DNA from: an uncultured Thermoleophilia bacterium
GTDB lineage: Bacteria > Actinomycetota > Thermoleophilia > Solirubrobacterales > 70-9
Length of the DNA: 64,000 nucleotides
Reading direction: 5' to 3'
Assembly (NCBI GenBank): GCA_963754225.1
Contig: CAVWEV010000005.1
Location: 282,282-346,281, forward strand
Positions within the stretch are counted from its first letter, which is position 1. The number at the start of each line of letters is the position of its first letter. The notes under the pieces are model-generated. The model saw only the letters and a list, made by a program, of their open reading frames with translations, ran no database searches and was not told where the DNA came from. This document shows, one piece after another, positions 1 to 64,000 of this stretch. The position numbers were made by a program, and so were the translations under genes.

Positions 1-1320
1 GAGGTAGTTCGCAGCGGCCACGATCTCCGGCACGGAGCGGAAGTTGCCGCTCAGGGGCAGTAACTCGGCCTGCTCGTCAGGCTGCTTGCGGATCCGCTCG
101 CGCTCGCGCCGGAACACCCTCAGATCGGCATGACGGAACCCGTAGATCGACTGGAACTCGTCTCCGACCGAGAACACGCGCGTCTCCGGGCCCGTGAGCA
201 GGCGCACGAGCTCGAGCTGGACCTCGTTGGTGTCCTGGAACTCGTCCACCATCACATGGCGGAAGCGCTCCGTGTAGAGGGCGGCGACCGCGGAGTGCTC
301 GCGCAGCAGGCGCACCGCCTCGAGCTGGAGGTCCTCGAAGTCGAGCCCCGAGCGCTCCTGCTTGAGCTCTGCGAAGCGCCGCCCGAACCCGCGCACGAGC
401 TCCGACAGGTGGAGGTACAGGTGCGCCGTGTCGCGCTCGACCAGCGCCCGGCGCGCCGCCCTCCACGCCTCCCGGTAGCGGCGGCACGCGGGCCCCGCGA
501 ACGACTTGGCGCCGGAGCTGAGCTCCAGCACGGCGAGCTGCGCCTCGTCGGGGACGGAGTCCGGGTCGAGCCGCGACGCCTCCGCGATGCGGTCGAGGTT
601 GGCGCCGGCGCGCGAGTCCGCACACTCCTCGAGCGCCGCTCGCGCGGCCTCGACGAGCTCGCGCAGCGCCGCCGCCGGGTCCGGCGGCGGGGGCTGCGGG
701 AGGGCGGCGACCGCGAGGCCCAGGCTGCGGAGCTCGTCGTGGGCCGTTCGCACGAGAGCGCGCAGCGACCCGGGGCCGATCGCCGCGACGAGCCGCGCCG
801 CGTCGGGGTCGGCTCCCCCGAGCAGGTCCTCGAGGGCGTCGTCGAACGCGCGCGCGGCGACCCGCTCTGCCTCGGGCTCGTCGAGCACGCGGAACCGGGG
901 GTCGAGGCCCAGGGCGACGGGATGGGAGGCGAGCAGGCGCCGGCAGAAACCGTGGATCGTCGAGATCAACGCCCGCTCGCTGTCGCGGCTCATCTGCGCG
1001 AGCGCCGCGGCGCTCTCCTGCTCGCCCCGATCCGCTGCGCCCGCGGCGCGCGCTCCGAGCTCGGTCCGGATCCGATGGCGCAGCTCCGCCGCCGCCCGGT
1101 CGGTGAACGTGAAGGCGAGGATCGCGTCGATCCCACCCAGCTCCTCGGCGGCCGCGCAGTAGCGCTCCACGAGCACGCGGGTCTTGCCGGTGCCCGCGCC
1201 CGCCTCGAGGAGCACGTCGCGATCCCTGGCCTCGATCGCGCGGATCTGCTCGGGGGTCGGCACGCGGTCGACGTCCTGGGCGCCCGGCCCCTCTCCGAGT
1301 TGCAATTGCGCGCCGATCAA
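1..1320 (-). CDS. UvrD/AddA-type ATP-dependent DNA helicase, N-terminal part (continues beyond window start)
   Basis: Absent from the ORF track because it is open at the window edge. My reverse-strand translation from TTG at 1320 gives PTPEQIRAIEARDRDVLLEAGAGTGKTRVLVERY (Walker A), STIHGFCRRLL, VMVDEFQDTN (DExQ box) and GDEFQSIYGFRHAD. The start overlaps the upstream stop (GTTGA). Confidence 0.8.
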   Translation of the reverse strand, partial: MIGAQLQLGEGPGAQDVDRVPTPEQIRAIEARDRDVLLEAGAGTGKTRVLVERYCAAAEELGGIDAILAFTFTDRAAAELRHRIRTELGARAAGAADRGEQESAAALAQMSRDSERALISTIHGFCRRLLASHPVALGLDPRFRVLDEPEAERVAARAFDDALEDLLGGADPDAARLVAAIGPGSLRALVRTAHDELRSLGLAVAALPQPPPPDPAAALRELVEAARAALEECADSRAGANLDRIAEASRLDPDSVPDEAQLAVLELSSGAKSFAGPACRRYREAWRAARRALVERDTAHLYLHLSELVRGFGRRFAELKQERSGLDFEDLQLEAVRLLREHSAVAALYTERFRHVMVDEFQDTNEVQLELVRLLTGPETRVFSVGDEFQSIYGFRHADLRVFRRERERIRKQPDEQAELLPLSGNFRSVPEIVAAANYL

Positions 1321-4300
1321 CCCGCCTGCTCCTCCTCGTCCTCCTCGTCGATGACCGGGGCGGGCGCCAGGCCCGCGGCGCGCTCGCGCCGGCAGATCGC
1401 CTGGAAGGTGCAGAAGCTCGGGCAGCGGTCGTCGATCGGGTCGCGGCTCGATCCGGCCCGCGCGCATCGCGGCGACGATCTCCGTGCGCCCGCGCGGCGG
1501 CGGCGTCGAGCGCGGCCTCGAACTCGTCGGCGTCGAGCAGGTCGTTCGCGTACAGCGGCAGTCCGTCCAGCAGGCCGTCGCGCTCGTCGCCCCTGAGCAG
1601 CCCCCGCGGGCGCCGATCGTCGGTCGCGGCGAGCGGCTCGTAGACGCCCCCGAGCGGCTCGATGTCCCATAGGTCGGGCGAGCGCTAGCGCGTACAGCTG
1701 CAGCTGCAGCTTTCCCTCGTCCGCGAGCTTGGCGGCCGGGGTGACGGTCCGCGATGCCTTGTAGTCCCGGATCAGCCCGGCGCTCCGCCCCGGCCGCGAC
1801 GTCGACCCGGTCGATCTGTCCGTGCAAGCCGAAGCCGCCGAGGTCGAGCGGGGGACGTGCGTCCTCGGGGCCGTCCCCGAAGCTCGCCTCGAGCAGCTCC
1901 GGGTCGGGCCGCAGCGGAGACTCCGTCCGCGCCTCGCGCTCGAGGAAGCCGCCGACGAGCGCCTCGATCCGCGCCCGGGAGGTGGCGCCCCGGGCGTCGC
2001 CGGCGCCCAGTCCGGCGTCGGGTGCGAGCTCGCCCACCAGCTCGGCGGCGCGACTCCGCCACGCCGCCAGGGTCGCGGGCCGCGGCAGCGGGTCGGGTCC
2101 CGGCGGCTCGCGGTACAGCCGCTCCAGCACGCCGTGGATGACCGAGCCCTGGAGCAGCGGGTCGGGGTCGGGGTCCAGCCCGCGCGGGCCGCAGCTCGTG
2201 GTCGACGAACCAGCGGTAGGAGCACAGCGCGTAGTCCTCGAGGGTCGAGGCCCCGAACAGCTGTCGTCCCTGAGCGCCTCGATCACCGCGGGCACCTGGA
2301 GCGGGCCCGGGAGCGCGCGCGAGCGCTCCGCGGCCACCTCGAGGCGGCGCTGCAGCGACTCGCGGAGCGCCTCCGGGATGTCGAGATCCGGCGGGATCTC
2401 GACGCCGTTGCGCCGCTGCCGGGCGGCGCAGGGCGCGGGCGAGCTCGTCCGGGCTCGGGGCGTCTGCCGGCTCGACGGTGACCTCGCCGAGCGTGCGGCG
2501 CCGGACCTCGGAGTCCAGCGGGTCGGTCTCGCCGGACCGGGGAGGCGCTGGAGAAAGCAGGTCGCGGACGTCGTCGAGCAACGGGGACCGTGAGGCGGCG
2601 GCGCCCTCGTCGTCGCAGCTGCGCCAGCAGAGGTGGAGGCGCTCGGCGGGTCGCGAGAGGCAGACGTAGAACAGGTAACGCTCCTCGTCGTCCGGCTCCG
2701 CGCGGGGCGGCAAGCCCGAGCTCGGCCCGCCCTTCGTCGGACAGCAGCGGTTCGCCCGGATCGTGGCGTGGGAACTCCCCTTCCTGGAGCGAGGCGACGA
2801 ACAGGTGACGAGCCCGGCGAGCCCTGATCCGGTAGGGGCTGGTCACGCGCACATGGCCGTCGCTGGGGCCGCGCCACAGTGCGACGTCGAGGGCCTCGAG
2901 ACACGCGAGAGCCTCCCCGGGCCCGCCTCGATGCCGGGGACCTCCGCCAGCTCCTCGAGCGCGCTCGCCGCGGTTGCCGCCGCGCGCAGCTCGAGCCGGC
3001 GCTCGCGCGCCGGCCGAGGCGCGCGTGCGCTCGTAGGGGTACTCGGCGAGCATGCGCGCAAGGTCGGGCGACCGCTCGCAGCAGCTCGCGCGCGTCGGTT
3101 GCGTCCCGCAGGTCGCGAAGCTCGAACAGCTCGCGTCCGCGCCACGCCTCGAGCGCGTCGTCGGCGCCGCGCAGCCTCCCGCGGCGGATCGCTCGCTCGA
3201 GCCAGTCGGTCGCGTCCGGCCACGCCCGACCGGGCGTGCGCAGGAAAGCGAGGACGTCGTCGGCCGACCGCGAGCCGAAGCCGGCTCGCAGCAGCGCGAG
3301 CAGGCCTCTGCCGACCGCCGTGCGCGCGAGCGGAACACGCGCTTCGACCGCGGCCGGGATCCCGAGTGCGGCCAGCACCTGCTCGTAGAGCGGGCCCTCG
3401 CGGTCCGGCGCGCGCAGCACCACGGCGATCTCGTCCGGGCTCTCGCCGGCGGCGAGGAGGCGGGCGATCTCGCCACCGATCTGCTCCGCCTGGCCGCGCT
3501 CGCCGGCCGCCTCCATCAGCACCAGCCCGGGGTCAACGGGCAGTCGGCTCGCGCCCTCGCGCAGGAACCCGCGCTCGAGGTGGAACAGCACCTCGCTGTG
3601 GGTGTTGGCCGGGTTCGGCTCGCACCGCTCGGTGACCTCGCCGCCCCGCTGCCGAAGCTCTTCGCGCAGCGACGCCCGCGCCGCGAGCGCGTCGCGGTCC
3701 TCGAAGGTGACCGCGGCGGTGACGTCGGCGGCGGCGGCGAGGGCGCCGACCAGCTCGAGCTGCTCGACGGTCATGTCGTCGAAGCCATAGAGCAGGACCG
3801 GCCGGGATCCCCACGCGCCGGGATGCGCGCGCAGCGCCGCGGTCGCCTCCGCGGCCGTGACATGCGTGTCTCCCAGCCCCAGCGCGTCGCGCAGCTCGAC
3901 GTAGGCGCGGTAAAGCGCCGCGAGCTCGGCCAGGTATCCGCGCGCCGCCGGCCGCCGCGCGCTCCTCCGACCGTTCGCCGGATCGAGGCCGGTCGACTGC
4001 GAGCTCCTCGATCAGCGCGCTCGAGCGCGGGCGCGAAGCCGCGGTGGCGCGCCGAGCGCGCCAGCGCGTGCGAGCCGGTCTTCGCGATCGCGCGCCGGAC
4101 GAGGTGGCAGCGCGCTGGGCGGTCGGTCAGGGGCGGACGGCCGGCGCCGCCGGTGGCCCGCGCAACCTCGTCGAACAGTCGCTCGAAGGTGAGGATCGAG
4201 ACACCGAGGACCGGCGCCGCCGCGTCGCACAGCTCGCGCTCGAAGCGCGAGGCGTCGTCGAGGGTCGGCACGACGAGCACCGGGTCGCGACCCAGCGCCG

Positions 4301-4370
4301 CCGCCAGGCGCTCCCGGATCTCCCCCGCGCGGCCCGAGTTCGGCGGCCCGACGATCAGCGACAGGGACAT
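1317..4370 (-). CDS. AddB-like helicase-nuclease subunit (degenerate Walker A N-terminus, RecB-family nuclease C-terminus); frame disrupted
   Basis: N-terminus MSLSLIVGPPNSGRAGEI..VLVVPTLDDASRFEREL. Internal VFVASLQEGEFPRH and EERYLFYVCLSRPAERLHL. C-terminus GLIRDYKASRTV..GKLQLQLYALAL..DDRCPSFCTFQAIC (nuclease motif plus Cys cluster). The sensible reading hops between track ORFs 3771..4388, 2283..3476, 1772..2713 and 1317..2225. Confidence 0.7.
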
Positions 4371-4462
4371 GCGCCCAGCATAGGTCACGCCTGCGGCGTG
4401 GTTCCGTCGGACGGCGACTCTATCTTTGGCCGCGCGCGAACAAGTCGAAACCAGGCACCCTC

Positions 4463-4919
4463 ATGCCCCTCTGCTTCATCGACCCCGCCGACGCGATCCG
4501 CGCGATCGCCGACTCGGTCGGCCGCGAGGCCCGCCGCCAGCTGCTCGGCGAGGCGGTGCGCGCCTGGGTCGACGAGATCCCCGACGACGAGCTCGAGGCC
4601 CACTACGCGAAGGCGATCTCCGAGCTCGACGAGCACGACATCTCGATGCTCGCCGCCTGGCACGCCTCGCTCGACGTCGGCCACCCGGTGCCCAACCGCG
4701 ACTTCCTGATGGGCGCGTTCTCCTCGCTCGGCGAGCACCGGCGCGAGGCGCTGAAGCTCGCCGCCGGCTTCCGCGGCGAGGAGGCGGTCGACCGCGGCGT
4801 CACCGAGGAGCGGGCGCTCGAGACCGTGCTCGGGTGGCTCTCCGCCGCCGCGGCTGATGGAGCTCGCCGTCGAGGCGGTCGAGCTCTACGTCTGGGACCG
4901 CGGCGGCTCCGAGAACTAG
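4463..4919 (+). CDS. hypothetical protein
   Basis: Track ORF 4463..5038 has coding-like composition for about 130 aa (MPLCFIDPADAIRAIADSV..GVTEERALETVLGWLSAAA). The likely true end is ..ELAVEAVELYVWDRGGSEN* after a frame change near 4850. No family recognised. Confidence 0.4.
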
Positions 4920-5580
4920 CGTCCGTCGCGCCTCGAGCGCCGAGCGGCCGCCTGCGGATCTCGCGGGATCGCCTGCTCGTTGTCGCGGAAGTGGACCGGC
5001 GCGCATTCCCGAGCTCGCCGCGCGCGCGTCGCAGTTGACCTCGACGTCGTCGACGAACAGGCACTCCGGCGGCGCCACGTCGCCCGAGCCGCTCCAGGGT
5101 CAGCTCGTAGATCTCGCGGCTCGGGCTTGCGCATGCCGACGAAGGCCGAGTCGACGACCAGCTCGAAGATCTCGTCGACCGGCAGCATCGAGCGCCACAG
5201 CGGCTCCCACTCGCGGACGTTGTTGGTCAGCAGCGCCATCCGGTAGCCGCGCCGCTTCAGGTCGCGCATCAGCTCGATCATCGGCTCGTTGGGGTCGAGC
5301 GCCTCGAAGTAGATCTCGCTGAAGCGGTGCAGCTCGGGCCGGTGGCCGAGCTCGGGCTCGAGCTCGTCGCGCAGCAGCTCGAGGAAGTCGACCTCGGTGA
5401 TCCGCCCCTGCTCGAGCTCGAACAGCGGGTGCGCGCCGTTGCGCTCGGCGGCCGCGCTGCATCGCCTTGCCGAGCGCCTCGAACGAGATCCCGGTCTCGT
5501 CCTGGAAGGCCACGAACGAGCGCAGCAGCGGCGTCGTCAGCACGCCGCCGAAGTCCGAGATCACCGCGCGGATCGGCATC
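4916..5580 (-). CDS. HAD-superfamily hydrolase; frame disrupted
   Basis: MPIRAVISDFGGVLTTPLL (HAD motif I-like), LMRDLKRRGYRMALLTNN, DSAFVGMRKPEP and ECLFVDDVEVNCDAA (motifs III/IV). The pieces lie in track ORFs 5100..6302, 4916..5281 and 4800..5078, so at least two frame changes are needed. Confidence 0.7.
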
Positions 5581-5602
5581 GGGGTGATTCGCGGACTACT
5601 CG

Positions 5603-6457
5603 GCGGGCGCGTGTCGATGTCGTAACTCGCCGTACCCGGAGCACCGTCGAGAGTGAAGCGCAGGAATGCCGTCTTCAGTTGACCGAAGTCGGACGCGGAG
5701 GGGCCGAGCAGGGTGCCGGCGCCGCGCAGCGGCGCGGTGTCTTCCTCCGCCGCCCACAGCTCGAGCCCGGCGCGGCGATGAGCGCCGCTCGCGTCGTACT
5801 CGGTGGACAGAAGCGGCTCCTCGAAGCTGGTCAACGCACCCTCGGAGTCGAGCAGAACCGCGCTGGCTGCCTCCTCGCCGTGGCCGGCGGCGCCTCGAGG
5901 CCGCGCCGACGCCATGACGAGCAGCGAGCCGTCGTCGAGCACCCCGGTCAGCGAGCGGATCAGCTCGATTCGGGCCCAGTCCGGCGCTGCCGGAGGTGCG
6001 GACGAGCCGGCCCAACTGGTCGATCCGGCGGCGCGTCGCCGGCCGGCGTCCGCAGCTCGCCGGTGACCTGCGACCGCGAACGCCTCGTGGATCTGGCCCG
6101 TCGCGTCAGCGAACGGCGATCCCGCTTCGAGCGTCACCCCGGCCACCCTCGTGGCCTCGAGCTCGAGCTCGCCCGCCTCGCCGCTCAACGACACCGCGGT
6201 TCGCTCTCCGTCGTCTGATACGCGAAGGTCGCCCAGCTCGATCGAGTCCCAGTCGGAGGGAACATCGGCGTCGAGCTCTCGAGTCGTCCACGGTTGCGAC
6301 ATCCGCCGTCAAGCACGATCTCCACCGCGCGTGCGCGCCCGGCGTCGACTCGCAGCTCGACGAGGACCAGCGCGGCGGTCCCGCTCTCGGGGTCCGCGAA
6401 GTCGATGCTCAGCGAGTCGGAGAACCCCTCGCCGTCACGCCGTACCGGGAGGCTCAC
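5603..6457 (-). CDS. hypothetical protein; frame uncertain
   Basis: GTG start overlapping the fxsA stop (GTGA), giving VSLPVRRDGEGFSDSLSIDFADPESGTAALVLVELRVD.. This continues as ..SQPWTTRELDADVPSDWDSIELGDLRVSDDGERTAVSL.. in track ORF 5100..6302. The end is inferred from an out-of-frame TAG near 5603. No family recognised. Confidence 0.35.
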
Positions 6458-6983
6458 GGCGGCAGCGTCGGTCGGGTGCCCTCGCCGGGCGCCGGCTCGT
6501 CGGGCACCTCGCGGGCTGTTCCATCCACGTCGTAGGGGCGCTCGGGCTCGGGTGGACCGGGACGGCCGCGGCGCCGTCCGGCCGCGCGATCGGCGGTCCA
6601 GAACACGACGCGCTGCCCCATGCTGAAGCGCCGCAGCGCGACCAGCGTCAGCCCGCGGCGGACGACCGCGCGGGTCGGCGGGGATGAGCAGCATGAGGCC
6701 GAAGATGTCGGTGATGAAGCCGGGCGTGAGCAGCAGCGCGCCGCCGAAGATGACCATCACGCCGTCGAACGTCTCGCGATGGGGCACGCGGCCCTCGGCC
6801 AGCGCGAGGTTGAAGCGCCGCCACGCGGCGCGTCCCTGGTGGCGCAGCAGCATGGCGCCGAGCACGCCGTCGAGCAGCAGCAGGCGCGATCGTCGGCAGC
6901 GCGCCGATCCACTCGCCGACGCGGATGATCACGTACAGCTCGGCGAGCGGGACGACGATGAACAGCAGCACGAGCAGGAACAC
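6455..6983 (-). CDS. fxsA: FxsA-family cytoplasmic membrane protein; frame disrupted
   Basis: MFLLVLLFIVVPLAELYVIIRVGEWIGALPTI (track 6648..6983), then GAMLLRHQGRAAWRRFNLALAEGRVPHRETFDGVMVIFGGALLLTPGFITDIFGLMLLIP (track 6185..6865). This is the typical FxsA signature. At least two frame changes are needed. Confidence 0.7.
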
Positions 6984-7037
6984 GCACCAAAGCGTAGCCC
7001 GCCCGGACTTCCCTCTACGACCCTCTACGATTTAGGC

Positions 7038-7334
7038 ATGGCCACCGAAGAAGAGGTCAACGAGGCGCTCGAGGAGGTCATCGACCCCGAGCTGGGGCTC
7101 GATTTCGTCTCGCTCGGCCTCGTCTACGACGTCGAGATCGAGAACGGCGAGGTGTTCATCACCTTCACGCTGACCACGCCCGCGTGCCCGATCGGGCCCC
7201 AGGTCACCGAGCAGATGCGGGAGTTCGTCGGCGAGCTCGACGGGGTCGAGAAGGTCCACCCGAAGATGATCTTCGACCCGCCGTGGTCCCCGGAGATGAT
7301 GACCGAGGACGCGAAGTTCGCGCTGGGGTTCTGA
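7038..7334 (+). CDS. DUF59 / MIP18 (SufT-like) Fe-S assembly family protein
   Basis: MATEEEVNEALEEVIDPELGLDFVSLGLVYDVEIENGEVFITFTLTTPACPIGPQVTEQMREFV..PPWSPEMMTEDAKFALGF*. This is the classic DUF59 layout with the TxxxCP motif. ATG at 7038 lies within track ORF 6684..7334. Confidence 0.85.
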   Translation: MATEEEVNEALEEVIDPELGLDFVSLGLVYDVEIENGEVFITFTLTTPACPIGPQVTEQMREFVGELDGVEKVHPKMIFDPPWSPEMMTEDAKFALGF

Positions 7335-7352
7335 ACGGCTCTAGCAAGCGGC
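7290..7352 (+). repeat. Repeat copy 1: 3' end of the DUF59 gene plus 17-nt flank ACGGCTCTAGCAAGCGG
   Basis: Core ATGATGACCGAGGACGCGAAGTTCGCGCTGGGGTTCTGA (7296-7334) recurs at 18923, 22294 and 39327, and decayed near 42755. Confidence 0.9.
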
Positions 7353-7421
7353 TACCCGTCCCGGGGGTCTCACAACAGGTCTGACACGCCTCTGATCATT
7401 CGGACCCTGTCGCCAGCGACG

Positions 7422-8410
7422 TCAGCCCTGGCGATCGAACCTCGGCTCGAGGGGCATCGTGGCATTCAGCAACGGCGACGGCACGCTCGGATCGTCCTGA
7501 TCGCAGACGAACAGGAAGTCGATTACCCCCGTATCGACCGCCGCGTCCACGCCCTCGACCTTCCAGCGAGGGTCGATCGTGCGCAGCCGTCGGACTTGGC
7601 CGCCGGCGTCGATCGTTCCGACGACCGAGCCGCGAATGTCGCCCTTCTCGGCGCCTTCCGCGGAGGCGGTGAAGCAGATCAACTCGTCCGTGAGCATCGT
7701 CGCGTCAGAGAAGCAGACGGCACGCCGTCAAGGTCGCCGAGCTCGTAGCCGCGCAGCGACCGCAACTCGCCCGGGGTCACTACCAGGTCCTCGGTGAGGG
7801 TTCGCGACAGGTCGGCGAGCTCGAACTCGGCTACCGCGTTGCGTCCGCCTCCCTCGTTGCCACGGTGAAGCAACCAGAGCCGGTCGCGGAGCACCGCCGC
7901 CCCCTCGATGTTGACCTCGCCACCCAACTCCTCGCGGAGCACGTCGTACACGGGTTGGACGTCGATCGTACGGGCGTCGCCCTGAAGCGAGCCGTCCGCG
8001 GCGAAGGAGCAGAAGAAGCCGCGGTCGCGGCTCGGATTCGAGCCCGAGCCGATTCCGAGCAGGCCCCCGTGGGGCTCGCCCTCGACCGGAGGCAGCGCAG
8101 TCAATGCTTCGAGATCCGGCTTGCGCTCGGCGCGCAGCTCGCCGTCCGCGGGCAGGTCGCCCGGCAACACCTTCAGCGCTCGACCCGGCTCGCCCGCGGC
8201 AATCTCGAAGATCGCCACCTGCAGCAGGTCGTCGCCGATCACGTAGACGAAGTCCCCCCTGCGCACGACGCCGGAAGCGGAAGCCACGTGCGCGGGGACA
8301 CCGTCGTCCGGGGGGTCGCGTAGGTCGAGATCGCGCAGCCGCCGGAGCTCGAGCGGCGGGAGGCTTTCGGGCGTGGCGACGCGGTCGTCCGTGTGACCCG
8401 GATCTGCCAT
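7422..8410 (-). CDS. hypothetical protein (possibly beta-propeller-like); one frame change near 7700
   Basis: Strong RBS GGAAGGAGAG before ATG at 8410 (MADPGHTDDRVATPESL..). Track ORF 7679..8470 continues into 7422..7697 (..LCFSDATMLTDELICFTASAEG..). No confident family. Confidence 0.5.
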
Positions 8411-8543
8411 CTTGATCTCTCCTTCCGAGTGGTTGGCGTCTGTGCCTGGACAATGCCGTCTACCCCGCACTTGGATCGAAAAACCCGCACGCGGCGGCGC
8501 TTCGGTTGTGGCTCCAAAACGGCGCTAGACGCGCCATCCACCA

Positions 8544-10162
8544 CTAGCCCCCGCCCCCCGGCAGCCGCTCCCGGCTTCGCTTGATCGCGCGGCCGAGCCC
8601 GTCGGGGATTCGCGAGCGTAGGTCGAGGGCGCCGGCGCCGAGAACGCGGGCCAGGTGGGCGCCGAGGCGCACGAGCTCGAACCGATCGGCAAGCGAGAGG
8701 TCCGAGAGCTCCGCGTCTCCGCTGCGGACCTCGTCGATGTCGTAGCGGCGCTTGGACTCGACGAAGGACATCGTCCGGCGGACGATCTCGTCGTCGAGGC
8801 CGCAGGCGGGCAATCCCTGGTCGAGCCAGGCGATCGCGCTCTGGTAGCCGAGCGCGAAGTCGCTGACGCGCAGCTCGCGGCTGAGAAAGCCGCCGAAGTC
8901 GCCCATGAACTCGCCTGCCAGCAGGCTGCCGACGTCGCCGTCGGAGCTGTCGGCAAGCAGCCAACGGGGAGATCACGTCGATCGCGACGCGCTCCTTGCC
9001 GACCAGCCCGCCGATCTCGCACAGCGCCCGGCGCAGCAGCTCGGTCGGGCTCGCCGTCCGCCGCGTCCGTGCCGTCGTGCCGCGGTGACGCTCGTCGGCG
9101 CGCATCTCCCGCGCGCTCGGACTCGACCTCCTCGAGGAACTCCCGCAGGCTGGACGCCGCCTCGTCGTCGAGCTCGTCGGCGAGCCGATCGGCGAGCCGC
9201 TCGGCCCACTCGATCCGCGAGTTGTCCTTCTCGATCCGGCGCATGTCGTCGAAGAGGCTCTGCTCGGAGAGGATCGCGAGCGCCCGCGAGGCGCCGGTCT
9301 GCCAGCTCGGCTCGGCGTCCGGGATCGCTCCACCTGTCCAGCGAGGCGTTCTCGGAGCGCGGGTCGATGAGGACGATGGACGCCCGTGCGAGTCCTCGTC
9401 GATCCCGTGCAGCGCGCGGCCGGCGGCGATCACGCGCCCGAGCGGCTGCGCGCCGAGCAGGCCGCCGTCCGTGTACCAGAGGTGGCCGGACTCGGGGAAG
9501 TTCTCGATCCCGTGGCTCTCGTAGGCGTCGGCGTCGGGACGGCGGTCGAGCAGCTGCGGCGCGAACCCGCCCGGGCTCGCGGCGGAGGCGAGGACGAAAT
9601 CGAGCGGCGAGCGGCCCTCGGGCTCGAGTCATCTGCTCGCACCCCGCCGCCCGGCTCGAGCTCGAAGCGCCCCCAGTCGGCGTAGGTGGCGCCGGCATCG
9701 GCGCGTCGCGGCGCAGGCCGCGAATCGGATACGTGAGCCCGCGCAGGCCGGTGACCTGGACGTGCAGCGCGATCGTGCGGTTCTGGCGATACTCGATGTC
9801 GTCGGGGTCGGCTCGGCCGGGCCGTCGGGGTCGAGCACCTCCGGTACGCGCTCGCGCAGCTCGTCGAACGAGAGCAGCGACCGGGAGTCGCGTGCTGCGC
9901 AGGAGCGGCAAGCGTCACCCGCTCGACCCAGGCCTCGTGCAGGAGCGCCTCCGGGATCGAGACCCTCGAGCAGCGCGTGCGCGGTGAAGAAGCTCACCAG
10001 CGCGCCGGCGGAGGCGCCGCCGATCGCGTCGACGTGGCCTCCTGACCCTCCTCGGCGTCGAGGTAGCGCGACGGCGACGGCAAGGCCGGCGGCGGCGCCG
10101 GCCTCATAGGCGCCGAGCGAGGCGCCGCCGGAGAGGGTCAGGTAGAAGCGGAGCGGTCGCAT
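8544..10162 (-). CDS. patatin-like phospholipase; frame disrupted
   Basis: MRPLRFYLTLSGGASLGAYEAG (oxyanion GGxxxG), IGGASAGAL (GxSxG) and YTDGGLLGAQPLG (catalytic Asp-Gly) by my translation. C-terminus in track ORF 8544..8906. Pieces are spread over ORFs 9629..10162, 9430..9918, 8525..9433 and 8544..8906. Confidence 0.7.
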
Positions 10163-10292
10163 CGTTCACCAGTAGTACCCGGCTGTAGGCGACTTACGCG
10201 CGACGGCGATGTCGGGCTCGCAGCTTCGGCTCGGATCTGATTTGGCTTTGCAGCCCGGCGGGTTCCAACCCCGCGCGAGCCGGAAAACCTGC

Positions 10293-10421
10293 TCAGAACA
10301 ATCGGATCAGCAGGTTCACCAAGATGGTCAGCGCGATTGAGAGCGCGATTGACCAGACAAGGCAGCCGGGCATGAAGCGCACCTGGGTGCGTTCGCCCGA
10401 TCGCTTCCAGATCGCGATCAT
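10293..10421 (-). CDS. small membrane protein (42 aa), hypothetical
   Basis: Below the track size cutoff. My translation is MIAIWKRSGERTQVRFMPGCLVWSIALSIALTILVNLLIRLF*. It sits directly downstream of the 10435..10635 gene. Confidence 0.3.
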   Translation of the reverse strand: MIAIWKRSGERTQVRFMPGCLVWSIALSIALTILVNLLIRLF

Positions 10422-10434
10422 CTACGGCGTCGCG

Positions 10435-10635
10435 TCAACTTCGAGCGGCCGTCAGAGCGCGACGCAGTGTCCCAACGACGTAGTAGACGGCAAGTGCGAA
10501 GAAGACCCCACCGATCACCGCACGAACCTGCTCGTCCGCCAGCGGGGTCCGCTCGGACACCGGTCCGGCGACGCTCCCGGCAACCTTCTCCCGCCAGCCA
10601 ACAAGTCCCGTCTGAGCAAGCTCAGTGGCGTCCAT
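10435..10635 (-). CDS. small membrane protein, hypothetical
   Basis: Track ORF 10435..10644. ATG at 10635 is preceded by GTGAGGA. One TM segment (VIGGVFFALAVYYVVG). Confidence 0.45.
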   Translation of the reverse strand: MDATELAQTGLVGWREKVAGSVAGPVSERTPLADEQVRAVIGGVFFALAVYYVVGTLRRALTAARS

Positions 10636-10719
10636 CGTCCTCACTTTCGTTCCATCGCGCTCGGTCTGAGACCCCCCGGCCCCTCGGCATCCCGGCAGCC
10701 GGCGGGGCGAGAGTACGCG

Positions 10720-11313
10720 CTACGCCTTCTTAGCCGCCTTGTCAGCGGTCTCGCTCACCGTCTGGACGCTGCTCGCCACGCTGCTCACGCGCTGCCCGAA
10801 CCGATCGGCACGCTTTGCGCCATCGGTAACGGCCCCGGCGATCTTTCGAGCATCGAGATTCTTGAGCTCCTTACCTCGCGGCATCGTCACCCCGAGTACC
10901 TTGCGACGGCGAGAGCGCGCGTTGTTGAGCGCCGCGGCTCCAGCCAATCCGGCAATCGCGACACCACCCGCGATCAGAGGCGTCTTCGCGCGCTTGACGA
11001 AGCCGGCCACACCTTGGGCAGCACTCTGAGCACCTGAAGAGACCGTTTGCGCACCGGAGGACACCGCCCCCGTGACCCCCTCAACCGCGGTCGCTCCGTT
11101 CCCGGAGCGGCTCGAACGCTCCCGCGTGCTTCCGGCAGCCCGCGCGCTCGGCTTCTTTTGCGACGCCTTCCTCTGCGCAGAGCTCCTGCTTTGGCGGGCG
11201 GACCCTCCGCTCGACGAGCGACCACCCGAGCGACCGTTCGAGGCACGCGCCTTCGAGCCGGATTTCGAAGAACCCGACGAACCGCGGCGTTGGGATGTCT
11301 TGGTCTGGGCCAT
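10720..11313 (-). CDS. membrane-anchored protein with Ser/Arg/Lys/Gly-rich disordered N-terminus
   Basis: MAQTKTSQRRGSSGSSKSGSKARASNGRSGGRSSSGG.. followed by TM segment PLIAGGVAIAGLAGAAAL. RBS GAGAGGAAAC before ATG at 11313. The N-terminal style is shared with the genes at 12671..14058 and 14058..15008 and with the tail of 15666..16920. Confidence 0.6.
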   Translation of the reverse strand: MAQTKTSQRRGSSGSSKSGSKARASNGRSGGRSSSGGSARQSRSSAQRKASQKKPSARAAGSTRERSSRSGNGATAVEGVTGAVSSGAQTVSSGAQSAAQGVAGFVKRAKTPLIAGGVAIAGLAGAAALNNARSRRRKVLGVTMPRGKELKNLDARKIAGAVTDGAKRADRFGQRVSSVASSVQTVSETADKAAKKA

Positions 11314-11438
11314 GTTTCCTCTCTTTTGCTGGGAAATCCGTTCTCCGATCACTTACCCGCAGGGAATCGGACTAATCCCTCGTCCCCCGTGGCGTAGATG
11401 TCGAGCGGGCGCGCGGCGAAGCCCGAGCAACTGTTCCC

Positions 11439-11663
11439 CTAGCGCATCCGCAGTGGAACCTCGAACTCCTCGCTGCACTCCTCCGCCACGTCGGCCGCGT
11501 CGAGCAGCTTGTTCGCGAGGTCGCGCGCCTCTTCTACGGTCATGAACTGCCACCTGTGTGGCCGCACCACCGCCACGTCCAGGTTGGCGCCATCTGCGTC
11601 GTGGTGCTCGAACACCGTGACGATGGTCAACTCCCTCGTCGCGGTTTCGGTCGGGTCGGTCAT
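11439..11663 (-). CDS. small acidic hypothetical protein
   Basis: ATG at 11663 after GAGAGGAGGG. Sequence MTDPTETATRELTIVTVFEHHDADGANLDVAVVRPHRWQFMTVEEARDLANKLLDAADV.. Confidence 0.45.
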   Translation of the reverse strand: MTDPTETATRELTIVTVFEHHDADGANLDVAVVRPHRWQFMTVEEARDLANKLLDAADVAEECSEEFEVPLRMR

Positions 11664-11928
11664 CGGTGGTGTCCCTCCTCTCGCTCGCTGCAGGTATCGG
11701 TTCGTGGCGCCAAGTAACGCATGCGACGCGGACGAAGACATCGGCGAGCTCGAGGCTCCTAGATCCGCGCGCTCGCGTCGTCCCTACTAGCCCCCGAGGG
11801 CTCACCTCGGTTGAAGCGGCTCGACGTTCTCCCGCGACATCGCCTACTCCGACAGCCCGGCGGCTTCGAGGGCCCGGTCGCGGGTCGAGTATCGGGGCAC
11901 TCAATCTGGATCTGCTCCGGAGGACTCG

Positions 11929-12216
11929 TCACGACTTCCGCTCCCTTCGGCCCGCGATCATCTCCTGCACCCGGCCGACGCTAGGCCGCGACGGGGAAGC
12001 GGCGTTCCGGCGTGTCCGCCCCGGCTCGCCCGCCCGCTTGCCTTCCCTTCGGGATGTGACGATCTGCTGCACTCGCGAGAGGCTAAGACCGGTTGCGGCG
12101 GCGACGGCTCGGCGGCTCATACCTGCGTCGCTCGCCTTCACGATCAGATCGTCGCGGCGTTTCTTAGCCGCCTCTAGTTGCTCCGAGGCGCGTCTCAACT
12201 GCGTGTCGAACGGCAC
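11929..12216 (-). CDS. small helix-turn-helix protein, hypothetical regulator
   Basis: ..DAGMSRRAVAAATGLSLSRVQQIV.. looks like a sigma-region-4/Xre-style HTH. Track ORF 11929..12216. Confidence 0.45.
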   Translation of the reverse strand: MPFDTQLRRASEQLEAAKKRRDDLIVKASDAGMSRRAVAAATGLSLSRVQQIVTSRREGKRAGEPGRTRRNAASPSRPSVGRVQEMIAGRRERKS

Positions 12217-12353
12217 GTTTAGTTTCCTACACGCACATGGAAGATATGCGCACGCACCGCCGCAGCGGCCGGGCGCGTGGCACCGAAGGGATTAGCTCTG
12301 CAGGCTTGGGCGAAAGCAGCTGATGGGAGACGGAGCACGCGCGAGTCTCGCCG

Positions 12354-12668
12354 CTAGCCGTCCTCGTCCGAGTCAGGTTCTCGCCTCGCTTCGGCATCCT
12401 TTATCTCCGCCGCGGCGCGCCAGCGGACGTGGACGTCGCGGTAGGTAACGCCGGGCTCAACCTCGTCGGGGAGATTCTCCCGCTCGGTGTGTGAGCCTCC
12501 CTCGCCCTCGATCCTCTCCATCGCGCGGGCAAGCTCAGGGTCGATCTCGCTCTCGGCGTGGGTATCCACCTCGACCCGCGGCTTGCGCTTGAACCGCAAG
12601 CGCTTGGCGCTGGCGGCGGCGCCGATCTCGACGTCAGGCTTGCCGGCGCGATCCCGCTCGCGCGCCAC
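12354..12668 (-). CDS. hypothetical charged protein
   Basis: GTG start 3 nt after the upstream stop. Sequence MARERDRAGKPDVEIG..THAESEIDPELARAMERIEGEGG.. No family recognised. Confidence 0.4.
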   Translation of the reverse strand: MARERDRAGKPDVEIGAAASAKRLRFKRKPRVEVDTHAESEIDPELARAMERIEGEGGSHTERENLPDEVEPGVTYRDVHVRWRAAAEIKDAEARREPDSDEDG

Positions 12669-12670
12669 CG

Positions 12671-14058
12671 CTACTCGTCCCTGGCGGCCCTACGCACGTC
12701 CGCCACGGTGATCCGGCCGTCGGGGCCGCTGCCGTCGACGATCGTCGGGATCGACGTCCAGCTCTTCGGCGGTGCGAAGAGCCTTTTCCGTCGCGTTCAG
12801 CTCCTCGGCCTTGCGCTGCTTGCGCCGCTCCCCGACCTCCTTCGCCTTGCGGGTCGCGGCGAGGCCCAGCTCCTTCGCCTCCTCCTTCGTCGCGGCAGAG
12901 AGCTCCTTCGCGACGAGCTTCGCGGCCAGCTTCGCGATCTCGGCGCGGCCGGCCTGAGTCCCTGCGTCGCCGCCGTTGCCGCCACCGCCCCCGACGGACG
13001 CCGGCAGCCGCCTGCTCGAGCTGGCCGGCGGCGCCGCCGACGCCTTGAGCGATCCCACCGACGGCCTCGCCGGCACCTTGACCGACCTCTCCGACCGCTC
13101 GCTCGGCTCCGTGCACGCCTTCGCCCACGCCTTCGGCCGCCTCGCCGACGGCCTCACCCGCCTGGCCGGCCGTATGGCCGACGCCCTGTACGGTCTGATC
13201 GAGGTTGCCGACCGCCTCCCCGGCCCCCTCGCCGACGTCGCCAACGGCTTCGCCGGCGCCCTCGCCGACATCGCCGACCGCCTCGCCGGCGCCCTCGCCG
13301 ACATCACCGACGGCCTGGCCGGCGCCCTTGCCGACGCCGCTCACGGCCCTGCCGGCCCCCTCGCCGATCTCGCCGACGCCCTCTCCGGCCCCCTTGCCGA
13401 TGAACTCGAGGGCGTCCTCGGCGCCCTCGCCGACGTCCTCGACGGCTTCCCCGGCCTCGCCGAGCATGTCGCCGCCGCCGGCGCCGATGTCCTCGACCGC
13501 GGCACCGATGCTCTCGAGCAGCTCAGGATTCCGGTCGAGCGTGGTCATGACGCGGTCGACGATGGCGGCCACATGGTCAAGACGCACCTTCACGAGCGCC
13601 TGCGCCTCCACCCCGCGAATGTCCAGGCGGACGCGTCCGAGGTGGACGTCGACGCCAACCTTCAGCTTGACGAGGTCGAGCACGTATGCGTTCAGCGAAA
13701 CGTGCGCGTCCAGGTTCTCGAGCTCGAAGTGGAGGCTGTCGAGCTTGACGACGGGAACGTCGAGCAGAACGTCGGGAAGCTCGTCGTCGAGCTCCCACGG
13801 GTCCATCTCGGCGTAGTGCTGGTATTCGCGCTCCGCCGCGGTGCCCAGACCCTCCACATTCTTCGCGAAGCGGTACTTCTCGGTCTTCTGCGAGGCTGGA
13901 CGGGAGTCGTCGTCGCGACGCTGCGGGCTCGACCTGTTGGTGCGCTTGGACTGCGGGCGCGTCATGGCTTGCCGCTTGCCCTTGGAGCCGTCCTTTCGGG
14001 AGTTCGCGTTCGAGGCGTTGCCGGTGCTGCGACGCTTTTTCGTTCGCTGGGTGGCCAT
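12671..14058 (-). CDS. repeat protein: basic disordered N-terminus, conserved core, 11-residue Gly/Ala/Val/Glu repeats, PSBD-like C-terminus; two frame changes
   Basis: MATQRTKKRRSTGNASN.. Core DVPVVKLDSLHFELENLDAHVSLNAYVLDLVKLKVGVDVHLGRVRLDIRGVEAQALVKVRLDHV. Repeats GDVGEGAGEAV x3 and variants. After frame changes near 13010 and 12755 it ends ..AEELDVDP.TIVDGSGPDGRITVADVRRAARDE*. Confidence 0.6.
13040..13440 (-). repeat. 33-bp (11-codon) tandem repeats inside the 12671..14058 gene
   Basis: For example, six successive 33-nt units from 13204 to 13401 (..gccgaccgcctcgccggcgccctcgccgacatc..). Confidence 0.85.
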
Positions 14059-15008
14059 CAACTCTCACCTTTACCTTTCTGCTTCCTGGCACGCCCCTGG
14101 CCGGACTGTCCACCCTGAGCGAGGTTGTCGGTCAGCTGCTCGGCACCCTTACCCACGCCCTCGACGCCCCGGCCGGTGCCGCGCCCGACACCGGCGACGC
14201 CGCGCTTGGCGCCCCGTCCGACACCGGCGACGCCGCGCTCGGCGCCTTCACCGATCTCGCCGACGCCTTCGCCGGCGCCTTTGCCCACCTGGCTTACGGC
14301 CTGGCCGGCGCCTTCGCCCACGGGGCCAAGGGCCTTTTTGGTCCCTTCGCCGACGTCCTCGACCGCGTCGCCGGAGTGGTCGAGCAGGTCGCCGGTGCCG
14401 GCGCCCAGCTCCTCGACCGCCTTGCCCACGCTTTGAAGCAGGGCGGGATTGCGATCGAGGCTCAGCAGGACCCGTTCGAGGATCGCCGTTACGTTGTTGA
14501 GCTTCGCCTTGAGGAGCGCCTGGGCCTCGACGCCCTCGATCTTCAGCTCGACCTTGTCGAGCTGCGCCTCGGCCCCCACGCCGATCTTCACCAGCTTGCG
14601 TACCTCGGCGAGCACGGCCACCTGCGCGTGCAGGTCGTCGACCTCGACGTCGATCTCGTCGACCTTGACGACCGGAACGTCGATCAAGACGTCCGGTCCC
14701 CCCGCGATGTCCTTCGGATCGACCACCGAATAGTCCTTGAATTCCTCTCGCTTGCGCTTTCGACGTGAGGAACTGCGGCCGTTGCTCCCCGAGCTCACGG
14801 ACCGCGTCTGGGACGGCCTCACTCGCGCGTGGCCTTCGTCCCCGACGTGTCCCGCCGCTTCCTGCGAGGGGTTCTGCAGCGCCTGAGGCTTCGAGCCCTG
14901 CTTGGAAGAGCCGGACTTCGACGAGCTGCTGCGCTTCGAGCCGCTGCCCGACTTCTTGCTCCCGGACCGCGAGCTCGACTTCTTGCTCGACTTTTTGTTG
15001 GTCGCCAT
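14058..15008 (-). CDS. paralog of the 12671..14058 repeat protein (intact)
   Basis: MATNKKSSKKSSSRSGSKKSGSGSKRSSSS.. Core DVPVVKVDEIDVEVDDLHAQVAVLAEVRKLVKIGVGAEAQLDKVELKIEGVEAQALLKAKLNNV aligns with the neighbour. Repeats VGEGAGQAVSQ/VGKGAGEGVGE. RBS AGGAGA. The stop overlaps the next start (TGATG). Confidence 0.7.
   Translation of the reverse strand: MATNKKSSKKSSSRSGSKKSGSGSKRSSSSKSGSSKQGSKPQALQNPSQEAAGHVGDEGHARVRPSQTRSVSSGSNGRSSSRRKRKREEFKDYSVVDPKDIAGGPDVLIDVPVVKVDEIDVEVDDLHAQVAVLAEVRKLVKIGVGAEAQLDKVELKIEGVEAQALLKAKLNNVTAILERVLLSLDRNPALLQSVGKAVEELGAGTGDLLDHSGDAVEDVGEGTKKALGPVGEGAGQAVSQVGKGAGEGVGEIGEGAERGVAGVGRGAKRGVAGVGRGTGRGVEGVGKGAEQLTDNLAQGGQSGQGRARKQKGKGES
14150..14360 (-). repeat. 33-bp tandem repeats inside the 14058..15008 gene
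   Basis: Consecutive 33-nt units, for example gacaccggcgacgccgcgcttggcgccccgtcc / gacaccggcgacgccgcgctcggcgccttcacc. Confidence 0.8.
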
Positions 15009-15041
15009 CCTGTCTCCTGTTGACTAGTTCTTGCTGGCCGG

Positions 15042-15066
15042 GTACCCGCGAGGGCGAGGGTGAAAC
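15042..15066 (-). promoter_or_regulatory. SigB/SigF-type promoter candidate P1 upstream of 14058..15008
   Basis: Minus strand reads GTTTCA-N13-GGGTAC. The -10 element lies 33 nt upstream of the ATG. Confidence 0.55.
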
Positions 15067-15098
15067 AATTTGCCGCGGATAATCCGCTTGTCGGCCGG

Positions 15099-15123
15099 GT
15101 ACCCGCGGCCGGCGGGGCTAAAC
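15099..15123 (-). promoter_or_regulatory. SigB/SigF-type promoter candidate P2 (tandem to P1)
   Basis: Minus strand reads GTTTAG-N13-GGGTAC. The element GGCCGGGTACCCGCG is duplicated 57 bp from P1. Confidence 0.5.
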
Positions 15124-15164
15124 GAAGCGGCGGAGCGGCGCTTCCTCTCCCGTCGCGCGGCTCC

Positions 15165-15500
15165 TCATCTTGCGGAACGGCGACGCTCCCAGATCGCGGT
15201 GAGGATGCGGGGTGGAAGCAGGGTCACGACCGATCTCCCAACAGCCTCCCAGCTGCTGTCGCTGTCACCTGTCGTGGCCTTCTTCAACAGGGACACGAGC
15301 CGGCGACGGTCCGTGCTGCTCAGGTTCCAGGGCCGACCGCGCCCTTTTCGAACGATGCGTGCGAAGTCCTGGCGCTCCCTCTCGCTGAGCGTCTCGTTCA
15401 CGCGGTCGCGCGCGTTGATCCACAGAGACCTTGCGACCTCCCACACAACCGCCCATGGGACGGCTCGACCGCGGGCCCAAACGCTTTTGATTGAAGGCAT
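15165..15500 (-). CDS. hypothetical protein
   Basis: Track ORF 15165..15575. ATG at 15500 is preceded by GAGGTGG. Sequence MPSIKSVWARGRAVPWAVVWEVARSLWINARDRVNETLSERERQDFARIV.. Confidence 0.4.
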   Translation of the reverse strand: MPSIKSVWARGRAVPWAVVWEVARSLWINARDRVNETLSERERQDFARIVRKGRGRPWNLSSTDRRRLVSLLKKATTGDSDSSWEAVGRSVVTLLPPRILTAIWERRRSAR

Positions 15501-15602
15501 CCAACCCCACCTCGGACTCTCGGACTCAGACTCGCCTGATTCGGCGGATACCCGTGGCCAGACGCTGAAAACCACGCGCCGAGGCGTTCACCGAGCGGGG
15601 CC

Positions 15603-15627
15603 GTTTACAGCATCTGCTCCCGGGTAA
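15603..15627 (+). promoter_or_regulatory. SigB/SigF-type promoter candidate upstream of the SRPBCC gene
   Basis: GTTTAC-N13-GGGTAA, then AAGGAGG RBS and GTG at 15666. Confidence 0.55.
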
Positions 15628-15665
15628 GGGATTAGTTCACCGATATCCAAGGAGGAAAAGAAAAG

Positions 15666-16920
15666 GTGGCCAAGGACATGACAGACATAGGCCAGACGAT
15701 CGGAAGTGCGTTCGGCACGATCGTGCGAGATGCCGCCCAGAGCGTTTCGAGCAACGGGCATAAGGGTCTCTCTGGCAGAGGTACCAACGGAGCGCTTTCG
15801 GGAATTCGGGGGGTAGCCGCTGGCGCCGGGCTTGCCGCCGCGGCCCCGCTCGCCGCGAAGGGAGCCAGCAAGCTCGTCAAGGGCGCCGGCAAGCGCGTCG
15901 CGTCTCCCGCCAAGGACGCGACCGAGAAGGTCGGCGAGAAGGCGAAGGAAGCGGTCGGCGAGAAGGTCGACGACGCAGGCGGCCCGGCGGGCGTCGCCAA
16001 GGAAGCCGGCAAGAGCCTCATACCAGGCGTGGGCGGTAAGGGCGAAGACCAGAAGGGCGGAGGCCAGAAGGGCACCCCCGGCGTCGGCAAGGGTCGGCGG
16101 ATGCCCGTGCAGCAGGCCGTCGACGTGGCCGTGCCGCTACAGACCGCGTACAACCAGTGGACCCAGTTCGAGGAATGGCCTCAGTTCATGCACCGCCTCG
16201 ACCAGGCGACGCAGGAGGACGACGAGAACGTCTCCTTCCGGACGAAGGTCTGGGGCATGTCGAGGGAGTTCGAGGCGCAGATCGTGCAGCAGCGCCCCGA
16301 CGAGCGGATCATGTGGAACGTCAGCCAGGGCGTCCAGCACACGGGGGTCGTCACCTTCCACGAGCTGGCCGACCGCCTGACGCGGATCCAGGTGAGCATC
16401 GACGTGGAGCCGGGCTCGCTGCTCGAGAAGGCGGCGCGCGGGATGCGCCACGTGAAGCGCGCCGTGCGGGCCGATCTGGCCCGGTTCAAGGCGTTCATCG
16501 AGATGCAGGAGGTCGAGACCGGCGCCTGGCGCGGGGTGATCGAGGACGGCGAAGTCGTCCAGGACCATCCCTCGAGCTACGACAAGGGTCGGGATTACGC
16601 CGATTTCGAGGACATCCACGACCGCGAGCACTCGCACACGCCACAGAACGGCTCCGGGAACGGAAGCTCGGCCTCGGGGCGTTCGACGGGATCCAGCCGC
16701 AAGAGCGGCGGTTCGTCGAGCTCCCGTTCGCGAGGCTCCAGCCGGAAGCGCGGCGGCGCCTCGGCGAAGGGCCGTTCGACACGGTCGAGCAAGGGCCGTT
16801 CGACAGGGTCAAGCAGCAAGCGCGGCGGATCGGCTTCCGGGCGGCTCGTCCTCGGGTGGACGCTCCAGGTCCCGCAGCCGTTCCGGCTCCAGCCGAAAGA
16901 CGGCCTCGACGAGGTCGTAG
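15666..16920 (+). CDS. SRPBCC (cyclase/dehydrase-like) domain protein with Gly/Lys-rich N-terminus and Ser/Arg/Gly/Lys-rich tail; one frame change near 16830
   Basis: Core VDVAVPLQTAYNQWTQFEEWPQFMHRLDQATQEDDENVSFRTKVWGMSREFEAQIVQQRPDERIMWNVSQGVQHTGVVTFHELADRLTRIQVSIDVEP is typical of actinobacterial SRPBCC proteins. Tail ..GRSTGSSRKSGGSSSSRSRGSSRKRGG.. continues in the +1 frame to a TAG at 16918-16920. Confidence 0.7.
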
Positions 16921-16945
16921 GGTTGGATGACAGAGGTCAAGGACG

Positions 16946-17089
16946 ATGAGCGATTTCCTGAAGCGCGTCGCGGCTGACCGGATCGGCGGGGACCGGCCTT
17001 CGGCACCCCGCGCGCTGGGGGCCGCCGCTGTCGTAGGAGCGACAGCGGCGGCCCTGACCTATCGGTTGCTCAGGAAGCAGGCGGAGTGA
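16946..17089 (+). CDS. small membrane protein (47 aa), hypothetical
   Basis: Below the track cutoff. My translation is MSDFLKRVAADRIGGDRPSAPRALGAAAVVGATAAALTYRLLRKQAE*. The stop is 1 nt before the next ATG. Confidence 0.35.
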   Translation: MSDFLKRVAADRIGGDRPSAPRALGAAAVVGATAAALTYRLLRKQAE

Positions 17090-17090
17090 A

Positions 17091-17372
17091 ATGTTTGGCA
17101 AGAAGGTAAAAACACCGTCGATCGACGTCGAACGGGTGGTCATGGCCGCGGTCGAGGCTGCGTTCGGTGAGAACGGCTCCGATCGCGATAGCGCGGCGAC
17201 CCGATCCGACTCCGATGCGGGCCACAACCACCGGTTCGGAGCGGTGGCGGCTGTGGCAACCGGTGTTGTGGTCGCGACGGCCGCCCGCGCCGCCTACATG
17301 CGGGTGCGCAACGTGGACCTGGAGCAGGTGGCCGAGGCAGTCGAGCACAAGCTTCAGGACCGCAGCGGCTGA
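17091..17372 (+). CDS. small membrane protein, hypothetical
   Basis: Track ORF 17091..17372. TM segment FGAVAAVATGVVVATAARAAY. Confidence 0.4.
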   Translation: MFGKKVKTPSIDVERVVMAAVEAAFGENGSDRDSAATRSDSDAGHNHRFGAVAAVATGVVVATAARAAYMRVRNVDLEQVAEAVEHKLQDRSG

Positions 17373-17705
17373 CCGCCGCCTCCCGAGTCGCTACTCGCCC
17401 GCCGACCGCTCCCACGCCGACATCCACCTCGTCGGGCGCTCGTTCCCGACGGGGCCGACGCTCGGGTGTCGCGTGGTCAGGCCAGATGGCAGCTGGTACG
17501 TCGGCGTCGTGCGGGACAACATGTTCGCGGTGGAGGCAGCAGCGCTCGATGAGGTGCAGGTCTGGCCACGTCCGCAGTCTCAGCCGACCACTTGGCGCTG
17601 ACGAGGACTGGAGCAAACGGGCGCGACACCGGCACCGCCTTTACCTCTCCGCGCCGGGGCCGCGCCTCGTGTGATCTCCCGCCCGGCGGGTAGCAGAGCC
17701 ATCAC

Positions 17706-18695
17706 ATGACGGGACTCCTGCTAGCGGCGGCGTTCGTGCTGATCATCGGCGGAGCAATCCTGTTCACGAACGCGATCGAGTGGTCGGGCAAGCGTCTCGA
17801 CCTCGGCGAAGGAGCCGTGGGAAGCCTGCTGGCCGCAGTCGGCACGGCGCTGCCGGAGTCGCTGATTCCCGTGGTCGCGGTCCTCTCGGGTGGCGAGTCC
17901 GAACAGGTCGCGATCGGCGCCATCGTCGGCGCCCCCTTCATGCTGGGCACGCTCGCCATGCTGGTGGTCGGCGCCAGCGCGCTGGCGTTTCGCCGGCGGC
18001 GAAGCAGCGGCTCGGTGGTGACCGCCGACAACCGCTCGCTGCGTCGCGACCTCGGCCTCTTTCTGCCCTGCTTCGCCATCGGCATCGGCCTGGGGCTGAT
18101 CGACTCGAAATCCATCCACATCGCCGGGGCGGTCGGATTGCTGATCGCCTACGGAGCTTATGCGCGGCGGACGGTCCGGCACAGCGGCGAGAGCGAGGAC
18201 GTGGACGAGCTCAAGCCGCTCACGTTCGACCCCAGCAAGGAGGACCCGCCTCGCAACATCGCGATCGTCGCCCAGCTCGTTGTCGGGCTGCTGATGATTG
18301 TCGGCGGCGCCGAGCTCTTCGTGGAGGAGGTCGTGACCGTGGCCGAGGCGCTCGGCATCTCCGCGCTGGTCCTCTCCCTCGTGCTCGCGCCGCTGGCGAC
18401 CGAGCTTCCGGAGAAGCTCAACAGCGTGCTCTGGATGCGCCGCGACAAGGACACCCTGGCGGTCGGCAATATCACTGGGGCGATGGCGTTTCAGTCCACC
18501 GTGCCGATCGCCCTCGGCCTCGCGGTGACCGACTGGGACCTCGACCGGTACGCAGTCGCCGCCGGGGTCGCCGGCCTGGCCGGCGGCGCGCTGGCGCTGT
18601 GGCGGCTTCGCGAGGACAGGCTGGGGATACCAGCGGTGGCCGCCTGGAGCGTCCTGTTCGCCGGCTTTGTCGCCTTCGCCGCGCTGGGCTCCTGA
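17706..18695 (+). CDS. CaCA-family sodium/calcium (cation/H+) exchanger membrane protein
   Basis: Two alpha-repeat signatures: GTALPESLIPVVAV and LATELPEKLNSVLW. About 10 predicted TM segments. Intact 329-aa ORF. Confidence 0.8.
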   Translation: MTGLLLAAAFVLIIGGAILFTNAIEWSGKRLDLGEGAVGSLLAAVGTALPESLIPVVAVLSGGESEQVAIGAIVGAPFMLGTLAMLVVGASALAFRRRRSSGSVVTADNRSLRRDLGLFLPCFAIGIGLGLIDSKSIHIAGAVGLLIAYGAYARRTVRHSGESEDVDELKPLTFDPSKEDPPRNIAIVAQLVVGLLMIVGGAELFVEEVVTVAEALGISALVLSLVLAPLATELPEKLNSVLWMRRDKDTLAVGNITGAMAFQSTVPIALGLAVTDWDLDRYAVAAGVAGLAGGALALWRLREDRLGIPAVAAWSVLFAGFVAFAALGS

Positions 18696-18783
18696 GCCGC
18701 AGCGGACCGCGCTTCTCTCGCGCCGATGGGTTGCTCACAAGCGCCGGCGGTGCGGGCCGAGTGGGAATGCCCATGGGTTCGAC

Positions 18784-18803
18784 TGCAACCCAAACTGCAA
18801 CCC
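18784..18803 (+). repeat. TGCAACCC-AAAC-TGCAACCC direct doublet
   Basis: One of four such doublets; the others are at 22376 (degenerate), 39419 and 42864. Confidence 0.8.
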
Positions 18804-18916
18804 AACGGCGCAGAACGAGCCGGTACGGGGCGACACGAACACTCATGCCAGTGCAGCGTTTCCCCCGCTCTCACGGACAAGCCGATACGGGACGGCACGC
18901 ACCGTCACGGCGCCGC

Positions 18917-18979
18917 CCGGAGATGATGTCCGAGGACGCCAACTTCGCGCTGGGGTTCTAGACGGCTCTAGCAAGCGGG
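18917..18979 (+). repeat. Repeat copy 2 of the DUF59 3' end plus flank
   Basis: CCGGAGATGATGTCCGAGGACGCCAACTTCGCGCTGGGGTTCTAG followed by ACGGCTCTAGCAAGCGG (flank identical to copy 1). It would encode PEMMSEDANFALGF*, with no DUF59 body upstream. Confidence 0.9.
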
Positions 18980-19026
18980 TTGGGGGGCGCGGGGGAGCGG
19001 CTGCGAAACGCTCTGGAGGCAGACGC

Positions 19027-20423
19027 CTAGCCGAGGACGCGCGCGTCGATCGGATCTCCGAGCGCTATCCCTTCCGAAGTAATGTCGAATTCGCGGATCT
19101 CGGGGTCGTGGGCGCTCCCGCGCGACTTGAGGACCGTCACCGTGCGCAGGAGGCGTGACTCGGCTCGCACGTACTGCACCAGGACGACGTTGTCGGAGAG
19201 GTGGGAGATCCCGTACTCGGCGAGGCGGCCAAGTTCGAAGAGGTCCGGCACCTCGCTGGTCATGATCGAACTTATCCCCGCGCGCGAGAGGCGTTGCGTG
19301 AGCGAGTAAATGAACTCGCGGAAGCGGACCGGATCGGTCGCCGCGTAGTGCAGGTCGCTCAGGCTATCGATCAGCACGCGCGTCGCGCCGGTGGCCTCCA
19401 CAAGGTCGAGCAGCTCGTACACCCATTCGTCGATGTAGACATCGTTGGGAGACCTGTACATGACGGCCACCCGCTCGTCGTCCAGCGACCAGCCGAACCC
19501 TGCGGCGACACGCTGCAGCTGGATAGGGTTCTCCTGCAGGCGTCGCGATCACGCCCTGCTCGCCGCTCGCGGCGCCGTTGAAGATGAAATGGAGTCCCAT
19601 CAACGTCTTGCCCGCACCCGACGGGCCGGCGACGAGAGTGGAGCTACCCTGCCTGTAGCCCTCGGCGAGCATATTGTCGAGCGGCGGGATGCCGGAGGAG
19701 ATTCGGTCTTCGCCGAGCCGATACCCCTCCTGTCTGACGGGGTCGGCGAGCCGGGGAAAGACAGTGATGCCGTCGCTGGAGAGGCGATATCCGTGACGTC
19801 CTGAGAGGTACTCGCCCCCGCGCAGCTTGGTCACCTGAATCAGGCGTAGTGTGCGCTCGTTCGCACGCTCCGTCCCGAGGGCGATGATCCCGTCGGCCAC
19901 GGCGGCCTCCGGCGCCGCGCGCGTCTCTTCGCTCGCTGTACTCGCCTATCCAGAACGAGGTCACGGGGAAGGCCGTGAGCAGCGCGGCGAGGTCGTGCAG
20001 GAAGCGCCGGAAGGCCTGCGCGTCCTGCGCGAACGCGGCCAGCGCCTTGAAGCTGTCGATCGCGATGATCCCCGGCCGCCGCTCCCTGATCAGCACGCCG
20101 ATCCGCTCGGTCACGGCGGTGAGCCCGTCCTCGCCGACCAATGCGCCCCCGAGGTCCTCGTAATAGATCGAGCGGCCGATCGCATGGCGATCGAAGAAGC
20201 TCAGCGTCTGGCCGTAGCGGAGCATCTTCTCGAACGGCTCGGAGACCGTGGAGAAGTAGATCGCAGGGCGCTCCTCGGTCGCGCCCGCGAAGACGAACTG
20301 CTGGGACAGCATGGTTTTTCCCGAGCCGGGCAGCCCGATGATCAGGTTGATCCCGTTCACCGGCAGGCCGCCGCCGAGGATCATGTCGAGCCCCTCGTCG
20401 CCGCTCGTCAGGCGCTCGTCCAC
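19027..20423 (-). CDS. KaiC-like double-domain RecA-superfamily ATPase; two frame changes
   Basis: Domain 1 LIIGLPGSGKTMLSQQF (Walker A) in track ORF 19644..20423. Domain 2 LVAGPSGAGKTLMGLHF in 19364..19900. C-terminus ..VLKSRGSAHDPEIREFDITSEGI.. in 19027..19470. Confidence 0.75.
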
Positions 20424-21097
20424 TAGCGCCTCTCCTCTGCGCCGCGACCGACCAGCGCGCTGGTCCCGAGCAGGTCCTTGACGGTTGAGACGAGCTCGAG
20501 CGGGTCAAATGGCTTCTGCAGAAAGGCATCAGCGCCCGCAGCGAGCGCCTCATCTCTGGCCTCGAGGACGGAGATGGCGAGCACCGGCCCGGCATCGTGG
20601 TCCTTCAATTGCCTGCAGAGCTCCGCTCCGAGACCTCCGGAGATCATCAGCTCCACGATCGCGAGCTGCGGCCGGCTCTCGAGCCAGTGCTCCTCGGCTT
20701 CCCCGACTGCAAGGGCCAGGTTCACTTCGTATCCCTCGGTGCGCAGGAAGAACTGCTCTAGTTCCGCCGCGACAGGATCGCGCTCCGCCAGCAGCACTAG
20801 CACCCGCGTACGACCGCTTGAGCTGGCGTTCACCGGCGGCTGGCCGCCCTGGCTCTGCTCCGATAGCAGTCGGTGGGCGTCGGCGGCCGAGAGCCCGCGC
20901 GCAACCTCCGCCGCGATGAAGCGAAGCTGCTCTACCTGATCGCGGGAGTACAGGCGGTGTCCTCCAGGGCTCCGCTGAGGGACGATCGTCGCGTAGCGCT
21001 CCTCCCAGTTGCGGATCGTCGCGGGCGCAATCCCCAGCATTCGAGCTACTGCCCCAATGCTGTAGACGCCATGGCCAGCGCCAGCTTCGTCAGACAC
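20423..21097 (-). CDS. MerR-family HTH fused to a CheY-like receiver domain (Glu at the phospho-acceptor position)
   Basis: YSIGAVARMLGIAPATIRNWEERY..GHRLYSRDQVEQLRFI (MerR HTH), then RVLVLLAERDP..PQLAIVELMISG..PVLAISV..DAFLQKPFDP (receiver beta1/3/4/5 pattern). The stop overlaps the KaiC-like GTG by 1 nt. Confidence 0.75.
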   Translation of the reverse strand: MSDEAGAGHGVYSIGAVARMLGIAPATIRNWEERYATIVPQRSPGGHRLYSRDQVEQLRFIAAEVARGLSAADAHRLLSEQSQGGQPPVNASSSGRTRVLVLLAERDPVAAELEQFFLRTEGYEVNLALAVGEAEEHWLESRPQLAIVELMISGGLGAELCRQLKDHDAGPVLAISVLEARDEALAAGADAFLQKPFDPLELVSTVKDLLGTSALVGRGAEERR

Positions 21098-21229
21098 CGC
21101 AGTGATGCTATCCGATCGGCCGGATTGGGGAGCTTATGAGTAAGTTCCGACGAGGATTTCCCCCGAGCGATCACGCCCGATTCTCCTCATAACCTCGTCA
21201 GAATCTGCTAGAGTCGGTGCGGTGTTGGA

Positions 21230-22099
21230 GTGGCTTCGAGCCGTCACGCCTCATACAAGCACGGAGTTCGACGCGTGAACCCCGGGACAGTTGTGCGGCC
21301 TAGTGCCCTCACCAACGGTAGGACTCCGCCGTATTCACTGCAGAGGCGGCGCGAGGAGCAGCGACTGCTCGAGGAGTACGCCGACACCCGCGATCCGGCC
21401 GTCCTCGAGGAGCTGGTCGAGCGCTTCCTGCCCCTCGCGAGGCGGCTCGCGTCGCGTTTCCGCGGTGGGACCGAGCCGTTCGAGGACCTCGTGCAGGTCG
21501 CGAGCGTGGGTCTGCTGAACGCGATCACTCGCTTCGACCCGAGTCTTGGATTTGCGTTCACGTCGTTCGCGACGCCGACCATTGTCGGCGAGCTCAAGCG
21601 ACACTTCCGGGATCGCAGCTGGTCGGTATGTGTCGACCGAGGGGCCAAGGACCGCGCTGTCGTGGTCGAGCGGGCGATCGAGCAGCTCACCCAGAGGGAG
21701 GGCCACTCCCCGTCGGTCGCCGAGATCGCGAACTGGACGGAGTTGTCAGCGGAGAAGGTCATCGAGGCGATCGAAGTCGGCCAGGCCCACCGGCCGCACT
21801 CGCTCGACAAACCGGTGGATTCCGATGCCGACGCCGCCGCACTCCTCGACTGCCTGGGCGAATACGACACGTTCTACGACGTCGTCGAGTACGCCGAGGC
21901 AATCGCGCCCGCGCTCGACGAGTTCTCGCCGCGTGACCGACTGGTCCTTCATCTCCGCTTCGTCGAGGACATGACCCAGACCGAGATCGCGGAGCGAATC
22001 GGCGTCTCCCAGATGCAGGTCTCCCGGATCCTCCGGTCCTTGCTTGAGCGGCTTCGCGACCAGGTGCAGGGTTGTGCCGAGGCTCGGACTGCCGGATGA
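21230..22099 (+). CDS. SigB/SigF/SigG-subfamily RNA polymerase sigma factor
   Basis: FEDLVQVASVGLLNAITRFDP..FTSFATPTIVGELKRHFRDRSW (region 2) and LRFVEDMTQTEIAERIGVSQMQVSRILRSLLERL (region 4). The exact start is uncertain; a GTG near 21275 is possible. Confidence 0.8.
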   Translation: MASSRHASYKHGVRRVNPGTVVRPSALTNGRTPPYSLQRRREEQRLLEEYADTRDPAVLEELVERFLPLARRLASRFRGGTEPFEDLVQVASVGLLNAITRFDPSLGFAFTSFATPTIVGELKRHFRDRSWSVCVDRGAKDRAVVVERAIEQLTQREGHSPSVAEIANWTELSAEKVIEAIEVGQAHRPHSLDKPVDSDADAAALLDCLGEYDTFYDVVEYAEAIAPALDEFSPRDRLVLHLRFVEDMTQTEIAERIGVSQMQVSRILRSLLERLRDQVQGCAEARTAG

Positions 22100-22290
22100 C
22101 ATCGAATCGATCGATGCATTCGGACTGCAAGCTGCGACCGGGCAAGTAGCGTCCCGGCGAACGGTCTAGCTAACGCGTAGCTAACGAACGGCGCCGTACA
22201 GGGCGATACGCGGCGGTACGGGGCGTACGCAAAACCGCTCTAGAAGGCGGTTTGCCGGACAGGACGATAGGAGCCGGACACGGCGCCCCT

Positions 22291-22350
22291 TTGATGATGA
22301 CCGAGGACGCGAAGTTCGCTTTGGGGTTCTGAACGGCTTGACCAGAGCGG
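22291..22350 (+). repeat. Repeat copy 3 of the DUF59 3' end plus diverged flank
   Basis: TTGATGATGACCGAGGACGCGAAGTTCGCTTTGGGGTTCTGA, then ACGGCTTGACCAGAGCGG. It differs from copy 1 only by two synonymous changes (GCG>GCT, CTG>TTG). Confidence 0.9.
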
Positions 22351-22375
22351 TTTTCGGGATCGGTCGTCGGCGAGC

Positions 22376-22395
22376 TACAGCCCGATTTGCAGCCC
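22376..22395 (+). repeat. degenerate doublet TACAGCCC-GATT-TGCAGCCC
   Basis: Same 12-nt periodicity and same position relative to the core (about 45 nt downstream) as the doublets at 39419 and 42864. Confidence 0.5.
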
Positions 22396-22571
22396 TAGCC
22401 GCTCGAGCAGCTCGCCGCACGGGGCGACGTCGAGCGCGCCGCCCAGGGGCGCTCTGACCGACGCCGACGGGCGCGACCCGGTGACAAAGCGCCATCGATG
22501 CAGTAGGTCGGCTCCCGGTGGTTCCCACAGGGTCCATCTGCAGGGTGTGTGCCGGGTGCATAATCCTCCCG

Positions 22572-22889
22572 ATGAAGCCACTGGCGGAGGAGGACGCCGC
22601 GCAGCGACGGGTGTTTGTCGATGGCCGATACAGGCTGTTCGGCGAGCTCACCTCCGAGCAGGTGTCCGCCCACGCCGCCGAGCTGGGGCAGGCCGCCGGC
22701 CTGGGCCATGGAAGCCGTGTCGGCCCGGTGTCCGCGGCCTGGAAGCAGCTCGCGATGGAGCTCGAAAGCCGGGGCGCGGCGAGAGTCTCCGGTCTCGACG
22801 CAGCAACAGTGGCTACCTTCGCCGAGCGCCTCTGGATCCTGCCTCCGGGGGGCGAACTGCTCGCGGGTGGGCCGACCGGGGGACGGTAG
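22572..22889 (+). CDS. hypothetical protein
   Basis: MKPLAEEDAAQRRVFVDGRYRLFGELTSEQVSAHAAELGQAAGLGHGS..ATFAERLWILPPGGELL within track ORF 22518..22889. No family recognised. Confidence 0.4.
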   Translation: MKPLAEEDAAQRRVFVDGRYRLFGELTSEQVSAHAAELGQAAGLGHGSRVGPVSAAWKQLAMELESRGAARVSGLDAATVATFAERLWILPPGGELLAGGPTGGR

Positions 22890-22956
22890 CCGCTGAGCAA
22901 AATCGGGCTTGTGCGGGAAGTCAGCGCGGATATAGACTCGGCCCGATGGGGGTCCC

Positions 22957-23368
22957 GTGCCGCATGCGCTGAGCTCAGGTCTGCCGAAGGACTTCCTCCG
23001 GCCATGTCTGCTGCTGCTTTTGCGCGAGCGCGAGGCGCACGGGTACGAGCTGCTGGAGAGCGTCGCGGCCTTCGGATTCGACCACTCGGATCCGGGCGCG
23101 CTCTACAAGACGCTGCGCCGGCTCGAGCACGACGGCCTGGTGCAGTCGGATTGGGAGAGTCCGGCAACGGCCCTCGTAAGCGGGTGTACAGGCTGACCCG
23201 GAAGGGGTTGAGGAGCTGGACCATCGGGCGACCGACCTCGCCGAGGGCGAGCGCCGGATCGACGCGTTTATCGAGCGCTATCTGCGCGCCCGCCGCCTCC
23301 CCTCGGGCGACCGCCGCCGTCGCGCGATGGCGGGGCGGCTCGAGGCCCACCGAGCGGCGGTCAACTGA
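22957..23368 (+). CDS. PadR-family transcriptional regulator; two frame changes
   Basis: LRPCLLLLLREREAHGYELLESVAAFGFDHSDPGALYKTLRRLEHDGLVQSDWES (track 22957..23196), then ..GNGPRKRVYRLTRKG (track 22911..23504 frame), then ..EELDHRATDLAEGERRIDAFIERYL.. by my translation. Confidence 0.7.
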
Positions 23369-23494
23369 GCGGCTGCACTATAGGTCCAACGTCATATGTG
23401 ACGTTCGCACTTTGCGCCAGGCACTTACGGCGCTCGATCCCGCGAAATACGTTATCGCCCCGCCGACATCGGGGAGCGGGGTGGGAGACGAGCT

Positions 23495-23773
23495 ATGTGC
23501 TTAGCGATTCCAGGCCAGATACTCGAGATCGTCGATGACGAGAATCGACTCGCGCAGGTGGACGTAGCGGGGGTGCGCCGAAACGTCAACGTCGGCCTCC
23601 TCGACGGCGAGGCCGGTGGGATCGAACCGGGCGACTGGGTGCTGATCCACGTCGGTTTCGCGATCTCGAAGGTGGACGAGGAGGAGGCTCGCGCTACCCG
23701 CGAGCTGCTCGAGGGTATGGGCGCAGACTACGAGCAGGAGCTCGAGGAGCTGAAGGCGAGCGTGATCGAGTGA
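23495..23773 (+). CDS. hypC: hydrogenase maturation chaperone HypC
   Basis: MCLAIPGQILEIV..AQVDVAGVRRNVNVGLL..GDWVLIHVGFAI. Canonical N-terminal Cys and OB-fold pattern. Confidence 0.9.
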   Translation: MCLAIPGQILEIVDDENRLAQVDVAGVRRNVNVGLLDGEAGGIEPGDWVLIHVGFAISKVDEEEARATRELLEGMGADYEQELEELKASVIE

Positions 23774-24003
23774 GCGAGCCGTTCCAGGAGTGCCACGACG
23801 ACCACTGCATCACGTGCGGGGACGTCGCCGAGTCGATGCGCGTCCTCGATGTCGACTCCGCGCGGGCCCTCGCGCTTTGCGAGCTGGACCCAGGAGAGCG
23901 GCAGACCGTCGAGATCGCCCTCGTCGGCCCGGTCGAGGTCGGGGACCGGCTGCTGGTCCACGCCGGGACGGCGATCGCCAGGGCGGAGGAGAGCATCGCG
24001 TGA
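23770..24003 (+). CDS. HypC/HupF-like OB-fold protein with internal CxxC (second copy)
   Basis: ..CHDDHCITCGDVAESMRVLDVD..GERQTVEIALVGPVEVGDRLLVHAGTAIA resembles HypC but has an N-terminal extension in place of Met-Cys. Start and stop both overlap the neighbours by 4 nt. Confidence 0.6.
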   Translation: MSEPFQECHDDHCITCGDVAESMRVLDVDSARALALCELDPGERQTVEIALVGPVEVGDRLLVHAGTAIARAEESIA

Positions 24004-25121
24004 GGTTCGTCGACGAGTTTCGCGACGCCGAGCTCGGCCGGGTGCTCGCCGGCGAGATCGCCGCGGCCGCGGAGCCGGGGCGTCACTACAAGCTGATGGA
24101 GGTATGCGGCGGTCACACACACTCGATCTACAAGTACGGCGTAGACGACCTGCTGCCTGACAACGTCGAGCTGGTGCACGGGCCCGGGTGCCCGGTGTGC
24201 GTGATCCCGATGGGTCGAGTCGACGATGGGATCGCGATCGCCCACGAGGAGAACGTCATCTTCACGTGCTTCGGCGACATGATGCGGGTGCCGGGCTCGG
24301 AGGGGACCCTGCTCGACGCCAAGGCCGAGGGCGCGGACGTGCGGATGGTCTACTCGCCGCTCGACGCGCTTCGAATCGCGAAGTCCAATCCAGAGCGCAA
24401 GGTCGTCTTCTTCGCGATCGGGTTCGAGACCACCGCGCCGTCGACGGCCCTGACCCTCAAGCGGGCGAAGGCCGAGGAAGTCGAGAACTTCCTCTGCATG
24501 TGCAACCACGTGACGATCGTTCCGCCGTTGCGGGCCCTTCTCGACTCGCCCGATCTGCGCCTCGACGGATTCATCGGGCCGGGCCATGTCTCGACGATCG
24601 TCGGCGCGCGTCCGTTCGAGTTCATACCCGCCGACTACGGGAGGCCGCTCGTCACCGCCGGGTTTGAGCCGCTCGACATCCTCCAGGCGATCCTGATGAT
24701 CCTCCGCCAGCTCGCGGACGGCCGCTGCGAAGTCGAGAACCAGTACAAGCGCGTCGTCCCGTACGAGGGAAACCTCCCGGCTCTGGCGGCGATGGCGGAG
24801 GTGTTCGAGCTGCGCCCGCACTTCGAGTGGCGCGGCCTCGGCTTCATCTCGCAGAGCGCGCTGCGGCTCGCGGACTCCTACGCGGACCTCGACGCCGAGC
24901 GCCACTACGAGGTGCCCGGGGTGCGGGTCGCAGATCCAAAGGCGTGTCAGTGCGGAGAGGTGCTGAAGGGCGTGATCAAGCCCTGGGAGTGCAAGGTGTT
25001 CGGAACCGCGTGCACGCCCGAGCACGCGATCGGGACGTGCATGGTCTCCCCGGAGGGCGCGTGCGCCGCCTACTACAACTACGGACGCTACGCTCGCAGG
25101 CGCGAGGCGGTCGCGTCGTGA
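24000..25121 (+). CDS. hypD: hydrogenase maturation protein HypD
   Basis: MEVCGGHTH, GPGCPVCV, FETTAP, GPGHVS and C-terminal CxxxxxxC..CTPEHAIGTCMVSPEGAC. GTG start overlaps the upstream stop. Confidence 0.92.
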   Translation: MRFVDEFRDAELGRVLAGEIAAAAEPGRHYKLMEVCGGHTHSIYKYGVDDLLPDNVELVHGPGCPVCVIPMGRVDDGIAIAHEENVIFTCFGDMMRVPGSEGTLLDAKAEGADVRMVYSPLDALRIAKSNPERKVVFFAIGFETTAPSTALTLKRAKAEEVENFLCMCNHVTIVPPLRALLDSPDLRLDGFIGPGHVSTIVGARPFEFIPADYGRPLVTAGFEPLDILQAILMILRQLADGRCEVENQYKRVVPYEGNLPALAAMAEVFELRPHFEWRGLGFISQSALRLADSYADLDAERHYEVPGVRVADPKACQCGEVLKGVIKPWECKVFGTACTPEHAIGTCMVSPEGACAAYYNYGRYARRREAVAS

Positions 25122-26239
25122 GCGAGCGCGCCCTCAGCGAGCGGGCGAAGGGGCGCGCCTCGGGTGAGGATCGCGAGCAGCGCATCCTGGAGATCATCGA
25201 GACCGCGCGCTCGAAGCGCCCGCGGTTCAAGGACACGCAGATCACGATGTCCCACGGCGCGGGGGGGAAGGCCACCCAGACGATGATCGAGGGGCTGTTC
25301 GTCCCCGCGTTCGAGTCGGAGCCGCTGGCCGAGCTCGGCGACGCCGGCGGGGTCGAGGTCGACGGCGTCAAGCTGGCGATGACCACCGACACGTTCGTCG
25401 TCAAGCCGATCCGGTTCCCGGGCGGCTCGATCGGCGAGCTTGCGGTCAACGGGACGGTGAACGATCTCGCGGCCGCGGGCGCCCGAGCGAGCGCGCTGAG
25501 CGTGGCGATCGTGCTCGAGGAGGGACTCGAAGCGGACGTGCTGCGCGGCGAGGTCGAGGCGATCGCGGAGGCGGCCGGCGGCGCCGGAGTCGAGGTCATC
25601 ACCGGCGACACCAAGGTCGTCGACCGCGGACACGCCGACGAGATGTACATCTGCACGTCTGGGCTCGGCAGGGTCGATGAGCGGGCGTCGCTCTCGACCG
25701 GCTCGCTGGCCGCCGGCGATCGCGTGCTGGTCTCGAAGCCGGTGGGCGAGCACGGCACGGCGATCATGCTCGCGCGGGGCGAGCTCGGCCTCGATGCCGA
25801 TGTCGTCTCCGACACGCGCTCGCTGTGGCCGGTCGCGGACGCCCTGCTCGACTCGGCCGGGGCCGAGCTGCGGTGCATGCGCGACGCGACCCGCGGTGGC
25901 GTCGCGACGGTCCTGAACGAGCTTGCCCGCGCGTCCGGCGTCGGAATGAGTGTTCGCGAAGCGGACGTCCCCGCAGCGCCCGAGGTCGTCGGCGCCGCGG
26001 AGCTGCTCGGGATCGACCCGATGTACGTGGCTAACGAGGGCGTGATGGTCGCCTTCGTCGGGCCGCAGGCCGCCGACGCCGCGGTCGAGGCGCTGCGCTC
26101 CGTGCCCGGATGTGAGGCGGCAGTGGAGATCGGCGAGGTCCGGGACGAGCCTCCGGGGATGGTCCTGGTCGAGACGGCGTTCGGGGGCCAGCGGGTGATG
26201 GACCTGCTCGCCGGAGACCCGCTACCGAGGATCTGCTGA
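25118..26239 (+). CDS. hypE: hydrogenase maturation protein HypE
   Basis: MSHGAGGKAT.., AVNGTVNDLAAAGA, TGDTKVV and the diagnostic C-terminal PRIC*. Confidence 0.92.
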   Translation: MSERALSERAKGRASGEDREQRILEIIETARSKRPRFKDTQITMSHGAGGKATQTMIEGLFVPAFESEPLAELGDAGGVEVDGVKLAMTTDTFVVKPIRFPGGSIGELAVNGTVNDLAAAGARASALSVAIVLEEGLEADVLRGEVEAIAEAAGGAGVEVITGDTKVVDRGHADEMYICTSGLGRVDERASLSTGSLAAGDRVLVSKPVGEHGTAIMLARGELGLDADVVSDTRSLWPVADALLDSAGAELRCMRDATRGGVATVLNELARASGVGMSVREADVPAAPEVVGAAELLGIDPMYVANEGVMVAFVGPQAADAAVEALRSVPGCEAAVEIGEVRDEPPGMVLVETAFGGQRVMDLLAGDPLPRIC

Positions 26240-26291
26240 GCAGGGGAGTGAGCTTGAAACAGATGCAGCCGCGAGCGAGGAGAGGAAGGCG

Positions 26292-27362
26292 ATGGACGTA
26301 AAGGCTGAGTTCGTTCCCGACCAGGCGAAGACCGAGGCGGTCGAGGCGCACGTGATCTGGATGACGACCGGGCTGTCGTGCGACGGCGACTCGGTGGCGA
26401 TGACCTCCGCCGTCAACCCCAGCCTCGAGGACATCGTCACGCAGGCGATTCCGGGGATGCCGAAGGTGATCGTCCACAACCCCGTGCTCGCGTACGAGAA
26501 CGGCCCCGAGTTCATCGAGTACTGGTGGCGCGCGGAGCGTGGCGAGCTCGATCCGTTCGTGCTCGTGGTCGAGGGTTCGGTGCCGAACGAGGACCTCTCC
26601 GGCGAGGGGTACTGGGCCGGGATCGGCGACGACCCGGAGTCGGGGCAGCCGATCACGACGAACGAGTGGATCGACCGCCTGGCGCCGAAGGCGGCGGCCG
26701 TCGTCGCGGTCGGTACATGCGCCACCTACGGCGGCATACCCGCGATGAAGAACAACCCGACCGGCGCGATGGGCGTGGCCGACTACCTCGGCTGGGACTG
26801 GAAGTCGAGCGCGGGGCTGCCCGTGGTCAACATCCCGGGCTGCCCGGCCCAGCCGGACAACACCACCGAGACGCTGCTCTACCTCGCGCTGCATCTCGCG
26901 GGGCGTGCCCCGGTCCCGGATCTCGACGAGGCGCTGCGGCCGACGTGGCTGTTCGGGCGAACGGTTCGCGAGGGCTGCAACCGCGCCGGCTTCGTCGAGC
27001 AGGGCAGGTTCGCCACCGAGTACGGTGACGATCCCCGCTGCCTGATCAAGCTCGGCTGCAAGGGCCCCGTCGTGAAGTGCAACGTCCCGGTTCGCGGGTG
27101 GGTCGACGGCTACGGGGGATGCCCCAATGTCGGCGGGATCTGCATGGCGTGCACGATGCCCGGGTTCCCCGACAAGTACATGCCGTTCATGGAGCCGGAC
27201 TCGTGGGGTAGCGCCGCCGCGAACTTCGAGCGGTTCACGTTCGGGCCGGTGATCCGCTACTTCCGCCAGCGGCACATCAAGAACAAGTACGACGTCGAAC
27301 CGGAGTGGCGCAAGCGCAGCTCGCGGCTCGAGACCGGCTATCAGGCACGGAACTACGGCTGA
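26292..27362 (+). CDS. hhyS: [NiFe]-hydrogenase small subunit, group 1h type (no Tat signal)
   Basis: GLSCDGDS, GTCATYGGIPA, PGCPAQPD and CKGPVVKCNVP..GGCPNVGGICMACTMPGFPD (Fe-S cluster ligands). The N-terminus lacks an RRxF twin-arginine motif. RBS GAGGAGAGGAAGG. Confidence 0.9.
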   Translation: MDVKAEFVPDQAKTEAVEAHVIWMTTGLSCDGDSVAMTSAVNPSLEDIVTQAIPGMPKVIVHNPVLAYENGPEFIEYWWRAERGELDPFVLVVEGSVPNEDLSGEGYWAGIGDDPESGQPITTNEWIDRLAPKAAAVVAVGTCATYGGIPAMKNNPTGAMGVADYLGWDWKSSAGLPVVNIPGCPAQPDNTTETLLYLALHLAGRAPVPDLDEALRPTWLFGRTVREGCNRAGFVEQGRFATEYGDDPRCLIKLGCKGPVVKCNVPVRGWVDGYGGCPNVGGICMACTMPGFPDKYMPFMEPDSWGSAAANFERFTFGPVIRYFRQRHIKNKYDVEPEWRKRSSRLETGYQARNYG

Positions 27363-27424
27363 GGTGACATCGGCGACAAGAGCGAAGAGCCCCGAGTTTC
27401 ACTGACCCAAGAGGAGAGAAGCAG

Positions 27425-29209
27425 ATGGCAACCGTAGAGACACCGCGCGGCGACCAGAAGGTGATGGTCAAGGAGATGTCCTGGGACCCGATCACCCGGA
27501 TCGTCGGCAGCCTCGGGATCCACACCGAGATCGACTTCTCGAACCAGCAGGTTCTGAAGTGCTACTCGACCTCGATGGTCTTCCGCGGGTTCGACATCTT
27601 CATGAAGGGGATCGACCCCCGCGACGCGCACTTCATCACCAGCCGCATCTGCGGGATCTGCGGTGACAACCACTGCACCTGCTCGTGCCTGAACCAGAAC
27701 ATGGCCTACGGCGTCAAGCCGCCGCCGCTGGGCGATCTCGCGTTCAACCTCGCGGAGTCGGCGGACTACATGTTCGACCACGCGATCTTCAACGACTGCA
27801 TGGCGAACGTCGACTTCTGCGAGCAGATGGTCAAGGAGACGAACCCCTCGCTGCTGGCGAAGGCCGAGCAGGAGCTCGCGCCGCACTCCGACATCCACGG
27901 CTACCGGACGATCGCCGACATCATGCGGTCGCTGAACCCGTTCACGGGGGACTTCTATCTCGAGACCCTCCAGGTGGCGCGGTACACGCGCGAGATGTAC
28001 TGCCTGTTCGGCGGTCGCCACACGCACCCCTCGACGATCATGCCCGGGGGCTGCAGCGCGCACATCACGCACCAGACGCTGACCGACTACTACGTGCGGC
28101 TGATGCGTTACTTCGAGTACGTGAAGCGCACCGTGCCGATGCACGACGACCTCTACGACTTCTTCCTCCGGGAGTTGCCGGGGTACGACATGGTCGGCTA
28201 CCGCGACACCAATCTCGTCAACTGGGGCGCGTTCGACGACCCCGACTACGTCGACTACGACTACCGCAACATGACCGAGTGGGGTCGGAAGCGGTACGTC
28301 ACGCCGGGAGTGGTGATCAACGGGGAGTTGATCTCCACCGACCTGGTCGAGATCAACCTGATGATTCGGATCCTGCTCGGGTCTTCGTACTTCGACGACT
28401 GGACGGAGACCGAGCAGCCTTTCGTCACCCAGGACCCGCTCGGGAACCCGGTCGACCCGCGGCACCCCTGGAACAAGGTGACGATCCCGCGCCCTCAGAA
28501 GCGGGACTGGGCGGACAAGTACAGCTGGGTGGTCTCCCCGCGGATCTACGACGAGCGCACCGACACGCACGTTTGCTGCGACACGGGCGGCGGCCCGTTC
28601 GCGCGGCAGTGGTGCACCGCAAAGGCGGGCCTGGTCGACTTCGGGTACGCGAAGGCGACCGGGGAGAGCATCCAGATGGTGCTGCCGAAGACGCCCAACT
28701 CCGCGGAGACGGAGCTCGAGTGGAAGATTCCGGAGAAGTCGAACGCGATCGAGCGCGATCGCGCCCGGACCTACCACCAGGCGTACTCGGCGCTGATCGG
28801 GCTGCACTGCCTTGAGCGCGCGTTCACCGAGGTGCGCGCAGGGCGGACCAAGAGCTGGTCTGACTTCACGGTCCCGAACGAGACGATCAGCGTCGGGTTC
28901 CACGAGGCCGCGCGCGGCGTGCTCTCCCATCACATGGTGATCCAGGGAGGCAAGATCGCGAACTACCAGCCTTACCCGCCGACGCCGTGGAACGCCAGCG
29001 TGCGCGACGTCTACGGAACTCCGGGCCCCTACGAGGACGCGGTGCAGAACACGCCGATCTTCGAGGAGAACGGCCCGGAGAACTTCAAGGGCGTCGACAT
29101 CATGCGGGCAGTCCGCAGCTTCGACCCGTGCCTGCCGTGCGGCGTGCACATGTACGACGGCAAGGGCGGCGTGCGGAAGGTGATGCATACGCCGACGGGG
29201 ATGTGCTGA
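27425..29209 (+). CDS. hhyL: [NiFe]-hydrogenase large subunit, group 1h/5 type
   Basis: N-terminal TSRICGICGDNHCTCS and C-terminal SFDPCLPCGVHMY (the two CxxC Ni-Fe ligand pairs). Intact 594 aa. Confidence 0.92.
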   Translation: MATVETPRGDQKVMVKEMSWDPITRIVGSLGIHTEIDFSNQQVLKCYSTSMVFRGFDIFMKGIDPRDAHFITSRICGICGDNHCTCSCLNQNMAYGVKPPPLGDLAFNLAESADYMFDHAIFNDCMANVDFCEQMVKETNPSLLAKAEQELAPHSDIHGYRTIADIMRSLNPFTGDFYLETLQVARYTREMYCLFGGRHTHPSTIMPGGCSAHITHQTLTDYYVRLMRYFEYVKRTVPMHDDLYDFFLRELPGYDMVGYRDTNLVNWGAFDDPDYVDYDYRNMTEWGRKRYVTPGVVINGELISTDLVEINLMIRILLGSSYFDDWTETEQPFVTQDPLGNPVDPRHPWNKVTIPRPQKRDWADKYSWVVSPRIYDERTDTHVCCDTGGGPFARQWCTAKAGLVDFGYAKATGESIQMVLPKTPNSAETELEWKIPEKSNAIERDRARTYHQAYSALIGLHCLERAFTEVRAGRTKSWSDFTVPNETISVGFHEAARGVLSHHMVIQGGKIANYQPYPPTPWNASVRDVYGTPGPYEDAVQNTPIFEENGPENFKGVDIMRAVRSFDPCLPCGVHMYDGKGGVRKVMHTPTGMC

Positions 29210-30111
29210 GCGAGCCGACAGCCGAAGGCGCGGATCCGGATGCCCTCGTCGCGCGAGTCCAGGAGCTGACCGGGGCCGGGCTCGACGAAATCGAGGACCC
29301 GGCGACCCGCGCCCGCGTCGAGGAGCTGGTCGGCGCGGTGATCGAGCTCTACGGGGCGGGACTGGAGCGCGTCTTCGCTGCCCTCGCGGACACTGGCGAG
29401 GCAGGGCTCCAGATCGGACGCAGGCTGGCCGACGACGGGGTGGTCGCCAGCCTGATGCTGATCCACGGCCTCTACCCCGTCGACCTCGAGACGCGTGTGC
29501 GGGAGGCGCTCGAGGGCGTCCGCCCGTACATGGAGTCGCATGCGGGCGATGTCGAGCTGCTCGAGATCACCGACGGGGTCGCCCGGATACGGCTCGAGGG
29601 AAGCTGCCGCGGGTGCGCCGCATCCTCGGCGACGCTCGAGCTGGCGATCAAGCAGGCGCTCGACGAGCACGCCCCGGACCTCGTCGGCCTCGAGGTCGAT
29701 GGGGCCGCCCCGGCCACCCAGGCGGACTCCGCCGCGAACGGTATGGAGCTGCCGGTGATCCAGGTCGATTCCGGCGGGGGCGCCGATGGGGCTCCCGGAC
29801 CCTCGTGGTTCGACCTCGACGGCGCCGTGACCCCGGCCGAGGGGGCGCTCGCGCGGATCGAGGTCGGGACGGTCGTGCTGCTGGTGGCGAACGTCGGCGG
29901 GACCCTGCTCGCGTACGTCGACCGCTGCGCCGGCTGCGGCGCCAGCCTGGCCGGGGGCGAGCTCGACGGACGCGCGATGCGATGCGCGTCGTGCTCCCGG
30001 CGGTTCGACCTCCGCGCCGCGGGCCGTGCGCTCGACGGTGACGACCTCCAGCTCGACCCGGTTCCGCTGCTGGAGGAGGACGAGGGCGTGCGGGTCGCCC
30101 TGCGCGGATGA
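29203..30111 (+). CDS. NifU-C-terminal-like domain fused to a Cys-rich Rieske-like domain (hydrogenase-associated)
   Basis: ..VREALEGVRPYMESHAGDVELLEITDGVARIRLEGSCRGCAASSATLELAIKQAL (NifU-like CxxC), then VANVGGTLLAYVDRCAGCGASL..MRCASCSRRFDL. GTG start overlaps the hhyL stop. Confidence 0.65.
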   Translation: MLSEPTAEGADPDALVARVQELTGAGLDEIEDPATRARVEELVGAVIELYGAGLERVFAALADTGEAGLQIGRRLADDGVVASLMLIHGLYPVDLETRVREALEGVRPYMESHAGDVELLEITDGVARIRLEGSCRGCAASSATLELAIKQALDEHAPDLVGLEVDGAAPATQADSAANGMELPVIQVDSGGGADGAPGPSWFDLDGAVTPAEGALARIEVGTVVLLVANVGGTLLAYVDRCAGCGASLAGGELDGRAMRCASCSRRFDLRAAGRALDGDDLQLDPVPLLEEDEGVRVALRG

Positions 30112-30797
30112 GCACGGGCGGCGACGCGCTCGCGCGCAAGGCGGCGGCCCGCCGGCGGGCGGAGCTGGTCTCCAGCCTGAGGCGGATCGGCGCCGGGAAG
30201 GCAGGCGCGGGCACGGCGGGATCCAGCGCGTCGAACGGGGCGTCGGCGCCGGGAGAGCGCTGCGAGCTGTGCTCGACGACGATCCCCGACGAGCACCGCC
30301 ACATGATCCACCTCGACGAGCGGCGGATCCTGTGCGTGTGCGACCCGTGCTGGTCGCTTCGCTCCGACGACCCCGAGCTGCGCCCGGCCGGCGTGCGCAC
30401 GGTGTGGCTCGACGACCTCGAGCTGCCGGACGATCTGTGGGCGCGATTCGAGATCCCGATCGGTCTCGCGTTCTTCCTCCGCAACGGCGCCGACGATCGC
30501 GTGGTCGCGCTGTACCCGAGCCCGGCCGGGGCGACGGAGTCGGACATCGACCCCGACGCCTGGAACGAGGCGGTAGACGCGAATGCGCAGCTGAGGAGGC
30601 TGGAGCCCGACGCCGAGGCGCTGATCGTGAACCGCCTCACCGAGCCCCACTGCAACGTGATCGCCCCGATCGACGAGTGCTATCGCCTCGTCGGCATGAT
30701 CAAGCTGAGCTGGGAGGGAATCTCGGGCGGTGAGGGGCCTGAGCGTGCCGTGGAGGCGTTCTTCGCCCACCTGCGCGAGCGCGAGGTCGCCGGATGA
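30108..30797 (+). CDS. conserved hydrogenase-associated hypothetical protein (Cys-rich; I believe DUF5947-like)
   Basis: ..ERCELCSTTIPDEHRHMIHLDERRILCVCDPCW..FEIPIGLAFFLRN.. 4-nt overlaps with both neighbours. Family name is from memory and unverified. Confidence 0.55.
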   Translation: MSTGGDALARKAAARRRAELVSSLRRIGAGKAGAGTAGSSASNGASAPGERCELCSTTIPDEHRHMIHLDERRILCVCDPCWSLRSDDPELRPAGVRTVWLDDLELPDDLWARFEIPIGLAFFLRNGADDRVVALYPSPAGATESDIDPDAWNEAVDANAQLRRLEPDAEALIVNRLTEPHCNVIAPIDECYRLVGMIKLSWEGISGGEGPERAVEAFFAHLREREVAG

Positions 30798-31483
30798 GCG
30801 TCGGCCAGGCGCTCGGCGACGAGACCATCAAGGCACCGCCGGAGCACCCCCGGCCCGAGTTCGAGATCCTCGATGCGGGGCCGGTCGAGCGCGCGGCCGC
30901 TCCGACCCTGCGGTTCGGGACGCGCGTGAGCGACCGCTCCGGCCGCGAGGTGTTCCTCGCCGCGCTCTCGGTCCTGATCGAGCTCGAGCCCGCGAAGCGG
31001 GGCTACGACGCGGCGGCCAAGGAGCGGCTTGCGGAGCTGTTCGGGGCGCCGGAGGCCCGGGCGGGGATCACCACGAACATCCGCTGGGCCCAGGTCGAGT
31101 CCTACGTGCCGGAGTTCCGCGGCGAGACGACGTTCTCGATCACCGTTCCGGCCACCTACGACCTCGAGGTGGCGGCGACAAAGTACCTCTACGGGCTCGC
31201 CGATGGGGAGGCGCCGCTGCGCTTCCACTTCAACGGCCAGGTGATGTACGCCGGCGACCGCGATCGTCTCCAGATCGTCCGCGTGCCGTGGGATTGCGTC
31301 TCGCGCTACCGGCTACCGGTCGAGGTGTGGCGCCGGATGATCGAGGCCCACTATCCCGGCGGCGGCTGGGCGCGGCTTGGGACCGACACGCTCGAGCGCC
31401 TGCGACGGCGGCGCACGGAGCGCGGCCTCACGTCGCTCGACGCGACGATCGCCGACCTGCTCCAACGCGCGGAGGGCGGCTAG
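30794..31483 (+). CDS. conserved hydrogenase-associated hypothetical protein (I believe DUF6084-like)
   Basis: ..PEFEILDAGPVERAAAPTLRFGTRVSD..IELEPAKRGYD..LRFHFNGQVMY.. Translationally coupled to its neighbours. Confidence 0.5.
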   Translation: MSVGQALGDETIKAPPEHPRPEFEILDAGPVERAAAPTLRFGTRVSDRSGREVFLAALSVLIELEPAKRGYDAAAKERLAELFGAPEARAGITTNIRWAQVESYVPEFRGETTFSITVPATYDLEVAATKYLYGLADGEAPLRFHFNGQVMYAGDRDRLQIVRVPWDCVSRYRLPVEVWRRMIEAHYPGGGWARLGTDTLERLRRRRTERGLTSLDATIADLLQRAEGG

Positions 31484-31486
31484 GAG

Positions 31487-32650
31487 ATGGACCGGTCGCT
31501 CGAGAGGCTGCTCGACTCGCTTCTCTACGAGGGCTACGCGCTCTATCCCTACACCCCGGGCGCGACCAAGAACGCGACCCCGACCCCGTTCGGGATCGTG
31601 TACCCGCCCGCGTACGCCGAGCGCAACGACGCGACCTACGACCTGCTGCGGATGGAGTGCATCGTCGAGGCAGCGGGCGACGCTGTGCTGCGCGGGGAGG
31701 TTCGGTTCCTTCAGGCCGAAGGTGAGCGGCACAAGGGAATCGAGCGCCGGGTCGAGATACCCGCGACCGGCGTTGCGGACCTCGAGGCGGAAGGCACCGG
31801 ACAGGGGTTCGGCTTCGATGCGGCCGTCCGGCTCGAGGGCCGGGTCCGGATGCGCGCCACCATGCTCGGCGGCGGGTTGACGCGGATTGCCGTCTGCGTC
31901 CACAACACGACGCCGGTCGAGGGCGACGGGGTGACCGACCGCACGAGCGCGCTGAGCGCCAGCTTGATCTCCACGCATACAGTCGCCGAGATCGAGGGCG
32001 GGCGCTTCATCTCCCCGCTCGAACGCGAGGGAGTCGCCGGAGAAGCAGTCGCCTCGTGCCGCAATTTCAACACGTGGCCGGTGCTGGCGAGCCCCCGCGA
32101 CGACGCCGTTCTGGGAGCGGCGATCCACCTTCCGGATCACCCGTCGATGGCTCCGGAGAGCCTGGGGAACCTCTTCGACTCGACCGAGATCGAGGAGGCG
32201 CTGTTGCTGCACGTGCACGCGCTCTCGGACGACGAGCGTGGAGCGATCGCCGAGCAGGACCCCGCAGTGAAGGAGATGGTCGAGCGGGCGCTGAGCGCCG
32301 GGCGCGAGGACATCTTCTCGCTGCACGGCAGGCTGGAGGAGGTCGTCGCCGAGCCCGGGCATCCGGTCCCCGGCGAGTCCGAGATCGAGGTCGACGGCGT
32401 CACGTTCCGCAAGGGCGGCAAGGTGATCCTGCGGCCGGGCCGGAGTCGCGATGTCTACGACTCGATGCTGGACGGGCGCACCGCGACGATCGAGCGCCTC
32501 TACTACGACAGCGACGGAGATGCTCATATCGCGGTCACCGTCGACGGCGACGCCGCCCAGGGCCTGTTCCGCGAGACCGGCCGCTATCTGTTCTTCCGCG
32601 GTCACGAGGTCGAAGCGGTTCCGGAAAGGAGCAAGGCGACCCATGGGTGA
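31487..32650 (+). CDS. conserved hydrogenase-associated hypothetical protein
   Basis: MDRSLERLLDSLLYEGYALYPYTPGATKNATPTPFGIVYPPAY.. Intact 387 aa. No family recognised. Confidence 0.5.
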   Translation: MDRSLERLLDSLLYEGYALYPYTPGATKNATPTPFGIVYPPAYAERNDATYDLLRMECIVEAAGDAVLRGEVRFLQAEGERHKGIERRVEIPATGVADLEAEGTGQGFGFDAAVRLEGRVRMRATMLGGGLTRIAVCVHNTTPVEGDGVTDRTSALSASLISTHTVAEIEGGRFISPLEREGVAGEAVASCRNFNTWPVLASPRDDAVLGAAIHLPDHPSMAPESLGNLFDSTEIEEALLLHVHALSDDERGAIAEQDPAVKEMVERALSAGREDIFSLHGRLEEVVAEPGHPVPGESEIEVDGVTFRKGGKVILRPGRSRDVYDSMLDGRTATIERLYYDSDGDAHIAVTVDGDAAQGLFRETGRYLFFRGHEVEAVPERSKATHG

Positions 32651-33167
32651 TGCACAGCGGGAGAAGCAGATCCTGATCGCGGGGATCGGCAACGCGTGGA
32701 TGCGCGACGACGGCTTCGGCGGTCGGGTGGCCGAGAGCCTCTCCGCGGGCGATCTGCCGGCCGGGGTGAGCGTGTTCGACTTCGGCACCGGCGGGCTCGA
32801 CCTCGCGTACGAGGTCATGCGCGGCTACGACGCCCTGGTGCTGGTGGACGTCAGCCGCCAGGGTGGCGAGCCCGGGACGCTGTACGTGATCGAGCCCGAT
32901 CCGGAGGACATCGAGCCGATCGAGGACGGCCACGCCGTCAACCCGCACGGTATGGACCCGAGGACCGTGCTTCGGTTCGTGAAAACGGTGGGAGGGTGGC
33001 CTGGCAAGGTCGTCGTCGTCGCGTGCGAGCCCGCCGGAGGCGACGACGAGATGGGGCTCGAGCTCTCACCCGAGGTCGGCGCGGCCGTCGAGCGGGCGAC
33101 GAGGCTCGTCCTCGACACCGTGGATGAGCTGAGATCGGACGCCGCGTACGCGGAGGCGGAGTCCTAA
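32643..33167 (+). CDS. hydrogenase maturation endopeptidase (HupD/HyaD/HybD family)
   Basis: ILIAGIGNAWMRDDGFGGRV..DFGTGGLDLAYEV..DALVLVDV..NPHGMDP. Typical Asp/His metal-site pattern. Confidence 0.85.
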   Translation: MGDAQREKQILIAGIGNAWMRDDGFGGRVAESLSAGDLPAGVSVFDFGTGGLDLAYEVMRGYDALVLVDVSRQGGEPGTLYVIEPDPEDIEPIEDGHAVNPHGMDPRTVLRFVKTVGGWPGKVVVVACEPAGGDDEMGLELSPEVGAAVERATRLVLDTVDELRSDAAYAEAES

Positions 33168-33169
33168 TC

Positions 33170-33577
33170 GTGCACGAGCTTTCGATCTCGAGCGCGATCG
33201 TGAACACCGCCGAGCGCCACGCGGCCGGCCGAAAGGTGACCGCCGTCGACGTCAGGGTTGGCAGCCTGCGACAGGTCGTCCCAGGGTCGCTGGTCTTCTA
33301 CTTCGAGATCGTGGCCCGGGACACGGTCTGCGCCGACGCCCGGCTGAAGCTCGAGTCCGTGGCCGCGCTGCTGCGGTGCCCCGATTGCGGACGCGAGTGG
33401 GACCCGGCGCCGCCGCCGCTCGCGACCCACGAGCCGCTCGCGGGGTCGGGCCTGCCGCCGGTGCCGGCGTTTCGTTGCCTGGACTGCGTCTCCCCGGGCG
33501 AGGTCATCGCGGGAGACGAGCTCGAGGTCGAGTCAATCGAGGTCCAAGGCTCAGCGGCGGCGGCCGCGGCCGGCTGA
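33170..33577 (+). CDS. hypA: hydrogenase nickel incorporation protein HypA
   Basis: MHELSISSAIVNT.. N-terminal MHE motif and the zinc site CPDCG..CLDC. Confidence 0.88.
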   Translation: MHELSISSAIVNTAERHAAGRKVTAVDVRVGSLRQVVPGSLVFYFEIVARDTVCADARLKLESVAALLRCPDCGREWDPAPPPLATHEPLAGSGLPPVPAFRCLDCVSPGEVIAGDELEVESIEVQGSAAAAAAG

Positions 33578-33591
33578 GAAAGGAGGGGACG

Positions 33592-34272
33592 ATGCATCGC
33601 ACCAAGATCACGGTCGCCGAGGACGCCCTTGACGCGAACGAGACGATCGCCCGAACGAACCGCAATGACTTCGACCGCGCCGAGGTCGCGGTCGTGAACC
33701 TGATGAGCTCGCCCGGGGCGGGCAAGACGACGTTGCTCGAGCGCAGCCTCGGCGACCTCGGCGGCGTTCGGGCGGGGGTGCTCGAAGGAGACGTCCAGGG
33801 GAGCATCGACTCCGACCGCATCGCCTCCCTGCATGTGCCGGTCACGCAGCTCAACACCGGCGCAGGGTTCGGCGGCGAGTGCCATCTCGACGCGAACATG
33901 GTCCGCTCCGCGCTTCCCTCGCTCCCCCTCGCCGACCTCGACCTGCTGGTGATCGAGAACGTTGGCAACCTCGTGTGCCCGGCCGAGTTCAAGGTCGGGG
34001 AGGACGCGCGGGTGATGATCGCGTCGGTCACCGAGGGGGAGGACAAGCCGCTCAAGTACCCGCTCATGTTCCGCGCCTGCGAGCTGATCGTCATCAACAA
34101 GATCGACCTCTTGCCCCACATCGAGTTCGACCTCGAACGCCTCCGGGAGAACCTCGACATCGTCCATCCGGGGGTCGAGCGGATCGAGCTCAGCGCTCGC
34201 ACCGGCGAGGGGGTTGAGGCCTGGCGGAGCTGGCTCTCCGCGGTCCCGGAGCGCCGGCGGGCGATCGCCTGA
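33592..34272 (+). CDS. hypB: hydrogenase nickel incorporation GTPase HypB
   Basis: MSSPGAGKTTLL (P-loop), ENVGNLVCPA, VINKIDLL. RBS AAGGAGGGG before ATG at 33592. Confidence 0.9.
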   Translation: MHRTKITVAEDALDANETIARTNRNDFDRAEVAVVNLMSSPGAGKTTLLERSLGDLGGVRAGVLEGDVQGSIDSDRIASLHVPVTQLNTGAGFGGECHLDANMVRSALPSLPLADLDLLVIENVGNLVCPAEFKVGEDARVMIASVTEGEDKPLKYPLMFRACELIVINKIDLLPHIEFDLERLRENLDIVHPGVERIELSARTGEGVEAWRSWLSAVPERRRAIA

Positions 34273-34280
34273 GGCCATCC

Positions 34281-35486
34281 ATGCCCGGGACCGCGGCAGA
34301 GACGCTCCACTCGCGGCTCGACGCGTTCCGAGCGGTTCGCACCGAGGCGAATCGAGACTTCTTCGCGGCCGAGGCCGAGCGGCTCGCTCGCTGCTGCCAC
34401 TCCATGGCCGAGCGCTTCGCTCGCGGGGGGCGACTCGTCGCGCTCGGGCGCTCGCCGGTGGCGCGCTCGGATGCGCGTCATGTCGCGGTCGAGTTCGTCC
34501 ATCCGGTCATCGTGGGCAAGCGCGCGCTTCCGGCGCTCGCGCTCGCGGGTGAGGGTGGACCGCTGGAGAGACAGGTCCGCGCGGTGGTCGAATCCGGGGA
34601 CATCGCGATCGGCTACGGGATCGAGGACCCGGACGAGCTCGAGACGCGGGACGCGCTGGCGGTGGCGAGGGAGCTCGGGTGCCTGACGATCGCTTTCGGC
34701 CCCGGCCCCGCGGAGTGGGTGTTCGAGCCCGAGGCTCCGGACTCGTTCGTCAGGCAGGAGCTCGTCGAGACCCTCTACCACGTGCTGTGGGAGCTCGTCC
34801 ATGTCTTCTTCGAGCACCGCGGCCTGCTCGAGGGACGCGAGATCGGCCCGGTCCACGACACCGGCGCATCGAGCTTTCTCTATCCCTTCCTCTCGGAGTC
34901 TGAGGCGGACCTCGAGGGCGTGATCGAGGACGTTCGGGCCTCGATCCTGATGAAGGCGCAGGAGGTGGGTTCGCTGCGGGAGCAGACCCTGGCGGAGGGC
35001 GGCGAGGCGCTGCTTGCCGCCGCCGACGAGCTGCGCCGCGCCCGGGATGCCGGGGCCCGTGTGCTGGCGATGGGCAACGGCGGCTCGGCGACCGACGCGA
35101 TGGACTTCGTCGCCGACCTTCGGGCCGCGGGGCTGCGTTCGATCGACCTCACCGAGGACGCGTCGATCCTGACCGCGATCGCGAACGACGTCGGCGTCGA
35201 GGAGATCTTCCAGCGACAGGTGATCGCGTACGGGCGCGCGGGGGACATCGCCGTGGCGCTGTCGACGAGCGGAAACTCGGCGAACCTGATCGAGGCGCTG
35301 ACCGAGGCTCGCCGCCAGCGGCTCACGACGCTCGCGTTCGTCGGCTACGACGGGGGGCGGATCGCCTCCGAGCGGCTGACGGACCACGTGGTCGTGACGC
35401 GGTCTCAGCACATCCCCCGCATCCAGGAGGCACAGGCGAGCGGCTACCACGCCCTGGTCGAGCTGATCCGCGCACCCGAGGAGTGA
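34281..35486 (+). CDS. tandem SIS-domain protein (GmhA/phosphoheptose-isomerase-like), hydrogenase-associated
   Basis: Second half: RVLAMGNGGSATDAMDFVADL..VALSTSGNSANLIEAL..FVGYDGG. First half is a more diverged SIS-like repeat. Confidence 0.7.
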   Translation: MPGTAAETLHSRLDAFRAVRTEANRDFFAAEAERLARCCHSMAERFARGGRLVALGRSPVARSDARHVAVEFVHPVIVGKRALPALALAGEGGPLERQVRAVVESGDIAIGYGIEDPDELETRDALAVARELGCLTIAFGPGPAEWVFEPEAPDSFVRQELVETLYHVLWELVHVFFEHRGLLEGREIGPVHDTGASSFLYPFLSESEADLEGVIEDVRASILMKAQEVGSLREQTLAEGGEALLAAADELRRARDAGARVLAMGNGGSATDAMDFVADLRAAGLRSIDLTEDASILTAIANDVGVEEIFQRQVIAYGRAGDIAVALSTSGNSANLIEALTEARRQRLTTLAFVGYDGGRIASERLTDHVVVTRSQHIPRIQEAQASGYHALVELIRAPEE

Positions 35487-35489
35487 CCC

Positions 35490-37834
35490 GTGGCGTTGTC
35501 GGCGAGAACAACCGAGAGGCGTCGGGTGAGGGCCCGGGTTGCCGGGGTCGTTCAGGGAGTTGGATTTCGACCCTACGTCTTCCGTCTCGCCGAGGAGCTG
35601 GGGCTCGGTGGGTGGGTGCTGAACGACGAGCGCGGAGTGGAGGTCGAAGTCGAGGGTGAGCCGGCCTCGGTCGACGAGTTCCTGGCAAGGCTCCCCGCCG
35701 AAGCGCCACCGCTCGCGAGCGTCGAGTCGGTCCGCGTCGACCCCGCGCGGGCGAGCGGGGAGTGCACATTCCGGATCGTCGAGTCGGAGCGCGGCGCCGA
35801 GCCCGAGGCGCTGGTCTCGGCCGACTTCGCCACCTGCCCCGACTGCCTGACCGAGCTGTTCGATCGCGGCCAACAGGCGTCACCGATATCCGTTCATCAA
35901 CTGCACGAACTGCGGCCCGCGGTTCACGATCGTGCGCGGCGTCCCGTACGACCGACCGTTGACGACGATGGCCGGGTTCGAGATGTGCGACAGCTGCCGG
36001 GCCGAGTACGAGGACCCCCGCGACCGCCGCTTCCACGCCCAGCCGAATGCGTGCCCTGAGTGCGGTCCCCGCGTTCGCCTCCTCGACCCGGCCGGAGCCG
36101 AGCTGGCCCGAGGGCTGTATCGCGATGCGGTCGCCGCCGCCGCCGCGATGCTCGCCGCCGGGAAGGTGGTCGCCGTGAAAGGGCTCGGGGGTTACCACCT
36201 CGCGTGCCGGGCCGACGACGAGGCCGCGGTTCGCGAGCTCCGCTCGCGCAAGCACCGCGAGGACAAGCCGTTCGCGCTCATGTGCGGGAACCTCGCCGAA
36301 GCGCGGGAGCTGGTCGAGCTGACCGCCCACGAGGAGGAGCTCCTCGCGGGGCCGGAGCGACCGATCGTGATCGCGCGACGTCGTCCCCGGGCGGAGGTCG
36401 CCTCCGCGGTCGCGCCCTACTCGCCCGACCTCGGGGTGATGCTTGCCTACTCACCGCTCCATCACCTGCTTCTCGCCGACGCCGCGAGGACGCTCGTGAT
36501 GACCTCCGGCAACGTCTCGGACGAGCCGATCGCGTACCGCGATGACGACGCGCTCGAACGGCTGGGGGAGATCGCCGACGCCTTCCTCGTCAGCGACCGC
36601 CCGATCCACATCCGAACCGACGACTCGGTGCTCCGCTCACTGGACCCCTCGGTCCGCTCCGAGCCGGTGTTGATGCGGCGCTCCCGGGGCTTCGTGCCGG
36701 CCAGCATCGAGCTGCCGCTCGAGGCGCCGCCGCTGCTCGCGTCAGGCGCCGAGCTGAAGAGCACCTTCTGCGTCGCCAAGGGACGTCGCGCCTGGGTCAG
36801 CCACCACATCGGCGACCTGAAGAACTGGGAGACGCTGCACTCGTTCCGCGAGGGAGTGGAGCACTTCGAGCGCGTGTTCGCCGTCGAGCCGCGCCTAGTC
36901 GCTCACGACCTGCACCCGGACTACCTGTCGACGCGCGAGGCGCTCGAGCGAGTTGGCGACCGGCTCGTCGGCGTCCAGCACCACCACGCCCACCTCGCAG
37001 CATGCCTCGCGGAGCACGGTGAGCTTGGGCCGGCGATCGGCGCGATCTATGACGGCAGCGGCTACGGGACCGACGGAACCGTGTGGGGCGGCGAGCTGCT
37101 CGCGGGCGACCTTGCGAGGTTCGATCGCGTGGGGCTGCTGTTCCCGGCCCGCTTGCCCGGCGGCGACGCTGCGGTTGGCGAGCCGTGGAGGATGGCGTGC
37201 GCGTGGCTAGCGCTCTCGCACGACGAGGAGCTGCCCGCGATCCCGTCACCTCTCCGCACGGCGGTCGAACCCCGCCGCTGGGAGGCGGTCTGCGAGCTCG
37301 TTCGCACCGGGGTCGGCTCGCCGCTCACGACCAGCGTGGGGCGGCTGTTCGATGCGGCGGCGGCCTTGTGCGGCCTCCGCGCCAAGGTCAACTACGAGGG
37401 CCAGGCGGCGGTCGAGCTCGAAGGCGCGACGCGACCCGCGCGAGCGGGGCGCCTACCCGATGCCGCTGCTCCCCGCCGACCGCGTCGGTCAGGGCGTGGG
37501 CCGAGGGGCGATGACTGTTCTCGACGCTCGCGAGACTGTTCGCGCCCTCGTCGCTGACCTCGAGCGGGGCGCCTCGCCGGCCACCGTCGGAGGTCGCCTG
37601 CACAACGGTCTCGCGAATGCCACCGCGGAGGCATGCGCGCGCGAGGCCGAGCGGCGCGGCACCTCGACCGTAGTGCTCTCGGGCGGGGTGTTCCAGAACC
37701 GGTTGTTGGTCGAGCGCACGCTCGCGCGGCTGCAGGAGCACGGCCTGAGGGTCCTGCTGCCTACGCGCCTGCCTCCCAACGACGGCGGCATCTCCTACGG
37801 CCAGGCGGCGGTAGCGGCCGCGACCCACCCGTAA
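35490..37834 (+). CDS. hypF: carbamoyltransferase HypF; two frame changes
   Basis: Acylphosphatase domain VAGVVQGVGFRPYV. Zinc fingers CPDC..(frame change near 35870)..NCTNCGPRFTI..CDSC..CPECGP. YrdC-like KGLGGYHLAC. C-terminus SGGVFQNRLL..NDGGISYGQA after a frame change near 37430 (track ORFs 35490..36059, 35932..37557, 37352..37834). Confidence 0.85.
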
Positions 37835-37841
37835 CTGTTTG

Positions 37842-38594
37842 ATGGATTTCGAGTTTCTCTACAAGGCCGTCGAGGACGTCGACATGTGGTTCGAGGGTCT
37901 GTTCGCCGGGGCGCCGTTCGCCGTTGTCCTCGGGATCGCGCTCATCCTCGGCGCCCGGCACGCATCCGACCCCGACCACCTCGTCGCCGTTACCTCGCTC
38001 GTGGCCGCGGACGGCGGGGACGTGCGGGGCGCCGCCCGGCTCGGCGCCTGGTGGGGGGCCGGCCACGCCGGGGCGCTGCTCGTCCTCGGCGTCCCGTTGA
38101 TCCTGTTCAAGTCGGAGATGCCCGCGTGGCTCGAGCGTGGCGCCGAGACAGCGGTCGGAGTCGTGATTCTCGTGCTCGCGCTGCGGATCGTCGTCAAGTG
38201 GGCACGCGGCGACTTCCGGGCCGGGAGACACGAGCACCGCAATGCCTCCCAGTCGGTCGGCCACCGCCACCTCCGCGAGGGCGCGGACACCGCGCACCCT
38301 CACCGCCACCTTCGCTCGCGACGTCAGGCGCTCGGGATCGGCGTCCTCCACGGGCTCGCTGGGACCGGCCCGGTGGCGTTGCTGCTCATCGCCGCGCTTC
38401 CCACCCAGCTCGAGGCGGCGGCGGCGCTCGCCGTGTTCGCGCCGATGTCGGTGATCTCGATGGCGCTGTGCACGACAGCGTTCGCGTGGCTGCTTACCCG
38501 CCCGGTAGTCGACCCGATCTATCGCACCGTGCTGATCCCGGCGTTCGGGATCTTCGGGCTCATGTTCGGGCTCTGGTACACGGGGATCGCGTAG
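37842..38594 (+). CDS. NicO/NiCoT-like nickel(cobalt) permease with His-rich loop
   Basis: GARHASDPDHL (HAxDxDH-type signature), loop HEHRNASQSVGHRHLREGADTAHPHRH and second-half motif GVLHGLAGTGP. About 6 TM segments. Confidence 0.7.
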   Translation: MDFEFLYKAVEDVDMWFEGLFAGAPFAVVLGIALILGARHASDPDHLVAVTSLVAADGGDVRGAARLGAWWGAGHAGALLVLGVPLILFKSEMPAWLERGAETAVGVVILVLALRIVVKWARGDFRAGRHEHRNASQSVGHRHLREGADTAHPHRHLRSRRQALGIGVLHGLAGTGPVALLLIAALPTQLEAAAALAVFAPMSVISMALCTTAFAWLLTRPVVDPIYRTVLIPAFGIFGLMFGLWYTGIA

Positions 38595-38641
38595 AGGCTT
38601 ACGAACACGCGCACTCGCACCCCGTCATCTATCTGAGGTGA

Positions 38642-39139
38642 TTACCGTGCTGCGGCCGGCTCGCCGACGAGCGCGTCAGTGCCTACCCGGATCCGTTCCT
38701 GCTCCAGCTGGGCGTGTTGCGTTCGGGCCCGCTCCATCAACCGGTCGAGATCGATCGCGGCGAGCGGCTCGTAGCGGTCCTGCACCCGCAGCAGCACCTG
38801 CCACATGCACTCCTTGCCGGCGACGCCCAGGGTCAGGCTCTCGAGCGCCATGAAGAGCCCGATGTCGGGCTCGCCCGAGCTGAGACCGCTGAACTTCACG
38901 CGGCTCGCCTTCTCGGTCATCCAGGCACCGGCCTGCTTGACGGGGTTCTTCGTCGTACGCATACGCTCCATCAGCTCGATGAGGGTCTCCCGATCCTCCT
39001 CGATCTCGGCCGTGATCGTCTCCATCAGCGCTCGCAGCCGGCCCTCGGAGCGGTCCCGAATCTGCTTCGCGAGGTCGAATCCGAGCGTCGAACCAGCGAG
39101 GTGATCGTTGAGGTAGGTGTCCATCGGCTTGTCCGCCAT
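38642..39139 (-). CDS. hypothetical protein
   Basis: Intact 165-aa ORF MADKPMDTYLNDHLAGSTLGFDLAKQIRDRSEG.. RBS GGGAGG. No family recognised. Confidence 0.45.
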   Translation of the reverse strand: MADKPMDTYLNDHLAGSTLGFDLAKQIRDRSEGRLRALMETITAEIEEDRETLIELMERMRTTKNPVKQAGAWMTEKASRVKFSGLSSGEPDIGLFMALESLTLGVAGKECMWQVLLRVQDRYEPLAAIDLDRLMERARTQHAQLEQERIRVGTDALVGEPAAAR

Positions 39140-39326
39140 CGAACCTCCCGATACTTGGGTGCGTGTGTCGAACCGGCTACCCGGATCGCGCGGTCCTACT
39201 CAGCGTGCGGAGCTCAGGTCGTCCGCTGCTCCTTCGGCTCGCGCGACGGTACGCGGCGGACGCGAAACCGCACTAGAAAGCCGTTTCCCGGACGGGGCGG
39301 TACGGGGTGGACGCCGCGCCCCTTAG

Positions 39327-39365
39327 ATGATGTCCGAGGACGCCAAGTTCGCGCTGGGCTTCTAG
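39327..39365 (+). repeat. Repeat copy 4 of the DUF59 3' end
   Basis: ATGATGTCCGAGGACGCCAAGTTCGCGCTGGGCTTCTAG, preceded in frame by TAG. Upstream 39245-39320 carries the GGTACGGGG sub-repeats and a CACTAGAAAGCCG box shared with copy 3. Confidence 0.9.
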
Positions 39366-39418
39366 ACCCTGCAAGTCGGCACTTTCTGAGCCGAGGGGAG
39401 CGCGTCGAGTACGCCATT

Positions 39419-39436
39419 TGCAACCCGATTGCAACC
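39419..39436 (+). repeat. TGCAACCC-GAT-TGCAACC direct doublet
   Basis: Lies 54 nt downstream of repeat copy 4. Confidence 0.8.
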
Positions 39437-39695
39437 GCGCGGACGACCGCCGCGCATAACCGTTTGAATTGCGGCGCTCTCGCTCTTACGGGATCGGAAA
39501 GGCGACGCTCACATAGCCGCGGTTCTCGTGTCTGAAAAGCAAAGTGGCGCTGAGACGAGCTGGGACGTCTATCCGTATGGGCCTCTCGGGGCCGAACACG
39601 GGTTGGGCTCTGATGCAGCCTACGAAGACGACGGATCGGCCGCCCCGGCTTGCCGGTCTTCTCGTCGAGAACGCTGTGAGCGGCAAGCTACGCGT

Positions 39696-42130
39696 TCACG
39701 GAGCGAACGCGGGCGAGGGCGCGGGCGGAAGCTCGACGGTCGCCTCGTCAGCAGCGGGTAGCCCGCCCGTCTCGTCACGTACTGGCGCGGCTCGCCGCCC
39801 CGGGGCCGTAGGCACGCGGGGGTCGCGGGACCGCGCCCGGTCCGTCACGTCGGCGCCTCGTGCTCGCGTTGCCTCGTGCTCGCGCCGCCTGCGCTCACGG
39901 TCCAGGCGTCGCGCCTCGCGGGCGCGAGCCTCGGGGTCGTCGAAGCGGAACGGATCGGTCGGGGGAGCCGATGCGGCCACCGCGTCGCGGATTAGAGAGA
40001 GATCGTCGAGCCGCCGATCTATCTGTGTTAGTAGCCGCCTCAAATCCTCGTCGGCACTTCCCTTCAGGTACTGGCGCGGCCCGCGGTCGATCCGCTCGTG
40101 AAGGCGCCGGATCTCCTGGTCCAGATAGTCTCGGAGCGGAGGTGGGTCGTAAGTGTCCCGCCGGGCGTCGTCGAGGCCGGGGACCGTCACCTCGGCGGGG
40201 CTCGTGGGTCGGAGCGCCCTAGCGCCGTCTCCGCGCGCGTTCGCGTTGCCGTCTGAGCCGATCTCTCGGAAGCGACGCGAGCGGGTAGGCCTGGCGAACG
40301 TCTGAGGCACGTCGCCGCGTCTCAGCGCGAGCGGCACAAGAGTCCCCGCCGTCATCACGAGCGCTAGCGCGACCAGGATCAGCCCTGGCGATCCAGCGGG
40401 CACGTTCATGTCCGCAGCTCCCTGCGCGAACCAAGCGAGCGCCGCCGTAACCGAGCCGCGCTCCTCGGTGACAGTGAGCACGTCGTAGGCGTCGCCGCCG
40501 CGCAAGACGAACGCCGTTGCGACGGCCAGCGCGACCGCGGCGGTCGCCGCGAGTTGCGGCCCTGCGAACTTGAACACGGGCATGGTGAGGTGAGCCCGAT
40601 TCTCGCGTACGTGCAGCATGACCACAGCCGCGGTGACGACCGAGTAGATCAGGGCGTTGGTGAGACAGAACCAGTAGTAACCCCGTGCGGAGCCGGGATC
40701 ACTCACGACGATTGCGGCAACAGCACAGGCGAGGGCCAGCACCGGGTAGGGCAACAGGGCGACCAAGGGCAGCCGTCTCGGCCTGGTCACCCGCTTTGGC
40801 GTCACCTTAAAGGTGAACTGCTTCCTCAAGACCCACCCCGCAAGGGCCTGGACAACCCCCCAGAGCACCCAGGGCCACCTGTGTAAAGGCGAAGAGGAAG
40901 GTCTCCCAGGTGAACAGCTTGGCGTCCGCTGGCCGGTGGTATCCCTGTCGCCGCAGCCACCAGAGAACGGCGAGCCCGGCGAGGCCGACCAACCCTGCCC
41001 GGATGAGGAACTCGAGCAGGGGTACGCCCACCCAGGGAGTGTCGGTCAGTATCGCCACGACCGGAAACACCAGGACCATCAGCATGTGAAAAGCCATCAG
41101 CGGGTACCAGACCTGGTTGTATGCCAGCTTCACCTTCTGGCGGACGCCCAGACCGCCCCAATAGCGCTTACTGACCTGCAGCAGGATGTTGGTCAGGCTT
41201 CGAGACCACTGGTATTCCTGAACGATGCAATCGGCGAAGGTGGAAGGCCCGTCCCCGTGCGCCATGGCATCGATCGCGAACACCCCGCGCCAGCCGCGGG
41301 AGGCCAGCATCAGGGTGGTCGAGAAGTCCTCCGCCAGCTCTGGACCAAGGCCACCGACCTCCTCGAGCGCGGCGGTTCGTACCGCGTAGTGAGAGCCGAT
41401 GCACGCGGGCGCGTACTCCCCCGTGTATCCCGCCTGTTGCGGACCGTGGAGGGGGGCCTCCCTGTAGAGGCGCCCTCGCGCAGCCCAGGACTCGGTCGCG
41501 TTTTTGTCGCAAACGCTCGGCGCGGCTACGTAACCAACGGTCGGATCGCCAAACGGTCGAACCATCTCCCGCAGGTATCCCGGGGCCGGAACGTGATCGG
41601 CGTCCAGTTGCGCGACGACGTCGTAATCCCGGTAGCCCCAGTGGTCATAGAAGTAGGCCAGATTGCCTTCCTTGCACCTGGTCCTTCGAGGCCATGTCGG
41701 GCGGTGGTAGCCATCGACTCCCTCCCGGCAGGAGACCTTGACGCTGTGCTCCTCGCACCAGCGCAGGGTCTCCGGCGAAGGGGACTCGTCCGCCAGCCAA
41801 ACGTCGTAGGGGTAGGGGTAGTCCTGCCGCAACATGCCGTCGAGCGTTTCCGTCAACACGACCCACGGTTCGGAGGGGGCTTTGGTCACGATGATGGCCG
41901 TTCGCAACCGCGGGATAGGGAGACTCGGATTCGGCCGCTTGATCCGATACGTGAAGAAGAAGAACCACCCGGGCAGGAGCATCGAGTAGAAGACCATCAC
42001 CGAACTGACGACCATCCCGGCTGGAGTCACCCAGTGATCGCTCTGAAGCCACCAGATCCAGAAGACGACCACGGTGCCGATCCAGACTGCCAAGAGCGCG
42101 CGATATGACCGTTTCTGACTGGCGCTCATT
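39696..42130 (-). CDS. GT2 processive glycosyltransferase (cellulose-synthase-like) with long C-terminal membrane plus coiled-coil extension; one frame change near 40865
   Basis: IIVTKAPSEP, QLDADH, GSHYAVR..LAEDFSTTL and QEYQWSRS (QxxRW-type) in track ORF 40807..42708. It continues as WGVVQALAGWVLRKQFTFKVTPK.. in 39696..40868, with RDYLDQEIRRLHERIDRG..LRRLLTQIDRRLDDL. Confidence 0.75.
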
Positions 42131-42708
42131 ATGTCCACGAGGTAGCGCCGGTTGTCGACTGTCTCATCGGCCGGCGGGATGGGGCGGAGCCTTGGCGCCC
42201 TTTGCCTGAGAGGCGAGCGGGGGCCCCCATGGGTCCGCGTGCGTGCCGTCTCCCCGCCACGCAGCCCGAGCCTGCCGGGAGCAGGCAAGCTCAAACCAGG
42301 TTCCCCACCATTGCCCGCACCGCTCAGTGAGCGAAACGCGGTAGTCGCAGCGCCGGATGCCGGCCGTCGTCGGCGTCGCTCCGCAATCGCTCCGCCGCAG
42401 AACTCGGCCAGCAACACGAGCATCAATAGGAGCGTGATGAGCTCGAGCGTGGAGGGAAGCCCTGGGTCCGAGCCAGACCTCTCCGGCTCGTGGAGGGCCG
42501 ACTTTGGTCGAGCAGAGGCTTCCACCGTCCCGCGCGTGAAGTCCAGTCGTCTCGAGGTCTCGACCCCAACGACTCCGCTTCTTCCGCTAAGCACGTCCTG
42601 CTCGGGCTCGGCTTTGAGCACCGGCGCTCCGGCGAGCTGGATTGACACGCCGAGTAGCGCTGCTATCAGACCTTTTGCGAGCATTCGTTCCACCGGCGAA
42701 AGACTCAA
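42131..42708 (-). CDS. possible separate exported/anchored protein, in frame with the GT2 gene
   Basis: MLAKGLIAALLGVSIQLAGAPVLKAEPEQD (signal-like) and ..GLPSTLELITLLLMLVLLAEFCGGAIAERRRRR (TM plus Arg tail). No stop before the GT2 Met at 42130, so the boundaries are unclear. Confidence 0.3.
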
Positions 42709-42754
42709 CCCAGCCGTTTGACCGGGCGTTGGGCCTCTCGCGATTCCCTCGCCC

Positions 42755-42817
42755 TTTTGAAGGCTGAAAGCGCAAACTCCGGACTCTGGGGTACGAGCAG
42801 CCTAGAAGAAAATCCGC
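42755..42817 (+). repeat. Repeat copy 5 (decayed) of the DUF59 3'-end unit
   Basis: GCCCTTTTGAAGGCTGAAAGCGCAAACTCCGGACTCTGGGGTACGAGCAGCCTAGAAGAAAATCCGC aligns by eye to GCCCCTTTGATGATGACCGAGGACGCGAAGTTCGCTTTGGGGTTCTGAACGGC.. of copy 3 and to the CTCTAGCAAGCGG flank. Confidence 0.55.
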
Positions 42818-42863
42818 TATTTGCGGCTTTTTCCGGTTCGGTGGAGAAGCTGAAACCGCCCGA

Positions 42864-42883
42864 TGCAACCCCGATTGCAACCC
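42864..42883 (+). repeat. TGCAACCCC-GAT-TGCAACCC direct doublet
   Basis: About 50 nt downstream of decayed copy 5, the same arrangement as at copy 4. Confidence 0.8.
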
Positions 42884-43049
42884 GGAGGCATCAGCGCACC
42901 CACGGCTGGCGGGCGAGAACTACCTGCCGATCAGACGGGCTGTTCCAGGATTCGACGCAGGACACGCGGGCAGGGGCCTTCCCGTCGTTCGCCCGTTGGA
43001 CATCGGTAGGCAGCGCTGGCTTACTCGCTGCGGAAGCGCCTGACTTCCG

Positions 43050-43526
43050 CTACGTGCGGGACCGGCCGGGATGCCGGACCAGAGGGATGGCGGCCCAAAG
43101 CGAGCCAAGAAGGAGCGTTGCGACGAGGCCGGCGATCACCGCCAGGGTCGCGCTGAATGCAAAGTCGGCGATCAGAATCACGGCGCCGATCATGGCGAGC
43201 GCGAGAAAGGCCAGCCCGCCAATTGAGAGCTTATTGGACGCTATGAGAATGCTCTCCTTGTTCTTCTGGCGGAAGTGGATCCGGTGCCACGCTGACGGGG
43301 CGATCAGCAGGGCCGTGGAGATCGCGGTCGCGGCGAGCGTCGCAAAGAAAAGATCGCGCTGAAAGGTGGTTGTCTTGACGAAGCCCTGGCTGAACGGGAC
43401 CGTGAGCAGGAACGCGAACAGAACCTGCACTCCGGGTAGCGCGACTCGCAACTCCTGAAGCAGCTCTCCGAGTTCGCGGTTGACCCGCTCGCCCTGATCC
43501 TCAGGCTGGCCGCCCTTCTCGCTCAT
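43050..43526 (-). CDS. membrane protein (I believe DUF6328-like)
   Basis: NRELGELLQELRVALPGVQVLFAFLLTVPFSQGF.. plus three further TM segments. Intact 158 aa. Confidence 0.55.
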   Translation of the reverse strand: MSEKGGQPEDQGERVNRELGELLQELRVALPGVQVLFAFLLTVPFSQGFVKTTTFQRDLFFATLAATAISTALLIAPSAWHRIHFRQKNKESILIASNKLSIGGLAFLALAMIGAVILIADFAFSATLAVIAGLVATLLLGSLWAAIPLVRHPGRSRT

Positions 43527-43678
43527 CTAGAGCCCATTCTCAGGGACGGAACGATCTCCTCCTCGATGCCGGTGTCCGCCCTGACGACTCAAATCTCCAT
43601 CCGGTCGTGGGTCCCCGGTCACTTGCCGCATGTGCCACCCGCTGCTGTCTCAGCGCACACTGCTCGCCGGTCAAGCAT

Positions 43679-43703
43679 GTTTCGCGCCGGGCCGATCGGG
43701 TAA
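43679..43703 (+). promoter_or_regulatory. SigB/SigF-type promoter candidate (near-leaderless) for 43715..43954
   Basis: GTTTCG-N13-GGGTAA. The -10 ends 11 nt before the ATG at 43715. Confidence 0.55.
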
Positions 43704-43714
43704 TCGAAGGCGCA

Positions 43715-43954
43715 ATGCTGATTGGAGCGATCATCGCGTTCTGCGTGCTGGTTTTCATCGTCGCGTTGCTTGCGCCGCGGCTCTCCCAATACCTGCAGCG
43801 CGGCGGGGATAAGCCGCTCGCGGCGGGCCAGCGCGCTGGGAGTAAAGCTCCCGGCGCACTCGGCAGGTGGGCGCAGAAGCCGTTCGGCAAGTCGCGCCAG
43901 GCCGTGTCGAAGAGCGGCTCGGAGGGTCGGCGCACGCGCCGGAAGCTCTTCTAA
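43715..43954 (+). CDS. small membrane protein with basic tail, hypothetical
   Basis: MLIGAIIAFCVLVFIVALLAPRLSQYLQRGGDKPLAAGQRAGSKAPGALGRWAQKPFGKSRQ.. within track ORF 43607..43954. Confidence 0.5.
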   Translation: MLIGAIIAFCVLVFIVALLAPRLSQYLQRGGDKPLAAGQRAGSKAPGALGRWAQKPFGKSRQAVSKSGSEGRRTRRKLF

Positions 43955-43973
43955 CTCTGAGAGGGGGAGGCGG

Positions 43974-44339
43974 CTAGTCGAGCTCTCGCTCGCGCTGTGC
44001 GGCTTCCTCGTCGTGACGAGCGGCCGCGCGGCCCTCGCGCTTGAGCCGCTCCTCGGCCTCAGCGGCCCGCTGCTCCTCGGATTTCGCCGCCTCGGCGTGC
44101 TCCTCGGCGGCGGCGGCGTGTGTGCCCGCTCTCTCGCGACGGGCGCTCGCCTCGTGGCTCAGTTCTTGGGCCTTGGTGGCGTGCGCGTCCGCCTCTTGCC
44201 GATGCCCCGCGGCCTCGGAGCTGAGTCGCTCACGCTCCCGCCGCTTCTCTTCGGCGCGCCGCTGTGTCCAGCGCCACGCAACGAACGCGACCACCGCGAT
44301 CGCGACCACGATGATCAGGATTAGAAGCCCGGTCGACAT
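43974..44339 (-). CDS. membrane-anchored charged coiled-coil protein, hypothetical
   Basis: MSTGLLILIIVVAIAVVAFVAWRW, then a Glu/Arg/Ala-rich helix (..EEKRRERERLSSEAAGHRQEADAHATKAQEL..). Confidence 0.5.
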   Translation of the reverse strand: MSTGLLILIIVVAIAVVAFVAWRWTQRRAEEKRRERERLSSEAAGHRQEADAHATKAQELSHEASARRERAGTHAAAAEEHAEAAKSEEQRAAEAEERLKREGRAAARHDEEAAQRERELD

Positions 44340-44348
44340 GCTGTTCTA

Positions 44349-44374
44349 GTACCCGCTCGCCACACGGCTTAACC
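44349..44374 (-). promoter_or_regulatory. SigB/SigF-type promoter candidate (leaderless) for 43974..44339
   Basis: Minus strand reads GGTTAA-N14-GGGTAC. The -10 ends 9 nt before the ATG. Confidence 0.5.
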
Positions 44375-44529
44375 GAGGATAACGACGTAAATGGTGGGGC
44401 TACCGTCTCGGGCGCCGTCTTGAGCTTCCGCTCGTATCCGCCGTTGATCCGGGGCGGATTAGCTTCAACGTCGCAGTTCCAGCCGCGGCGTCCCGTCAGG
44501 CGGAGCGCAAGCCTGATAAGAGGTCGGGG

Positions 44530-46181
44530 ATGGCTGAGCTGGTACTGGGTCCCGTCCTGCGTTACGTCTCCGACACGGAGGCCATCGTGTGGGTGGAGAC
44601 CGATGAGCCCTGCGAGGTCGAGGTGCTCGACCATCGCGCGCGCACCTTCGGCGTCGAGGGCCACTACTACGCGCTGGTCTGCGTCGACGGGCTCGAGCCC
44701 GGACGAAGCTACGAGTACGAGGTCTCGCTCGACGGGGAGACCCTGTGGCCCCTCCCGGGCTCCGAGTTCCCACCCAGCATCATCCGCACGGTCGATCCGG
44801 AGGGGCGGGTCGACCTGATCTTCGGCTCCTGCAGGGTCGCGCTCCCGCACCACCCTCCGTTCACCCTCCCCAAGGAGGAGGACGAGCGCGGGCGCGGGCT
44901 GGACGCTCTCCACACGCTGGCGCTCTCGATGCTCGAGTCGGAGCCCGACCGCTGGCCGGAGCTGGTTTTGCTTCTCGGTGACCAGGTGTACGCGGACGAG
45001 GTCTCGCCGCAGGCGCTCGAGTTCATTCGCTCGAGGCGGGACACGACCGGGCCCCCGGGCGAGGAGGTGGCCGACTTCGAGGAGTACACGCGCCTCTATC
45101 GGGAGTCATGGGAGGATCCGGTGATCCGCTGGCTGTTCTCGACGGTCTCGATCGCGATGGTGATCGACGACCACGACATGCACGACGACTGGAACATCTC
45201 GCGCTCGTGGGTCGAGGAGATGCGTCGCGAGCCGTGGTGGCAGGAGCGGGCGGTAAGTGGGCTGGTCTCGTACTGGATCTACCAGTTCATCGGCAACCTC
45301 TCGCCCCGCGAACTGGAGGAGAGCGACCTCTACCGGAGGGTCCGTGAGCTCGACGATGCCGGTGCCCGTGCTGCGCGAGTTCGCGGCCAAGGACGACCAG
45401 TGAGCGAGAAGGCAAGCGCTGGAGCTACTACCGCGACCTCGGCTCGACGCGGCTGATCGTGATGGATTCACGCACCGGGCGCGTATTGGAGGAGGGTCGG
45501 CGGTCGATCTTCGACGAGGACGAGTGGGACTGGATTCAGGACAAGGCGCGGGGCGACTTCGACCACCTGCTGATCGGGACCTCGGATCCCTACCTCCTGG
45601 CGCCCGGCCTGCACTACCTGGAGGCCTGGAACGAGGCGGTCTGCAACGGCGCCTGGGGCGGCGCAGCCGGCCAAGGTCGGCGAGAGGATCAGGCGGGGCC
45701 TCGACTGCGATCACTGGGGCGCCTTCCAGCGCTCGTTCATGCGACTCACCGCGCCTGCTGCGAGGAGATCGGCTCCGGTGAGCGCGGCCGCCCCCCGGCC
45801 TCGATCTGCATCCTCTCCGGTGACGTCCACCACGCGTACCTCGCCGAGGTGGCGTTCCGGCGCGACGCGAACGTGAGCAGCGCCGTCTACCAGGCGGTCT
45901 GCTCGCCGTACCGGAAGGCACTCGACGTCCACGAGCGCCTCGCGGTGAAGATCGGCCATTCGCGCCCCACGGAGGTCCTCGTCCGGGCCCTCGCGCACGC
46001 CGCGGGGGTGAAGGACCCCGACATCCGGTGGCGGTTTGCCGGCGGTCCGTACTTCGACAACCAGCTCGCGACGCTGAGTCTCGAGGGGCGAGAGGCGACG
46101 CTCACCATCTCGAAGACGGTCCACGATCCCGACCGGGAAGGGGTCGGGCTGGAAACCGCCTTCGAGCGACGGATCGCCTGA
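44530..46181 (+). CDS. PhoD-like / metallophosphoesterase family protein; frame disrupted near 45370 and 45650-45780
   Basis: LLLGDQVYADE, VIDDHDMHDDWN (track 44530..45456) and ICILSGDVHHAY..VCSPY (track 45459..46181). Confidence 0.6.
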
Positions 46182-46335
46182 CCTTGGCTCGCAGGGCGCT
46201 CGTCACGGAAGCACTTCGGTCCTCGGATGCCGGTGATGCGGACTCGCAGTCGGCATCTCGAACGGAAACGAACGACACCGTACGGGCCGGCGCCCTTTCC
46301 GAGCGGCGCTTGACTTCAAGCGCACTTGAAGGTGC

Positions 46336-46785
46336 ATGCTGGGAGACCCGATGAACCTCGAACCCCACATCGTCGTAACGGACGCCGACGCAGCGGCAGC
46401 CTGGTACGCGCGCGCGTTCGGAGCCGAGGAGCGCGGTCGGGTGCCGCTTCCCGGCGGCCGCGTGATGACCATCGAACTCGCGATCGGTGACTCGACCCTC
46501 CACGTGGCCAGCGAGTTCGCAGACGCTGGGGTCCTCTCGCCATTGACAATCGGCGGCACTGCGACCGTGCTGCAGATCCAGACGGACGATGCCGCCGCGC
46601 TTTGGGCCCGGGCGCTGGGCGCGGGTGCCGAGGTGCGCCATGAGCTCGCCGATCAGTTCTGGGGAGAGCGCCACGGCCAGGTTGTCGATCCCTTCGGGCA
46701 TCGCTGGAACATCGCCGAGCGCGTCCGCGACGTCACGCCCGAGGAGCTCGAATCAGGCGCCGCGAAGGCCTTCGGTAGCGGCTGA
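46336..46785 (+). CDS. VOC-family (glyoxalase/bleomycin-resistance, PhnB-like) protein
   Basis: ..PHIVVTDADAAAAWYARAFGAEE..MTIELAIGDSTLHVASEF..FWGERHGQVVDPFGHRWNI. Confidence 0.75.
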   Translation: MLGDPMNLEPHIVVTDADAAAAWYARAFGAEERGRVPLPGGRVMTIELAIGDSTLHVASEFADAGVLSPLTIGGTATVLQIQTDDAAALWARALGAGAEVRHELADQFWGERHGQVVDPFGHRWNIAERVRDVTPEELESGAAKAFGSG

Positions 46786-46945
46786 ACGGCCCGCTTTGGG
46801 CCTCGCGCAGAGCACGAGGCGAAGGAAGGTGAGGAGCGAGCGCGAGGAGGTCGACCGGAAGATCATGGCCACGAAGGTCATGGCCGACGGCGAGCGATCA
46901 GAGTGGCGCCACGGCCGACGACGCGGTCAGGGTGAAGCTGAGGGA

Positions 46946-47200
46946 TTAAGCGGATGGGTGGGGTGGACCCGCTCGCGTCTCCCAGAACTCCTCGTGCAGC
47001 CGCCGCGCACGCTCGAGGAACTGCGGCGCGTATCGGTCCGAGACCGTGCGCGGAACGGGGATCAGCGATGCGCGGTCGAGCAGGGCCTCGCGGTCATCGG
47101 CCTGGATCGCGGCGTGGCATTTCTCGCACGCGTTCCACTCGCTCCGGGCCGGGTACACCCACTTCACGACTCGGCTGCCACAGAAGTCGCAACGAGGCAC
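46946..47200 (-). CDS. small zinc-ribbon-like hypothetical protein
   Basis: MPRCDFCGSRVVKWVYPARSEWNACEKCHAAIQ (CxxC..CxxC). Confidence 0.45.
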   Translation of the reverse strand: MPRCDFCGSRVVKWVYPARSEWNACEKCHAAIQADDREALLDRASLIPVPRTVSDRYAPQFLERARRLHEEFWETRAGPPHPSA

Positions 47201-47298
47201 CGGTCGACTGTATCGAACATACGTTCGACCCCCCAGGACGACGCCCCCGACGCTTCGGGATTCTGCCGCACAGGGTCGAAATAGTGGGCCGTTGAGCG

Positions 47299-47598
47299 TC
47301 AGGCGGCGGTCGGCGGCGGCGCGCCGCCGCCTGGCGGCCCCGAGCCGGGTCCCTTCTCCCCGAGCTCGTGCTCGAGCTCGCGATCGAGCTGGATCGCTCG
47401 GACCGCGTGCTCGTCGGGGAGCTTGGCCAGAACCTCGTGGATCACGCGTATCACGTCGGACTGCTCGTGCCCGAAGTCGTCGAGCAGGGAGTGCAGCGCC
47501 GAGTAGGTGATCTTGAGCTGCGCCGGGGTCAGCTCCAGGTGGTAGTGGAACTGGGTCGACGGGCTCTTTGAGTCAGTGTCGTCACTCACGGCGCCCAT
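47299..47598 (-). CDS. hypothetical protein
   Basis: MGAVSDDTDSKSPSTQFHYHLELTPAQLKITYSALHSLLDDFGHEQSDVIRVIHEVLAKL.. The C-terminal part of track ORF 47299..48102; the upstream part of that ORF looks non-coding. Confidence 0.4.
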   Translation of the reverse strand: MGAVSDDTDSKSPSTQFHYHLELTPAQLKITYSALHSLLDDFGHEQSDVIRVIHEVLAKLPDEHAVRAIQLDRELEHELGEKGPGSGPPGGGAPPPTAA

Positions 47599-47655
47599 GG
47601 TACGGGCGACGGCGGCCGGTTTCTCCGCTCCTTTCGATGCCCCTAGGCTTGTTCG

Positions 47656-47976
47656 GTGAGCCGGATGGCGAGGCGGGCGTCGGGCCGGCGGGGAAGCGTG
47701 GCGATCGCGGGCGCCGTCGGCCTGATCGCGGCCTCGATCGGGGCGCCGGTGGGCTGGGCGGCGGAGCCGGTGCCGGTGTCCGCCGATCCCGAGCGCCCGC
47801 AGCCCACCGGACGAGCGATCGTGCTCGTCCGCGCGTCGGCGAGCGCGTCCGCCGTGCTCGAGGGCTCCGAGTTGAGGCGCGAGATCTCCATCCCGCAGCA
47901 GGGAGCGGCGGCCGTCGAGCCTCCAGACGACCCCGGCGTCGCCGGCGTGCGGCGCGCCCTGAGCGGCGAGCAATAG
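47656..47976 (+). CDS. small secreted hypothetical protein
   Basis: Signal-like RRGSVAIAGAVGLIAASIGAPVGWAAEP. Confidence 0.3.
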   Translation: MSRMARRASGRRGSVAIAGAVGLIAASIGAPVGWAAEPVPVSADPERPQPTGRAIVLVRASASASAVLEGSELRREISIPQQGAAAVEPPDDPGVAGVRRALSGEQ

Positions 47977-48197
47977 AGGGGCGAACGGGGGCTGGATAGG
48001 GGGGAACCAGGCGACGTCGCAAACGCGGATCTCGATCACCTCTGGGGCGCGAGTGTCGAGTAAACGGTCATATAGACCGTCAACACGGATCTCGCGTTCC
48101 AACGGGCGACGAGATCCGCGTTTGCGGCATTCCCCCGCCTCCCCCTACCCAGCCGCCGCTCGCCCGCTACACGCGATGCATTGGAATCAGCCGCCGG

Positions 48198-49616
48198 TTA
48201 ACCCGCCGCCGCGGCCGGCTCTCGCTCCCCCTCGGCTCGGTCGGCCTCGCGGAGCAGCTCCGCGATCGAGGCCTCGATCCCGGCGGTCAGCTCGTCGACG
48301 TCCTCGAGGGCGTCGTAGTCGGCGAGCAGCCCGAAGTCGAGGCCGCCGTTGTAGCTCATGATCGCGACGGCGAGCGCGTGGTTCTCGGGCAAGAACGCGA
48401 CCGGGAAGACATCCTCGAGCTCGCGACCAAGCACGTAGAGCGGGATCTGGGGGCCCGGCACGTTGGTCACGATCAGGTTGAACAGCCGGGTCGAGAAGTT
48501 GATCCGCGATGCCTGCGCCAGAAGGGTGGGAGGGGCGAAGTCGTTGAAGCGGGCGATCACCTCGGCGCCGAGCGCCTGCTTGGAGGACTTGACTCCCCCC
48601 ATCGCCTCGCGCACGGCGTCCAGGCGCCGCACCGGGTCCTCGATATAGACGGGGAGCGGGCCGCGCAAGGCCGCGATCCGGTTGCCGAGCTCGCCGCGCT
48701 CGTCCTCGGCGCGGATGCTGAGCGGCACCAGGGCCCGCAGCTCGAGCCCCTGCGGTGCGCACACCGCGCGAGTGCAGCCAGCGCCGCAGCGCCCCCGATG
48801 ACGACGGCGAGCACAACGTCGTTGACCGTGCCTCCGAGCACGTTCTTGATCCGCTTCAGGTCGTCGAGCTCGGCACGCACCCAGCTGAAGCGCCGGTGCG
48901 ACCCGATCGCGGTGTTCGAGCGGCACCTCCGGCGCGGGGTTGGCCAGCGCCCAACCGACCTCGCCCAGCGCCTGGACGGCCTCGGTGGCCTGCTCGATCG
49001 CGGGCCGAGGATGCTCGACGGCCGACTCGAGCCGCCGGGCGAGCTTCAGCGGGGTGGTGGCGAGGCCCTCGAGTCCGCGCGCCACGAGGTCGGCCTGGGA
49101 GGGCTCCGGCTCGGGTACCCACTCGTGATCGGGCTCGGCGGGCTCCGGCACCGGGGTGACGTCGAACAGCACCGTGGCGATGTCGACGCCCGAGACGCCG
49201 TCGACGAGCGCGTGATGGGTCTTGGTCAGCAGCGCGAAGCGCTTGCGCTTCAGGCCCTGCACGAGCCACAGCTCCCACAGCGGCTTGGTGCGGTCGAGCT
49301 GCTGCGAGAACAGGCGCCCGGCCAGCCTGCGCAGCTGGTCCTCGGACCCGGGCGCAGGGAGCGCCGAGTGGCGGACGTGGTATTCGAGGTGGAAGTGCTG
49401 GTCGTCGACCCAGAACGGCCGACCCATCTGCAGCGGGGGGAACGCGAGCTTCTGGCGGAAGCGCGGGACGAGGTGGAGGCGGGAGCGGATGTGGTCGAGG
49501 AGATCGCCGTAGCTCGGAGGCGGCCCCTCGAAGATCAGCACCGCGCCGACGTGCATGTGGCTGGCCGAGCCCTCCTGGGTGAGGAAGGATGCGTCGATCG
49601 AGCTGAGGCGATCCAT
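48198..49616 (-). CDS. wax ester synthase / diacylglycerol acyltransferase (WS/DGAT); frame disrupted near 48750-48900
   Basis: MDRLSSIDASFL.., catalytic HHALVDGVSG and C-terminal NLIVTNVPGPQIPLY..MSYNGGLDFGL. Confidence 0.8.
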   Translation of the reverse strand: MDRLSSIDASFLTQEGSASHMHVGAVLIFEGPPPSYGDLLDHIRSRLHLVPRFRQKLAFPPLQMGRPFWVDDQHFHLEYHVRHSALPAPGSEDQLRRLAGRLFSQQLDRTKPLWELWLVQGLKRKRFALLTKTHHALVDGVSGVDIATVLFDVTPVPEPAEPDHEWVPEPEPSQADLVARGLEGLATTPLKLARRLESAVEHPRPAIEQATEAVQALGEVGWALANPAPEVPLEHRDRVAPALQLGACRARRPEADQERARRHGQRRCARRRHRGRCGAGCTRAVCAPQGLELRALVPLSIRAEDERGELGNRIAALRGPLPVYIEDPVRRLDAVREAMGGVKSSKQALGAEVIARFNDFAPPTLLAQASRINFSTRLFNLIVTNVPGPQIPLYVLGRELEDVFPVAFLPENHALAVAIMSYNGGLDFGLLADYDALEDVDELTAGIEASIAELLREADRAEGEREPAAAAG

Positions 49617-49650
49617 GTGCCCTTGCGCCATGAGGTGAGACCCTACCGCG

Positions 49651-50607
49651 ATGCGAACACGGCGCAAATTGGCGTCATTGAGCGTCGCCGCGCTCACGGT
49701 GGCCGTGATTCTCGCGGCATGCGGTGAGCGCGAGGAGCCCGCGGTGGGGGGCTCCGGCGGACAGGCGGCCGAGCGCGTCGCGGCGCGCTTCGACGCGCGC
49801 CGCGCGTTCGCCGATCTCAGAGCTCAGGTCGCGCTCGGCGCGCGGCCCGCAGGCTCCGCCGCGAACCAGCGCCTCGTCGCACTGCTCGCGCGGCGGCTGC
49901 GGGACGCCGGCGTGCAGGACGTCGCGATCCAGCGACCGAACCGAAACGTCGTCGGGATGATCCCGGGGAGCGAGCCGGGCGCGATTGTGCTCGGCGCCCA
50001 CCATGACACCAAGGACCAGATCCCGGGACGCTTCGTGGGCGCGAACGACGGCGCCTCCGGGGTCGCGGTCGTGCTCGAGCTCGCCCGCGCCCTCCCGGAT
50101 CGCGTCGACGGCCCCGCGATCGAGATCGCGCTGTTCGACGCCGAGGAGGCGCGCGGCGACCGGGCCTTCACCGAGGACGGGACGCGCGGGAGCGACCAGT
50201 ACGTGCGCTACTCGGTCGCCGGCGGCGAGCAGGGGTCGCCGCCCCTGGACGAGGTCGACGCGATGGTGCTGTTCGACCTGGTCGGGGACTGCGAGCTGCA
50301 GATTCCGCGCGAGGACAACTCGGACGCGGCGCTGTACGACCGCTTCCGCGACGCCGCGCTGCAGCTCGACCCGGAGGGCGACGGAGAGCCGTTCGTGGGT
50401 GAGACGAGCTCGATCCTCGACGACCACATCCCGTTCGCCGAGGCCGGCACCCCCGCCGTTGACCTGATCGACTTCACCTACGGACCCGGCGGGAGTCCGG
50501 GCGCGTACTGGCACACGGATGAGGACGACCTCGAGCACGTCTGCCCGCAGAGCCTCGCGGCCGTGGGGCGCCCGGCGCTGGTCGCGCTGACTACATGGAC
50601 TCCTTGA
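49651..50607 (+). CDS. M28-family metallopeptidase (glutaminyl-cyclase-like) lipoprotein
   Basis: Lipobox VILAACG; HHDTK; GANDGASGVAVVLELAR; FDAEE; HTDEDD. Confidence 0.75.
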   Translation: MRTRRKLASLSVAALTVAVILAACGEREEPAVGGSGGQAAERVAARFDARRAFADLRAQVALGARPAGSAANQRLVALLARRLRDAGVQDVAIQRPNRNVVGMIPGSEPGAIVLGAHHDTKDQIPGRFVGANDGASGVAVVLELARALPDRVDGPAIEIALFDAEEARGDRAFTEDGTRGSDQYVRYSVAGGEQGSPPLDEVDAMVLFDLVGDCELQIPREDNSDAALYDRFRDAALQLDPEGDGEPFVGETSSILDDHIPFAEAGTPAVDLIDFTYGPGGSPGAYWHTDEDDLEHVCPQSLAAVGRPALVALTTWTP

Positions 50608-51727
50608 GCGCGAGGATTCGAAGGTAGGAGCGCTCCACGTCCGGCCGGCTCAGCTCGCCCCGCCTCAGCGCGTCGCGCAGCGCCTGGCGGGCCGGCTCGG
50701 CATCGCCGGTCTTCGCGAACAGCAGGATGTCGACCCCCGCCTCGGCCGCCGCGACCGGCGCCTCTCGCTCCGAGGCGGCGGCCTGGACCGCGGCCGCGCC
50801 CAGGTCGTCGCTGATCACCACCCCCTCGAAGCCCAGCTCGCCCCGCAGGAGGTCCTCGACGATCGCGGGGGAGAGGGCGGCGGGAAGCTCCGCGTCGAGC
50901 GCCGTGTAGGTGGCGAGGCCCACCATCACCATCGGCACCTCGCGCGCGACCGCCTCCCGGAACGGAGCCAGGTCCTGGTCGAGGGCATCTCGGCGCGCGT
51001 CGATCTCGCTCGCCTCCAGATCGGTGTTCGCAGGGGCCCTGCCGAGCCCCGGGAAATGCTTGACGGCGGGGATCACTCCGCCCGCCTCGAGCCCCTCGGC
51101 GAAGGCCGAGCCGTTCGCGGCCACCACCCGGGGATCGACGCCGAACGAACGCGCGGAGATGAACGAGGACGCCGACGAGGGGACGTCGAGGACCGGCGCG
51201 AGGTCGACGTCGATCCCGAGCCGATCCAGATAGCGGCCGGTCTGCACCCCGGCGCCCCGGGCCGCGCGCTCGTCGCCGGGCGCTGCGAGCTCCGCCGGCG
51301 AGCGGTCGGGCGGTCCGTCCGGCAGGCGCTTGACCTCGCCGCCCTCCTGGTCGATCGCGACAAGCAGGGGCGGCCGATCCCCCTTGCGGGCGGCGTCCTG
51401 CAGCCGCGCGATCTCCCCGCGCAGCTCGCCCGGCGGCTGGCCGGGCGGGGGAAAGACGATCACGCCCCCGATCTCGCCCTGCCGCGCCTGCCGGATCAGG
51501 GCGCCGGTAGCGGTTCCATCCATTCGGACCATCAGCTTCTGTGCGAGCAGGGCGGAGTCGGGCACGGCGCTCAGGGAAGTCCTCTCGATCTCGGCCGGGT
51601 CCGGGCCGACCCTCTCGTCGCCCAGGGCGCCCTCGATCGCGAGCGATCCCCCCGCGACCACGAGCACGAGGACCCCGGCGGCGACTCGCCGCCTCCTTCT
51701 GTACAGCGACTGGTCGCGCCTGGCCAC
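50591..51727 (-). CDS. glycoside hydrolase family 3 (NagZ-like beta-N-acetylhexosaminidase)
   Basis: ..IDQEGGEVKRL.., KHFPGLGRAPANTD and VVISDDLG. Confidence 0.75.
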   Translation of the reverse strand: MARRDQSLYRRRRRVAAGVLVLVVAGGSLAIEGALGDERVGPDPAEIERTSLSAVPDSALLAQKLMVRMDGTATGALIRQARQGEIGGVIVFPPPGQPPGELRGEIARLQDAARKGDRPPLLVAIDQEGGEVKRLPDGPPDRSPAELAAPGDERAARGAGVQTGRYLDRLGIDVDLAPVLDVPSSASSFISARSFGVDPRVVAANGSAFAEGLEAGGVIPAVKHFPGLGRAPANTDLEASEIDARRDALDQDLAPFREAVAREVPMVMVGLATYTALDAELPAALSPAIVEDLLRGELGFEGVVISDDLGAAAVQAAASEREAPVAAAEAGVDILLFAKTGDAEPARQALRDALRRGELSRPDVERSYLRILALKESM

Positions 51728-51768
51728 GGTCTCTCCGCGCAGGGTAATCGCGGCTACCCTTTGTCGGG

Positions 51769-52737
51769 ATGCCCCCCATCGCCACGAACACCCCGAAGCG
51801 GGTGCTGCTCGCCGCGCCGCGCGGCTACTGCGCCGGCGTCGATCGCGCCGTGCAGGCGGTCGAGCACGCGCTCGACCTGAACGGGCCGCCCGTCTACGTG
51901 CGCAAGGAGATCGTCCACAACAAGCACGTCGTGGAGCAGCTCGAGAAGCGCGGCGCGGTCTTCGTCGAGGAGGAGACCGAGGTGCCGGAGGGCGAGCTGG
52001 TCGTGTTCTCGGCCCACGGCGTGGCGCCGAGCGTGCACGAGAACTCGGCCGCGCGCGGGCTGCAGACGATCGACGCGACGTGCCCTCTGGTCACCAAGGT
52101 CCACGTCGAGGCGCGCAAGTTCGCCAAGCAGGGCTACACGATCGTCCTGATCGGCCACGAGGGCCACGAGGAGGTCGAGGGGACCACCGGCGAGGCGCCG
52201 GGGAGCATCGTCCTCGTCCAGACCACGAGCGACGTGGACGAGCTCGAGGTGCGGGATCCGGACCGCGTCGCCTACATCACCCAGACGACGCTGTCGGTCG
52301 ACGAGACGACCGAGATCATCGAGCGCCTGAAGCAGAAGTTCCCCGCCATCGTCGGCCCGAAGACCGACGACATCTGTTACGCGACCACGAACCGCCAGCA
52401 CGCGGTGAAGGAGCTCGCGTCGCAGAGCGACCTCGTGCTGGTGATCGGCTCCACCAACTCGTCGAACTCCAACCGGCTCGTCGAGGTGGCGCGCGAGCGC
52501 GGGGCGGCCTCGCACCTGATCGACAACTCGCTCCAGGTCGACGAGCAATGGCTGGACGGCGTCGAGACCGTGGGCATCACCTCCGGCGCCAGCGCGCCCG
52601 AGGAGCTGGTCGAGCAGCTGGTCGAGTTCTTCCGCGAGCGCGGCGCCGAGGACGTCTCCGAGCTGCGGACGGTCGACGAGGACGTGCGCTTCATGCTTCC
52701 CGGCGAGATCCGCGAGGCCCTCGCCGCGAAGGCCTAA
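51769..52737 (+). CDS. ispH: 4-hydroxy-3-methylbut-2-enyl diphosphate reductase
   Basis: [64 protein letters not shown]. Confidence 0.92.
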
Positions 52738-52739
52738 AG

Positions 52740-53556
52740 CTACGGCACCCCGGCCGCGAAGCTGATCGACCACACTCGTACGCCCGGCGAGGCGCGCAGC
52801 AGCAGCCGGTGCTCTTCGTGGCGGTCGTGCGCTGCCAGCTCGTACAGGCCGGGCGAGTCGACGGCGATCGGTTCGCGCCCGGCGCCGTCGACCGCCACGT
52901 GGAGCGTGCCCGCGCCGTCGGCGCTCGCGTACACCCCGCCCGCGGCGTACTCGAGCTCGAGCTCCGAGCCGCCCTGCGACGGCTCGCTCGCCGAGCCACC
53001 GGGAAACACCTCATCGCTCGGCGGAATGACGAGCGCTCCCGGGGCGTCGCTGGGCCGCAGCGGCGAGAGCGGCTCGGGTAGCTCGGCATCGGGGCGCGAC
53101 TCGCGCGAGCAGCTCCTGGATCGCCGCCTCGGTGGCCGCGTACTCGCCCTCGCCGAAGTGGTACCAGCGCAGCGCTCCGCCACGTCCCCACAGGAACAGC
53201 GACGGCCATCCCTCGCATCCGTAGGCGCGCCACACCCGGAACCCGGAGTCCAGAGCGACCGCGTAGGGGATCGCGAGCCGGCTGATAGCGGCCGCGACCG
53301 CGTCCCGCGAGGCGGTGAACGGGAAGCGCGGCGAGTGGACCCCGAGCACTGCCAGCCCCGCCTCCCGGTAGCGGTCGTGCCAGGCGTGCAGGTAGGGGAG
53401 CGTGCGGACGCTGTTCAGCTGCGCGAAGTCGAAGAAGTGGACAAGCACCGGAGCCACCGCGGCCAGCCGCTCGATCCGAGGCGTCGTCGCGGCGCCGATC
53501 CAGGGAAGGTCCGCGGGCAGCGGTGGGATGGCGATGTCGGCCACCGGAGGGCGCAT
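52740..53556 (-). CDS. DipZ-C-terminal-like thioredoxin-fold protein lacking CxxC; one frame change near 53100
   Basis: VLVHFFDFAQLNSVRTLPYLHAWHDRY..GLAVLGVHSPRF..GWPSLFLW (track 53011..53556). The C-terminal beta-rich domain is in track 52740..53183. Confidence 0.55.
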
Positions 53557-53691
53557 CTCGCGCGAGCATCGCAGACGGAAGCAGCGCGGAGGGTCGCTAT
53601 GCTGCGGCGCACCGCCGGATACCGCAAACCGGGACTACAACAAACCGCGCGATGTGCTCGCACATCGCGCGTGTGACAGGAGGAGCGCCGC

Positions 53692-54300
53692 GTGAGCACA
53701 ACGATCTGGGACCGCATCGAGGAGAGCCGCAGCCGCTGGAACGTGCTCGAGCATCCGTTCTACGAGCGCTGGTCGGCGGGAGAGCTCAGCCGCGAGGAGC
53801 TTGCTCGCTACTCGGGTCAGTACCGCCACGCGGTCGAGGCGATCGCCGCGATGAGCTCGGCCGCGGCCGCCGAGACCCCCGATCGGGAGGACCTGCGCCG
53901 CCACGCCGCCGAGGAGGACGCACACGTGGAGCTGTGGGACGGTTTCGTCGACGCGGTGGACGGAGACCCGCGCGCCGAGGCGACGCCCGAGACCGAGGAG
54001 TGCGTGCGAGAGTGGACGGCCGCCGACGGGCTGATCCCGACGCTCGCCCGGCTGTACGCCGTGGAGAGCGGGCAGCCCGAGATCTCCCGCGTCAAGCGGG
54101 CCGGCCTGATCGAGCTTTACGGCGTCGCCGACGGCGAGGGAACCGAGTACTTCAGGGTCCACGAGGGCCGCGACGACGACCACGCGGCCGAGGTCCGCGA
54201 GCTGATCGAGCAGCGCGCCCGGCCCGCCGACGCGGACGCCGTCGTGGCGGCGGCCGAGTCGGCATTCCGCGCCAATTGGAGACTCCTGGACGGGGTGTAG
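53692..54300 (+). CDS. heme-oxygenase-like fold protein (TenA/PqqC/iron-containing redox enzyme family)
   Basis: ..HPFYERWSAGELSREELARYSGQYRHAVEAI..EEDAHVELWDGF..LYAVESGQPEI.. Confidence 0.55.
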   Translation: MSTTIWDRIEESRSRWNVLEHPFYERWSAGELSREELARYSGQYRHAVEAIAAMSSAAAAETPDREDLRRHAAEEDAHVELWDGFVDAVDGDPRAEATPETEECVREWTAADGLIPTLARLYAVESGQPEISRVKRAGLIELYGVADGEGTEYFRVHEGRDDDHAAEVRELIEQRARPADADAVVAAAESAFRANWRLLDGV

Positions 54301-54531
54301 GGTCCCGCGACCCCGCCGCGGCCGGCGCGCAACCCTCGGCCGATCCGGCGCCACCCGGTCACCACGAAGCGCCGCGACCTGCTGATCGGGATCGCGCTGG
54401 GGATCCTGCTCGGGATCGCGGTCGTGATCGCGTTCGTGTTCTTCGGCAGCCAGGAAACGATCGACGCGCCGTCGATCGACGACAAGCCGCCGGCCGAGCG
54501 ATCGGCCGATCCCCCGGACAGGCGCTGAGGC

Positions 54532-56004
54532 CTACCCGCTGCTGTCGGTCACGGGCTCTCCCGTGCCGAGATCGACGTGGGCGCGGCTGTCGCGGCTTCG
54601 GATCAGGAACAGCGTCGCCAGCAGGCCGAGCACCGCAATCCCGGCCCCGGCCAGGAACGCCGACTGGAACCCCTCGGTGAGCGCATTCGGCAGCGCTGAC
54701 GGATCTCCCCCGGCGCTCGCCATGAGATCGTCGGTGCGCGAGTTGGCGATCGTCGCCAGCACCGCGAGTCCGAGCGCCCCGCCCACCTGCTGCGAGGTGT
54801 TGATCAGACCGCTCGCGAGACCCGCCTCGCGCTCGCCGACACCCGACACCGCGGCGATCGTCTGCGGCACGAACGCAAGCCCCAGTCCGGCCGCGGCGAG
54901 CAGCGAGGGGCCGAGGATGTCGGACGCGAACCCGCCGCCGACGGACACCTGACCGAACCACACGAGGCCGGCGGCGATCAACACCATGCCCGTGGCCAGC
55001 ACCGGCTTGAACCCGACCCGGGTTACCAGCTGAGAGGCCACCGCGGCCGCAAGGATGATCGTCAGCGCCAGCGGCAGGTACGAGAGTCCTGCCTTGATCG
55101 CGCTGTAGCCGAGCACCTGCTGCATGTAGAGCGAGATGAAGAAGAACATCGAGAACAGCGACGCGCCGGTCAGCACGCCGACCACATTTGCCCCGGTGAG
55201 CGTCCGCAGGCGGAAGATCCCGAACGGCACCAGCGGCGCGTCGGAGCGGCGTTCGATCGCGACGAAGGCGGCGATCAGCGCGACGGCGACGGCCAGCAGG
55301 ACGATCGTCTGTGTCGAGCCCCAGCCGACGTCGGTGGCGTCGACGAGCGCGTACACGAGCACCGATAGACCGGCCGTGACGGTGAACGCGCCGCCGAAGT
55401 CGAAGGCGCGCGTCAGGGACTCGGAGCGGCTCTCGGCGACCAGCGAGGGAGCGATCAGCGCCGCCACTATCCCGATCGGCACGTTGACCCACAGGACCCA
55501 CTCCCAACCGAGGTACTCCGTCAGCACCCCGCCGAGCAGGACACCGGCAGCGCCACCAGAGCCGGCGACCGCGCCCCACGCCCCGAGTGCCTTGTTGCGC
55601 TCCGCTCCGTCGCGGAACGTCGTCGTCACGATCGACAGGGCGGCGGGGGAGAGGATCGCCGCTCCGAGCCCCTGCACGGCGCGGGCGCCGATCAGCCACC
55701 CCTCCGAGGTCGCGAACCCGCCGGCCAGCGAGGCGAGCGCGAACAGCACGAGCCCGAACATGAACACGCGGCGCCGACCGAGCAGATCCGCGAGCCGCCC
55801 GCCGAGCAGCAGGAAGCCACCGAACGTGAGCACGTAGGCGTTGACGACCCAGGAGAGGTTCTCCTGCGAGAAGGCGAGATCCTCGCCGATCGACGGGAGC
55901 GCGACGTTGACGATCGCGGCGTCGAGGACGACCACGAACTGCGCCATGCACAGCAGGCCGAGGGCGATCCAGCGCCGGCGTTCGTACAGCTGAGCTTCGG
56001 TCAT
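54532..56004 (-). CDS. MFS transporter, 14-TM DHA2 (EmrB/QacA)-like
   Basis: MTEAQLYERRRWIALGLLCMAQFVVVLDAAIVNVALPSI..LLGGRLADLLGRRRVF.. Many TM segments. ATG at 56004 within track ORF 54532..56190. Confidence 0.8.
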   Translation of the reverse strand: MTEAQLYERRRWIALGLLCMAQFVVVLDAAIVNVALPSIGEDLAFSQENLSWVVNAYVLTFGGFLLLGGRLADLLGRRRVFMFGLVLFALASLAGGFATSEGWLIGARAVQGLGAAILSPAALSIVTTTFRDGAERNKALGAWGAVAGSGGAAGVLLGGVLTEYLGWEWVLWVNVPIGIVAALIAPSLVAESRSESLTRAFDFGGAFTVTAGLSVLVYALVDATDVGWGSTQTIVLLAVAVALIAAFVAIERRSDAPLVPFGIFRLRTLTGANVVGVLTGASLFSMFFFISLYMQQVLGYSAIKAGLSYLPLALTIILAAAVASQLVTRVGFKPVLATGMVLIAAGLVWFGQVSVGGGFASDILGPSLLAAAGLGLAFVPQTIAAVSGVGEREAGLASGLINTSQQVGGALGLAVLATIANSRTDDLMASAGGDPSALPNALTEGFQSAFLAGAGIAVLGLLATLFLIRSRDSRAHVDLGTGEPVTDSSG

Positions 56005-56214
56005 TCCTGACTCCTCGATTGCTTCCGCCTCGCGTCGTGCGAGACGAAAACGGCGCGCACGGGCCGCGACGCAAAGAGTCCCCCGAACCCAACGAACGAG
56101 GATAGCCACCTGATTCTCGTCCGCCGCGACAGTAAAGTGCGACTCATTATCATTACTACGGCTGACCACTAGGTCAGGCGGGAAACACAACCACGACAGA
56201 AGAGGAGAACGAAC

Positions 56215-56418
56215 ATGGAGATCCAGTTCTACGACGTCAAGACCCGCGAGAAGGTCGGCGTGCCGGAGGCGAACGTGCGCAAGACCCGGTATGAGCGGAC
56301 CACGAAGAACGGGCGCACGAGCACGCGCTACGCGTTCCGCGGCACGTATGAGGGCCGCAAGCTGACGACATTCGTCAGTCGCGAGGACTGGGAGCGCCTC
56401 GACGTGCCCGAGGAGTGA
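56215..56418 (+). CDS. small basic hypothetical protein
   Basis: RBS AGAGGAGAA. Sequence MEIQFYDVKTREKVGVPEANVRKTRYERTTKNGRTSTRYAFRGTYEGRKL.. Confidence 0.5.
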   Translation: MEIQFYDVKTREKVGVPEANVRKTRYERTTKNGRTSTRYAFRGTYEGRKLTTFVSREDWERLDVPEE

Positions 56419-56424
56419 CGGCGC

Positions 56425-57288
56425 CTAGCGCACCGCCCCGACCGCATCCACCGCGGAGCCGCCTCGGCCGGGGCGGCGTCCGCGCCGGCGCCCGAGCGGC
56501 AGGCTGAGCACGAACACGGCGACCGCGACCAGCGCGATCGAGGCGCCGGCTGCCAGCTCGAGGTAGTGGCTGACGTACAGTCCGCCGACCCCGGCGACGA
56601 TCGCGAGGCCGGCCGCCAGGCCGAGAGTCGGCGCCAGCCGCGTCCCGAGCCGAAGCGCCGCCGCGGCGGGGGCGATGATCAGCGCGACCACCAGCAGGTT
56701 GCCGAGCGCCTGCACGGCAACCAGCGTGGTCAGCGCGAGCAACACGAGCAGCGCGAGGCCGATCCGAGCCGGGGATGCGCCGAGGCTCGGAGCGGTCGGC
56801 TCGTCGAACGCGGCGGCGACGAGGCCACGGTGGAGCGCGTAGAGGGCGGCGAGCACCGCGAGTGCGAGCGCAGCGGATGCCGCCAGCTCGCCGCTCGTGG
56901 TGCTGAGCGGGTCGCCGAAGAGGAGCTCTCCGAGCCGCGCCGGCACCTGCGGGGCGAGCGCGAGCAGCGCCCCCGCGCCGAACAGGGCCGTGACCGTCAC
57001 CGCCACCGCGGCGTCGACGCCGACCCCGCGCTCGCGGCTGGCCAGCGACACGCCCACGGCGGCGCCGAGCAACCCCGCTGCGGCGCCGAGCGCGAGCGGG
57101 AACCCGATCAGGGTCGCGAGCACGAGGCCCGGGAGCATCCCGTGGGCTATCGATTCCGCCGCGTAGCTCTGGCGATAGAGGACGACCCACACGCCGAGCG
57201 GCCCGCACGCCGCTCCGAGCACGATCGCGTCGAGGAGCGCCCGCTGTCCGATCCCCTGGCTGAACGGTTCCGTGACGACGTCGAGCAT
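56425..57288 (-). CDS. metal (Zn/Mn) ABC transporter permease, ABC-3 family
   Basis: Intact 287-aa polytopic ORF with the typical ABC-3 layout. Start-stop overlap with the ATPase gene. Confidence 0.8.
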   Translation of the reverse strand: MLDVVTEPFSQGIGQRALLDAIVLGAACGPLGVWVVLYRQSYAAESIAHGMLPGLVLATLIGFPLALGAAAGLLGAAVGVSLASRERGVGVDAAVAVTVTALFGAGALLALAPQVPARLGELLFGDPLSTTSGELAASAALALAVLAALYALHRGLVAAAFDEPTAPSLGASPARIGLALLVLLALTTLVAVQALGNLLVVALIIAPAAAALRLGTRLAPTLGLAAGLAIVAGVGGLYVSHYLELAAGASIALVAVAVFVLSLPLGRRRGRRPGRGGSAVDAVGAVR

Positions 57289-58030
57289 CAGTGGGCGTGA
57301 TGTTGGACGGCGACTACCCGTTCGCCGCCCTCGAGGACGACGAGCTCGCTCCCGTAGGTGCGTTCGAGGACCGATGGCACGAGGGTCTGCTCAGGCGGCC
57401 CCCAGGCGACCGAGCGGCGGTTGAGGCACAGCACGGTGTCGAACGCCCGCGCCTGCTGGATGTCGTGGGTCGCGACGAGCAGGGCATGGCCCTCGGCGCG
57501 CAACTCGCGAAGGATCGCCAGCACGCGCTCGCTCGAGGGACGGTCGACGCCAGTCAGCGGTTCGTCGAGCAGCAGGATCGCGGCGTCCTGGGCGAGGGCG
57601 CGCGCGATCAGCACGCGTTGGCGCTGTCCGCCGGAGAGCTCGCCGTAGGCGGTCGTCGCCTCCGCGGCGAGCCCGACACGGGCGAGCGCCTGCCGCGCGT
57701 CCTCCCGCTCGCCCCGGCCGACCCGCCGGTACCAGGGCAGGCGGGGATACGTGCCCATCAACACCACGTCGAGGGCGTTGACGGGGAAGTCGAGGCGGGA
57801 GCGCTCGGTCTGAGGAACGTACGCGATCGCCCCGCGCAGCGTGACTCGCCCGCTTCGCTGGGGCAGCTCATCGAGCAGGGCGCGAAACAGCGTCGTCTTG
57901 CCGCCGCCGTTGGGCCCCAGCACCGCCAGCAGCTCTCCGCCGCCTACCGTGAAGGTTACGTCCGCGACAGCCGGATCTCCCGCCACGTAGCCGGCGGCGA
58001 GGCCGTCGACCTCGACCAGGGGCCCGCTCA
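57288..58030 (-). CDS. metal ABC transporter ATP-binding protein
   Basis: GPNGGGKTTL (Walker A), LSGGQRQRVLIARAL (signature), LLLDEP (Walker B). GTG at 58030 within track ORF 57288..58409. Confidence 0.85.
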
Positions 58031-58873
58031 CCGCTTCTCCCAACGTGCGGTGGCGATGCGCGAGCCGGCGAGCCGGCGGAACCCCGCCGCCAGCGCGAAG
58101 CCTGCGCCTCCGAGCGTGGCGATCGCGGCGCCGGGGGGGACGTCCAGCTGGTAGGCGATCCACAGGCCGGCCAGCCCCTCGGCGAGGCCGATCGCGCCCG
58201 CGAGCAGCTCGAGCGAGCGGACGCTGCCCGCGAACAGCCGGGCGGTTGCCGCGGGAGTGACGAGGATCGCGCTGACGAGCAGGGCGCCGACCGCGTCTAC
58301 TGCGGCGACGACAGCGATCGCGATCGCGACGAGGAGCGCCCAGTCGGCGAACGCCGCCCGCCCTCGTAGCGCCGAGCTGCCGGTCGCATCGAAGCCGGTT
58401 GCGATCCACACCCTGCGACAGGTCGCCGCGGCGAGCAGGACCACTCCCAGCGCCGCGCCCGTGACCGCCAGCTCGTCCTCTCCGATCGCGAGCAGCGTGC
58501 CGAACAGCAGCTGATCGACCCCGGCCCCGGACTCGAACACGTCGCTGGCGAGCACGGTGCCGATCGCCAGCGCGGCGACCAGCAGGAGAGCGGTGGCAAC
58601 GTCGTAGGCCATGCGCGTCGAGCGACTGAGTCGCTCGAGTCCGGCGGCGAAGCCGAGCCCGGTTCCGAGCGCGGCGAGTGGGGGCGCGATGCCCGCAGGG
58701 CCGGCGACGACCAGGCCGGGGAACGTCGCGGCACCGACCCCGTGCGTGTAGAACGCGAGATGGCGAAGCACGATCTGGGCACCCAGCAGCCCGGCCAGCG
58801 GCGCCAGCAGGACGATCTCGAAGGCGGCGCGCTGGAGGAACGGAAGCTGGAATGGATCGAGCAGGTCTGACAC
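58028..58873 (-). CDS. metal ABC transporter permease, ABC-3 family (second copy)
   Basis: Intact 281-aa polytopic ORF, paralogous in layout to 56425..57288. Confidence 0.8.
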   Translation of the reverse strand: MSDLLDPFQLPFLQRAAFEIVLLAPLAGLLGAQIVLRHLAFYTHGVGAATFPGLVVAGPAGIAPPLAALGTGLGFAAGLERLSRSTRMAYDVATALLLVAALAIGTVLASDVFESGAGVDQLLFGTLLAIGEDELAVTGAALGVVLLAAATCRRVWIATGFDATGSSALRGRAAFADWALLVAIAIAVVAAVDAVGALLVSAILVTPAATARLFAGSVRSLELLAGAIGLAEGLAGLWIAYQLDVPPGAAIATLGGAGFALAAGFRRLAGSRIATARWEKR

Positions 58874-58921
58874 GTGGGCGGGGTGGCTAGGGTGGGAACG
58901 AGTCTCGGTCTTCGTCCATCC

Positions 58922-58939
58922 TGAGAATGATTATCCTGA
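58922..58939. promoter_or_regulatory. Zur/Fur-box candidate in the divergent zur / permease promoter region
   Basis: TGAGAATGATTATCCTGA resembles the actinobacterial Zur box core TGAAAATGATTTTCA. Confidence 0.55.
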
Positions 58940-58948
58940 TTGGCATCG

Positions 58949-59455
58949 ATGCCTAGGGCCAAGGCGAAAGCCCCAAAGAGCGCGAACACGGCGAGCATCG
59001 CCTCGCCGCCCGCGGACCGCTGGGTCGAGTCCGCGGAGGTGGCGCTTCGCCAGGCCGGCCACCGCTCGAGCGTCCCCCGCTCGGCCGTGGTCGAGTTGAT
59101 CGGCAAACAGGACTGCGTCCTGACCGCGCACGAGATCGCCGATGAGCTCCGCCGGCGCGGGCGCGAGGTGGGCACGGCGACCGTCTACCGAACGCTTGAG
59201 CTCCTCGAGGAGCTGAAGCTCGTCCAGCGCCTCGACGTGGGCGGCACCTCGGCTCGCTACGAGCCGGCGCTCCCCGGCGGGGAGCACCATCACCATCATC
59301 TCGTCTGCGATAGCTGCGGCCGCGTGACGCCGTTCGAGGACCCACGCCTCGAGCGGGCGATCGAATCGCTCGCCAGCCGGCTCGACTACCGCGTCGGAGA
59401 CCACGACGTGATCCTCAAGGGCAAGTGCCCCACGTGCGCGAGAGTGCCCGCGTGA
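58949..59455 (+). CDS. zur: Fur-family metalloregulator (Zur-like)
   Basis: ..PRSAVVELIGKQDCVLTAHEIADELRR..TATVYRTLELLEELKLV..HHHHHLVCDSCGRV..KGKCPTCA (HHxH plus two CxxC). Confidence 0.8.
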   Translation: MPRAKAKAPKSANTASIASPPADRWVESAEVALRQAGHRSSVPRSAVVELIGKQDCVLTAHEIADELRRRGREVGTATVYRTLELLEELKLVQRLDVGGTSARYEPALPGGEHHHHHLVCDSCGRVTPFEDPRLERAIESLASRLDYRVGDHDVILKGKCPTCARVPA

Positions 59456-59461
59456 CGGGTG

Positions 59462-60406
59462 TTACCCGCCGGCCCGCACGTCGCAGCTCCGCTCGCCGCC
59501 GCTGAACCCCTCCGCCAGCGTGGCGACGTTCGTTGCCATCGCGTCGATGTAGGTCGCGGCTCCTGAGCCCTCCGGCCCGAGTGTGTCGGCCCATAGCTCG
59601 CCGCCGATCTCCGCCCCCGTCTCGTCGGCGATTGCTTGCTCGAGATCAGTGTTGACTCCGGCCTCGGGGAAGACCGCGTTCACGCCCTCGCTGCGGATCA
59701 GATCCACCAGCTCGGCCGTCTCACCCGCGGACGGCTGCGCCTGTGTGGTGAGTGCGGGAATGGCAGAGCCCACGACCTCGACGTCGTAGCGGTCGGCGAA
59801 GTAGCCGAGCGCGTCGTGGCTGGTGACCAGCTTGCGCTCGTCTTCGGGGATGGCCTTCATGCAGTCGGCGATCTGGTCGTCCATGTTCTCGAGCTGAGCG
59901 GTGTACTCGTCCGCGTTCGCCTGGTAGTCATGGCGTCCGTCGGGGTCGACCTCGATCAGCCGATCGCGGATCGCCTCGACCGCGAGGACCGCGTTCCGCG
60001 GGTTCTCCCACCAGTGGGGGTCGGTCTCCTCGTCCTCATGGGCCGCGCCCTCGATCGTGTGCACCGAGTCGATCAGCGTCGCCACCGGGGCGTCGCTGCC
60101 CGAGCTTTCGATCACCTCGTCGAGCCACAGGTCGACGTCGCCTCCGGACTGCACGACGAGATCGGCCTCCGCGAGCGACTCTGCGTCGCTCGGCCGTGGC
60201 TCGTAGTCGTGGGGGTCGGAGTTGGCGCTCAGGATCCCGATCACCTCGGCGCGGTCGCCCGCCACATTGCGCACGAGGTCGGCGACCTCGGTGGTGGTCG
60301 CGACCACCGTTACGTCGGCGCTCCCGCCGTCATCGTCGCCACCGCACGCGACCGCGGTGAGCGAAAGCACTCCCGCCAGAGCGAAAATGAGAATCATTCG
60401 CAGCAT
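59462..60406 (-). CDS. metal ABC transporter substrate-binding lipoprotein (ZnuA/TroA family)
   Basis: Lipobox LTAVACGG; ..DPHDYEPRPSD..; acidic/His loop GAAHEDEETDPHWW. Start could be ATG at 60406 or 60397. Confidence 0.8.
   Translation of the reverse strand: MLRMILIFALAGVLSLTAVACGGDDDGGSADVTVVATTTEVADLVRNVAGDRAEVIGILSANSDPHDYEPRPSDAESLAEADLVVQSGGDVDLWLDEVIESSGSDAPVATLIDSVHTIEGAAHEDEETDPHWWENPRNAVLAVEAIRDRLIEVDPDGRHDYQANADEYTAQLENMDDQIADCMKAIPEDERKLVTSHDALGYFADRYDVEVVGSAIPALTTQAQPSAGETAELVDLIRSEGVNAVFPEAGVNTDLEQAIADETGAEIGGELWADTLGPEGSGAATYIDAMATNVATLAEGFSGGERSCDVRAGG
60384..60403. promoter_or_regulatory. second Zur-box candidate overlapping the znuA-like start region
   Basis: Minus strand reads TGCGAATGATTCTCATTTTC and shares GAATGATTnTC with the 58922 site. 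Confidence 0.4.
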
Positions 60407-60485
60407 TGAGGCGACCACTATAACGAGGGCCGCGGCCGCGTGTGCACGTGAACCACGGCCCTCGCGCCTCCGTAATACTCACGAC

Positions 60486-60614
60486 ATGGCGCTGCCGCTC
60501 GCTCACGCCGGCCACTGGGCGCTCTACGTCCTGTACGCGGTCCCGATCCTGATCGTGCTGGGCTCGATCATCGCGAACATGCTCAAGGACCGCCGCCGCG
60601 GCCGCGAGAACTAG
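60486..60614 (+). CDS. small membrane protein (42 aa), hypothetical
   Basis: [42 protein letters not shown], the tail of track ORF 60222..60614. Confidence 0.3.
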   Translation: MALPLAHAGHWALYVLYAVPILIVLGSIIANMLKDRRRGREN

Positions 60615-61811
60615 GAAGCGGTCTCGAGGATCTCGGCGAGCCGGCGCTCGAGCGCCGCCGACAGCGCCGTCGCGGACCGGGCCCTCGGGGGCCCGCTCGG
60701 CGAGCGCCTGCAGGAAGCCGTCGATGATCAGCCGCTTGGCCTGCGGCTCCGGCAGGCCGCGCGCGCGCAGGTAGTAGAGCTGCTCGCGGTCGACCTGGGC
60801 GACCGCGGCCGCGTGGGTGCAGCGGACGTCGTTGGCCTCGATCTCGAGCCCCGGGATCGCGTCGGCGTGCGCCCGCTTGCGAGAGCAGCAGGTTGCGGCT
60901 CTCCTGGAAGGCGTCGGTCTGCTGGGCGCCGGGATCGACGCGGATCATCCCGCGCCACACGGCGGTCGCGCGGTCGGCGAGCACGCCGCGGAAGGCGAGG
61001 TCCGAGGTCGTGTGCGGCGCGGCGTGCTCCTGGGTCGTGTCGAAGTCGAGGTGCTGGCGCCCGCGCCCGGCGTAGGCGCCGGTCACCTTCGCGCTCGAGC
61101 CCGCGGCCGGCGAGCTTGGTCTCCATCCGCACCTTGCCGCGCGCCGAGCCGAAGCCGAGCGCGACCCACTCCAGCGAGGCGTCGCGCTCGAGCTCGGCGC
61201 GCTGGGTCGCGAACACCCAGCTGTCGCTCGGACAGCTCCTGCTCGCAGACGTAGCGCAGGTTGGCGCCCGGCGCCGAGCGACGAGCTCGACGACGCCGTT
61301 GAAGAGCCCCGGCGCCGTCGCCGCCGGAGCCGTAGCTGCTCCCAGACCTCGGCCTCGGCGCCCTCCTCGAGCACGATCAGGGTGCGCCAGTCGAGCCGCG
61401 TGCCCTCGGCGCCCGGCTCGACCGAGAGCCGGACGGGCTCCTCCAGCGCGCTGCCCGCGCGGGCACGTAGACGAGCACGCCGCTGCGCCACTCGGCCTCG
61501 TTGCGGGCGACGAACGGGTCGTCCGCGCGGGACCACCGAGCCGAAGCGCTCCCGGACGCAGGTCCGAGCGCTCGGTCGCCACGGCGGCGTCGAGCGACGT
61601 GCGCCCTCGGCGCCGCCACCGTCGCCTCGACCGCTCGACCGACCCTGGCTCGGACGGGTAGGCGTCGAGGTCGAGCTCGGAGAGGTCGGTGAACTCCCAG
61701 CCCTTCGCCTTCGGGTCGGGCAGCGCCAGCTCCTGAGCGAGAGAGGCGCCCTTGCGGCGCCTCTCGATGAGCCAATCCGGCTCCGCTTGCGCCGTCGCGG
61801 ACGCTAGCCAA
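60611..61811 (-). CDS. sufD: Fe-S cluster assembly protein SufD; heavily frame-disrupted
   Basis: Fragments in three frames: [131 protein letters not shown], ..[29 protein letters not shown].. Confidence 0.75.
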
Positions 61812-63264
61812 TCGATCCTTCCATCTGCAGCTCGATCAGGCGGTTCATCTCGACCGCGTACTCCATCGGCAGCTCCTTGGTGATCGGCTCGATGAACCCG
61901 TTGACGATCGTCTTCGAGGCCTCCTCCTCGCTCAGCCCGTGCGCCTGGAGGTAGAAGAGCTGCTCCTCGCCGATCTTCGACACCGAGGCCTCGTGGCCGA
62001 CGTTGGCGTCGCTCTCGTCGATCCGGATCGTCGGGTAGGTGTCGGAGCGCGACTCCTCGTCGAGCAGCAGCGCGTCGCACACGACCTTCGAGCGCGCCTC
62101 GGTGGCGCCCTTGGCGACCTCGAGCAGGCCGCGGTAGGTGCCGCGCCCGCCGTCCTTGGAGATCGACTTGGCGAAGATCGACGAGGTCGTCTTCGGCGCC
62201 CCGTGGATGATCTTGCCGCCGGCGTCCTGGTGCTGGCCCTTGCCGGCGAAGGCGATCGAGAGGATCTCGCCGTGCGCCTCGGGGCCGAGCAGGTAGATCG
62301 ACGGGTACTTCATCGTCAGCTTCGAGCCCAGGTTGCAGTCGACCCACTCCATCGTCGCGCCCTCCTGGGCGATGGCGCGCTTGGTGACCAGGTTGAAGAC
62401 GTTCTGGGACCAGTTCTGGACCGTCGTGTAGCGGACCTTGGCGCCCGGCTTGACGACGATCTCGACCACCGCCGAGTGCAGCGAGTCGGTCGAGTAGACC
62501 GGCGCCGTGCAGCCCTCGATGTAGTGCACGTCCGAGCCCTCCTCGGCGATGATCAGCGTGCGCTCGAACTGGCCCATGTTCTCGGTGTTGATCCGGAAGT
62601 AGGCCTGGAGCGGCATCTCGACCTTGGCGCCCTTCGGGCACGTAGACGAACGAGCCGCCCGACCACACGGCCGAGTTGAGCGCCGCGAGCTTGTTGTCGT
62701 TCGGCGGGATCACGGTCGCCCAGTGCTCGCGCACGATGTCCTCGTACTCGCGCAGCCCGGAGTCCATGTCGAGGAAGACCACGCCCTGCTTCTCGAGGTC
62801 CTCGCGGATCTGGTGGTAGACGACCTCGGACTCGTACTGGGCGCCGACCCCGGCCAGGAAGTCGCGCTCGGCCTCGGGGATGCCGAGGCGGTCGAAGGTC
62901 TTCTTGATGTCCTCGGGGACCTCGTCCCAGCTGCGGCTCTGCTTCTCGGAGGCGCGGACGAAGTAGTGGATGTTGTTCCAGTCGATCTGGCCGAGGTTGC
63001 CGCCCCAGGTCGGCGTCGGGCGCTGCCTCGAAGTGGTCCAGCGCCTTGAGCCGGAACTCGCGCATCCACTCGGGCTCGTCCTTGTACTCGGAGATCGACT
63101 CGACGACCTCGCGCGGAGAGGCCCTTGGGCGCCTTGTAGGCGTAGTCGCTCTCGGGATCGTGGAAGCCGAACTTCTCCTCGTAGTCGGCGCCGATGTCCT
63201 TCAGCGCGTCCTGCTCGGCGAGCTTCGGGTCCAGCTCCTTGATCTTCGTCTCGGGCGTTGCCAT
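61804..63264 (-). CDS. sufB: Fe-S cluster assembly protein SufB; frame-disrupted (at least 3 changes)
   Basis: [32 protein letters not shown] / [13 protein letters not shown] / [49 protein letters not shown] / [49 protein letters not shown]. Spread over track ORFs 62710..63264, 62553..63065, 60728..62782 and 61804..62616. Confidence 0.85.
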
Positions 63265-63265
63265 G

Positions 63266-63613
63266 TCAGTCGACCTCCAGCTTCACGTCGCCGTCCTCGA
63301 CCCGGGCCTCGAAGGTCTCCACCGGGACGTAGGCGGGGAGGGTCTTCGGCCTACCGCTGCGCAGGTCGAACAGCGAGCCGTGACGCGGGCATTCCACTGT
63401 ACAGGCGGCGGCGTCGAACTCCCCCTCGGCGAGCGGCCCGTCGTCGTGCGAGCAGCGATCCTCGATCGCGTACAGCTCGCCGTCGTCGGCGTGGAAGACG
63501 CCGATCTTGCGCCCGTCCTCGGCCTCCACGAGGCGCATCGCGCCCTCGGGAAGCTCGTCGAGCCGGCATACGGTGATCGTGTCGGTCAATGCGGTGGTTG
63601 TGCCCGTCGTCAC
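63266..63613 (-). CDS. Rieske-type [2Fe-2S] ferredoxin (suf-associated)
   Basis: CSHDDGPL ... CPRHGSLFDL (CxH/CxxH ligands). Intact 115 aa, ending 1 nt before sufB. Confidence 0.8.
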   Translation of the reverse strand: MTTGTTTALTDTITVCRLDELPEGAMRLVEAEDGRKIGVFHADDGELYAIEDRCSHDDGPLAEGEFDAAACTVECPRHGSLFDLRSGRPKTLPAYVPVETFEARVEDGDVKLEVD

Positions 63614-63689
63614 GTTATTCCTACCTCGGAAGTCGGATTTTAGCGAGGCGGCCGGTTGGAGGGGCGACGGCGCCGCTTAAGATCCTCGT

Positions 63690-64000
63690 GGTGACGCAGC
63701 TGGACGTGCGCACGCAGACCGGCCTGCCGCGCAGCCTGCCGGCTGGTTGCCGGACCGCGATCTTCGTGCTCGGGTCGTGCTTTCACCGACGCCTGCGCGT
63801 GCGCCGCACCGAGATCGTGGTCGACGGCGTGGCCACCGAGGCGACGGCGCAGGGCATGCCTCGCCTCGATCTCTACCGGGCGCTGCCCGACGCCCACAGC
63901 TACAGGAGCGGGTTCTGGGCGATCGTCCCGGTCGAGGCTCCGCGCGCGGGCGAGATCGAGGTGGCGGTCAGGGCGACGCTCGCGGACGGAAGCACCGCCG
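63690..64000 (+). CDS. hypothetical protein, N-terminal part (runs off window end)
   Basis: My translation from GTG at 63690: VTQLDVRTQTGLPRSLPAGCRTAIFVLGSCFHRRLRVRRTEIVVDGVATEATAQGMPRLDLYRALPDAHSYRSGFWAIVPVEAP.. Open to the window end. Confidence 0.3.

Follow-up and report, generated by a model that had tools for sequence, protein, structure and literature searches.

Integration of an element, its decay to a CIME and accretion with further elements is an established model (PMC5704250). The locus described here resembles the ICESt1/CIME accretion of Streptococcus thermophilus, where the 3' end of fda is the target (Pavlovic 2004 and Bellanger 2011, via PMC5704250): a tyrosine-integrase element enters a protein-coding gene at its 3' end and leaves it restored, direct att repeats flank each element, and decayed elements (CIMEs), which have shed their integration and transfer genes yet keep attL and attR, lie in tandem with newer arrivals. 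Our locus differs in phylum, target gene (DUF59/SufT-like), integrase lineage and arm motifs. Its whole array (at least four modules, 36-41 kb) in the window, the 64-kb stretch of DNA analysed, has no integrase and no functional element in cis. Tandem islands without integration modules have been described at ssrA of Dehalococcoides (PMC3146451). There too many tandem islands lie behind a single-copy gene with direct 3'-end repeats, content varies between strains and includes ecologically important metabolic cargo, and some islands without an integration module were proposed to be cis-mobilizable (PMC3146451). The Dehalococcoides target is a tmRNA, with a 20 bp repeat and a CcrB-like serine recombinase (PMC3146451), whereas the target in the window is protein-coding, the core of ~45 bp keeps its coding capacity, and the recombinase of relatives is a tyrosine integrase with arm-type repeats.

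Integrons share with the locus an ordered array of promoter-poor cargo between recombination sites, the cargo having no recombinase of its own. Unlike in integrons, no intI or attI lies by the array, the sites are gene-end copies and not folded attC, gene orientation varies, modules are up to 17 kb long and the linked recombinase is a lambda-type integrase on an IME. Zhang and Loria reportedly described, in 2017, actinobacterial site-specific accretion in the Streptomyces toxicogenic region TR1/TR2 at aviX1. A non-autonomous island with adaptive genes is said to sit there at a protein gene's 3' end, next to an integrative element that mobilizes it in cis; the mobility was reportedly shown experimentally. 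TR1/TR2 is like the window as actinobacterial accretion at a protein gene 3' end, and unlike it in that, by these accounts, it has just two modules and its att is short and palindromic. Tycheposons of Prochlorococcus are said to consist of tandem integrative elements and integrase-less remnants with partial target-gene copies between them, forming strain-variable islands with niche-defining cargo; their reported tRNA gene targets, element backbone and host phylum differ from those of the window. The structure found here is of a known kind, but the DUF59 3' end had not been described as a docking site before, and one island of the integrase-less stack carries a complete high-affinity hydrogenase.

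Copies of the DUF59 gene end and the modules between them

The DUF59/SufT-like gene of this soil actinobacterium, a small gene of iron-sulfur assembly (7038-7334, plus strand, 98 aa, PF01883), lies in an upstream neighbourhood kept in relatives (FxsA, a 285-aa gene, HAD, a 151-aa gene, AddB/AddA). The original prediction placed four same-strand copies of its 3' end in the window, and our search returned identical positions and sequences. There were exactly four core matches, all on the plus strand (7296-7334, 18923-18961, 22294-22332 and 39327-39365), and none in 100 shuffles of the sequence. A core-only nhmmer profile built on 171 copies from relatives recovered these four copies (E 4e-16 to 3e-14), with no further significant core in the window. 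The 39 nt were found to be 12 codons plus stop, not 13 as first read. The gene body was present at copy 1 only; in tblastn the DUF59 protein matched copies 2-4 over residues 84/85-98 only, in agreement with the claim that no body precedes the orphan copies. Homology starts at G-ATGATG and in most copies runs 6 nt beyond the stop (RCGGCY), reaching 17 nt between copies 1 and 2, with a repeat length of 39-63 nt. Copy 1 was annotated as the gene-attached att site (attL type; 7293-7340, plus strand), comprising the last 12 codons, stop and ACGGCT.

Differences among the copies are third-position changes, Thr/Ser exchanges or one Lys>Asn, as had been noted. Outward decay of older copies was also claimed. 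Copies 2-4 showed no progressive decay, falling instead into two allelic types (T/TGA and S/TAG). The putative fifth copy and its flank (42755-42882, plus strand) comprise a core predicted at about 42755-42817, a GCGGCTTTTT motif and a TGCAACC doublet at 42864-42882. Core profiles missed this core. Global alignment of its region with that of copy 4 gave z=6.2, mostly from the doublet, and z=3.6 without it, and the sequence is also present in an independent assembly (L001); we retain copy 5 as tentative.

Module S1 (7341-18766) contains DUF6929 in split ORFs (7422-8470), a patatin-like region (~9020-10147, minus strand), 11-aa-repeat proteins (12634-15008, minus strand), an SRPBCC/polyketide-cyclase protein (15666-16949) and a Na/Ca exchanger (17706-18695), with no recombinase. 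S1 may be a composite of more than one module: in L001 a core lies directly before the homologue of window position 8517, and 8472-8516 weakly resembles a core tail. Junction 2 (18767-19049, plus strand) consists of a P-type arm (TGCAACC doublet at 18784-18802, GGTACGGGG at 18822-18830), core copy 2 (18920-18966) and a downstream flank; arm and core are 77% conserved in another genome (L026). S2 (19050-22148), also with no recombinase, encodes a split KaiC-like ATPase (19027-20423, minus strand), a MerR-receiver regulator (20423-21097, minus strand) and a sigma-70 factor (21230-22099). In junction 3 (22149-22413, plus strand), core copy 3 (22293-22337) is set between a P arm (GGTACGGGG at 22215-22223, hairpin AAACCGC-N8-GCGGTTT) and a P' arm (GCGGTTTT, then a degenerate TGCAGCC doublet at 22377-22396). 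This junction is 84-86% identical to those of genome C1 (L029+L080) and L001, whereas the C1 flanks are only 78% identical to the window.

S3 (22414-39182, plus strand) is a complete group-1h-type [NiFe] hydrogenase island with no recombinase. Its genes run from PadR, two HypC, HypD, HypE and the small (26292-27362) and large (27425-29209) subunits, through NifU-Rieske, DUF5947, DUF6084, HycI protease, HypA and HypB, to a SIS protein, a split HypF, a NicO-like nickel transporter and a 165-aa ORF on the minus strand. The top PDB match of the large subunit was 5AA5 (E=2.8e-272), and the hydrogenase is of the high-affinity type with a complete set of genes. Junction 4 (39183-39451, plus strand) has a P arm (GGTACGCGG, GGTACGGGG at 39299-39307), core copy 4 (39325-39369) and a P' arm (TGCAACC doublet at 39419-39436). 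It is followed by S4 (39452-42754, minus strand), with an unknown 390-aa ORF (39696-40868) and a GT2-family glycosyltransferase (40807-42708). The window has many indel errors, with AddB alone interrupted by five or more frame changes, so that nothing about decay can be read from the split genes of the islands. GC content was lower in all modules (0.66-0.70) than in the flanks (0.71-0.74). In tetranucleotide distance S1 and S4 lay above all flank controls and S2 only marginally so, while S3 was not compositionally distinct from the flanks, a point against the accretion reading.

Empty sites, strain differences and extent of the variable region

An empty site was found in near-identical metagenome strains. 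In six contigs (L003, L005, L006, L008-L010) the DUF59 stop is joined directly to window position 43970, with a DUF59 protein 100% identical and flanks 93-96% identical to the window. L001 holds a partial set of modules in another order: DUF59 is followed by a 1-kb module, a core and part of S1; S2 and S3 are absent from the locus; and the S4 block (95.8% identity) occupies a different array position. In 56 GTDB genomes the WS/DGAT acyltransferase gene lies -3 to 9304 nt past the DUF59 stop, at 100 nt or less in 13 of them, compared with 40.9 kb in the window. DUF59 abutting the convergent WS/DGAT gene is the ancestral state.

The WS/DGAT gene (48198-49697, minus strand) is the conserved ancestral right flank, and the variable region extends from 7335 up to it at 48198, beyond the limits first given (7290-42883). 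The predicted division into S1-S4 was seen, but older repeat-poor modules continue to 48.2 kb. This distal region (42883-48197), without recognisable cores, contains DUF6328 (43050-43526, minus strand), DUF6411 (43715-43954), a 121-aa ORF (43974-44339, minus strand), DUF7800-PhoD (44530-45456), a 240-aa ORF, a glyoxalase (46336-46785), small ORFs and a palindrome with 91-nt arms (47979-48165). All of it is missing in genomes where DUF59 abuts WS/DGAT. Since neither the rightmost junction (43970) nor the WS/DGAT junction of the window has a core, the distal modules need extra deletions or another origin.

Orphan cores and integrase-bearing elements in relatives

We found 32 orphan cores, spread over loci of many Solirubrobacterales MAGs and metagenome contigs. 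Their left boundary is identical in all cases, 26/32 encode MM[TS]EDAKFALGF*, and they are as conserved as genuine gene ends. Variability by codon position (0.049/0.010/0.146) is coding-like, as expected if each copy served as gene end after integration. All orphans whose context could be seen in the fetched loci followed DUF59 or neighboured its conserved right-flank gene, with none scattered at other sites. Many long-read MAG contigs contain arrays of two to four cores. Cassettes of 1.0-2.9 kb with unrelated cargo, most with one main cargo ORF, lie between intact cores in L012, L015 (two), L102, L122 and L043/C2, and C1 adds short inter-core segments. A sulfatase ORF in L015 ends within the core's ATGATG, and some small cassettes have no space for a P arm, which counts against the accretion reading.

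No integrase was detected in the window by Pfam/NCBIfam on the main ORFs, tblastn or six-frame HMM search, as the original prediction had stated, nor any integrase remnant in the ~40 kb of islands. On a pure decay model at least one remnant might be expected in that length, which counts against such a model. A recombinase was found next to other copies of the core, in relatives. Screening 97 of their cargo ORFs with Pfam returned PF00589 and TrwC; a tyrosine integrase and a TrwC relaxase adjoin the DUF59 end in more than 20 contigs, the integrase ~1 kb after the core in L089 and L060. Across 37 metagenome loci with relatives of the integrase, the DUF59 end lay 0.3-4 kb from the integrase 3' end, with TrwC on the other side, wherever the locus was long enough. 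A truncation series runs from complete 10-11 kb elements with a core at both ends (L133, L149), through loci with integrase fragments only (L163, L164/L165, L148, L166, C2, L093; several between or beside cores), to a 1-kb cassette (L037) in which only the element's HTH/Gp49-like pair (toxin-antitoxin) and arms are left.

Integrase-bearing elements carry (GGGGTCA)x3 and (CATCCCCA)x3 after the core and (CATCCCCAC)x2 ahead of the distal core. The window arm set is parallel but different: a TGCARCC doublet lies 45-70 nt after cores 3-5, and GGTACGGGG ahead of cores 2-4, a 9-mer found at those three sites only in 64 kb. As the fetched loci contained no integrase with this arm type ('type B'), the window islands are linked to a recombinase by analogy with type A/A2 elements, whose core is the same.

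We consider it likely that the window represents a tandem accretion array of decayed or cis/trans-mobilizable CIME-like islands at the attB of a DUF59-end IME family. Serial site-specific insertion into this gene end, as originally proposed, is supported by the empty sites, the L001 mosaic, the orphan cores at the locus and the recurring junctions. The ~45-bp DUF59 end (G-ATGATG...stop-RCGGCY) would be the chromosomal attB of a Solirubrobacterales IME family encoding a lambda-type tyrosine integrase and a TrwC/MOBF relaxase. The attP identity block of each element would re-encode MM(T/S)EDAKFALGF-stop, so that DUF59 would stay intact and a second, orphan copy would mark the element's far end. 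Repeated integration at the gene-attached copy would build a tandem stack and displace older elements outward, giving in the window ~36-41 kb with four or five islands, perhaps more, and older repeat-poor material that reaches 48.2 kb. The islands are termed CIME-like because they have no integration or transfer genes yet keep att sites. They may be decayed or intrinsically non-autonomous, with conserved arms kept on both sides of the core at junctions 2-4. They probably entered by integrase-mediated recombination, and an integrase supplied in trans, or in cis by a newly arrived element, might still excise them or move them as composites.

Alternative origins of the array

A much less likely origin is an integron-like capture platform of genuine integrase-less cassettes, with the core and short arms as sole mobile feature and routine insertion and excision by a recombinase encoded elsewhere, on an IME or the chromosome. 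It would accommodate the many 1.0-2.9 kb cassettes of unrelated cargo in several genomes, but the truncated-integrase intermediates and the L037 cassette show that deletion yields such cassettes. The orphan cores conserved as well as real gene ends, the window arms kept across species, the lack of an integrase remnant in any window module and the differing array positions of S4 in two strains also fit capture; opposed to these are the mixed orientation of cassette genes, the lack of an attC-like structure and the lack of a recombinase gene beside the platform in any of ~100 genomes sampled. The system is not integron-like, contrary to the arrangement suggested earlier; in relatives the same core is used by the element with tyrosine integrase and TrwC.

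Far less probable than capture is homologous recombination or local duplication anchored on the conserved gene end, with no site-specific recombinase. Although the core is highly conserved order-wide and could be a short homology anchor, replacement makes no direct duplications with a fixed left boundary, here identical in 32 orphans, and a cognate integrase family is physically linked to the site.

We give hardly any credence to the repeats being functional in themselves, as a 12-codon micro-ORF (MMTEDAKFALGF) or a cis-regulatory DNA/RNA element and not recombination scars. Every orphan has an ATG start, open frame and stop, and substitutions are mainly synonymous, but this pattern follows from service as gene end after integration. 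Conservation extends beyond the stop codon, a Shine-Dalgarno sequence at proper distance is absent, and the window contains no Rfam family or tRNA. Integrase-bearing elements have this very block as their attL/attR identity block, and the orphans whose context is visible in the fetched loci all stand in arrays behind DUF59 or next to its right-flank gene.

Misjoining of strain-mixed metagenome contigs at a short shared repeat is equally implausible: many short-read contigs of the population end just after DUF59 and the window has its indel errors, but the repeats are merely 39-63 nt, the DUF59-to-S3-type P' arm and P arm-core-P' arm junctions recur in the independent assemblies L001, C1 and L026, and the two- to four-core arrays stand in many long-read MAG contigs.

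Copies of the DUF59 gene end

We searched the window with a degenerate pattern of the 39-nt unit and found four matches, all on the plus strand (7296, 18923, 22294 and 39327), against zero in 100 shuffled sequences, which bears out the original prediction that the 3' end of the DUF59/SufT-like gene recurs on the same strand. Copy 1 forms the 3' end of a 98-aa DUF59/FeS_assembly_P gene (7038-7334). The DUF59 protein aligned to copies 2-4 over its final 14-15 residues only, confirming that no gene body precedes them. The unit had been described as 13 codons plus stop and was found to be 12 codons plus stop. Homology starts at G-ATGATG and in most copies extends 6 nt beyond the stop (RCGGCY), reaching 17 nt beyond it between copies 1 and 2. 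We call this ~45-bp repeat the core, and the sequences before and after it the P and P' arms. When 171 copies from relatives were combined into a profile, it retrieved exactly the four intact cores, and nhmmer profiles gave no further decayed ones in the window. A terminator scan returned nothing at the cores, and neither tRNAs nor Rfam families were found in the window.

A decayed fifth copy had also been proposed, at 42755-42817. It was missed by nhmmer profiles of the core, but the region is collinear with a P-arm-like stretch and the TGCAACC doublet that trails copies 3 and 4 (z=6.2 including the doublet, 3.6 without it) and is unchanged in an independent assembly, L001 (ERZ25039531 contig_86398). 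On this alignment it is a probable relic core (core 5). A borderline candidate (z=3.8, against the copy-3 arm only) came up at 46.2-46.33 kb; here 46250-46335 reads ACACCGTACGGGCCGGCGCCCTTTCCGAGCGGCGC, P-arm-like and then degraded-core-like, and may be another relic junction. A hairpin (CTTCAAG-CGCA-CTTGAAG) comes next, directly ahead of the glyoxalase gene. At 8472-8516 (GGCTCCAAAACGGCGCTAGACGCGCC, versus GGGTTCTAAACGGCTCTGGGCGCGCC in L001) the tail and post-stop flank scored z=3.4 and the core proper z=-0.8. The site may retain the tail of one more decayed core, which would split module S1 (7.35-18.9 kb) into modules of 1.1 and 10.4 kb.

The distribution of the core was scanned in one genome per GTDB species, giving 119 8-kb blocks, nearly all from Solirubrobacterales. 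Most matches were true DUF59 ends, and about 20 blocks held orphan copies. A laxer search of all fetched loci, including the window, yielded 32 orphans with one common start boundary, 26 of which encode MM[TS]EDAKFALGF*. Among the orphans, variation falls mainly at third codon positions (0.049/0.010/0.146), in agreement with the earlier proposal that the copies diverged as coding sequence. A conserved micro-ORF is not needed to explain this coding-like pattern, because an attP core would become the real end of the gene once its element had integrated and would then evolve under the constraints of the gene.

Arrays of two to four cores were found in several genomes: L012, L015, L037, L102, L122, C1 (L029+L080; CAVWOU010000010.1) and C2 (L054+L043), and inter-core cassettes in relatives measured 1.0-6.8 kb and carried unrelated cargo. 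Genes in these loci were called with a codon-model gene caller; raw ORF clustering was swamped by spurious high-GC ORFs. Ten integrase-sized ORFs beside orphan cores were considered as integrases and rejected, as by eye all were cargo-like (resembling RTX-like repeats, NHL repeats, methyltransferase-, histidine-kinase-, GH3-like proteins and similar). Viral contigs scanned for the core gave no matches. At L015, a ~500-aa ORF (3964-5412; sulfatase-like by eye) ends at the TGA within the ATGATG of the core at 5409, and therefore leaves no room for a P arm. Beside an orphan core of L081, 2829-4001 (minus strand) and 4301-5071 look defence-like by eye, with a TIR-like N-terminus and an Abi-like protein; the DUF59 hotspot may also gather anti-phage systems.

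Empty sites and strain mosaics

The exact DUF59 protein was found on many metagenome contigs, behind the same set of upstream genes. Six of the contigs shown (L003, L005, L006 and L008-L010) run from the stop codon and GCGGCT straight into window position 43970 (TGA followed by GCGGCTAGTCGAG), so that 7335-43969 is missing there, with flanks 93-96% identical. The post-stop sequence differs in three more ways among other strains (L002/L007, L004 and L001). In L001, the DUF59 gene is followed by a 1-kb module opening with a P' arm of the type seen in S3 (22.3-39.3 kb), then by a second core and part of S1. Module S4 (39.4-42.8 kb) is 95.8% identical in L001 and lies further right, past a PhoD block. 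Both the empty site and the partial module sets anticipated by the original prediction were thus found in relatives. The S4 block, including relic core 5, corresponds to L001 16473-19677 (window 39615-42834); there the PhoD block and the glyoxalase gene flank it, a position equivalent to window 46212/46314, and its right boundary falls exactly after the GCGGCTTTTTCC motif.

The conserved downstream neighbour of the DUF59 gene in relatives is a convergent WS/DGAT gene, and upstream synteny is conserved too. In 56 genomes WS/DGAT lies -3 to 9304 nt past the DUF59 stop (13 of them at 100 nt or less), whereas in the window the gene begins at 48198, a distance of 40.9 kb. Inserted sequence therefore spans 7335-48197, and its intact cores are confined to the proximal 32 kb. 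The repeated 45-bp core also accounts for short-read contigs of this population ending just past DUF59, and it offers a simple marker for accessory islands in these genomes.

Some minor features were noted around this region. A large imperfect palindrome (47979-48165; two 91-nt arms, 71% complementary, 5-nt spacer) sits between a 92-aa ORF and the WS/DGAT stop, at the distal edge of the variable region, and could be MITE-like or a structured RNA. Just upstream of DUF59, a 61-aa stretch from 6683-6865 matches sequence adjoining WS/DGAT in L163-L166, across the array from DUF59, which may reflect a small paralogous gene or a rearrangement. At L167-L177, DUF59 proteins 97-98% identical to that of the window (127-141 aa) lie directly after sufBD, representing either a near-identical paralogue or a different gene placement in related lineages.

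Integrase-bearing elements and the origin of the array

A Pfam screen of 97 non-flank ORFs from the relatives' loci revealed two Phage_integrase proteins and one TrwC relaxase. The first integrase was found by phmmer with the E. coli XerD sequence; a tyrosine-recombinase motif pattern did not succeed. At L089, a structured arm follows the DUF59 core; ~1.1 kb further on come a 378-aa tyrosine integrase on the opposite strand and then TrwC. The integrase of L060 is 88% identical to this one, C2 has integrase fragments immediately ahead of its final orphan core, and L093 has an N-terminal integrase remnant directly after the core. A search of metagenome contigs with the L089-type integrase gave 37 loci, and in every one that was long enough the DUF59 end lay 0.3-4 kb from the integrase 3' end, with TrwC on the opposite side. 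Core-adjacent PF00589 integrases are thus present in L089, in L060 and in over 20 metagenome loci, and the expected recombinase beside another core copy was found in relatives, not in the window.

Complete elements bounded by two cores were recovered at L133 (11.2 kb) and L149 (~10 kb). Besides its integrase, which combines PF00589 with SAM-like domains, L133 encodes a 1049-aa TrwC relaxase-helicase, a PIN protein and an HTH/Gp49-like pair; as no mating-pore genes were recognisable, we classified it as an integrative mobilizable element (IME). L163, L164/L165, L148 and L166 retain C-terminal integrase fragments only, which in L163 and L164/L165 lie within 2.3-2.7 kb elements between two cores, and the 1-kb cassette of L037 consists of the HTH/Gp49-like pair with the arms of the IME. 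Read from their sequences, these loci form a direct decay series. The integrase-bearing element was the gene-attached one in all of them, which fits a scheme in which new arrivals would enter at the gene-proximal site and push older elements outward.

In the integrase-bearing elements, arm-type repeats clearly flank the core on either side: GCAGGGATTGC, three GGGGTCA and three CATCCCCA/CGTCCCCA follow the proximal core, and two CATCCCCAC repeats (also counted as CATCCCCA-type) precede the distal one. A second arm type (first element of C1, C2, L102 and L106) has CCGTACCCAC instead. The window represents a third (type B), in which a TGCARCC doublet follows cores 3, 4 and 5 at 45-70 nt and another stands ~120 nt ahead of core 2; the left ends of S1 and S2 (19.0-22.3 kb) are without it. 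The 9-mer GGTACGGGG precedes cores 2, 3 and 4 and occurs only in those three places in 64 kb (0.35 expected), and the P arm also contains a hairpin (AAACCGC-N8-GCGGTTT). Junctions 3 and 4 (P-core-P') are 84-86% identical to C1 junctions, compared with just 78% for the C1 coding flanks, and junction 2 is 77% identical to an L026 junction. The window modules are thus members of a coherent att family. As a source of type-B arms, P0003 and P0007 (DUF59 97-98% identical) were discarded, their DUF59 gene having a different context, directly after sufBD.

Pfam/NCBIfam searches of the main ORFs of S1-S4, 42.9-48.2 kb and the flanks, several of them without any family match, gave no recombinase, transposase or relaxase. 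A tblastn search of the window with the relatives' integrase, relaxase and XerD found nothing, and a six-frame integrase HMM search returned noise only (best E 0.5), in line with the predicted lack of such genes in the modules. The modules therefore resemble islands without integration or transfer genes that keep their att sites (CIMEs), with cores 1-4 intact, arms of junctions 2-4 conserved across species and core 5 decayed.

Integration followed by decay to a CIME and accretion is an established sequence (PMC5704250), and the structure of the window fits it. The tandem islands at the Dehalococcoides ssrA gene, some of which are without integration modules (PMC3146451), are a close parallel. 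Direct repeats, as expected for accreted IMEs/ICEs, are present (four intact cores; a left boundary shared by 32 orphans), the attB is unoccupied in the six contigs and 13 close-WS/DGAT genomes, and the cognate recombinase occurs in relatives. With module polymorphism, integrase-core linkage and decay intermediates also observed, the original prediction of serial site-specific insertion at the DUF59 3' end was essentially right. The window's own modules presumably entered via an integrase of the L089/L133 family and may remain mobilizable. Against full confidence, no fetched locus has an integrase with type-B arms, there is no integrase remnant in 40 kb, neither the 43970 junction nor the one with WS/DGAT shows a core, and in a relative at least one cassette is too tight to accommodate a P arm.

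The array is a known kind of structure; its target gene, host order and element family are new. A literature search found nothing on a DUF59/SufT-like 3'-end hotspot or its element family, a new integration hotspot with cognate tyrosine-integrase/TrwC elements in an order that is abundant in soil, nearly uncultured and essentially unknown for its mobile elements. We consider it rather improbable that this gene end is an order-wide cassette-capture platform of Solirubrobacterales, with integrase-less modules reshuffled in trans through minimal att sites. Such modules would range from 1-kb single genes to the 17-kb hydrogenase island, each with a core and ~70-125 nt arms, and an IME-encoded or chromosomal integrase would routinely insert, excise and reshuffle them. 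If true, it would be a functional analogue of the integron made from a lambda-type system and a protein-coding attB.

Alternatively, the modules could be Xer-dependent elements (IMEX or pdif modules), which are bounded by 28-bp dif-like XerC/XerD sites. Read directly, the core holds only a 13-nt near-palindrome, CGCGAAGTTCGCG, and its physical linkage to a lambda-type integrase makes this reading unnecessary. The integron-like arrangement first suggested was not borne out: no intI/attI lies beside the array (FxsA/HAD/AddAB form its left flank and WS/DGAT its right, with no recombinase in 64 kb), no attC separates co-oriented cassettes, the sites being direct copies of a coding 3' end, and gene orientation within modules is mixed.

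Module content and sequence quality

The window has a GC content of 70%. S1 carries DUF6929, a patatin-like stretch, 11-aa-repeat proteins, an SRPBCC protein and a Na/Ca exchanger. S2 encodes a KaiC-like ATPase together with a MerR-receiver regulator and a sigma-70 factor. S3 is occupied by an entire [NiFe] hydrogenase locus and its maturation genes, and S4 contains an unknown protein and a GT2 glycosyltransferase. The patatin lipase claimed for S1 was not confirmed by family searches, which left a GASAG-type motif and an L001 homologue. Long 33-nt (11-aa) tandem-repeat runs (13017-13521 and 14120-14408) lie inside two minus-strand ORFs, 12634-14061 and 14058-15008; the encoded repeat proteins are rich in Ala, Gly and Asp and matched no family, save a sub-threshold CsmC hit.

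AddB (1300-4400) is split over at least five frame changes compared with its intact L001 orthologue, and island genes at 7422-8470, 19027-20423, 35490-37557 and ~9020-10147 are split in like manner. An error-prone long-read assembly is the probable source of the window, making its apparent pseudogenes unreliable; the splits in the DUF6929, KaiC, HypF and patatin-like genes are probably sequencing errors and not evidence of decay. Exact-protein look-ups for two island proteins (17706-18692 and 38645-39139) gave no matches, probably because of the many indel errors.

Composition gives only moderate support to a foreign origin of the modules. Their GC is lower than that of the flanks (0.66-0.70 versus 0.71-0.74), and in tetranucleotide distance S1 and S4 fell outside the flank controls and S2 marginally so, while S3 did not.

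Among solved structures, the best relative of the S3 large subunit is 5AA5, the Ralstonia group 1h enzyme of actinobacterial type (E=2.8e-272). A complete group-1h (atmospheric-H2-type) hydrogenase locus is thus held within one att-delimited island. This island is missing at the locus in strains with an identical DUF59 protein, suggesting that this lineage gained trace-gas oxidation horizontally and that the trait varies between its strains, and in this strain-variable, att-delimited hydrogenase island lies the ecological interest of the array.

Follow-up and report, generated by a model that had tools for sequence, protein, structure and literature searches.

The window analysed here, a 64,000-nt stretch from an uncultured Thermoleophilia bacterium, carries a cluster of repeat- and tail-bearing proteins, as the first-pass annotation had observed. 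At its centre are two adjacent paralogs, A and B, whose shared core appears from its sequence to represent an undescribed protein family of soil Actinobacteria. Judging from conservation, the pair belongs to a module of an SRPBCC protein, TM47, p93, an S/R/G-rich protein (SRG197), B, A and acid104, an acidic protein of about 100 aa (Table 1). We tentatively read this as a general-stress module under a SigB/SigF-type sigma factor that would coat a lipid surface with protein, a reading that we consider possible rather than probable.

Table 1. Positions of the module genes, their parts and the putative regulatory features in the window
Feature	Position	Strand	Description
TM69	10435..10644	-	Small membrane protein, downstream of SRG197
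SRG197	10720..11313	-	S/R/G-rich N-tail (+16), one A/G-rich hydrophobic segment, helical C-part
acid104	12354..12668	-	104-aa acidic protein; motif ERENLPDEVxPGVTYRDVxVxW
Paralog A	12671..14058	-	~461 aa once two apparent 1-nt insertions are removed
A, K/E-rich helix and E3-binding/PSBD-like domain	PSBD-like ~12690-12785		Frame-corrected C-terminus
A, acidic 11-residue repeats	13024-13473		n~14
A, core	13474-13842		
A, cationic N-tail	13843-14058		
Paralog B	14058..15008	-	316 aa, intact ORF
B, 11-residue repeats	14133-14393		n=8, followed by a short basic C-tail
B, conserved core	14394-14756		
B, cationic N-tail	14757-15008		S/K-rich
Two tandem putative SigB/SigF-type motifs	15043-15066, 15100-15123	-	GTTT-N15-GGGTAC, upstream of B
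Putative SigB/SigF-type motif	15603..15626	+	GTTT-N15-GGGTAA, upstream of the SRPBCC gene
SRPBCC protein	15666..16920	+	SRPBCC domain ~16107-16493; S/R/G-rich cationic C-tail
TM47	16946..17089	+	47 aa, A/G-rich hydrophobic segment, after the SRPBCC gene
p93	17091..17372	+	93 aa, one hydrophobic segment
SigB/SigF/SigG-family sigma gene	21230..22099	+	4 kb from the module; context

Architecture of the paralogs and their partners

A and B are 47% identical over 212 aligned residues (E 5e-49, pairwise alignment), and the arrangement of tail, core and 11-residue repeats encoded by 33-bp units was described correctly in the first-pass annotation. Paralog B has 1451 homologues, none of which (0/1451) contains a Pfam domain, and the family members are called 'hypothetical protein' in every named source. 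Sequence, profile and predicted-structure searches with the core gave no match in Pfam, NCBIfam, PDB or Foldseek, which agrees with the earlier impression that these proteins fall outside the described systems. For the core, AF2 run from a diverse alignment predicts two strands of ~23 residues, forming an amphipathic beta-hairpin, and two helices (pLDDT 72). The hydrophobic/polar alternation is strict at core positions 23-86 (122 sequences); one face of the predicted hairpin consists of V/L/I/A throughout, while the opposite face is densely charged. The top Foldseek matches are the pore hairpins of aerolysin and lysenin, which are non-significant (all E > 1), and comparison with GvpA by hhalign gave a probability of 0.1%.

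The 33-bp arrays were located by TRF at 13200-13455 (7.8 copies) and 14162-14335, and the protein consensus is the 11-mer xxGxGAxxAVx. In 251 family members, the autocorrelation computed for glycine, for hydrophobic and for charged residues is highest at lags 11, 22 and 33. Moreover, the hydrophobic moment of the repeats is maximal at exactly 98 degrees (0.49 in B and 0.31 in A), compared with 0.12 and 0.08, respectively, in shuffled repeats, where the observed value was reached in 0/500 shuffles. This angle corresponds to an 11/3 helix of the kind known from perilipin, synuclein and LEA3, and the proposed 11-residue periodicity is thus borne out as an amphipathic signature. AF2 gives the repeats no defined structure (pLDDT about 40), and both repeats and tails are predicted to be disordered. 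The repeat region varies from 37 to 341 aa in B and from 51 to 390 aa in A, and the repeats of A are Gly-rich (33% G) with a median net charge of -15.5. No Pfam match to LEA_4 (PF02987), Perilipin, Apolipoprotein or Synuclein was found in the repeats, whose weak sequence matches are only to dermcidin, alpha-synuclein and chlorosome CsmC, all surface-active amphipathic helices.

Composition and charge agree with the earlier claim that four proteins carry the same type of tail: in B, A, SRG197 and the C-terminus of the SRPBCC protein, the S+G+K+R fraction is 0.49-0.78, versus 0.25 for a set of seven ordinary window genes, and the net charge is +14 to +16. Among the B proteins the N-tail is cationic in 66/66, and among the A proteins in 64/66. 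The tails are real, but the SR/RG-type reading does not extend to the whole family, since the flanks of distant homologues (Streptomyces, Thermopolyspora) are acidic or Pro-rich; basic tails appear to be a feature of the Thermoleophilia.

The corrected C-terminus of A matches PF02817 (E3_binding) with 35 bits (cut-off 23.7) and contains the PSBD signature G-[ST]-G-x-x-G-R-I-x-x-x-D-V. PF02817 also exceeds its cut-off on A orthologues, and the C-terminal segment, K/E-rich helix plus PSBD, was matched in 75/82 loci. Core and PSBD are fused in some single-gene forms (P0372), and members from Streptomyces and Thermopolyspora are without PSBD. Neither a lipoyl domain nor an acyltransferase catalytic domain was found in A. 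This PSBD and the acidic partner acid104 were both absent from the first-pass account. There are 939 homologues of acid104, all without Pfam domain, and it is homologous to a 110-aa neighbour in T. flexuosa (E 4e-10).

The SRPBCC assignment stands (PF03364 E 7e-14, PF10604 E 1.5e-8), with DR_A0006 as the closest PDB entry (E 0.003), and the N-region of this protein contains an A/G-rich hydrophobic stretch. In the small proteins the maximum Kyte-Doolittle value (19-residue window) is 2.08 for TM69, 1.75 for SRG197, 1.66 for p93 and 1.48 for TM47, and the hydrophobic segments have basic residues on either side, which fits a monotopic surface anchor.

As given, paralog A is 1388 nt long, a length not divisible by 3, and its alignment with the L001 orthologue passes through three frames, switching near 13000 and again near 12740. 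In the SRPBCC gene the tail shifts frame near 16840, and without correction the ORF runs to 16949. Because the KaiC, patatin and DUF6929 genes of the window are split likewise, these frame breaks are most likely assembly errors and not signs of pseudogenes.

Conservation and putative regulation of the module

The module was found again in about 80 Thermoleophilia genomes. The order B, A (with PSBD), acid104 is kept in about 75 of the 82 loci; acid104, present in 76/82, always comes next after A, and the SRPBCC gene is no more than 10 kb from B/A in 53/82, so that the suggested association of the paralog pair with SRPBCC is recovered in the survey. SRG197 is directly 5' of B in most relatives, with an orthologue in L002, and its C-terminal half was found by jackhmmer in 55 loci; TM47 was matched in 50 loci and p93 in 26, and L001 has an 89-aa orthologue of p93. 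Furthermore, a reduced trio of SRPBCC, core protein and small protein occurs in Thermopolyspora flexuosa and on an unassigned metagenomic (Logan) contig. The first-pass annotation had also counted several tiny membrane proteins, an HTH protein and a patatin lipase. TM47 and p93 are indeed conserved and TM69 weakly so (one other locus only), but ORFs 11439-11741 and 15165-15500, the HTH protein (HTH_23 E 3e-4, below cut-off) and the window-specific patatin gene (a fragment, 26.6 bits) are not co-conserved across the loci and were rejected as members. In the neighbourhoods of the module loci, no lipid-metabolism gene is kept beside the module, and no E1, E3 or other enzyme gene is conserved near it. 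The window contains a WS/DGAT gene 33 kb from the module, which indicates that the organism is able to make neutral lipid. In the L001 locus, Dps/ferritin and Usp genes are near the module.

The window contains 6 matches to the pattern GTTT-N14-16-GGGTA versus 0.09 expected (about 60-fold enriched), and 4/6 of them fall in the 15009-15665 intergenic region. We take it to be of SigB/SigF type after the consensus from Bacillus, Mycobacterium and Streptomyces, which may not be that of this lineage. Across 76 loci, 42 of the 61 plus-strand occurrences lie upstream of the B core at a distance of no more than 1 kb, and the motif keeps its position upstream of the operon in dozens of species. The nearby sigma gene matches TIGR02980 with 254.7 bits (cut-off 234.35) and has Sigma70 regions r2/r3/r4; it is a candidate regulator of the module and not a member. 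The idea of SigB-type promoters is therefore strengthened by enrichment, conserved position and the sigma gene nearby.

Possible functions of the module

The earlier interpretation, a stress, desiccation or dormancy structure in the form of a lipid-droplet or membrane coat or a condensate, is partly supported. We infer assembly, lipid binding, a protective role and every interaction in the module along the following lines. A and B would self-assemble via the long amphipathic beta-hairpin and two helices, and their disordered repeats would become 11/3 amphipathic helices, long and weakly hydrophobic, that lie on lipid, with the resulting layer on the cytoplasmic side of the membrane or on neutral-lipid bodies. 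The polycationic S/K/R tails may contact a polyanion, whether nucleic acid, polyphosphate, the head groups of acidic lipids or acidic repeats on a neighbouring molecule; the SRPBCC protein could hold or supply a hydrophobic ligand; SRG197, TM47 and p93, with their A/G-rich hydrophobic segments, may serve as anchors, and the PSBD of A may draw in a further partner. In favour of the lipid coat are the co-conservation of the genes, the putative stress-sigma promoters, the amphipathic predicted core, the 98-degree moment of the repeats with their weak matches to surface-active helices, the charge pattern, the basic-flanked hydrophobic segments, the hydrophobic-ligand fold of the SRPBCC protein, the WS/DGAT gene and the precedent of MLDS. 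It is weighed down by repeats that AF2 leaves unstructured, by the lack of a conserved lipid-metabolism gene beside the module, by the distance of WS/DGAT, by a promoter consensus taken from other lineages and by tails restricted to Thermoleophilia; in addition, the strongly acidic, Gly-rich repeats of A disfavour anionic-membrane binding and stable helices.

Predicted disorder, together with opposite charge blocks kept in 66 A/B pairs, would suit a cytosolic LEA-like protectant or condensate, in which A and B act as block polyampholytes that coacervate or gel on water loss or ionic shift and shield proteins and membranes non-specifically, with SRPBCC and the small proteins as clients or nucleators. 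The LEA group 3-like periodicity, the putative stress-sigma promoter and the variable repeat number, typical of IDR scaffolds, are in line with it. However, it leaves unexplained the conserved, strictly amphipathic folded core and the constant SRPBCC and hydrophobic-segment partners, and the LEA_4 match is absent, which makes it rather unlikely in our view. Still less likely is that the four tails link the scaffold to nucleic acid or polyP in dormancy, like Dps, HU tails or MLDS. Their charge, the Dps/ferritin and Usp genes of L001 and the DNA-binding cationic tail of MLDS (PMC5504291) speak for such tethering, but no DNA-binding domain was found in A, B or acid104, and since distant members are without basic tails, polyanion binding cannot be the core function of the family.

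The PSBD, with its above-threshold match, its recovery in 75/82 loci and its fusion to the core in some forms, could mean that an oligomeric A/B scaffold captures E3 (dihydrolipoamide dehydrogenase), a 2-oxoacid dehydrogenase E1 or another PSBD-binding enzyme, which would be sequestered or relocalised under stress. This we hold to be improbable, given the lack of conserved enzyme genes nearby, the absence of lipoyl and catalytic domains and the members without PSBD; a 35-residue fold may moreover be co-opted for a different partner. As for a self-assembling shell or sheet, with hairpins tiled like the gas-vesicle wall, or a membrane beta-barrel pore, the long, strictly alternating predicted hairpin with flanking helices recalls both, and aerolysin and lysenin head the Foldseek matches, but neither these nor the GvpA comparison are significant, gvp accessory genes are absent, the proteins are without signal peptide and the polar face of the hairpin is densely charged. 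Of all the readings this one is the most improbable.

Comparison with known systems

A resembles the E2 subunit of 2-oxoacid dehydrogenases in its PSBD, but the lack of lipoyl and acyltransferase domains rules it out as an E2 or E3BP subunit. The SRPBCC protein has a bona fide Polyketide_cyc domain like the SRPBCC/START proteins DR_A0006 of Deinococcus and Rv0164 of M. tuberculosis, from which it differs in its long disordered flanks, formed by the N-terminal A/G-rich stretch and the cationic S/R tail. SRPBCC is a hydrophobic-ligand fold, and bacterial START proteins are mostly uncharacterised (PMC13525633). With LEA group 3 (LEA_4) the paralogs share 11-mer periodicity, disorder and a stress-linked expression suggested by the promoter motif, whereas PF02987 is missing, the repeat consensus is Gly-rich with few Lys and Thr, and the paralogs have a conserved folded core as well as partner genes of their own. 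MLDS, a lipid-droplet protein of Rhodococcus that helps the cell to survive stress, has both an apolipoprotein-like motif and a DNA-binding cationic tail (PMC5504291). By description, such MLDS/TadA-type proteins are similar to A/B in being actinobacterial and in joining an amphipathic module to a polycationic tail, but MLDS has C-terminal PAKKA motifs and an XRE-type regulator, and no partner of the SRPBCC or acid104 type. Compared with perilipin (notably Plin4), exchangeable apolipoproteins and alpha-synuclein, A and B show no sequence homology (alpha-synuclein PDB profile E 2.8), have two conserved glycines in each repeat and a strongly acidic A, and are bacterial proteins of a multi-gene module whose repeats are joined to a predicted beta-hairpin core. 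What they have in common with these proteins are tandem 11-residue repeats with the moment maximum at 98 degrees, a narrow hydrophobic stripe of small residues (V/A/G/T), disorder when free and variable repeat number, and Plin4 is an example of long helices of this weakly hydrophobic kind being able to cover neutral lipid (PMC5889406).

Gene layout and the corrected A protein

The window has a G+C content of about 70%, and the genes of the module are listed in the table together with other features of the region. As the first-pass annotation proposed, A and B, which share a cationic tail, a conserved core and 11-residue repeats, are adjacent paralogs (47% identity over 212 residues, E 5e-49), and the 33-bp DNA repeats were recovered as arrays by TRF. 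The SR/GS/KS-type sequence assigned to four proteins was confirmed by composition: the S+G+K+R fraction is 0.49–0.78 in the four S/K/R/G-rich tails versus 0.25 in ordinary genes, and their net charge is +14 to +16. Moreover, SRG197, TM47, p93 and the N-region of the SRPBCC protein each contain an A/G/V-rich hydrophobic stretch of 18–20 residues with basic residues on either side, which, judged from sequence, would fit a monotopic surface anchor. The SRPBCC protein itself has an SRPBCC/START helix-grip domain (PF03364, 52.5 bits, cut-off 23.4; PF10604, 35.5 bits, cut-off 27.4).

Features of the window (strand and remarks where available)
Feature	Position	Strand	Remark
DUF6929/DUF6910 protein	7422-8410	minus	split in two
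SigB/F-type motif	8461-8484	minus	precedes the DUF6929/DUF6910 protein
Patatin	8525-10162		split in about three
Small membrane protein	10435-10644	minus	
SRG197	10720-11313	minus	S/R/G-rich
Small ORF	11439-11741	minus	
Small ORF	11929-12216	minus	weak HTH match
acid104	12354-12668	minus	acidic, 104 aa
Paralog A	12671-14058 (nominal)	minus	
Paralog B	14058-15008	minus	316 aa
ORF between B and the SRPBCC gene	15165-15500	minus	111 aa
SigB/F-type motif	15549-15572		belongs to the 111-aa ORF
SRPBCC protein	15666-16920/16949	plus	divergent from B
TM47	16946-17089	plus	47 aa
p93	17091-17372	plus	93 aa
KaiC-like ATPase	19027-20423		frameshifted, three pieces
MerR-type HTH fused to response-regulator receiver	20423-21097	minus	
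Sigma factor	21230-22099	plus	meets SigB/SigF/SigG NCBIfam model
Hydrogenase maturation genes, with hypC and hypD	23495-25121 and 32451-37557		NCBIfam
DUF6328 protein	43050-43526		
SigB/F-type motif	43679-43702	plus	sixth motif
ORF after the sixth motif	43716-43953	plus	roughly 79 aa
TM protein with charged helical region	43974-44339		121 aa
WS/DGAT	48198-49697	minus	PF03007 4e-58, PF06974 3e-33

The nominal span of A, taken earlier as one reading frame, is 1388 nt and therefore no multiple of three. Three-frame translation and orthologue alignment show the coding sequence of A passing to a second frame at about 13000 and to a third at about 12740; the frame also changes near 16840 in the tail of the SRPBCC protein, and the KaiC-like, patatin and DUF6929 genes are split as well. 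Since many genes are split and the closest relatives come from long-read soil MAGs, we read the frameshifts as assembly errors, not pseudogenes; being single-base events spread over many genes, they point to long reads assembled with errors more than to decay of the genes. The frame-corrected A ends in a K/E-rich helix followed by '...ELDVDPTIVDGSGPDGRITVADVRRAARDE', and this C-terminus matches PF02817 (E3-binding domain, PSBD; 35 bits versus a cut-off of 23.7), which intact A orthologues likewise carry. The three-part architecture described for A holds for tail, core and repeats, and was incomplete in missing the PSBD. A Pfam scan of A gave no match to Biotin_lipoyl or 2-oxoacid_dh, and the NCBIfam E2 models align with A over the linker and PSBD only, with scores far under their cut-offs.

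Elsewhere in the window, hypC and hypD, with further hyp-like genes at 33–37.5 kb judged from translations alone, suggest a [NiFe]-hydrogenase locus. The organism probably has the capacity to synthesise triacylglycerol or wax esters, given its gene for a WS/DGAT (wax-ester synthase/diacylglycerol acyltransferase), which has no link to the module.

Conservation and promoter motifs of the module

A core profile search of the GTDB species genomes gave 526 relatives, and the best 80 of them are Thermoleophilia MAGs (lineages including Solirubrobacterales, Thermoleophilaceae, Conexibacter and Paraconexibacteraceae), save one bin labelled Acidimicrobiales. Together with two loci obtained earlier, these 80 make up the 82 loci compared. 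B followed by A (with PSBD) and acid104 occurs in about 75 of the 82, the remainder being truncated contigs. The survey of SRPBCC co-occurrence suggested in the first-pass annotation found this gene directly upstream or downstream of the module in 53 of the 82 loci, and iterated searches detected SRG197, TM47 and p93 in 55, 50 and 26 loci, respectively. The usual order is SRPBCC, TM47, p93, SRG197, B, A, acid104, all on the same strand; the window is rearranged, with the SRPBCC block divergent from B and SRG197 downstream. Its nearest relatives (L003, L004, L005 and L012; 77–84% nucleotide identity) have a gene order unlike that of the window, and in L012 acid104 is inverted and upstream. These differences are due to local inversion that has recurred, or else to misassembly, around an intergenic region with repeated promoter copies. 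In a Solirubrobacterales MAG (L002), two identical 66-aa ORFs stand in tandem (12219-12419 and 12661-12861) immediately downstream of the module.

When all neighbouring ORFs were clustered without bias, no further widely shared neighbour emerged. Of the membership initially envisaged, the SRPBCC protein, the paralogs, SRG197, TM47 and p93 are retained; the HTH protein and the patatin lipase are dropped and, like the small ORF at 11439-11741 and the 111-aa ORF, which matches no family, have no counterpart in the 80 related loci. DUF6929 and a Na/Ca exchanger are also without counterparts in the other loci. In some Thermoleophilia loci (L072, L073, L075, L076, L079 and P0372) a single core gene with PSBD replaces the B/A pair; duplication of such a core-plus-PSBD ancestor is suggested as the origin of the pair. 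Two distant members (P0345 and P0365) are fusions in which the core is followed, at the C-terminus, by a domain of the 3-keto-disaccharide hydrolase/DUF1080 type (PF06439).

An exhaustive HMM search for the core gave 1281 cluster representatives, of which 988 reached E <= 1e-10. Among the representatives are proteins from two cultured species, Thermopolyspora flexuosa and Streptomyces thermoviolaceus, each bearing the name 'hypothetical protein'. The core gene is flanked by an SRPBCC gene and a gene for roughly 100 aa both in T. flexuosa and in one unassigned metagenomic (Logan) contig, and the T. flexuosa product of the small gene has homology to acid104 (E 4e-10). We conclude that this trio is ancient and broadly distributed among Actinomycetota. 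In T. flexuosa, a 248-aa protein encoded upstream of the SRPBCC gene shows no significant homology to SRG197 (E 0.21).

Bacillus SigB promoters, mycobacterial SigF promoters and the SigB-like promoters of Streptomyces have the consensus GTTT-N14-16-GGGTA. This consensus, which is that of other bacteria and may not be the host's, occurs six times in the window versus 0.09 expected: as a tandem pair before B, once before the SRPBCC gene, once before the 111-aa ORF and at the two remaining sites in the table. The SigB-type promoters earlier claimed for at least two units are borne out, as sequence motifs, for B and the SRPBCC gene. Furthermore, in 76 related loci (1.29 Mb) the motif was found 61 times on the plus strand; 42 of these copies lie upstream of the B core at a distance of up to 1 kb, and another 11 at +2 to +4 kb, the position of the SRPBCC gene in those genomes. 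We infer that the module depends on the sigma factor encoded at 21230-22099. This gene stands together with the KaiC-like ATPase and the MerR-type fusion (19027-22099), a group that may form a signalling unit by which the stress sigma factor is controlled; RsbW/RsbV-type genes were not seen in this setting. The product of the ORF behind the sixth motif has a transmembrane segment at its N-terminus and a basic S/K/R tail; with its neighbours at 43–44 kb it may belong to the same regulon.

The core and the 11-residue repeats

The first-pass annotation could not place these proteins in a described system, and indeed the core, distant members included, matches nothing in Pfam, NCBIfam or PADLOC and nothing meaningful in PHROGs. 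Scans of all module proteins against Pfam, NCBIfam, PADLOC and PHROGs recognised only the SRPBCC and PSBD domains, with zero PADLOC defence matches among six module proteins, and the SRPBCC-domain search returned generic names only. The weak matches of these scans (CsmC, Ag473 and tape measure) are confined to the repeats and are compositional. A PDB sequence-profile search with the family alignment found no significant relative. A phage tape-measure protein was rejected, as the PHROG matches (E 1e-5 to 3e-3) are limited to the repeats of A and no phage genes lie nearby. The core family, acid104 and the whole module are undescribed in the libraries and literature searched.

The AF2 pLDDT was 48 for full-length B, modelled from a shallow alignment (47 sequences, 55–96% identical), and 72 for the core, modelled from 122 diverse sequences. 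In the core model, two strands of roughly 23 residues pair into a long hairpin, which is accompanied by a short strand and two helices; Foldseek found nothing in the PDB under E = 1 for this model. By column statistics, conserved V/L/I/A residues alternate strictly with charged or polar ones over about 60 residues of the core, a pattern that describes, at the level of sequence, a hairpin with one wholly hydrophobic face.

The 11-residue periodicity noted at first reading is common to 251 family members (autocorrelation peaks at lags 11, 22 and 33), and the hydrophobic moment of the window repeats agrees with it, having its maximum at 98 degrees (360 x 3/11), which 0 of 500 shuffles reach. On an 11/3 helix, positions 3, 4, 7 and 11 (A/G, V/L, V/I, A/T) form a narrow stripe between two conserved glycines. 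Cationic N-tails are present in 66/66 B and 64/66 A proteins, the repeats are acidic in A (median charge -15.5) and near neutral in B, and repeat length varies several-fold across the A/B proteins. A and B are block polyampholytes.

A candidate lipid-surface coat and its alternatives

The module might best be explained, tentatively, as a stress-induced protein coat on a lipid surface, which would be the inner membrane face or neutral-lipid bodies. We favour this reading because of the stress-sigma promoter, the amphipathic beta element and the long, weakly hydrophobic 11/3 helices joined to it, the polycationic tails, the SRPBCC partner of a type that binds hydrophobic ligands and the small hydrophobic proteins as putative anchors; caution is due, however, because the repeats are acidic and Gly-rich, without predicted structure, and no lipid genes are conserved with the module. 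A cytosolic LEA-like condensate is a somewhat doubtful alternative: LEA group 3 proteins (LEA_4) have tandem 11-residue amphipathic-helix repeats in common with A and B, whereas A and B have no LEA_4 match in Pfam at E <= 0.1. Tethering of a polyanion or the nucleoid is rather unlikely. An enzyme scaffold based on the PSBD is improbable; A shares this domain with the 2-oxoacid dehydrogenase E2 and E3BP proteins but lacks a lipoyl or catalytic domain.

Most improbable of all is a shell or pore. Beta-pore-forming toxins of the aerolysin/lysenin type were rejected as relatives of the core (best Foldseek E 1.6, TM-score 0.15). GvpA, suggested by a resemblance of 'VELKIEGVEAQALL' to its hairpin, was likewise rejected (hhalign probability 0.1%), with no Gas_vesicle Pfam match and no gvp genes in the neighbourhood. 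A more far-reaching reading, which we hold to be unlikely, is that the core represents a new fold class, a self-assembling amphipathic beta-hairpin, which with SRPBCC, acid104 and the monotopic anchors builds a new stress-induced intracellular actinobacterial structure (a protein-lipid coat or organelle-like body) with a metabolic enzyme recruited via the PSBD; such a structure would in effect be a bacterial 'apolipoprotein plus perilipin' system.

Among soil Actinobacteria, the Thermoleophilia rank with the most abundant and the least studied, and we know of no account of the means by which they, lacking spores, withstand drying and starvation. The module is among the few multi-gene units conserved class-wide in Thermoleophilia and is common also to Streptosporangiales. 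It has the promoter signature of a stress sigma factor, and every protein in it but SRPBCC is annotated as hypothetical. The cultured hosts T. flexuosa and S. thermoviolaceus make the question open to direct testing.

The mode of action likely belongs to that of known amphipathic-repeat stress or lipid-surface proteins. If the lipid-surface coat is the right reading, the module would have evolved independently in bacteria as an equivalent of the amphipathic repeat proteins of the perilipin, apolipoprotein and LEA types, and would include a new folded assembly domain. Perilipin, apolipoprotein and synuclein show no Pfam homology to the module, and the PDB profile search gave alpha-synuclein at E 2.8 and dermcidin at E 0.09. 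In design the A/B module is like apolipoproteins and perilipins (PMC5889406). It is also like MLDS, a Rhodococcus lipid-droplet protein that combines an amphipathic module with a cationic tail and promotes stress survival, the likeness to A and B being one of described function (PMC5504291).

Follow-up and report, generated by a model that had tools for sequence, protein, structure and literature searches.

The window analyzed here, a 64,000-nucleotide stretch of DNA from an uncultured soil bacterium of the Thermoleophilia, carries upstream of several genes a pair of short boxes, GTTT and GGGTA. Are these boxes promoters of the SigB/SigF type, and is the sigma factor encoded within the window the one that reads them?

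Motif sites in the window and their enrichment

The five sites proposed by a sequence-only reading (those starting at 15066, 15123 and 44374 on the minus strand and at 15603 and 43679 on the plus strand) were all found in the sequence at the coordinates and on the strands first noted, including the two motifs in tandem upstream of ATG 15008, while the list itself proved 2-4 sites short: the window scan added two exact motifs (8484-8460 and 15572-15548, both minus) and two likely variants with one mismatch each (11377-11353, minus; 17669-17693, plus). By sequence, the window thus holds at least seven and probably nine promoters, namely six exact copies, one close variant and two likely variants:

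8460..8484, minus: exact motif GTTTTT-N13-GGGTAG, 49 nt before ATG 8410, whose RBS is GGAAGGAG
11353..11377, minus: candidate promoter GATTAG-N13-GGGTAA, one -35 mismatch, 39 nt before ATG 11313
15042..15066, minus: P1, putative proximal tandem promoter GTTTCA-N13-GGGTAC, 33 nt before ATG 15008
15099..15123, minus: P2, putative distal tandem promoter GTTTAG-N13-GGGTAC, 57 nt upstream of P1
15548..15572, minus: exact motif GTTTTC-N13-GGGTAT, 47 nt before ATG 15500
15603..15627, plus: putative promoter GTTTAC-N13-GGGTAA, 38 nt before GTG 15666, RBS AAGGAGG
17669..17693, plus: candidate promoter GTGTGA-N13-GGGTAG, 12 nt before ATG 17706
43679..43703, plus: putative promoter GTTTCG-N13-GGGTAA, 11 nt before ATG 43715
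44349..44374, minus: putative variant promoter GGTTAA-N14-GGGTAC (or GTTAAG-N13-GGGTAC), 9 nt before ATG 44339, no Shine-Dalgarno

Two other one-mismatch matches (7376-7352 and 47132-47156) were judged doubtful, and another two lie inside genes. All six exact copies are intergenic, point toward a gene and stand 9-90 nt from its start codon.

GTTT-N15-GGGTA occurs six times in the window, whereas 100 dinucleotide-shuffled versions gave 0.03 on average; with the spacing relaxed to N14-16, six were observed and 0.075 expected. In a search that permitted N12-18, N15 was the sole spacing among the matches. The motif also stood above background when the sense-strand 150 nt before each of the 67 called genes were taken and these regions shuffled: six matches versus 0.018 over 1000 shuffles, none of which (0/1000) reached even two.

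The genes downstream of these sites are:

7425..8410, minus: DUF6929/DUF6910 gene, Pfam matches on both pieces; predicted target of the 8484 promoter
10720..11313, minus: Ser/Arg/Gly-rich hydrophilic protein with one hydrophobic segment
12354..15008, minus: repeat-protein operon (repeatA, repeatB, 104-aa ORF)
14058..15008, minus: repeatA, first gene of that operon
12634..14058, minus: repeatB, a repeatA paralogue, C-terminal frame doubtful
12354..12668, minus: 104-aa ORF of the same operon
15165..15500, minus: 111-aa ORF with a weak coding signature, downstream of the 15572 promoter
15666..17372, plus: SRPBCC operon (SRPBCC gene, then 93-aa ORF)
15666..16949, plus: SRPBCC (Polyketide_cyc) protein, a lipid-binding fold with hydrophilic tails, Pfam match
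17091..17372, plus: conserved 93-aa ORF
17706..18695, plus: Na+/Ca2+-exchanger-family membrane protein, behind the 17669-17693 candidate
43715..43954, plus: DUF6411 small membrane protein, 79 aa (Pfam PF19949, E = 1.2e-20)
43974..44339, minus: coiled-coil protein, 121 aa, with an N-terminal membrane anchor

No Pfam family matched the Ser/Arg/Gly-rich protein, and neither Pfam nor NCBIfam matched the products of the repeat-protein operon. The DUF6929/DUF6910 gene is broken by a frameshift near 7700, while its unbroken orthologues measure 320-335 aa; frameshifts are present in the window, whose sequence quality is imperfect.

Conservation of the boxes and geometry of the leaders

Upstream of orthologues of the SRPBCC, repeat-protein, DUF6411, DUF6929 and coiled-coil genes, dozens of Solirubrobacterales/Thermoleophilaceae genomes retain both boxes, with a freely varying spacer and a loose -35 box (GNTT). 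Among the exact sites of the window and related loci, 47/85 are followed 30-59 nt downstream by the start of a good ORF, versus ~12% of random positions. The SRPBCC orthologues carry the clearest counts: GGGTA was found upstream of 46/52 (4.7% of control windows) and GNTT-N14-16-GGGTA upstream of 30/52 (0.8% of control windows), with spacer sequences unrelated to one another. A GATTA-type -35, as at the 11377 site, also precedes SRPBCC orthologues; the counterpart of that site at locus L098 is GATTAC-N14-GGGTAA, and the gene at 10720..11313 is its likely target. The gene order of the repeat-protein operon is the same in ~30 relatives, and 15/30 repeatA orthologues carry GTTT-N14-16-GGGTA upstream. 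At two DUF6929 orthologue loci, the motif either precedes the upstream operon gene (L104) or takes the form GCTTGA-N13-GGGTAA + 9 nt + ATG (L106).

The 15-kb region holds four sites, all of which keep their boxes amid varying flanks in the 96.6% identical contig L101. There P1 is unchanged except for one spacer substitution, and the 15572 motif is unchanged altogether. This latter motif and the SRPBCC promoter stand back-to-back, with 30 nt separating their -35 boxes, a layout also found in L095 and L099; the 111-aa ORF behind it falls into one cluster with near-identical predicted proteins, 14 in all, and has the same context in L101. P1 and P2 have in common a 21-nt direct repeat spanning the -10 box and the next 15 nt, which points to a local duplication (57 nt) as the origin of the tandem pair.

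Chance matches in somewhat AT-richer intergenic DNA, conceivable for a motif that specifies only 9 bases and whose -35 is degenerate in relatives, are ruled out by the shuffle counts and the SRPBCC orthologue footprint, with the one spacing common to all sites and the boxes kept at orthologous positions across dozens of genomes pointing the same way.

The boxes might instead represent a small repeat element present in several copies, or operators of a DNA-binding regulator, for example a dimer binding the perfect 10-nt palindrome CGGGTACCCG included in the 21-nt repeat of the tandem sites. Several lines of evidence make this very improbable: i) the palindrome is missing at every other site (GGGTAAGG, GGGTAATC, GGGTAGAC and GGGTATCC); ii) it is disrupted in P1 of L101, whereas GTTT and GGGTA are unharmed; iii) what is conserved is a pair of short boxes a constant distance apart, whereas the spacer between them is free; iv) the orientation is strict and the distance to the start codon varies little, which is promoter behavior; and v) no extended repeat family was found.

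Assignment of the sites as SigB/SigF-type promoters is well supported by sequence, and we put at roughly 85% the probability that their reader in this Solirubrobacterales-like actinobacterium of the Thermoleophilia is RNA polymerase with a group-3 sigma factor of the SigB/SigF family. As judged from the behavior of the family, region 4.2 of the sigma factor would read the -35 box G(T/N)TT and region 2 the -10 box GGGTA, across a GTTT-to-GGGTA gap fixed at 15 nt (13 nt between hexamers), and transcription would start ~8-11 nt past the -10 hexamer. The sites would then define a regulon of the general-stress or dormancy type, a label borrowed by analogy, that may comprise the SRPBCC protein, the two paralogous hydrophilic repeat proteins, the Ser/Arg-rich hydrophilic protein, DUF6929, DUF6411, the membrane-anchored coiled-coil protein, the 111-aa ORF and perhaps the cation exchanger. 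In this scheme the repeat-protein operon would be served by tandem promoters born of the 57-nt duplication, and the SRPBCC gene and the 111-aa ORF by a common back-to-back pair.

Most targets would have short leaders of ~25-40 nt with a Shine-Dalgarno sequence. On the other hand, leaderless or nearly leaderless mRNAs would come from the DUF6411 and coiled-coil genes and perhaps from that of the exchanger. The distances behind the original suggestion of leaderless mRNAs hold, with 11 nt between the end of the -10 and ATG 43715 and 9 nt in the case of ATG 44339. Across the near-leaderless genes the gap is 9-12 nt, with no Shine-Dalgarno, and a similar geometry of 8-13 nt recurs in orthologues. 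For promoters of Streptomyces SigB homologues the mapped start lies 8-11 nt after the -10 hexamer (PMC8346170), which would leave leaders of ~0-4 nt here. Leaderless or nearly leaderless transcripts are plausible for the DUF6411 and coiled-coil genes, and conceivable for the exchanger (17706). Among DUF6411 orthologues, the motif stands 8-13 nt before the ATG in L087, L088, L091, L092 and four close relatives, the last with GGGGAA rather than GGGTAA as -10, while in L082, L083, L086 and L093 it comes with a leader and Shine-Dalgarno sequence. Of the coiled-coil orthologues, L015 has GCTTAC-N13-GGGTAC + 9 nt + ATG and L107 has GTTT-N16-GGGCA + 11 nt + ATG; no motif was found upstream in L108.

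Candidate sigma factors for the sites

The sigma gene of the window and its conserved neighbours are:

21230..22099, plus: SigB/SigF/SigG-family group-3 sigma factor
19027..21040, minus: conserved neighbours of the sigma gene
19027..20423, minus: KaiC-like double-domain ATPase, in three frames here
20423..21040, minus: protein with MerR HTH and response-regulator receiver

The claim of a SigB/F-type sigma at 21230 was borne out by TIGR02980 (254.7 bits, cutoff 234.35); with the SigB equivalog model the protein reached 197 bits, under the 315-bit cutoff. Its top hits in the PDB were 8x6g_H (E = 2e-49), the 256-aa group-3 sigma of an RNAP holoenzyme entry, and SigF 1l0o_C. From orthologues, its true start is probably GTG 21275. 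As had been remarked, no RsbW/RsbV-like gene is near: none occurs among the ~60 ORFs scanned, and there is no anti-sigma gene nearby. The synteny with the neighbours is retained in L096 (sigma 93% identical) and L100 (78%).

The relatives possess at least three SigB-like sigma lineages whose DNA-reading regions are nearly identical, so any of them could use the promoters, and the 21230 sigma is one of several candidate readers. We give slightly less than even odds to the possibility that the promoters are real and mainly read by a SigB-family paralogue outside the window, located beside RsbW/RsbV-like or PP2C genes, with the 21230 sigma specialised, under its own inputs and possibly with a smaller target set. 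Consistent with this, homologues 56-63% identical in related genomes adjoin HATPase_c_2 and STAS genes in L095 and TetR_N-SpoIIE plus typical stress genes in L097-L099, and motif sites occur around the L095 module (56%-identical sigma), as auto-regulation predicts. The window scan found no motif upstream of the 21230 gene, and its clade always adjoins the KaiC-like and MerR-receiver genes instead. Moreover, nine SigB homologues with cross-recognition are present in Streptomyces (PMC8346170). Against it, regions 2 and 4 hardly differ among the three lineages, so the 21230 sigma should recognise the same boxes; its gene and four to five of the sites are 4-6 kb apart; and the other lineages could be orthologues in other genera rather than same-genome paralogues. 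With either the window sigma or such a paralogue as reader, stress induction might proceed via partner switching, as in the family.

Comparison with known SigB/SigF systems

The kind of regulation proposed is ordinary and of an already known type, and the likeness to the SigB/SigF consensus first noted agrees with published promoters of mycobacterial SigF and of Bacillus and Streptomyces SigB. The closest parallel is mycobacterial SigF (M. smegmatis, M. tuberculosis), with an identical core, tabulated for M. smegmatis as GTTT-N15/16-GGGTA (PMC4694148), and with the same GGGTA -10 box at 56 mapped hypoxia-induced start sites (PMC6448022). The phylum, the high-GC genome and the many conserved hypothetical targets are likewise common to both. 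The differences are that the host here belongs to another class, Thermoleophilia, with promoters predicted from sequence; that the last -10 base is mostly T there while G, C and A occur here; and that an anti-sigma gene (usfX/rsbW) is adjacent there and none stands beside the 21230 sigma.

The B. subtilis SigB consensus, GTTTAA-N12-14-GGG(A/T)A(A/T) (PMC8346170), resembles the sites here. The 21230 sigma passes the SigB/F/G family model and falls below the SigB equivalog cutoff; the rsbV-rsbW-sigB operon is absent from the window, as is an auto-regulatory motif before the sigma gene. The promoter-sigma assignment for the nine SigB homologues of S. coelicolor comes from an experimental matrix, and ours from sequence. 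The two systems are alike in that a single order has several SigB-like lineages whose DNA-reading regions are nearly identical, and in a loose -35 (GNNT/GTTT there, with -10 GGGNA; PMC8346170).

Mycobacterial mRNAs, among which leaderless ones are common, are counted as leaderless with a leader of <=5 nt (PMC6448022). The genes here with gaps of 9-12 nt would fit that limit, given their predicted starts. Most leaderless genes described in Actinomycetota have housekeeping TANNNT promoters, whereas those proposed here would be driven by a promoter of the stress-sigma type.

Motif sites in the window

The five promoter-like motifs that had been reported from the sequence alone were all found at their coordinates and on their strands; that list stood in full, and two exact sites were missing from it. 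Altogether the window (G+C ~70%) carries six GTTT-N15-GGGTA sites (-35 box GTTT, -10 box GGGTA) and one variant, GGTTAA-N14-GGGTAC. All exact sites are intergenic and each is oriented towards a gene.

Promoter sites of the window and the genes that follow them (distances counted from the -10 hexamer)
8484-8460, minus strand: exact site missed earlier, 49 nt before ATG 8410 of the DUF6929 gene, with a good ribosome-binding site
11377-11353, minus strand: credible one-mismatch site, GATTAG-N13-GGGTAA, 39 nt before ATG 11313, the start of a hydrophilic protein rich in Ser and Arg
15066-15042, minus strand: exact site P1, before the repeat-protein operon (repeatA, repeatB and a 104-aa ORF)
15123-15099, minus strand: exact site P2, in tandem with P1
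15572-15548, minus strand: exact site missed earlier, 47 nt ahead of the start of a 111-aa ORF; forms a back-to-back pair with the SRPBCC promoter, -35 boxes 30 nt apart
15603-15627, plus strand: exact site before the SRPBCC gene (15666-16949)
17669-17693, plus strand: credible one-mismatch site, GTGTGA-N13-GGGTAG, 12 nt before ATG 17706 of an Na+/Ca2+-exchanger-family protein
43679-43703, plus strand: exact site before the DUF6411 gene (43715-43954)
44374-44349, minus strand: the variant site, before the coiled-coil gene (43974-44339)

Singly, the boxes are scarce (only 82 GTTT and 62 GGGTA, both strands summed), and the six pairs compare with 0.03 on average in 100 shuffles of the whole window that preserved dinucleotides. 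Permitting any gap of 12-18 nt returned the same six sites, each with exactly 15 nt. With N14-16 permitted, 0.075 exact matches were expected in separate shuffles; when up to one mismatch was also permitted, 18 overlapping matches were observed versus 4.8 expected. In the upstream regions only (150 nt on the sense strand before each of 67 called genes; 10 kb in total, 67.6% GC), six sites were observed versus 0.018 expected, and none of 1000 shuffles had more than one match: the motif frequency is thus far above that of shuffled upstream sequence, a comparison by which the sequence-only reading could have been refuted.

Three one-mismatch matches were taken as noise: two are intragenic with a defective -10 box (15744-15769 and 41554-41530), and around 47132-47156 the opposite strand is probably the coding one. 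The match at 7376-7352 is doubtful and could only yield an antisense RNA to a DUF59 gene. Upstream of the window's DUF6328 gene (43050-43526; region 43050-43560) no convincing motif was seen. A sigma-70 consensus scan of 7-23.5 kb returned no matches, hence no sign of housekeeping promoters competing at the sites. A terminator scan was at background level, and an Rfam scan of the whole window gave no family above threshold.

The tandem sites P1 and P2 are 57 nt apart and have in common a 21-nt direct repeat, consisting of the -10 box and the next 15 nt, which indicates that a local duplication doubled the promoter of the repeat-protein operon. A palindrome, CGGGTACCCG, is carried by this tandem pair only and is broken in L101 (a 96.6% identical contig) while the boxes persist; it was rejected as an operator, and a repeat element or palindromic operator is excluded as the identity of the motif by the same evidence. 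In ~30 relatives (including L002-L019) the order is SRPBCC gene, small ORF, repeatA, repeatB and 104-aa ORF, all on one strand, and in the closest of these repeatA is without a promoter of its own; in the window (12354-17372) and in L101 the repeat-protein genes form an inverted, divergent block, with its own promoters and the extra 111-aa ORF. Compared with its one-strand relatives, the inverted block has gained its own duplicated promoter and the 111-aa ORF. Back-to-back divergent GTTT-N15-17-GGGTA pairs, with -35 boxes 1-30 nt apart, occur in unrelated loci of relatives (L095 5876-5928 and L099 8472-8549) as well as at window 15548-15627.

Some of the genes in the window are interrupted: the KaiC-like gene (19027-20423) lies in three frames, with an intact 464-aa gene in a 97% identical contig; the DUF6929 gene (7425-8410) is split near 7700, with orthologues of 320-335 aa; and frameshifts are possible also at 60728-62782 and at the 3' ends of repeatB (12634-14058) and the SRPBCC gene. 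The interruptions reflect either indel errors of the assembly or pseudogenes.

Conservation and geometry of the promoters in relatives

SRPBCC orthologues (46-72% identity) were found at 77 loci of a species-representative genome collection, nearly all of them MAGs of Solirubrobacterales or Thermoleophilaceae; on this basis the window was assigned to a Thermoleophilia actinobacterium. Among the 52 loci with the protein N-terminus and at least 160 nt of upstream sequence available, GGGTA was present within 150 nt upstream in 46, versus 4.7% of controls (random 150-nt windows of the same loci), and GNTT-N14-16-GGGTA in 30, versus 0.8% of controls. The -35 box of the loci failing the strict pattern was usually GATTA, GCTTA or AGTTA, and the spacers were unrelated in sequence from genome to genome. 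Moreover the motif was kept at other genes: GTTT-N14-16-GGGTA precedes 15 of 30 repeatA orthologues; DUF6411 orthologues from soil metagenomes keep it, as do DUF6929 orthologues (directly before the gene or before an upstream operon gene) and, for the coiled-coil gene, two of the three orthologues that were informative; and the site at 11377-11353 has a counterpart, GATTAC-N14-GGGTAA, in one relative. The four boxes near 15 kb are all intact in L101, with substitutions and small indels in the flanks. Thus, as in promoters of the SigB/SigF type, two boxes are conserved at orthologous genes and the spacer is free.

Window and related loci together hold 85 exact sites, compared with a chance expectation of about two if the shuffle rate of the window is extrapolated to them. 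While 53% of random positions have a good ORF within 200 nt, so that only the distance distribution is informative, 47 of the 85 sites have a good ORF start 30-59 nt downstream, versus ~12% of random positions. A minor class (8/85) lies 7-16 nt before a good ORF start.

For the two genes for which leaderless mRNAs had been proposed, the gaps given proved right: the -10 hexamer ends 11 nt before ATG 43715 (DUF6411) and 9 nt before ATG 44339 (coiled-coil). In a table of Streptomyces promoters, 8-11 nt separate the -10 hexamer from the mapped start (PMC8346170); if this spacing holds, the predicted leaders would be ~0-2 nt for the coiled-coil gene, ~1-4 nt for DUF6411 and ~2-5 nt for the exchanger candidate with its 12-nt gap, all inside the mycobacterial leaderless criterion of a leader of 5 nt or less (PMC6448022). 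In none of the three is a Shine-Dalgarno sequence present; the GAAGG found 5 nt before the DUF6411 ATG would fall at or before the predicted start. Similar gaps recur in relatives: i) 8-13 nt from -10 to ATG in the DUF6411 orthologues L087, L088, L091 and L092, with a leader and Shine-Dalgarno sequence instead in L082, L083, L086 and L093; ii) 9 nt (L015) and 11 nt (L107) for the coiled-coil gene; iii) 9 nt for the DUF6929 orthologues L105 and L106; iv) 10 nt before the start of an 81-aa gene in L099; and v) GTTT-N16-GGGTA, 9 nt and ATG at a DUF6328 orthologue in L053 (2478-2985). From this geometry we consider it rather probable that promoters so close to the start codon give leaderless mRNAs.

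The four closest DUF6411 relatives (L078-L081) have GGGGAA as -10 box, not GGGTAA. Their DNA similarity to the window starts just upstream of the -35 box, so that promoter and DUF6411 gene move as one unit between genomic contexts. In L015 the coiled-coil gene has the same orientation as DUF6411, and in the window the two converge; in L080 no coiled-coil gene stands between DUF6411 and a PhoD-like gene, and a tblastn search of the DUF6411 metagenome loci with the coiled-coil protein gave no match.

A large general-stress or dormancy regulon is suggested by what the sites precede (genes for SRPBCC, hydrophilic repeat and small membrane proteins) and by how densely such sites occur in relatives. 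A gene for a WS/DGAT wax-ester/triacylglycerol synthase is found at 48198-49616, with no motif seen before it, and another adjoins the DUF6929 orthologue in L104; such genes fit a storage-lipid or dormancy theme.

The sigma factor and its neighbours

The product of 21230-22099 had been read as a SigB/F-type sigma factor that could drive these genes, and its family holds: it passed the SigB/SigF/SigG family model TIGR02980 (254.7 bits versus a cutoff of 234.35), with regions 2, 3 and 4 present (Pfam). None of the equivalog models was passed. Its orthologues begin at the position of GTG 21275. The remark that no RsbW/RsbV-like genes lie near it was also borne out, as HATPase_c_2, STAS and SpoIIE/PP2C were absent from the ~60 window ORFs scanned with Pfam; neither an anti-sigma/STAS gene nor a PP2C gene is beside the sigma gene. 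Among its homologues of 56-63% identity in relatives, some, surrounded by motif sites, adjoin genes for HATPase_c_2 and STAS, and others adjoin a gene for a TetR-SpoIIE protein together with typical stress genes (BON, YtxH, DUF3618, DUF892, LigD). Since regions 2 and 4 of the window sigma factor and these homologues hardly differ in their DNA-reading parts, all these SigB-like sigma factors probably read the same boxes, and the window's own is one candidate reader of the window promoters among several.

Divergent from the sigma gene are genes for a KaiC-like double-domain ATPase and a MerR HTH/receiver protein, and next downstream of it is a PadR gene; this synteny is kept beside orthologues of 93% (L096 298-3440) and 78% identity (L100 163-3330). 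The sigma gene is always divergent from the KaiC-like and MerR-receiver genes (window 19027-22099, L096 and L100), and no anti-sigma gene is present at the three loci. This conserved pairing, not the motif, is the most unusual element, and through it a stress sigma factor could be under another kind of control. A more specific reading, that this sigma lineage lost adjacent partner-switching genes and that a KaiC-type ATPase/phosphorylation module controls a general-stress sigma factor in Thermoleophilia instead of RsbW/RsbV, we regard as improbable; if true, it would couple energy state or timing to the expression of hydrophilic and membrane proteins for dormancy, in a large regulon of perhaps ~200 promoters. 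The literature search found no paper linking KaiC/MerR to SigB-like sigma factors.

Between the MerR-receiver and sigma genes are an inverted repeat, CTTATGAGTAAG (21133-21144; CTTATGAATAAG in L096), and a -10-like hexamer, TAGAGT (21211-21216), which may be the operator and housekeeping promoter of the sigma gene. No copy of the motif with up to one mismatch was found before the sigma gene, its KaiC-like and MerR-receiver neighbours or the hydrogenase genes of the window. The latter make up a complete [NiFe]-hydrogenase cluster that lies immediately after the sigma/PadR genes.

23495-37557 (to ~38594): hydrogenase cluster, with two HypC, HypD, HypE, small and large subunits, NifU-like protein, maturation protease, HypA, HypB, HypF and NicO-like nickel transporter

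Comparison with published promoter classes

Thermoleophilia are abundant soil actinobacteria that have almost never been cultured, and we know of no experimental work on their transcription. The literature search found no paper linking them to SigB promoters. Judged from sequence comparison, the SigB/SigF promoter code known from mycobacteria, Streptomyces and Bacillus would be valid unchanged in Thermoleophilia, and would provide a transferable rule: G-N-T-T, 14-16 nt and GGGTA, ~30-45 nt or ~10 nt before the start codon. Such a rule could be used for predicting the stress and dormancy regulon of Thermoleophilia from metagenomes, with the conserved SRPBCC and repeat-protein cluster and the DUF6411, DUF6929 and DUF6328-type genes as candidate persistence genes of soil bacteria.

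Consensus match, enrichment, placement and orthologue conservation all agree with the earlier proposal of SigB/SigF-type promoters, and the assignment of the motif to this published type is supported. Sites of the type have a GTTT-like -35 and a GGGTA-like -10 hexamer 12-14 nt apart (N15 +/- 1 from GTTT to GGGTA), as do those of the window. The SigF sites of M. smegmatis are tabulated as GTTT-N15-GGGTA and GTTT-N16-GGGTA (PMC4694148), and GGGTA is the -10 element at 56 mapped start sites induced by hypoxia (PMC6448022). The B. subtilis SigB consensus is GTTTAA-N12-14-GGG(A/T)A(A/T), and the promoters of the nine Streptomyces SigB homologues have a -10 box with GGG almost invariant and A at the fifth position, together with a looser -35 box (PMC8346170); the GGGGAA box of the four closest DUF6411 relatives is compatible with the promoters of these Streptomyces homologues. 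The promoter set reveals no new mechanism; it belongs to a well-known class of promoters, in a lineage where that class had not been described.
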